Positions 1 to 16,134 are shown, counted from the stretch's first letter. The stretch: 16,134 nt of DNA from an uncultured Deinococcales bacterium (GCA_964247135.1 CAXTTL010000106.1:1-16134), one strand, 5' to 3'. Made by a program: numbers and translations. The notes: generated by a model not told the origin, from the letters alone.

Positions 1-216
1 GCCCGGTTCCCGCTGCGGAAAACTGAGGACTTCGGTGGTCGCGTCCTCGCCCCAAAGCTCGAGTTTTAACGCCCGCAATTTTTCGTCGTCCGCCAAAATC
101 AGACAGACATCGCTCTGCACATTGTGGTCTCGCATCAAACGGTTCATGACCGCCCGCAATTTTGGACGCAAGCCTAATTTAACACGTGTTTCGGCGACAA
201 TCTCGAGTGCTGGCAT
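1..216 (-). CDS. ybeY: rRNA maturation endoribonuclease YbeY, 5' part (runs off the window start)
   Basis: Not in the ORF track. Manual translation from ATG 216: MPALEIVAETRVKLGLRPKLRAVMNRLMRDHNVQSDVCLILADDEKLRALKLELWGEDATTEVLSFPQREPG. The 'TEVLSFP' segment matches the YbeY T(D/E)VLSFP motif. An alternative in-frame ATG lies at 258. Confidence 0.88.
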   Translation of the reverse strand, partial: MPALEIVAETRVKLGLRPKLRAVMNRLMRDHNVQSDVCLILADDEKLRALKLELWGEDATTEVLSFPQREPG

Positions 217-223
217 CTTTAGG

Positions 224-232
224 AGCTTAGCA
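224..232 (-). promoter_or_regulatory. extended -10 element (TG-C-TAAGCT) for leaderless ybeY
   Basis: Minus strand reads TGC TAAGCT CCTAAAG ATG, 7 nt from the box to the start codon, with no SD. Confidence 0.55.
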
Positions 233-400
233 GTTGGGGCGGTTTTGGTGCGGGTCATTTTGTCCGATCTTGCGGTTTGAAGCTCATGCAGTCTTATTCA
301 TGGAATCTCGAGGAACCTTCATCAACAAGCCCGCAGCAAGGATTCTGAGTGGCGTCTCAGTCTGAATAAGTTAAACTCGAGCGAGTTGAAGGAGCAAGAC

Positions 401-2182
401 GTGTTAAAAACAAATTTACAAAAAATTCTGGGTTTACTGTTGACCATCTCAATCATCCCTGCGGTGCTGCTGGCATGGCAACGCGTTCAATTTGAAACCA
501 AATACCAAACCGTCGGCGTGGTCATGGATTACATCGACGCGGTCAAACAGGCTCGAGAGAACGGAATGCGCGAAGAGGATTTGTTCGCCCACTACAAAAG
601 TCTTGGCGTGAACGGCTTTGCAATTTACGAAGACGCGCTGGTCAAGCTGGTGCAACAAGACAAGGTCGTCTACCGCGACGGCTCGGCTTGGCGCAACGAA
701 CGCCTCAGCATTGGCAAAAGCGTGACCGGCATCGAATCCAGAAAGTATTACCTGCGTTCACTCGTGCCAGGCGTGGTCGGCACATTCATCAAAAAGTACA
801 AGTACCGTTACGAACCCGTCAAAATTGACGGCGTCCAGTGGTTGTCGCTGCCCATCGACATTGGCGGTTTGGCGGCAGGTCCAGACAATGCCCTGATTGC
901 CAACCTCGAGAAGCAAGGGTTTTTTGTGGTTTACCGCCCTTACGAGGAGTCCAGCCTGATCGATCCAGCTTCGGACTTTCCAAATGTGAAATACATTGTC
1001 TACGCCGGCGATCAGGTCACGGGCAATTCCGAGGTGCAAAAGCTCGAGAAAGTGATTGAGCGCACCAAAACCAAAATTACCGGCGTGATCGAAAGCGTTG
1101 ACCAAGCCGGCATGATTGACATTGCCAAAGTCAACCCTGTGGTGCGGGTCTTTGCGATTCCGGCGGCGTGGCAGGCGGTCTTGCAACCCGAAGAGATTGC
1201 CAGCAAGTTCGTGCTTGCCGCCCGCGAACGCAACCACCGTCTGCTGTACGTTCGCCCGTACCAGCGCATCGATGATACCGACACGTTTTTGACCAAAATT
1301 CGTGAAGGCTTGGACAAAGCCAAATTCACCATCGGGCAACCCGAGGCGCTCGAGTTCAGTCAAAATCAAACCTTGCGTCAATTGTCAATTATCGGTCCAA
1401 TCCTGGGTTTGATCTTGCTGGCAACCGTCATGCCTTGGACATTGTTGAGCCTTTTGCTGGTGGTTGGAATGCTCGGACTGGTCTTTGTCTTTGGCGATCA
1501 CGCTTACGGCAGCCTCGCGCTTCTGGCGGCTTGCGTTTTTCCGGCGCTGGGGTTTTCCCTCTCGAGGGACAGCGCCCTGGACTGGTTTAAAGCCACACTG
1601 ATTACCTTGATGGGCGCATTGTTCGTCAGTGCCATCGGCGTTGACCGCAACCAGGTGCTGGCACTCGAGCCGTTTAAAGGCGTGGCACTGACCTTGGTCG
1701 TGCCGCCAGCTTTGTTGGCGCTCGCCATGCTACCGAGGCGCGACATTCGTCAAACCATTCGCGGTTTGTGGGGCATTCAACTCAACCTCGGCACACTGGT
1801 TTTAATTGGCATTGGCATTGCCGCCGTGGCACTGGTTGTCCTGCGGCGCGGCAACACCACCAGCGGCGCGAGCATCTCGCCCACCGAAGCCAAAGTTCGC
1901 GCCGCCCTGCAAGACAGCCTGATTCGACCGCGCACCAAAGAAATTTTGTTGCATCCTGCCGCACTGCTCGGACTCTCGAGCGGCTGGCCACTTTGGTTTT
2001 CCAACATTCTGCTGCTGGCAGGCGTGATCGGACAGGGCAGCATCGTGGACAGTTTCGCGCACTATCACACGCCACTCTTGATTACGCTTTTGCGCACCGT
2101 CAACGGACTGGGTTTCGGTTTGGCGATCAGCATTGTGACCGTGCTGGTGGTGCAATTCGCCAAACGATACTTTGAAGATTGA
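401..2182 (+). CDS. DUF5693-family membrane protein
   Basis: N-terminal TM segment, large soluble domain, then a multi-TM C-terminus with '[11 protein letters not shown]' and '[15 protein letters not shown]'. SD AAGGAG (389-394) favours GTG 401 over TTG 386. Confidence 0.8.
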
Positions 2183-2194
2183 CCCTCGAGCCAA

Positions 2195-2226
2195 GGCGCA
2201 TAACCATGCGCCCCTACATTTTTTTT
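2195..2226 (+). terminator. possible intrinsic terminator after the DUF5693 gene
   Basis: Stem GGCGCAT-AACC-ATGCGCC followed by an 8-T run, which is offset from the stem by 6 nt. Confidence 0.4.
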
Positions 2227-2247
2227 ATTTGGCATTTTTGGAGCGAC

Positions 2248-2871
2248 ATGACTTTAGAACGCCACAACCGCATTCGAGCCGTGCTCGACAAGCGTCAACC
2301 CGATTTGACCGTGCTGCTCGAGCAAGTCCACAAACCCCACAACCTCTCCGCCATCTTGCGCTCTTGCGACGCGGTGGGCGTGCTCGAGGCGCATTGTGTG
2401 GCGCTTGAGGGACGACCCGCAACGTTTAGCGACACCAGCGCCAGTGCCGAAAAATGGGTTCCGCTCGTGACCCACGCCACCACCAAAGACGCCTTCTCGA
2501 GCCTCAAAGCCAAAGGTTTTCAGGTTTATGCCACGCACCTGTCCGAACGCGCCGTGGATTACCGCGAGGTCGATTACACCCGCCCGACCTGCATTTTGTT
2601 GGGCGCGGAAAAATGGGGCGTCAGCGATGAAGCCGCCAATGCCGCCGATGCCAACATTGTTGTTCCGATGAACGGCATGGTGCAAAGCCTGAACGTTTCC
2701 GTGGCTGCCGCCGTGATTTTGTTTGAAGCGCAACGCCAACGGCAAAAAGCAGGATTTTACGACAATGTGCGCCTTAAGCCAGATCAATACCAGACCCTCG
2801 AGTACGAGTGGTTGTACCCTCGAGAAGCCGAGATTTTGCGAGAACGCGGTGAAGCCTACCCAAACTTATAA
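2248..2871 (+). CDS. trmH: tRNA (guanosine(18)-2'-O)-methyltransferase, SpoU/SPOUT family
   Basis: '[29 protein letters not shown]', 'LGAEKWGVS' and '[14 protein letters not shown]' motifs. SD GGAG precedes ATG 2248. Confidence 0.93.
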
Positions 2872-3153
2872 ACCAAGCTCGAGTCGCAATTTCACGGTGT
2901 CGCCCTCTTCAAGGTTTTCGGCTTTTCGGGCACTGGCTCGGATTGGCACAATGTACGAATCGTCTTTGGGAAACAACGAGGTTTTCCACTCGGTTTCACC
3001 GATGTACGCACGCACGGGAATCATGCCCCAGCCATACGTCACGAGCTTCGATGCGGCTTTTAACTCACGGCATTGTTTGGCTGGCACGGTCACAAAGTAC
3101 CACGGGGCTGGACCTCTCCAGAACCAGATTGCGCCACTAAACTCGAGATTCAT
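2866..3153 (-). CDS. DUF1905 domain-containing protein (95 aa)
   Basis: [24 protein letters not shown]...[31 protein letters not shown]... The start at ATG 3153 is supported by a -10 box 6 nt upstream. Confidence 0.85.
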
Positions 3154-3159
3154 GCGACC

Positions 3160-3165
3160 ATTATA
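3160..3165 (-). promoter_or_regulatory. -10 box TATAAT, leaderless start of the DUF1905 gene
   Basis: Minus strand TATAAT-GGTCGC-ATG. Confidence 0.7.
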
Positions 3166-3184
3166 TCCAACCTCGAGGGTCACA

Positions 3185-3610
3185 TTAGCTTGAGGACAGC
3201 TCTTGTTTTGCCCAGCGTTCCTGCACGGCATTTGCCAGCCACGCGCTGACATCTTGGGTGTTCGCGCCAGGCGTGAAAATGCCGTTGACACCAATTGCCT
3301 CGAGTTTGGGAATGTCCTCATCGGGAATAATGCCTCCGCCAAACAACAAAATATCGTTGGCGTTGCGTTCCTTGAGCAGTGCTCGAACTTCGACAAAATA
3401 GTGCATGTGCGCCCCAGAAAGCACGCTCAAGCCGATGGCGTCCACGTCTTCTTGCACGGCGGCGTTGACGATCATCTCGGCGGTTTGACGCAAACCCGTG
3501 TAAATCACTTCCATGCCCGCGTCACGAAGCGCTCGAGCAATGACTTTTGCACCGCGATCATGACCGTCTAAACCTGGTTTGGCAATTAAAACCCGTGCTT
3601 TTCGTTCCAT
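3185..3610 (-). CDS. cobalamin-binding domain protein (methylmalonyl-CoA mutase C-terminal/small subunit type)
   Basis: '[30 protein letters not shown]' (DxHxxG B12 motif), 'GLSVLSGAH' and 'GGGIIP'. Confidence 0.92.
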
Positions 3611-3616
3611 AAAAGT

Positions 3617-3622
3617 ATTCTA
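3617..3622 (-). promoter_or_regulatory. -10 box TAGAAT, leaderless start of the B12-binding gene
   Basis: Minus strand TAGAAT-ACTTTT-ATG. Confidence 0.65.
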
Positions 3623-3630
3623 GCCGATTT

Positions 3631-4143
3631 TTAAGCGCGTTCGGATTTCTGGCGACCTCGAGCGCCCAAATCCACGACCTCAGCGCCAAAAATCTTTTTA
3701 TGCTCGAGGTTGAAGCGCACCAGGGTTCGTTTTGGGTGCGTGCCGTGATGCCCACACGCGCCAGGGTTCATGTACAAAATCCCTTGCGCGTCGCGTTCGA
3801 TGCGCAAAATGTGCGAGTGACCGCAAACCAGAATGTCGGGTTTTTCGGCGGCAATGCTGGCTCGAGCGATGGGGTCATAACGTCCTGGCGTGCCGACAAT
3901 ATGCCGAATCAAAACCTTAAAACCTTCACGGTTTAACACTTGTTCTTCTGGAATGCTCGAGAATGTCGCGTGAGAGTCAATATTGCCGATTACGGCAACC
4001 ACGGGCGCAACGGTTTGGAGCGTTGAAATGATCTCGAGCGAACCCAAATCGCCCGCGTGCCAGATTTCGTCCACGCCCGCCAATGCCTCGAGAATGTCCG
4101 CGCCCATAAAACCGTGGGTGTCTGAAAGTAAACCAATTCGCAC
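3631..4143 (-). CDS. metallophosphoesterase, YfcE/MJ0936 family
   Basis: Calcineurin-like motifs SDTHG, HAGD, GNID, GHSH and NPG. GTG start. Confidence 0.9.
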   Translation of the reverse strand: MRIGLLSDTHGFMGADILEALAGVDEIWHAGDLGSLEIISTLQTVAPVVAVIGNIDSHATFSSIPEEQVLNREGFKVLIRHIVGTPGRYDPIARASIAAEKPDILVCGHSHILRIERDAQGILYMNPGACGHHGTHPKRTLVRFNLEHKKIFGAEVVDLGARGRQKSERA

Positions 4144-4149
4144 CAGTAA

Positions 4150-4155
4150 ATTCTA
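4150..4155 (-). promoter_or_regulatory. -10 box TAGAAT, leaderless start of the metallophosphoesterase gene
   Basis: Minus strand TAGAAT-TTACTG-GTG. Confidence 0.65.
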
Positions 4156-4277
4156 CCCCGAGATTCGCACGGTTCTCGCACCTCGAGACTAAACTTCATC
4201 ACTTTTCTGGAACGCTTTGCTCTAGCACCGCGTATTGTCATGCAAAGGGTTCATTCAAAACCCTATGGAGGCTGGAA

Positions 4278-5222
4278 ATGGGATTCGGAATTTTATTGAT
4301 GATTGCAGGCGTGGCGGCACTGATCGCCGCCAGTGTCAACAAACAAATGGCAAACTTACGCGGTTTGGGCGTGGCGGGTTTGGGTGTGGGCGTTCTGATT
4401 TTTATTGCGGCTGAAGCATTTGTCAGCGTTCCAGTCGGCAGCGTCGCCATTGTTGTCAACCGCTTGACAGGTTTAAAACCAGGGGCGCTCGAGCCAGGGG
4501 CGCACATTGTGCTGCCAGGCATCGAAACCCCGTTTTATTACAACACCCGTTTGCAAGAACTGACCCTCTCGAGGCGCGGTGAAGGTGGTCCAGACGTTGA
4601 CGAAAGCATCAAGGCGCTCTCAAAAGAGGGACTCGAGATTTCGGCGGACGTGACGGTGCAATTTCAGATTATTCCCAGCAAAGCGCCCGATCTTCACCAA
4701 CAAATCGGCACGGATTACATCAACGTGGTGATTCGTCCGCAGGTGCGCAGCAAAGTCCGTGACAGCATCGGTCAGTTCAATGCCACGGACCTGATCAGCA
4801 CCAAACGCAAAGCCCTCGAGAACAATGTGATTGCCGCCTTGGAAGGTGTTTTCAAAGATGCGAACCTCGAGTTGAAAGCCGTCTTGTTGCGCGAGTTGCG
4901 AATTCCTGACAGTGTGGCAAAAGCCATCGAGGAAAAACAAACCGCCGAGCAACGCGTGCAAACCGAAAAGAACAACCGCGATGCCGAACGGATTCGGGCA
5001 GATACGGTCTTTATCACGGCACAGGGCGCCGCCAAAGCCGCAGTCGCCAAAGCCAAAGGTGAGGCACAGGCTTTGAGCTTGCGTGGTGCGGCGCTCAAAA
5101 ACAACCCCCAATTGATTCAACTGACCGTTGCCGAAAAACTCGCGCCGACCGTGCAAACCATCATGATGCCGTCAACGGGCAATTTCTTGCTGAACTTGGA
5201 TTCGTTGACCAAAGCGAAGTAG
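4278..5222 (+). CDS. SPFH/prohibitin (band 7) membrane protein
   Basis: Two N-terminal TM helices, 'SKEGLEISADVTVQF', 'IRPQVRSKVRD', and an Ala-rich coiled coil 'AIEEKQTAEQ...AKGEAQA'. SD GGAGG. Confidence 0.9.
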   Translation: MGFGILLMIAGVAALIAASVNKQMANLRGLGVAGLGVGVLIFIAAEAFVSVPVGSVAIVVNRLTGLKPGALEPGAHIVLPGIETPFYYNTRLQELTLSRRGEGGPDVDESIKALSKEGLEISADVTVQFQIIPSKAPDLHQQIGTDYINVVIRPQVRSKVRDSIGQFNATDLISTKRKALENNVIAALEGVFKDANLELKAVLLRELRIPDSVAKAIEEKQTAEQRVQTEKNNRDAERIRADTVFITAQGAAKAAVAKAKGEAQALSLRGAALKNNPQLIQLTVAEKLAPTVQTIMMPSTGNFLLNLDSLTKAK

Positions 5223-5241
5223 GCGTTGGCAAATAGCCTTG

Positions 5242-5278
5242 AAGCTCGAGTTTCTGAATCTGGAGGCTCGAGCTTTTT
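5242..5278 (+). terminator. intrinsic terminator built from two CTCGAG copies
   Basis: AAGCTCGAG (5242-5250) pairs with CTCGAGCTT (5267-5275), extended by G-U pairs and ending in a T-run, about 20 nt after the SPFH stop. Confidence 0.75.
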
Positions 5279-5332
5279 GTCGATCAGAATCCCTTTTAAA
5301 GCTGACTTTGATATTTTGAAAATGAACCTAAG

Positions 5333-5426
5333 CTCCCCTCTCTCCGAGGAGAGAAGCGCCCAAGCCCGTCAGCGACCATGCCCGTGAGGTACGTTTTATG
5401 GTCAAGAAGGTCGGGGATGAGAGGGA
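5333..5426. repeat. REP-like nested palindromic intergenic element
   Basis: Hairpin TCTCTC-CGAG-GAGAGA (5339-5354), stem GACCAT (5374-5379)/ATGGTC (5398-5403), and outer CCCTCTC/GAGAGGG complementarity. Single copy in the window. Confidence 0.4.
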
Positions 5427-5428
5427 AC

Positions 5429-6424
5429 TCACCTCGATTTTTCAAAGTTCCGCTTGGGTTGCCACAACGGCGTGTTTAAAAGCGTCATCAAACTCGAGCT
5501 GCCCGAGTTTTGGGTTTGTTGGTATTCGCTCAAGGTCAGGTGATCTTCGGGCAGGGTTTTGCTGAGGCTCATGCCGTACTCGAGCGGGTACGCGCCCATG
5601 CCGTAGGCGCTGGGTCCGGTTTGGGTGGCGACGGCGGCGCCGATGTTGTACTCGCGCAACGTGCCGACGTTGAGCCGACTTTTTTTGATGGCGCGTTCCA
5701 TCTGCTCCAGGCTGCCGTCATCGCTGACGCTGGCGATGATCACGCTGACTGGCGCGTCGCCAAAGTGTCGCTCGAGGTCATGAACCATGCTGATCAAGGC
5801 GGTGTCTTCAAAGGCGCGTCCGGTTGGAACGACCCTGCCGTCTTGAAACGAAAGGATTGGACGGATGTTGAGCCAGTCGCTCAGCCAAGTGCCGCTGCCG
5901 GCGGCGAGTTTGGAATTTTTGAGGTAATGCAGGTCGCGCACGGTCATGCGTGAAACCATCGAGTCGCGCATGGCACTCAGGGCGGTGGTCAGGTCGAGCA
6001 TCGTGCCGCCCCAGGAGTTGATTTGTGTGGCGTACAAGACCAGTTCGCCCAGGAACGCCGTGCCGACCCTCGAGTCGAGGATTTGAATGCGGTCCTCGGC
6101 ATCCAGATTTTCGATGGCTTCTCTGGCGTGACAAATGGTGCTCGAGAAGTCGCTGGAGACGTGCAAACTGAGGATTGAATCAAATTCTTTGAGGCTCTCG
6201 CGGTAGACTTTTTCAAAGGCTTCGACGGTTGGCGCTTCGGTGGTCGGTAGGGGCGCGTCTGGGTGTTCCTCGAGAAACTCGAAGACTTCATCGGCGGTGA
6301 CTTCAAAGCCGTCTTGCAAAGGTTGCCCACCGAGGATGACGGTCATTGGAATGGCGACTGCGCCCAAGCGTGCAAGGTGGTCGCTCGAGAGTTCGCAGTT
6401 TGAATCTGTGACTATTCCGATCAC
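5429..6424 (-). CDS. DegV/FakB-family protein, divergent, with C-terminal extension
   Basis: 'IGIVTDSNCEL', 'LPTTEAP', 'SLHVSSDFSST', 'ILDSR' and 'LNIRPILSFQDG'. GTG start with SD AAGGA. Confidence 0.85.
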   Translation of the reverse strand: MIGIVTDSNCELSSDHLARLGAVAIPMTVILGGQPLQDGFEVTADEVFEFLEEHPDAPLPTTEAPTVEAFEKVYRESLKEFDSILSLHVSSDFSSTICHAREAIENLDAEDRIQILDSRVGTAFLGELVLYATQINSWGGTMLDLTTALSAMRDSMVSRMTVRDLHYLKNSKLAAGSGTWLSDWLNIRPILSFQDGRVVPTGRAFEDTALISMVHDLERHFGDAPVSVIIASVSDDGSLEQMERAIKKSRLNVGTLREYNIGAAVATQTGPSAYGMGAYPLEYGMSLSKTLPEDHLTLSEYQQTQNSGSSSLMTLLNTPLWQPKRNFEKSR

Positions 6425-6470
6425 GAGGCTGTCCTTGGTAGGCTGCGATTTGGCGCTTGTTGGTTGGGCT

Positions 6471-6516
6471 GGTGATAAGGTACTGGGTTGATAATGTACT
6501 GGGTGACAAAATTCTG
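6471..6516. repeat. three imperfect tandem 15-16 nt direct repeats
   Basis: GGTGATAAGGTACTG / GGTTGATAATGTACTG / GGTGACAAAATTCTG. Confidence 0.6.
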
Positions 6517-6766
6517 AACGTTTGTCCTTGGTTCAAGTTAACGTTCATTCTTAAGAACTCGGCGCGTTTTTGATGAGGACAAAAACCCTTCAAAATATTC
6601 AAGCCGACGCAAGTGCGTGACCGACGCTCGAGGCGTGTCATTTGGATAACGTGGGCTTCTCAGGCGAGCGGGCTAGGATTGACTGGTTTCTGGAGGTCTT
6701 CATGAATTTTCTTTGCAGCCAAGCAGGTTTGATGTGTAAAACAGGCTCGAGCATTGGGGCACGACC

Positions 6767-7960
6767 GTGAACATTGCGGTCTTGTGTCATCCGAGCGCCG
6801 GAGGTTCGGGCGTGGTCGCCACCGAGTTGGCGCTGGCGATGGTGGGTTTGGGACATTCGGTGCACATGGTGGCGACCCAAGTTCCGTTTCGTTTAAATGC
6901 CATGCGTTTGCCGCGATTGATGCCCGAAACCCAAAACTCGAGTGAACTTCAACTGGGCGAGGTGTACTTTCATCAGATCGAAAACGCCAATTATCCTCTT
7001 TTCGAGCAACCCCTGACCACGTTGGCAGCCGTGAATACTTTGGTCGAGGTGATTGAAGAGTTTGAGATTGATCTGGTTCACGCGCATTACGCCATTCCGC
7101 ACGCCACCAGCGCCCTGCAAGCCAGGGAAATGCTGGGGCGCACCAAAGTCGTGACCACCTTGCACGGCACAGATGTCACACTGGTCGGACTCGAGCCGTC
7201 TTTTTTGCGCACGACCCGTTACGCCATTGAAGCCAGCGACGCCGTGACCGCCGTCTCGGGTTATTTGGCGAACCACACCAACACGGTCATGGGCGCAAAG
7301 AAAAACATTGATGTGGTTTACAACTGGGTGGATGTGGAGCGTTTTGCACCGATTCTCGAGGCGAGTTACCGCGCTCGGTTTGCGCTGGAAGGCGAGGCGC
7401 TGATTGTTCACACCTCAAATTTTCGCACGGTCAAACGCCCGCTCGATGTGATCCAAACTTTTGCCGGCATTGCCGCCAAACAACCCGCACGGCTTTTAAT
7501 GGTCGGCGACGGTCCAGAACGCCCACGCTGTTTGGCGCTTGCCAAGCAACTCGGTATCGCCCAGCGCGTGCATTTTATTGGGTCACTGCCGAACGTCGAA
7601 ATGATTTTGGGCGTGGCAGATTTGTTCTTGCTGCCCTCCAGCCAAGAATCCTTTGGTTTGGTGGCGCTCGAGGCGATGTCTTGCGGCGTGCCAGTCATCT
7701 CGAGCGACGCGGGCGGACTGCCCGAGGTGAACATCAACGGCGAAACCGGTTTTACCTGCGCGGTCGGCGATACCGGCGCCATGATCGCGGCGTCCTTGGA
7801 GGCGCTCGAGCCTGAGCGCCATGCCCTCATGCGCGAGGCGGCGCGAGCCAGGGCAATCACGCATTTTCACCAGGATGTGATTTTGCCCAATTACGTTCGG
7901 GTTTACGAAAACGTGCTGAAAGGCTCGAGATTGCACCACCCTGGGGTTGTTGCGGGTTGA
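6767..7960 (+). CDS. bshA: N-acetyl-alpha-D-glucosaminyl L-malate synthase (bacillithiol biosynthesis, GT4)
   Basis: 'GGSGVVATELA', 'HAHYAIPHA', 'TTLHGTDVTLVG', 'HTSNFRTVKR' and 'ESFGLVALEAMSCGVPV'. Confidence 0.93.
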   Translation: MNIAVLCHPSAGGSGVVATELALAMVGLGHSVHMVATQVPFRLNAMRLPRLMPETQNSSELQLGEVYFHQIENANYPLFEQPLTTLAAVNTLVEVIEEFEIDLVHAHYAIPHATSALQAREMLGRTKVVTTLHGTDVTLVGLEPSFLRTTRYAIEASDAVTAVSGYLANHTNTVMGAKKNIDVVYNWVDVERFAPILEASYRARFALEGEALIVHTSNFRTVKRPLDVIQTFAGIAAKQPARLLMVGDGPERPRCLALAKQLGIAQRVHFIGSLPNVEMILGVADLFLLPSSQESFGLVALEAMSCGVPVISSDAGGLPEVNINGETGFTCAVGDTGAMIAASLEALEPERHALMREAARARAITHFHQDVILPNYVRVYENVLKGSRLHHPGVVAG

Positions 7961-7985
7961 AGCTTCAACACAAGCCAAGTTGGTC

Positions 7986-7991
7986 TAAACT
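7986..7991 (+). promoter_or_regulatory. -10 box TAAACT (overlapping CTCGAG), leaderless start of the DinB gene
   Basis: TAAACT-CGAGTC-ATG, no SD. Confidence 0.6.
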
Positions 7992-7997
7992 CGAGTC

Positions 7998-8513
7998 ATG
8001 AACTTTGATCTTTTCTTAAGCCGTTTTCAAGCCACACCAGATACTTTGAATGCCCTGCTGCAAGCTGTTCCGCCCGAGGTTGCGCGTTGGAAACCGAATT
8101 TGGACTCTTGGAGCATACTCGAGGTGATCTGTCATATGGCGGACGAAGAACGCAAAGACTTTCGCCCGCGTTTAAAATCGCTCTTGTTCGATGACCCTGC
8201 CGGAATGAGCATCACGCCCATCGACCCGCCTGCCTGGGTGGTTGAAGGCAAGTACAACGCCCGAGATTTAAATGATTGCCTGACAGATTTTAGCCTCGAG
8301 CGTCAAGGATCGCTCGAGTGGTTGCGCGGTTTGCCAGCAGATTTAGCGCTCGAGCGAAGCGCACCAGACCGTGACATCAGCGCGGGACAAGTGCTTTACT
8401 CGTGGTTGGCACACGATTATTTGCACCTTCGCCAGATCACACGGCTACATTACGACTTTTTGGCGCTCAAAGCACAAGGATTCGATATTGGTTATGCGGG
8501 AACCTGGCGTTAA
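7998..8513 (+). CDS. DinB/YfiT-superfamily protein (candidate thiol S-transferase)
   Basis: 'WSILEVICHMADEE' and 'WLAHDYLHLRQI' supply the three-His metal site pattern. Confidence 0.85.
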   Translation: MNFDLFLSRFQATPDTLNALLQAVPPEVARWKPNLDSWSILEVICHMADEERKDFRPRLKSLLFDDPAGMSITPIDPPAWVVEGKYNARDLNDCLTDFSLERQGSLEWLRGLPADLALERSAPDRDISAGQVLYSWLAHDYLHLRQITRLHYDFLALKAQGFDIGYAGTWR

Positions 8514-8613
8514 GTGTAAACACAGCCCAACTCAAAATCGGTATATTCGCTAAAGTTTTGTGTCCTTTGCAGCCCCCAGCACAAATAAACCATGCAATTG
8601 AGTAGCAATAGAG

Positions 8614-8641
8614 TTGACAGCCACGCCAAAAAACCTAAAAT
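8614..8641 (+). promoter_or_regulatory. sigma70-type promoter for spoVS
   Basis: TTGACA (8614-8619), 16-nt spacer, TAAAAT (8636-8641). Confidence 0.65.
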
Positions 8642-8753
8642 ATAGCCAATCTTCTCGAGTTCACCTGCTTCATCGTCTCGCTCGAGCTTGAGTTTGTGTC
8701 GCGGTTCCAGCGTAAACCCATCAAAGAGCATGACGCTGTACAAGGAGGTTGTG

Positions 8754-9071
8754 ATGGAAACGGTGCGCGTCTCAGGTCAATCCCGCCCAAACTCGGTGGC
8801 GGGCGCAATTGCCGCACTGCTGCGCTTGAACGGCGAGGTCGAGGTTCAAGCCATCGGAGCGGTGGCGGTCAATCAGGCGGTCAAAAGCATTGCGATTGCC
8901 AGAAGTTACATCAGCATCGACAGCCTGGACTTAAATTGCGTGCCTGCTTTTGTCAAACTCGAACTCGAGAACGAGGAACGCACCGCCATGAAATTCGTGG
9001 TGCATTCATTTAAACTCGCCGGTGCGCCTGTGGTGCCCGTCGTACCCCATCTCGAGGACGAATCAACTTAA
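8754..9071 (+). CDS. spoVS: SpoVS-family protein
   Basis: 'METVRVSGQSRPNSVAGAIAA...VQAIGAVAVNQAVKSIAIAR...PAF...ERTAMKF'. SD AAGGAGG at 8742-8748. Confidence 0.93.
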   Translation: METVRVSGQSRPNSVAGAIAALLRLNGEVEVQAIGAVAVNQAVKSIAIARSYISIDSLDLNCVPAFVKLELENEERTAMKFVVHSFKLAGAPVVPVVPHLEDEST

Positions 9072-9120
9072 GCCTGATGGGTTAGAGATTTAACATCGAT
9101 AAGCGTTTTGGCTCGAGCAA

Positions 9121-9143
9121 CGTGTCTTATGTGACACGGTTTT
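9121..9143 (+). terminator. hairpin after spoVS (terminator or operator)
   Basis: CGTGTC-TTATGT-GACACG followed by GTTTT. It also lies just upstream of TATACT (9158-9163), the likely -10 of the next gene. Confidence 0.35.
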
Positions 9144-9204
9144 GCTCGGGTTTTCGCTATACTGCACGCATTGGGACGTTCTTTCAGCGTCCAACGGGAG
9201 AAAC

Positions 9205-9891
9205 ATGTATTACAACTCGAGCTACATCCTTTTGATGGTCTTTATCCTGGCAATTTCGTATGGGGCGCAGTGGTATCTCTCGAGCACCTTTGGACGGTTC
9301 AGCAAGCTGCGCAACGCCCGCAATTTGACTGGCGCTGAGGTGGCGCGTGACATTCTGGACTCAAACGGTTTGCAGGACGTTCAAGTCGAACCTATTGCCG
9401 GTCAATTGACCGACCATTACGACCCCAGAACCCGCACCGTGCGCCTGTCCGAACCCAATTACGCCTCGCCGAGCTTGGCGGCTTTGGCGGTCGCCGCCCA
9501 CGAATGCGGTCATGCGCTGCAACACAAGCAAGGTTATGCCCTGTTAAACTTGCGTGCCGCGATTATTCCGGTGGTCAACATCGGTTCGCAGTTTGGACCG
9601 CTGCTGATTATGTTGGGTTTGTTTATTCGCATTCCAACCATCGCCTGGATTGGCGTGCTGGGTTTGGTCGGTACATTGGTCTTTCATGCCGTGACCCTGC
9701 CCGTCGAATTTGACGCCAGCGCCAGAGCCATCAAGATTCTCGAGGGCAACGGTTACCTGACCCGCGAAGAGAACGCTGGCGCAAAAAGTGTGCTGACCGC
9801 CGCCGCCATGACCTACGTGGCTGGCGCCATCGGGGCGCTCATGACCTTGCTCTATTACGTCAGCATCCTTTCGGGTGGTCGCCGCAGGTAA
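9205..9891 (+). CDS. membrane zinc metallopeptidase (YugP-like, Zn_peptidase_2)
   Basis: 'GQLTDHYDP', HEXXH motif 'AHECGHALQH', 'TLPVEFDASARA' and 'AAAMTYVA'. SD GGGAG precedes ATG 9205. Confidence 0.9.
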   Translation: MYYNSSYILLMVFILAISYGAQWYLSSTFGRFSKLRNARNLTGAEVARDILDSNGLQDVQVEPIAGQLTDHYDPRTRTVRLSEPNYASPSLAALAVAAHECGHALQHKQGYALLNLRAAIIPVVNIGSQFGPLLIMLGLFIRIPTIAWIGVLGLVGTLVFHAVTLPVEFDASARAIKILEGNGYLTREENAGAKSVLTAAAMTYVAGAIGALMTLLYYVSILSGGRRR

Positions 9892-9897
9892 AAACGT

Positions 9898-9905
9898 TAT
9901 ACTCT
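9898..9905 (+). promoter_or_regulatory. -10 box (TATACT or TACTCT), leaderless start of the hypothetical gene
   Basis: TATACTCT-CTGGGC-ATG. TACTCT lies 6 nt from the ATG, no SD. Confidence 0.55.
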
Positions 9906-9911
9906 CTGGGC

Positions 9912-10367
9912 ATGAAAACCCTTCAAAACCAAATCACTGGCAGCCTGGGCACAAACCCCAGCATCGAACTCAGAGCACGCCTCGAGCAAGACCGCATCCT
10001 CGGTCGTGTCGGCGGTGCGTTGATGGCAAAAGAACTCAACCTCGAGGTTTCTGAAAAAGGCGTTTCTGGGCATGTCGGCGGTAAAAACGGTTTTGAAGTC
10101 AACCTCGAGTTAAAAGCGGGCGAACTGACCGGTTTTGTTGGACTCGAAGCCCTTCATTTGCGCGGCGTCGATCAGGTCACTGGTCGTCTGGGCAGCGCCA
10201 TGAACGGCGTGGATTTTATTTCCAACCAAAACGGCGATAGCTTGCGCGGGCGGCTCGGCGGCATCAAAGGGCAGACTTTTGAACTCGAGCTTTCAGGTAC
10301 GCCAGGTTGGATCGGCACGCTGGTGGCGATCATTGCGTTTTACGCGATTGAAAAGCACAAAAATTAA
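9912..10367 (+). CDS. hypothetical protein with six Gly-rich repeats and a C-terminal hydrophobic helix
   Basis: Host-like codon usage with CTCGAG in the Leu-Glu frame. Repeats are ITGSLG, ILGRVGG, VSGHVGG, LTGFVG, VTGRLG and LRGRLGG. Confidence 0.8.
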   Translation: MKTLQNQITGSLGTNPSIELRARLEQDRILGRVGGALMAKELNLEVSEKGVSGHVGGKNGFEVNLELKAGELTGFVGLEALHLRGVDQVTGRLGSAMNGVDFISNQNGDSLRGRLGGIKGQTFELELSGTPGWIGTLVAIIAFYAIEKHKN

Positions 10368-10408
10368 ATCAACAGCTTGGCTTTAGCTTTAAATGCTATT
10401 TATGGTTC

Positions 10409-10921
10409 ATGACTTTAAACGAACAGATCGACCAAAATATTGAAGCCGTCCGTGAACTCGAGCGTCGGGTGGATCGAGGACTTGACCCTGCCACATTGCG
10501 GTTTAATGGGTTGGCAACTCGAATTGGGCGACCCAATTTTTTGACTGCCGTGATCGCAGGAATCATCGTCTGGATTCTCATCAACTTGTTATCCGAAAAG
10601 GTCGGCGTGAAAGCTTTTGACCCATTTCCTTTTGTCATCCTTCAAGGATTGATTGGTTTAAGCGCCCTGATGACCAGTTTGATTGTGCTGATCGGACAAA
10701 ACCGTGAAGCGATTCTCGAGGGACAACGGGCGCATCTGGACTTGCAACTCAATTTGCTGGCAGAACAAAAAATCACCAAATTGATTGCGCTGCTCGAGGA
10801 ACTGCGACGTGATCTGCCAAATGTCAGCAACCGTCACGATCAGGTTGCCGAGAGAATGCAGGAATCTGCCAATCCTGAAGCGATACTTGGGGCAATGAGT
10901 GAAGAGTCGAGCAGTGCTTGA
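10409..10921 (+). CDS. DUF1003 domain membrane protein
   Basis: 'WILINL...FDPFPFVILQ...IVLIGQNR...DLQLNLLAEQKITKLI', with two TM segments. Confidence 0.88.
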   Translation: MTLNEQIDQNIEAVRELERRVDRGLDPATLRFNGLATRIGRPNFLTAVIAGIIVWILINLLSEKVGVKAFDPFPFVILQGLIGLSALMTSLIVLIGQNREAILEGQRAHLDLQLNLLAEQKITKLIALLEELRRDLPNVSNRHDQVAERMQESANPEAILGAMSEESSSA

Positions 10922-11175
10922 TCCATTTAAACCAACAAGGCTCGAGTTACAACTGCATGTCTACAGGTTCACTCTCGAGCGCTAAAACTCCAAACACGGC
11001 TTCGTGGGTTCGGCGCAGGGTCAAAACCGTACAAACTACTTGAGCACTTCAAGATCCAAGATGAATTCAAGTAAAACAAGTCTCCCGAACCAATGCTAAT
11101 AAACCTATTTTATGACTTCAAGATAGAACACAAAGACAAGCAAAACTTTCTTAAGGGATTTCCAAAAGTGAATTA

Positions 11176-11964
11176 TCAATCAACGAAGATACGAAGCTTT
11201 CGTCTACACTGAGTCGAATCAAGATAATTCATGATTTCACTTGAAAAGGAATCTAAGTCAGCGTAAAGAATTCGTCGAGAAAAACCATATTTGGGTAAGA
11301 TTTTCTGTAGTTCTTTTTTGAAATTTGCGGTTACTCTGAATTTAACTATATCTTCTTCATCAGTATTGAATTCTTTCCAAGGTTCAGGATGGATGGAAAA
11401 AAGTGCGGCTTGAGCAACCATTCTTTGTTCTAAATGTGGTGCAAAAAATAAACCATTGCAGTTATTATCAAAAGGTGATGTATCAGCATTAGCAGTGTAA
11501 ACTTTTGAATCTGGGTGCATAAAGTAAATTACGCCATCTTCATTAATATCTTTTGGTTTTCCATCAGAATCAACAATATGAATTGAAGCAAAATAAAGTG
11601 CTACTAAGGGATTTTCAGTCCAATCAAGAAATCGTGTTGCCATTCCATAATGTTGGGCTAGGGTAAGCCAATGCCAGTCATTATGTGAAGTATATGGCTC
11701 ATGAATAAAAACTTTAGATTTAAATATTTCTAGCAAAATTTTTTCGTCTTGATAGAATTGTATTTTTTCTTCTTCATTTGTAGGGATTTTAAGCTTACGT
11801 GCGATACGTGGTTTTAAATCAAAATTATAATTTTGTGCACCCCTAAAAACATAATGAGGACAAGTCTTATCCCGAATTATTTCATTAAAATAATTAAAAC
11901 TATTAAAAACAAATTCTTCTCCTTGTTTTCCATCTTTGTTTCGGTGTGTGACTACTTTCCCCAT
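11176..11964 (-). CDS. FRG domain-containing protein (AT-rich, probably horizontally acquired)
   Basis: 'YVFRGAQN', 'LAQHYGMATRFLDWTENPLVALYFA' and 'RMVAQAALF'. Sampled 60-nt lines are about 20-32% GC, and there is no CTCGAG. Confidence 0.92.
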   Translation of the reverse strand: MGKVVTHRNKDGKQGEEFVFNSFNYFNEIIRDKTCPHYVFRGAQNYNFDLKPRIARKLKIPTNEEEKIQFYQDEKILLEIFKSKVFIHEPYTSHNDWHWLTLAQHYGMATRFLDWTENPLVALYFASIHIVDSDGKPKDINEDGVIYFMHPDSKVYTANADTSPFDNNCNGLFFAPHLEQRMVAQAALFSIHPEPWKEFNTDEEDIVKFRVTANFKKELQKILPKYGFSRRILYADLDSFSSEIMNYLDSTQCRRKLRIFVD

Positions 11965-11973
11965 CCTAAATCC

Positions 11974-12106
11974 CCCTAACTGTATATGACCATCGCGCAG
12001 GTATATGAGGGCTTTTCAGTGACCCACATTAAATTTAGAAAACGTTCCACTAAATTTTAGCATCTCCGATTAGAGTTTTGCGAAATGATGGTCATTGACG
12101 TTAAGT
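11974..12106 (-). mobile_element. integron attC-like recombination site upstream of the FRG gene
   Basis: Minus strand: R'' ACTTAAC, 5 nt, TGACCATC ... central IR AAATTTAG/CTAAATTT ... GATGGTCA, 6 nt, R' GTTAGGG. Length 133 bp. No extrahelical base in the L box, and R' ends in G rather than Y. Confidence 0.5.
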
Positions 12107-12151
12107 CTACACAATCAAGCAAACCCAAGTTGAAATACGTTCTATTGCTAC

Positions 12152-12185
12152 AAAAAAATATCTCGAGCCTTGACGACTCGAGATA
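12152..12185 (-). terminator. intrinsic terminator of the pullulanase gene built from two CTCGAG copies
   Basis: Minus strand TATCTCGAGTC-GTCAA-GGCTCGAGATA-TTTTTTT, 16 nt after the stop codon. Confidence 0.85.
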
Positions 12186-12201
12186 CCTCTAACAATTCAA
12201 T

Positions 12202-15200
12202 TTACTTTTGAACCAGCACGTAACCCGAGAGCGGCTCGAGTTTTAAATTCCCTGACACTGTTCCGAGCGCGGTCAATCCTGCTTTTGTACCGTCGGCGTG
12301 CAGCGTCCAAGTGCCTGCTGGCAGTTGCATGTTGTCCGTGCTCGTGCTGCCGTGAAACACCACCAAAATCTTTTTTGCAGCCTCGAGCGTGAACCCAATC
12401 GTGGCGACGGGCAGGCTCGAGTCAGGCAAGAATTTCAAGGTTTTGCGCACCGCGTCCGCGCTCGAGAGTCTGAACGCTGGGAAGGCTTTGCGAATGGCGA
12501 TCAAGCCTTTCATGTAATTGAACGCGCCGTTAAACTTTGCAGCCCGGGTCCAATCGAATTTGTTGACCACATCGCCAGCGTTGTAGCTGTTGCCGTTGCC
12601 GCCTTTGGTGCGCCCAATTTCGACGCCGCCCTCGAGGAACGGCACGCCCTGCGCCAGCAAGACCATCGCGGCGGCAAGGTTGGCGGATTTCGCCCGCAGG
12701 TCCGCGTTCGGCATGACCTTCTCGAGTTTGTCCCAGAGTGCCAGGTTGTCGTGCGCCGAGACGTAATTGATGCTCTCAACGGGTTGGTCGGCAAAATCTG
12801 AGATGCTCGGGTCGTAATTGATTGAGCCAACGATGCCACGTTTCAGGCTGGTGCTCGAGGTGATCGCGCCATTGATAAATCCTGGTTTGCTGCCGTCCAG
12901 GTCGCCGCGCAGGGCGTTGCGGTAATTGTCGTTGAAGACCGCGAAATTCATGCCACGCTGTGAACCCTTGCCGAAACGCAGCGGTCCGCCGCCCGTCCAG
13001 GGTTCGCCGTACAAGACCACATCGGCGCGTAATTTGTGCAACTCGAGCGTCAGGTTTTCGACGGTGGATTTGCTGAACATGCCGATCAGATCGAATCTGA
13101 AACCGTCGATGCCGTACTCGAGCATCCAGTATTTGAGGCTGTCGCGGATGTACTTGCGAACCATTGGGCGTTCGTCGTGCAGGGCATTGCCGACACCGGA
13201 TTCGTTTAAGACCTGTCCCTCGTCGTTGGTGCGGAAGTAATAATAAGGCACGGTCTGCCAGAAGGCGCTGTCCTCGCCACGGGCGGGAACGCTGTGGTTG
13301 TACACCACATCCAAGACCGCTCGTAAGCCAGCCTTGTGCAGCGCGGCGATCATGGTTTTGACCTCGAGTATCGCCACGGCGGGTTGATTTGGGTTGGTGC
13401 TGTACTGTCCCTCGGGCACGTTGAAGAGGTTGGTTTCGTAACCCCAGTTGTAAACGCCGTTGTTGGCAGGATTGATCTTTTGAAATGGCAATATATGAAC
13501 ATCGGTCACACCAAGGTCGCGCAGGTAATCAAGCCCAGTTTTCTGGCTCGAGTTTGGCACGGTGGTTCCCGTTTGTGCCACACCCAAGTATTTGCCGCGC
13601 AGGGCGGGTTTGACGCCGCTCGAGGGGTCAACCGTGAAGTCGCGGATGTGCATTTCGTAGAGCACCGATTCGGTCATTGGGCGGCTCGAACTTTTGGGAC
13701 GCGTGAAGTTGGCGGGGTTGGTTTTGCTCAAATCGACCACCATGCTGCGTTTGCCATCCAGGCTGGCGGCGTAACAGTTGATGTCGGCGGTGACCCGAGT
13801 TTCGTTGTATGACTTGAAGCGGTATTGGTAATAATGCCCGTTCAAATCGCCGTTGACATTGGCGCTCCAAACGCCGTGCTGGTCGCGTTTCATGTCGATG
13901 ATCTGATCGGGTCCGCTGGTCGCGTCGTCAAAAATAAACAGTTCGGCGCTCGAGCTGACCGGACTCCAGACTTTAAAGCTGGTGGCGGTTTTACTGTAAC
14001 GACTGCCGAGGTCCTCGCCAGAATATTGGTATTGCTTGTCATCGAGCGCTTCACGCACATAGACCGTGCGGGCGAAGTCGTCGCCAATTTTGAGTTCGAT
14101 AAATTTGCCCAGATCATCAATGCCCAGCGGTTTCTCGAGCTTGATGGCGAGCACTTGGACTGGACCCGTGGGCGCGGCGGCGACAGGTTTTTCTCGGGGC
14201 GGAACGGTGCTTGGCGCTTGAACTTCTTTGGGGTTGTTGATGCTGTCGCGCACGGTTTTTTTGTTGAAATCCACAACAAACTTAACGATGGTGCCGTCTT
14301 TGGGGATACTGAGCGCAATGTTGCTGCCGCCAGGGGCGAAATCTGCGCCGTAATTTTCGGTCCAAGTGCCACCTTTGGCGACCTTGTACTCGAAATCACC
14401 TTTGGGGAACGCCGCAACAAACTCAAACACGCCGCTCGAGATTTCACCCATGCGGGTGATGTCGCCGTTCGGATTCCAGTCGGTGCCGCCGAGCGCGGCT
14501 TGAATTGTGCCTGGCAACACGACCTTGGTGGGATCAACCGAATCGGTACTGACCGCCACAGGAGCGCCCCCAGCCTCGAGTTTGGCAATCTTCAAAGGTT
14601 TGCCGCCCAGGGTAAGGTTAATTTTTCCCTCGAGCGATTTGAGGTCGCTGGCTTTGGGCAGCCATGCCCGAATCGTGTCGCTGCTGTCCAAAAAGGCGGG
14701 TTCGCCGCGCGGTGGGGCGGCTTTGGCTTGGTAGGCATCGGCGGCGGCGCGTGAAACTTCAAATTCTTTGCGCCCTTGGAAGACCCAGATTTCGGCGATG
14801 CCCGAGGCACCCACGGTCACAAACCGGTCCGAGTCGCCGTCTTTGGCTTCCCAGTTGCCTCGGCGCAAGATAAAACCGAGTTCGCTGTGTTTGCCTGGAA
14901 TGTCGATGGTGGCGGTCTTGCCAAAATCGTCACCGCCGTCAAAATTGTAGGCTTTGCCGTCGGTGGCTTTGGGTTTTGATCCCCATACCCAAACGTTCCA
15001 AGTCTCAAAATCGGCTCGAGGGCGTCTGTAATGGAGCACCAAGCGCGTGCTGCCTTCGGGGGCAACTTCGGCTGCCACAACGGGTGCGGCTCGAGTTGGT
15101 ACGGTTTCGGGGGCGCTGACTAGGTCTGGGTTATTCACACTGTCCACAATCGTTTTCTTGGTATATTCAAACACAAATTTGACAATTTGTTTGTCGGCTG

Positions 15201-15510
15201 TGACCACAAGTGAAATGTTCGCGCCGCCCTTCTCGCCTTTTTTGCCGTAATTTTCGTCCCAGGTGCCGTTGATGGCGACTTTGTACTCGTAATTGCCCTT
15301 GGGAAACGCGGCGACAAATTCGTAATGGTCGGGGGTGGTCTCCTCCATTTTGGTGACATCACTTGCTGGGTCCCAGGCTTTCGCGCCGAGGGCTTCTTGG
15401 ATCGAGCCTGGTAAACGCACCACACGACTTGATTGCGCCTGAATCAGATTGGGGCGAATTGAGAGCAGGGCGAGAAAGACCAAGCTGAATGCCAGCAAAA
15501 AACGCTTCAT
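12202..15510 (-). CDS. pulA: secreted type I pullulanase (signal peptide, X25-like, CBM41, X45/X25-like, CBM48, GH13 catalytic domain)
   Basis: Signal peptide ending near IQA. CBM41-like 'HYRRP..WNVWVW..DDFG', 'YNWGYE', and GH13 regions DVVYNH, GFRFDLIG, YGEPW and SAHDN. SD AGGAGG. Confidence 0.92.
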   Translation of the reverse strand: MKRFLLAFSLVFLALLSIRPNLIQAQSSRVVRLPGSIQEALGAKAWDPASDVTKMEETTPDHYEFVAAFPKGNYEYKVAINGTWDENYGKKGEKGGANISLVVTADKQIVKFVFEYTKKTIVDSVNNPDLVSAPETVPTRAAPVVAAEVAPEGSTRLVLHYRRPRADFETWNVWVWGSKPKATDGKAYNFDGGDDFGKTATIDIPGKHSELGFILRRGNWEAKDGDSDRFVTVGASGIAEIWVFQGRKEFEVSRAAADAYQAKAAPPRGEPAFLDSSDTIRAWLPKASDLKSLEGKINLTLGGKPLKIAKLEAGGAPVAVSTDSVDPTKVVLPGTIQAALGGTDWNPNGDITRMGEISSGVFEFVAAFPKGDFEYKVAKGGTWTENYGADFAPGGSNIALSIPKDGTIVKFVVDFNKKTVRDSINNPKEVQAPSTVPPREKPVAAAPTGPVQVLAIKLEKPLGIDDLGKFIELKIGDDFARTVYVREALDDKQYQYSGEDLGSRYSKTATSFKVWSPVSSSAELFIFDDATSGPDQIIDMKRDQHGVWSANVNGDLNGHYYQYRFKSYNETRVTADINCYAASLDGKRSMVVDLSKTNPANFTRPKSSSRPMTESVLYEMHIRDFTVDPSSGVKPALRGKYLGVAQTGTTVPNSSQKTGLDYLRDLGVTDVHILPFQKINPANNGVYNWGYETNLFNVPEGQYSTNPNQPAVAILEVKTMIAALHKAGLRAVLDVVYNHSVPARGEDSAFWQTVPYYYFRTNDEGQVLNESGVGNALHDERPMVRKYIRDSLKYWMLEYGIDGFRFDLIGMFSKSTVENLTLELHKLRADVVLYGEPWTGGGPLRFGKGSQRGMNFAVFNDNYRNALRGDLDGSKPGFINGAITSSTSLKRGIVGSINYDPSISDFADQPVESINYVSAHDNLALWDKLEKVMPNADLRAKSANLAAAMVLLAQGVPFLEGGVEIGRTKGGNGNSYNAGDVVNKFDWTRAAKFNGAFNYMKGLIAIRKAFPAFRLSSADAVRKTLKFLPDSSLPVATIGFTLEAAKKILVVFHGSTSTDNMQLPAGTWTLHADGTKAGLTALGTVSGNLKLEPLSGYVLVQK

Positions 15511-15532
15511 AAAACCTCCTCGAGATTAAACC

Positions 15533-15546
15533 TGGAATCGCTTCCA
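15533..15546. promoter_or_regulatory. LacI/GalR-family operator upstream of the pullulanase gene
   Basis: TGGAATCGCTTCCA is a 14-bp palindrome with a central CG and one mismatched pair. Confidence 0.65.
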
Positions 15547-15568
15547 ATGAATTGGGGCTGCACCAAAA

Positions 15569-15574
15569 AGTGTA
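15569..15574 (-). promoter_or_regulatory. probable -10 box (TACACT) of the pullulanase promoter
   Basis: TANNNT match 22 nt upstream of the operator on the minus strand. No clear -35. Confidence 0.45.
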
Positions 15575-15634
15575 CCTGATTCTCGAGAAAAGTGTTCGGG
15601 TCTTGGCTGACAAATTCGAGGTACGCACCAACGA

Positions 15635-16049
15635 TCAATGGTCATGATCATCCTCGAGCAAGACCTGATTGCACAATTTCAGCGCCTCGAGGTTGCGTTC
15701 GATGCTGCCGCAACCGCCCTCACCGCTGGGGCGCACGTGCGGCGCGGCGCGTTCCTCGAGTCCCTTCCACTGGTAGGGGTCATGACCTGTGACCATCACG
15801 ATGTTGCGGCAATCGGCGGCGGCAAAATGTTGCTGCTGTTCTGCGCCAAACCAGGGCAGCAACGATTCGGCGCTCATGTAGTGGTTGACCAAAGACCGCC
15901 TGAAACCGTTCGGCGCGTAATTGGGCAGGCTGTGTGGTGCAGCAAATAACCGTTAAAGAACGCGATGCTGCCGCGCTTGACTTCGACTGGAACGGCATCA
16001 TCGTCCAAGTACGGGAAGAACGTCGCCTCGCCCGCACCATCAAACCTCG
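15635..16049 (-). pseudogene. phytanoyl-CoA dioxygenase (PhyH)-family gene, 3' part only, frameshifted
   Basis: SRFDGAGEATFFPYLDDDAVPVEVKRGSIAFFNGYLLHH, then a frame change at about 15932-15933, then SLPNYAPNGFRRSLVNHYMSAESLLPW...DHDH*. The distal His and Arg pattern of Fe(II)/2OG enzymes is present, but the N-terminal HxD part is absent. Confidence 0.75.
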
Positions 16050-16134
16050 AGCATCGCCGAGGGCATGGCGGGGCTGGAGGAGGAACGCCGTCTGTTTTAC
16101 GTGGCGATCACCCGCGCGATGGAACGCCTGACCA
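16047..16134 (+). other. uvrD: UvrD/PcrA helicase internal fragment (motif VI), runs off the window end
   Basis: SSIAEGMAGLEEERRLFYVAITRAMERLT matches SF1A helicase motif VI. No upstream helicase sequence lies 5' of the CTCGAG. Confidence 0.8.

Follow-up and report, generated by a model that had tools for sequence, protein, structure and literature searches.

The function of HIP1 (GCGATCGC), the hyper-abundant palindrome of cyanobacteria, has been open for three decades, and it has been studied only in these organisms. Among other iterated words, uptake sequences accumulate by molecular drive, a process that predicts a fixation bias on the whole motif, and some Chi words are both short and dense, the 5-mer of Bacillus subtilis being one. 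For HIP1 itself, 10.1101/2024.09.10.611283 and PMC13756078 describe a methylation-dependent increase in natural transformation and propose uptake-like or Chi-like roles, and PMC4390886 reports that a cognate methyltransferase accompanies high motif frequency for HIP1 and the alternate HIPs. Here, we describe CTCGAG as a second, phylogenetically independent case, starting from a window of 16,134 bp (the whole stretch of DNA analyzed) and extending to its source genome, an assembly of 5.09 Mb in 386 contigs (84% complete) from an uncultured Deinococcales family.

The window holds exactly 101 copies of CTCGAG between positions 58 and 16051 (the first at 58-63, the last at 16046-16051; mean spacing ~160 bp), and the uniform expectation is 16134/4096 = 3.9, in agreement with the roughly 101 and 4 given in the initial annotation. 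Dinucleotide-preserving shuffles (n = 200) yielded a mean of 2.99 copies (sd 1.87) and a maximum of 9, with 101 reached in 0/200. The annotation had also held that the word occurs mostly as Leu-Glu, but in other frames and between genes as well, and this was borne out: 53 sites in open reading frames read CTC-GAG, while frames 1 and 2 hold 7 and 22 sites, the latter as xxC-TCG-AGx (Ser-Ser/Arg), in a tally that counts one overlap region twice, and 20 sites fall outside open reading frames, within 2,232 bp. The pullulanase gene (12202..15510, minus strand), a typical host gene, carries 19 sites (10, 2 and 7 in frames 0, 1 and 2), and the intergenic spacer at 5223..5428, with sites at 5245 and 5267, illustrates the non-coding enrichment. 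The expectation that host-like genes carry the motif held for 15/16 open reading frames, the exception being an FRG-domain gene (11176..11964, minus strand, 33% GC). This gene sits inside a nearly motif-free island (10922..12201, 35% GC), which has four sites at its edges (10941, 10974, 12162 and 12177) and none in 10980-12161. The island is missing from 5/5 congeners, whose matches end at ~10919 and restart at ~12149-12200, and it provides a negative control within the window, where recently acquired DNA is seen to lack the motif. In these genomes, native DNA can be told sharply from recent acquisitions by how densely it carries the word. The window yielded no tRNA or Rfam matches and, as annotated, none of its genes is a plausible reader of the word.

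Across the source genome, CTCGAG is the most frequent of all hexamers, with 33,925 copies against 1,371 expected, an observed/expected ratio (O/E) of 24.75 that rises to 35 against a dinucleotide model. It was found on 386/386 contigs at 2.6-11.3 per kb, or about one copy per 150 bp, an abundance that will bias k-mer-based binning, codon-usage analysis and XhoI cloning in this lineage. Called genes carry 6.63 copies per kb and the remaining DNA 6.77; accessory genes also hold the word, at 3.8-7.6 per kb. The enrichment is highest in short spacers (n = 1,690; 9.5 per kb, O/E 47), where convergent spacers reach 11.7 per kb versus 7.7 per kb in divergent ones.

Such an excess might be read as a by-product of codon or dipeptide usage, base composition, a dispersed repeat or an assembly artefact, and 63% of coding sites do lie in the Leu-Glu frame (16,815 / 3,832 / 6,080 by frame). 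Codon usage, moreover, raises NNC-GNN palindromes, CTCGAG included, in high-GC genomes such as phage G365. In a scan for viral triple sites, which returned at least 126 stretches, those listed were mostly high-GC phages in which GAGCTC is common too. Phages G365 and G367, which encode a terminase, a portal and a head protein, had CTCGAG:GAGCTC ratios of 100:1 and 40:0, and the source genome holds no homologues of their genes. Since G365 also over-uses CGATCG (6.7x), GTCGAC (3.9x), TCGCGA and GACGTC, with its CTCGAG sites mostly in frame 0, high-GC codon usage may be the source of its pattern, and the phage data are ambiguous. Against a by-product, the called genes of the source genome contain 26,727 sites, compared with 3,717 +/- 35 after within-gene synonymous-codon shuffling and 1,605 +/- 33 after codon-order shuffling; excesses of 7.2x and 16.7x thus remain, as the initial annotation anticipated in arguing that protein-level selection alone is insufficient. 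The intergenic O/E of 47 points the same way, and other NNC-GNN palindromes are depleted in this genome (GTCGAC 0.09, CGATCG 0.03). The flanks (-10..-2 and +2..+10) are near background, and at the adjoining positions G (-1) and C (+1) alone reach 0.39, so that the unit is the hexamer; no conserved sequence of the REP or MITE type was found in them beyond the core word. Their slight asymmetry follows local G/C skew (e.g., 1,595 vs 1,335), and no hidden oriented extension was detected, which excludes a longer or oriented motif. Together with sites shared by independent assemblies and genomes, described below, these counts refute the by-product reading, which we regard as having almost no chance of being correct. 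The excess was neither lost on codon shuffling nor confined to one contig, and the results support a genome-wide and lineage-wide force on the DNA word, not on protein, in line with the core proposal of the annotation.

Individual sites are strongly conserved in position. Of 407 site comparisons with five congeners, 333 showed conservation (range across genomes 76-93%), where an arbitrary hexamer reaches 44-48%, and 54% of motif columns were fully conserved versus 19% of all columns. Synonymous third positions were identical at 542/582 and 562/600 (93%) inside the motif, and at 396/675 and 439/654 (59-69%) for the same codons outside it. Losses among congeners hit all six motif positions, and orthologous CTCGAG positions recur across six independently assembled genomes. 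The alignments leave out loci L150, L152 and L154, and the stretch C1:1-20000 of the source genome, with no congener match at E<=1e-50, adds nothing to them.

This conservation would fit a role in chromosome structure, in which an abundant nucleoid or condensation protein binds CTCGAG and each site is under purifying selection. For HIP1, a chromosomal or nucleoid function was advocated by Xu et al. (PMC5861425). The spacing of CTCGAG is, however, close to geometric (CV 0.96, short-range analysis of 386 contigs), with no short-range phasing beyond codon periodicity in the source genome. The ~34,000 sites are of the order of the copy number of abundant nucleoid proteins, but we know of no nucleoid protein that imposes an exact hexamer. 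No candidate protein was found, and such binding leaves the linked purge of other palindromes unexplained; we consider a structural role improbable. A 6-bp gap between sites was never seen, as it would create GAGCTC.

The word has also left an imprint on proteins. Leu-Glu has an O/E of 2.37 in the source genome, the highest of all dipeptides, and Glu-Leu one of 1.01. In the codon-pair comparison suggested at the outset, CTC-GAG spells 78% of Leu-Glu pairs, even though Leu is written CTC in 15% of cases and Glu is written GAG in 33% when they stand outside this context. When aligned with a motif-poor relative, 72% of motif-encoded Leu-Glu pairs stand opposite a different dipeptide. CTCGAG has inflated Leu-Glu ~2.4-fold, and proteins are altered to accommodate it. 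Alignments in the window illustrate gains of both kinds. The site at 552..557 (plus strand, frame 1) is a protein-neutral gain that takes three synonymous changes, reading GCT-CGA-GAG in the window and G004, GCC-CGT-GAA in G003, GCC-AGG-GAA in G005 and GCC-CGC-GAA in G002. The site at 12854..12859 (minus strand), within the pullulanase gene, is a protein-changing gain: where the window and G001 read CTC-GAG (Leu-Glu), two congeners have CAG-CAC (Gln-His) and another two AAG-CAC (Lys-His). A DNA-level force can thus overwrite amino-acid sequence proteome-wide, alongside an extreme purge of restriction-type palindromes.

Deinococcota, the phylum singled out in the annotation, proved to be the right one, and mapping across it placed the trait in 19/19 genomes of the family to which the source genome belongs and in two genomes from another family. 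The latter, G156 and G157, belong to one genus whose third member, G158, lacks the trait. In G157, CTCGAG has an O/E of 28 (frames 267/64/90), Leu-Glu stands at 2.40 and 81% of these pairs are written CTC-GAG; the corresponding values in G158 are 1.0, 1.29 and 7%. Palindromic hexamers below 0.1x number 28/64 in the source genome and 27/64 in G157, compared with 3/64 in G158, and GAGCTC, with 0 copies, is among those purged. The purge accompanies the CTCGAG trait in both lineages. Cross-lineage correlations of this kind rest on very few independent contrasts. The on/off contrast within one genus suits a comparative-genomic search for the genes responsible.

Elhai's model for HIP would explain the word by an orphan CTCGAG methyltransferase that marks it and a methylation-dependent mismatch repair that creates and preserves it. 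Methylation of CTCGAG is known from other taxa (PMC8112702; 10.64898/2026.06.24.734251), the second source, a hot-spring epigenome preprint, describing a CTCGAG-methylated group without a named taxon in its text. At least 12 candidate DNA methyltransferases are encoded in the source genome. Individual profiling covered six small enzymes, as distinct from four large ones and the imported C189 enzyme. Close orthologues of each small enzyme occur in just 2-6/18 other family genomes, so that none of the six is conserved in the family and the restriction-modification repertoire is diverse and mobile. No family-conserved methyltransferase emerged from the six protein profiles, an Eco57I-family panel or the clustering of 23 open reading frames, so the orphan enzyme sought on the suggestion of the initial annotation was not found among those profiled. 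Matches of the Eco57I/TaqI-like type were heterogeneous, their recurrent ~500 aa class being type I HsdM in at least 5 clusters. Each m5C methyltransferase has orthologues in 3/18 family genomes, and neither query matched G008 (91% complete) or G015 (82%) at E<=1e-10. A cognate enzyme may be missed because the source assembly is 84% complete and non-orthologous enzymes could share its specificity. A search for the XhoI-type endonuclease PF04555 in the source genome gave no match, as did the controls, and is uninformative.

The arithmetic of repair also weighs against Elhai's model. Vsr (PF03852) had no match in the source genome, at its 84% completeness, and the one-transition neighbors are not depleted there (CTTGAG/CTCAAG O/E 1.17, TTCGAG/CTCGAA 1.74). 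In a Markov model, a Vsr-type bias at a single position enriches the word 3.2x at most and drains the CTTGAG/CTCAAG neighbor, whereas a match at 24.9x requires a bias of ~25 over all 18 neighbors and leaves these near 1; the observed neighbors lie at 0.5-1.7, CTAGAG aside. Since single-base repair stops at 3.2x, only a bias on the entire hexamer can account for the excess, and gene search, neighbor counts and model together rule out Vsr-like single-position repair. In addition, one copy per 150 bp far exceeds the ~1 per kb predicted for repair signals in PMC4390886. We therefore think methyltransferase-coupled repair unlikely to maintain CTCGAG. Of the four mechanisms listed in the annotation, methylation-directed single-mismatch repair proved quantitatively too weak, a nucleoid protein could be involved, and uptake or recombination signals are the best candidates.

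On these counts, CTCGAG is a genuine, very highly iterated palindrome of the HIP type, and the force behind it acts at the DNA level and on the entire motif. Our preferred reading, which we advance tentatively and at somewhat less than even confidence, is that it is kept as a self tag by a bias coupled to exchange or recombination. Roughly one copy per 150 bp would be held by a fixation bias on the whole hexamer at the DNA level, with exact-word alleles replacing one-base-off alleles ~25 times more often than the reverse. We infer that this bias is linked to exchange or recombination, and it would most likely arise during DNA exchange and recombinational repair among relatives: DNA bearing CTCGAG, possibly in methylated form, as is now proposed for HIP1, may enter cells in preference to other DNA, or an AddAB-type end-processing nuclease may spare it and recombine it. 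Such preference would let the word spread by molecular drive as a self tag, and the same intense exchange, filtered by diverse and shifting restriction systems, could have purged most other palindromes. The Chi and uptake sequences described so far show asymmetry, greater length or far lower density, and CTCGAG is an orientation-free hexamer. With near-geometric spacing, nothing suggests a need for one site per fragment.

The machinery for either route appears to be present, although no gene that reads the word emerged from the searches. A ComEC domain was found in the source genome (E 4e-45), in 17/18 other family genomes and in 339/364 genomes of the phylum, including motif-poor G158 and a Deinococcus-like genus, and is too nearly universal to discriminate. 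To our knowledge, DNA uptake in Thermus has no sequence specificity. The stretch C24:24923-30555 of the source genome codes for two proteins, one AddA/RecB-like (953 aa; TIGR02785 at E 3e-51, under the equivalog cut-off) and one AddB-like (935 aa). The AddB-like gene occurs in 16/18 other family genomes, with no match in G012 (94% complete) or G018 (57%). All enriched lineages examined encode an AddA/AddB-like pair, which is absent from G158 and 111 Deinococcus-like genomes; AddB-like genes also turn up in motif-poor g22 (109-290 sites) and in Thermus-like genomes that show no specific enrichment, so that they look necessary but are not sufficient as a discriminator. The more specific proposal that CTCGAG is an orientation-free "recombination passport", read by the uptake machinery or the AddAB-like nuclease and driven through the genome and part of the proteome by very frequent DNA exchange, while a shifting pool of restriction systems purges ~28 other palindromes, is in our judgment rather doubtful. 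If true, no earlier Chi-like or uptake signal would have been a palindrome, and CTCGAG would offer an independent, denser counterpart of HIP1 in which HIP function can be tested.

Taken together, CTCGAG shares features with several known systems. As in the very-short-patch repair bias of Vsr and Dcm, a repair system acting on a methylated palindrome could shift word frequencies, but here no Vsr gene was found in the 84% complete assembly, no m5C methyltransferase is universal, T:G-derived neighbors are undepleted and the maximum would be ~3.2x. By analogy with Chi, which marks self DNA for the helicase-nucleases RecBCD or AddAB, it may be viewed as a short over-represented word in a genome encoding an AddA/AddB-like pair; Chi, however, is asymmetric and co-oriented with replication, and CTCGAG is a palindrome without oriented extension, with AddAB-like genes also in motif-poor lineages. 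We know of no Chi that matches its enrichment, which is far stronger. The uptake sequences of Neisseria (DUS) and the Pasteurellaceae (USS) offer a similar analogy, being self tags of naturally competent bacteria that are iterated in all frames with a peptide effect and some excess in convergent spacers, and ComEC is present here. These are 9-12 nt long, asymmetric and found at ~1 per kb, unlike this 6-nt palindrome at 1 per 150 bp, and ComEC does not track the CTCGAG trait. The closest relatives are HIP1 and the alternate HIPs, as the initial annotation proposed: each is a short palindrome, rich in G+C, that exceeds expectation by one to two orders of magnitude in genic and intergenic DNA of a restriction-modification-rich lineage and is, with PMC5861425 and PMC4390886 as the sources for HIPs, unexplained by codon usage and conserved at orthologous positions. 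The analogy holds for over-representation, for robustness to codon controls and for conservation of position; a conserved cognate methyltransferase, the property by which HIPs are most often defined, was sought and not found among the enzymes profiled. CTCGAG differs further in its phylum, in being a hexamer rather than an octamer, and in its strength, with ~1 copy per 150 bp (HIP1 occurs at ~1 per kb; PMC4390886), a 25-fold enrichment, a measurable imprint on the proteome (Leu-Glu 2.4x) and the near-total loss of ~28 other palindromic hexamers.

The window contains exactly 101 copies of CTCGAG, the first at 58-63 and the last at 16046-16051, compared with 3.0 ± 1.9 (maximum 9) in dinucleotide-preserving shuffles, none of which reached 101 in 200 trials. 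The initial annotation had described about 101 copies, lying in genes mostly as Leu-Glu but also in other frames and in intergenic DNA, with no evident reader gene, and all checkable points of this description proved correct. The motif is present in 15 of the 16 ORFs, where 53 sites are read as Leu-Glu, 7 fall in frame 1 and 22 in frame 2; 20 sites lie in the 2,232 bp outside ORFs, and the window holds neither a DNA methyltransferase nor a nuclease gene. The sole ORF without CTCGAG is an FRG-domain gene (11176-11964, minus strand, 33% G+C) inside a 1.3-kb island at 10922-12201 (35% G+C), which is missing in all five congeners (genomes of the same genus), is motif-free from 10980 to 12161 and looks like a recent insertion. 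The window contains no GAGCTC and a single GGCC. A short intergenic sequence at about 5320-5428 has dozens of matches (40-100 bp, 74-97% identity) in the genome of each of the five congeners and is a dispersed REP/MITE-like repeat of the genus. The last 89 bases (16046-16134), 91-98% identical in all five congeners, encode in frame on the plus strand ...EEERRLFYVAITRAMERL, which we take to be the conserved motif VI of UvrD/PcrA-type helicases, so that the contig presumably ends within such a helicase gene. Searches of the window against tRNA and Rfam families gave no match.

Across the genome assembly that contains the window as contig C106 (G000; 5.09 Mb in 386 contigs, 84% complete, 52.7% G+C), CTCGAG is the top-ranked hexamer by count, with 33,925 copies, 24.75 times the expectation from base composition and 35 times that from a dinucleotide model. 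The ratio falls to 1.24 under a fourth-order Markov model, since the motif also inflates the pentamers that overlap it. Sites occur on all 386 contigs, at 2.6-11.3 per kb, and the enrichment is thus not confined to one contig. Flanking bases are near background, save for a mild preference for G at -1 and C at +1 (0.39), which identifies the hexamer as the unit; the remaining TCGA contexts are ordinary or depleted, and no longer oriented word was seen within or around the motif in G000. The distribution of inter-site gaps is close to geometric (mean 148, median 108, expected median 103, CV 0.96), codon periodicity being its sole visible structure, and gaps of 6, which would generate GAGCTC, are never seen. 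Motif-free stretches of at least 1.2 kb number 47 and total 72.5 kb (1.4% of the genome; mean 43% G+C). The start of the largest contig (C1:1-20000 of 115.6 kb) carries CTCGAG at 4-7.5 per kb despite having no match in the five congeners at E<=1e-50, and is accessory DNA that is native in word usage.

By ORF-based gene calls (4,023 genes, 79% of the sequence), the motif has a density of 6.63 per kb inside genes and 6.77 per kb in the remaining sequence. The 1,690 spacers of 30-300 bp (196 kb, 46% G+C), which are conservative since longest-ORF starts were used, carry 9.5 sites per kb, 47 times expectation, with a higher density in convergent (11.7 per kb) than in divergent spacers (7.7 per kb). 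Within genes, the three frames hold 16,815, 3,832 and 6,080 sites, and the 26,727 observed compare with 3,717 ± 35 after within-gene synonymous-codon shuffling and 1,605 ± 33 after shuffling of codon order. Each shuffle is a conservative control, given that the motif has already inflated codon and dipeptide usage. Leu-Glu is the most over-represented dipeptide in G000 (O/E 2.37, against 1.01 for Glu-Leu), and Ser-Ser ranks third (1.62). CTC-GAG spells 78% of Leu-Glu pairs; outside this context Leu is encoded by CTC in 15% of cases and Glu by GAG in 33%. In 141 orthologue pairs between G000 and motif-poor G158 (53% amino-acid identity), Leu-Glu pairs encoded by the motif number 637, of which only 175 are also Leu-Glu in G158; the remainder are Leu-Asp, Ile-Glu, Leu-Gln, Val-Glu and many others. 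The earlier suspicion that protein-level selection alone does not explain the sites is borne out by their intergenic density, their spread over three frames and the persistence of the excess through codon- and dipeptide-preserving shuffles: the excess is not a protein-level effect. An origin as a by-product is excluded by the shuffle-resistant excess and the enrichment in short spacers.

We mapped the motif in 364 genomes of the phylum, the tallies including the unpublished genome G327, on which no claim here rests. The closest named relatives of G000 are MAGs labelled 'Deinococcales bacterium', and all 18 other genomes of its family (five genera, 57-94% complete) hold 12,028-35,442 copies of CTCGAG (4.3-7 per kb) and 3-568 of GAGCTC, the same half-sites in opposite order. 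Genus g7, which presumably corresponds to Deinococcus, comprises 111 genomes with 26-1,372 copies of CTCGAG each, and the Thermus-like genus g9 has about 2,000 of either word. Several other genera are intermediate, with 2-3.5 CTCGAG per kb and 5-100 times fewer GAGCTC, to which codon usage at their higher G+C may contribute. A genome of genus g19, G042, has 13,562 and 1,197 copies, respectively. Genus g23, in another family, is divided: G156 (58% complete) has 16,253 CTCGAG in 1.9 Mb and 2 GAGCTC, G157 has 24,536 in 3.5 Mb and 30, and G158 has 683 and 384. In 92 kb of G157 (the first 20 of about 640 contigs; 51% G+C), CTCGAG has an O/E of 28, with 6.9 sites per kb inside and 8.0 outside long ORFs, frames of 267/64/90, a Leu-Glu O/E of 2.40 and CTC-GAG spelling 81% of Leu-Glu, compared with 1.0, 1.29 and 7% for the motif, dipeptide and codon pair in 400 kb of G158 (50% G+C). 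The whole G000 pattern is therefore reproduced in G157. In 27 orthologue pairs, G157 shares 47 of the 127 in-frame sites of G000, which fits shared ancestry and parallel gain alike.

The abundance of CTCGAG is coupled to a purge of other palindromes. GAGCTC is absent from the 5.09 Mb of G000, in which GGGCCC occurs once, CGGCCG three times, AGGCCT four times, CGTACG five times and GGATCC seven times; among G+C-rich palindromes, CTCGAG alone shows the opposite trend. Palindromic hexamers below 0.1 times expectation number 28 of 64 in G000 and 27 of 64 in the G157 sample, against 3 of 64 in G158, and the G000 and G157 profiles are correlated (Spearman 0.63). The purge in both genomes goes far beyond usual restriction avoidance.

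Alignment with the five congeners, at about 86% nucleotide identity to G000, shows that individual sites are conserved in position. Aligned CTCGAG sites of the window are kept in 73/91, 73/93, 68/89, 51/55 and 68/79 cases, compared with identity of any hexamer at only 44-48% of positions. Four reference stretches were searched, one of which had no match in the congeners; in the other three (the window, C2:1-20000 and C3:1-20000; 56 kb in total), complete identity across all aligned genomes (at least four) holds for 54% of the 249 motif columns, against 19% of 32,607 columns overall. When the five pairwise comparisons, which are mutually non-independent, were pooled in a codon-aware test, the third base of CTC was unchanged in 542/582 cases inside CTC-GAG and 396/675 elsewhere, and that of GAG in 562/600 and 439/654; four-fold sites overall were unchanged in 69%. 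Polarised by parsimony on a star-like tree, a rough procedure under which an excess of losses over gains should not be over-read, single-lineage changes comprise 76 losses and 29 gains. Losses by one base (55) affect every position, mostly as C-to-T or G-to-A (22 at positions 1/6, 16 at 3/4, 7 at 2/5, and 10 transversions). Gains arose in 24 of 29 cases from words at least two changes away, in variable stretches. Examples of gains within the window are a triple synonymous change at 552 and a Gln-His to Leu-Glu replacement at 12854.

One-base neighbours of CTCGAG are not depleted (O/E 0.51 to 1.74), except CTAGAG, in which the generally avoided CTAG is embedded. In a mutation model of 4,096 states, boosting only the step from CTTGAG or CTCAAG to the motif, as Vsr-type repair at methylated cytosines would do, yields at most 3.2-fold enrichment and empties those neighbours; with a gain:loss bias of 25 on each of the 18 neighbours, enrichment reaches 24.9-fold while the neighbours stay near 1.0, which matches the data. 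Undepleted neighbours and model together argue for a force that recognises the whole hexamer and would act in the manner of selection or of biased conversion, at a scaled coefficient of roughly ln 25 (about 3.2). CTCGAG is best described as maintained by a whole-motif fixation bias.

The saturation of the single-step model also weighs against repair coupled to a methyltransferase, an explanation we consider unlikely. The suggested search for an orphan enzyme yielded about 12 DNA methyltransferase candidates in G000. All but one carry CTCGAG at 3.8-7.6 per kb, which marks them as long-resident in the gene pool; the exception, an N4/N6 methyltransferase gene at C189:4856-5632 (no CTCGAG, 40% G+C) inside a normal contig, is apparently a recent import. 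Six small methyltransferases profiled across 18 family and 22 other genomes have close orthologues (at least 50% identity over most of the length) in 2, 3, 3, 3, 4 and 6 of the 18 family genomes. Some orthologues have in-frame stops, as do those of the 466-aa C4 enzyme at G005:C76:182945-184300 (one TGA, one TAG) and G012:C72:42092-43402 (two TGA), which suggests decay of restriction-modification genes within the family. Two m5C methyltransferase queries found no match in the family genomes G008 (91% complete) and G015, and an Eco57I/TaqI-family search of 36 chosen genomes gave heterogeneous matches, among which a recurrent class of about 500 aa consists of type I HsdM subunits falling into five or more clusters (25-35% mutual identity). 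No family-conserved cognate enzyme was thus found among the six small enzymes profiled individually or in the Eco57I/TaqI-family search, the candidates also including four large enzymes and the C189 enzyme, and this failure is not proof of absence. A profile search of G000 (84% complete) did not find Vsr; a search for XhoI-family nucleases had no match there or in control genomes and is uninformative.

We tentatively favour a drive coupled to DNA exchange or recombination, in which CTCGAG would be read as a self tag by a hypothetical reader protein; a structural binding site appears distinctly improbable. ComEC is encoded in G000 and 339 of 364 phylum genomes, including motif-poor G158. An adjacent pair of genes for AddA/RecB-like (953 aa) and AddB-like (935 aa) proteins lies at C24:24923-30555 in G000, with 30 and 27 CTCGAG, respectively. 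The AddB-like protein is present in 16 of 18 family genomes and in 21/23, 64/68 and 113/128 genomes of three other families, but in only 6 of 125 of the Deinococcus-containing family: namely G042, G156 and G157, all motif-rich, and the three g22 genomes, which are motif-poor. G158 and all 111 g7 genomes gave no match to it. The gene occurs in every enriched lineage yet is not sufficient, with about two independent contrasts. The on/off contrast within g23, between G156/G157 and G158, is the obvious route to the reader protein.

We also scanned viral contigs for three CTCGAG within about 80 bp. Among the matches listed, most come from high-GC phages that also have many GAGCTC, and two are genuine phages with CTCGAG:GAGCTC of 100:1 and 40:0. 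The viral record G365 (L339 and L340, 36.9 kb) has terminase, portal and head genes, 100 CTCGAG and 84 copies of the HIP1 core CGATCG against 12.6 expected, and 11 of its 32 testable palindromes are present in one copy or none. Since this record, the first of the two phages, also over-uses CGATCG, GTCGAC, TCGCGA and GACGTC, with sites mostly in frame 0, we draw no conclusion from them.

Among iterated sequences, uptake sequences have been treated with molecular-drive models and affect the proteome, while Chi is over-represented, is enriched in some phages and is a 5-mer in Bacillus. To our knowledge, DNA uptake in Thermus is non-specific and Deinococcus lacks RecBCD. A literature search that excluded most subscription journals and preprint supplements turned up no account of hyper-abundant CTCGAG in any bacterium. 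Methylation of CTCGAG is described for a Halorubrum (PMC8112702) and for hot-spring genomes of unstated taxon (10.64898/2026.06.24.734251). The highly iterated palindrome HIP1 of cyanobacteria is treated in Elhai 2015 (PMC4390886) and Xu et al. 2018 (PMC5861425), and a methylation-dependent role in natural transformation, uptake-like or Chi-like, is proposed for it by Kamoku and Nielsen 2024 (10.1101/2024.09.10.611283) and Rodriguez-Cruz et al. 2026 (PMC13756078), the latter using PGLS to relate HIP1 density to gene families. Taken together, our results demonstrate that the hyper-abundance of CTCGAG is real and strong rather than artefactual. The motif is best seen as a new variant of the HIPs, from which it differs in being hexameric, much denser and found in Deinococcota, coupled to an extreme palindrome purge.
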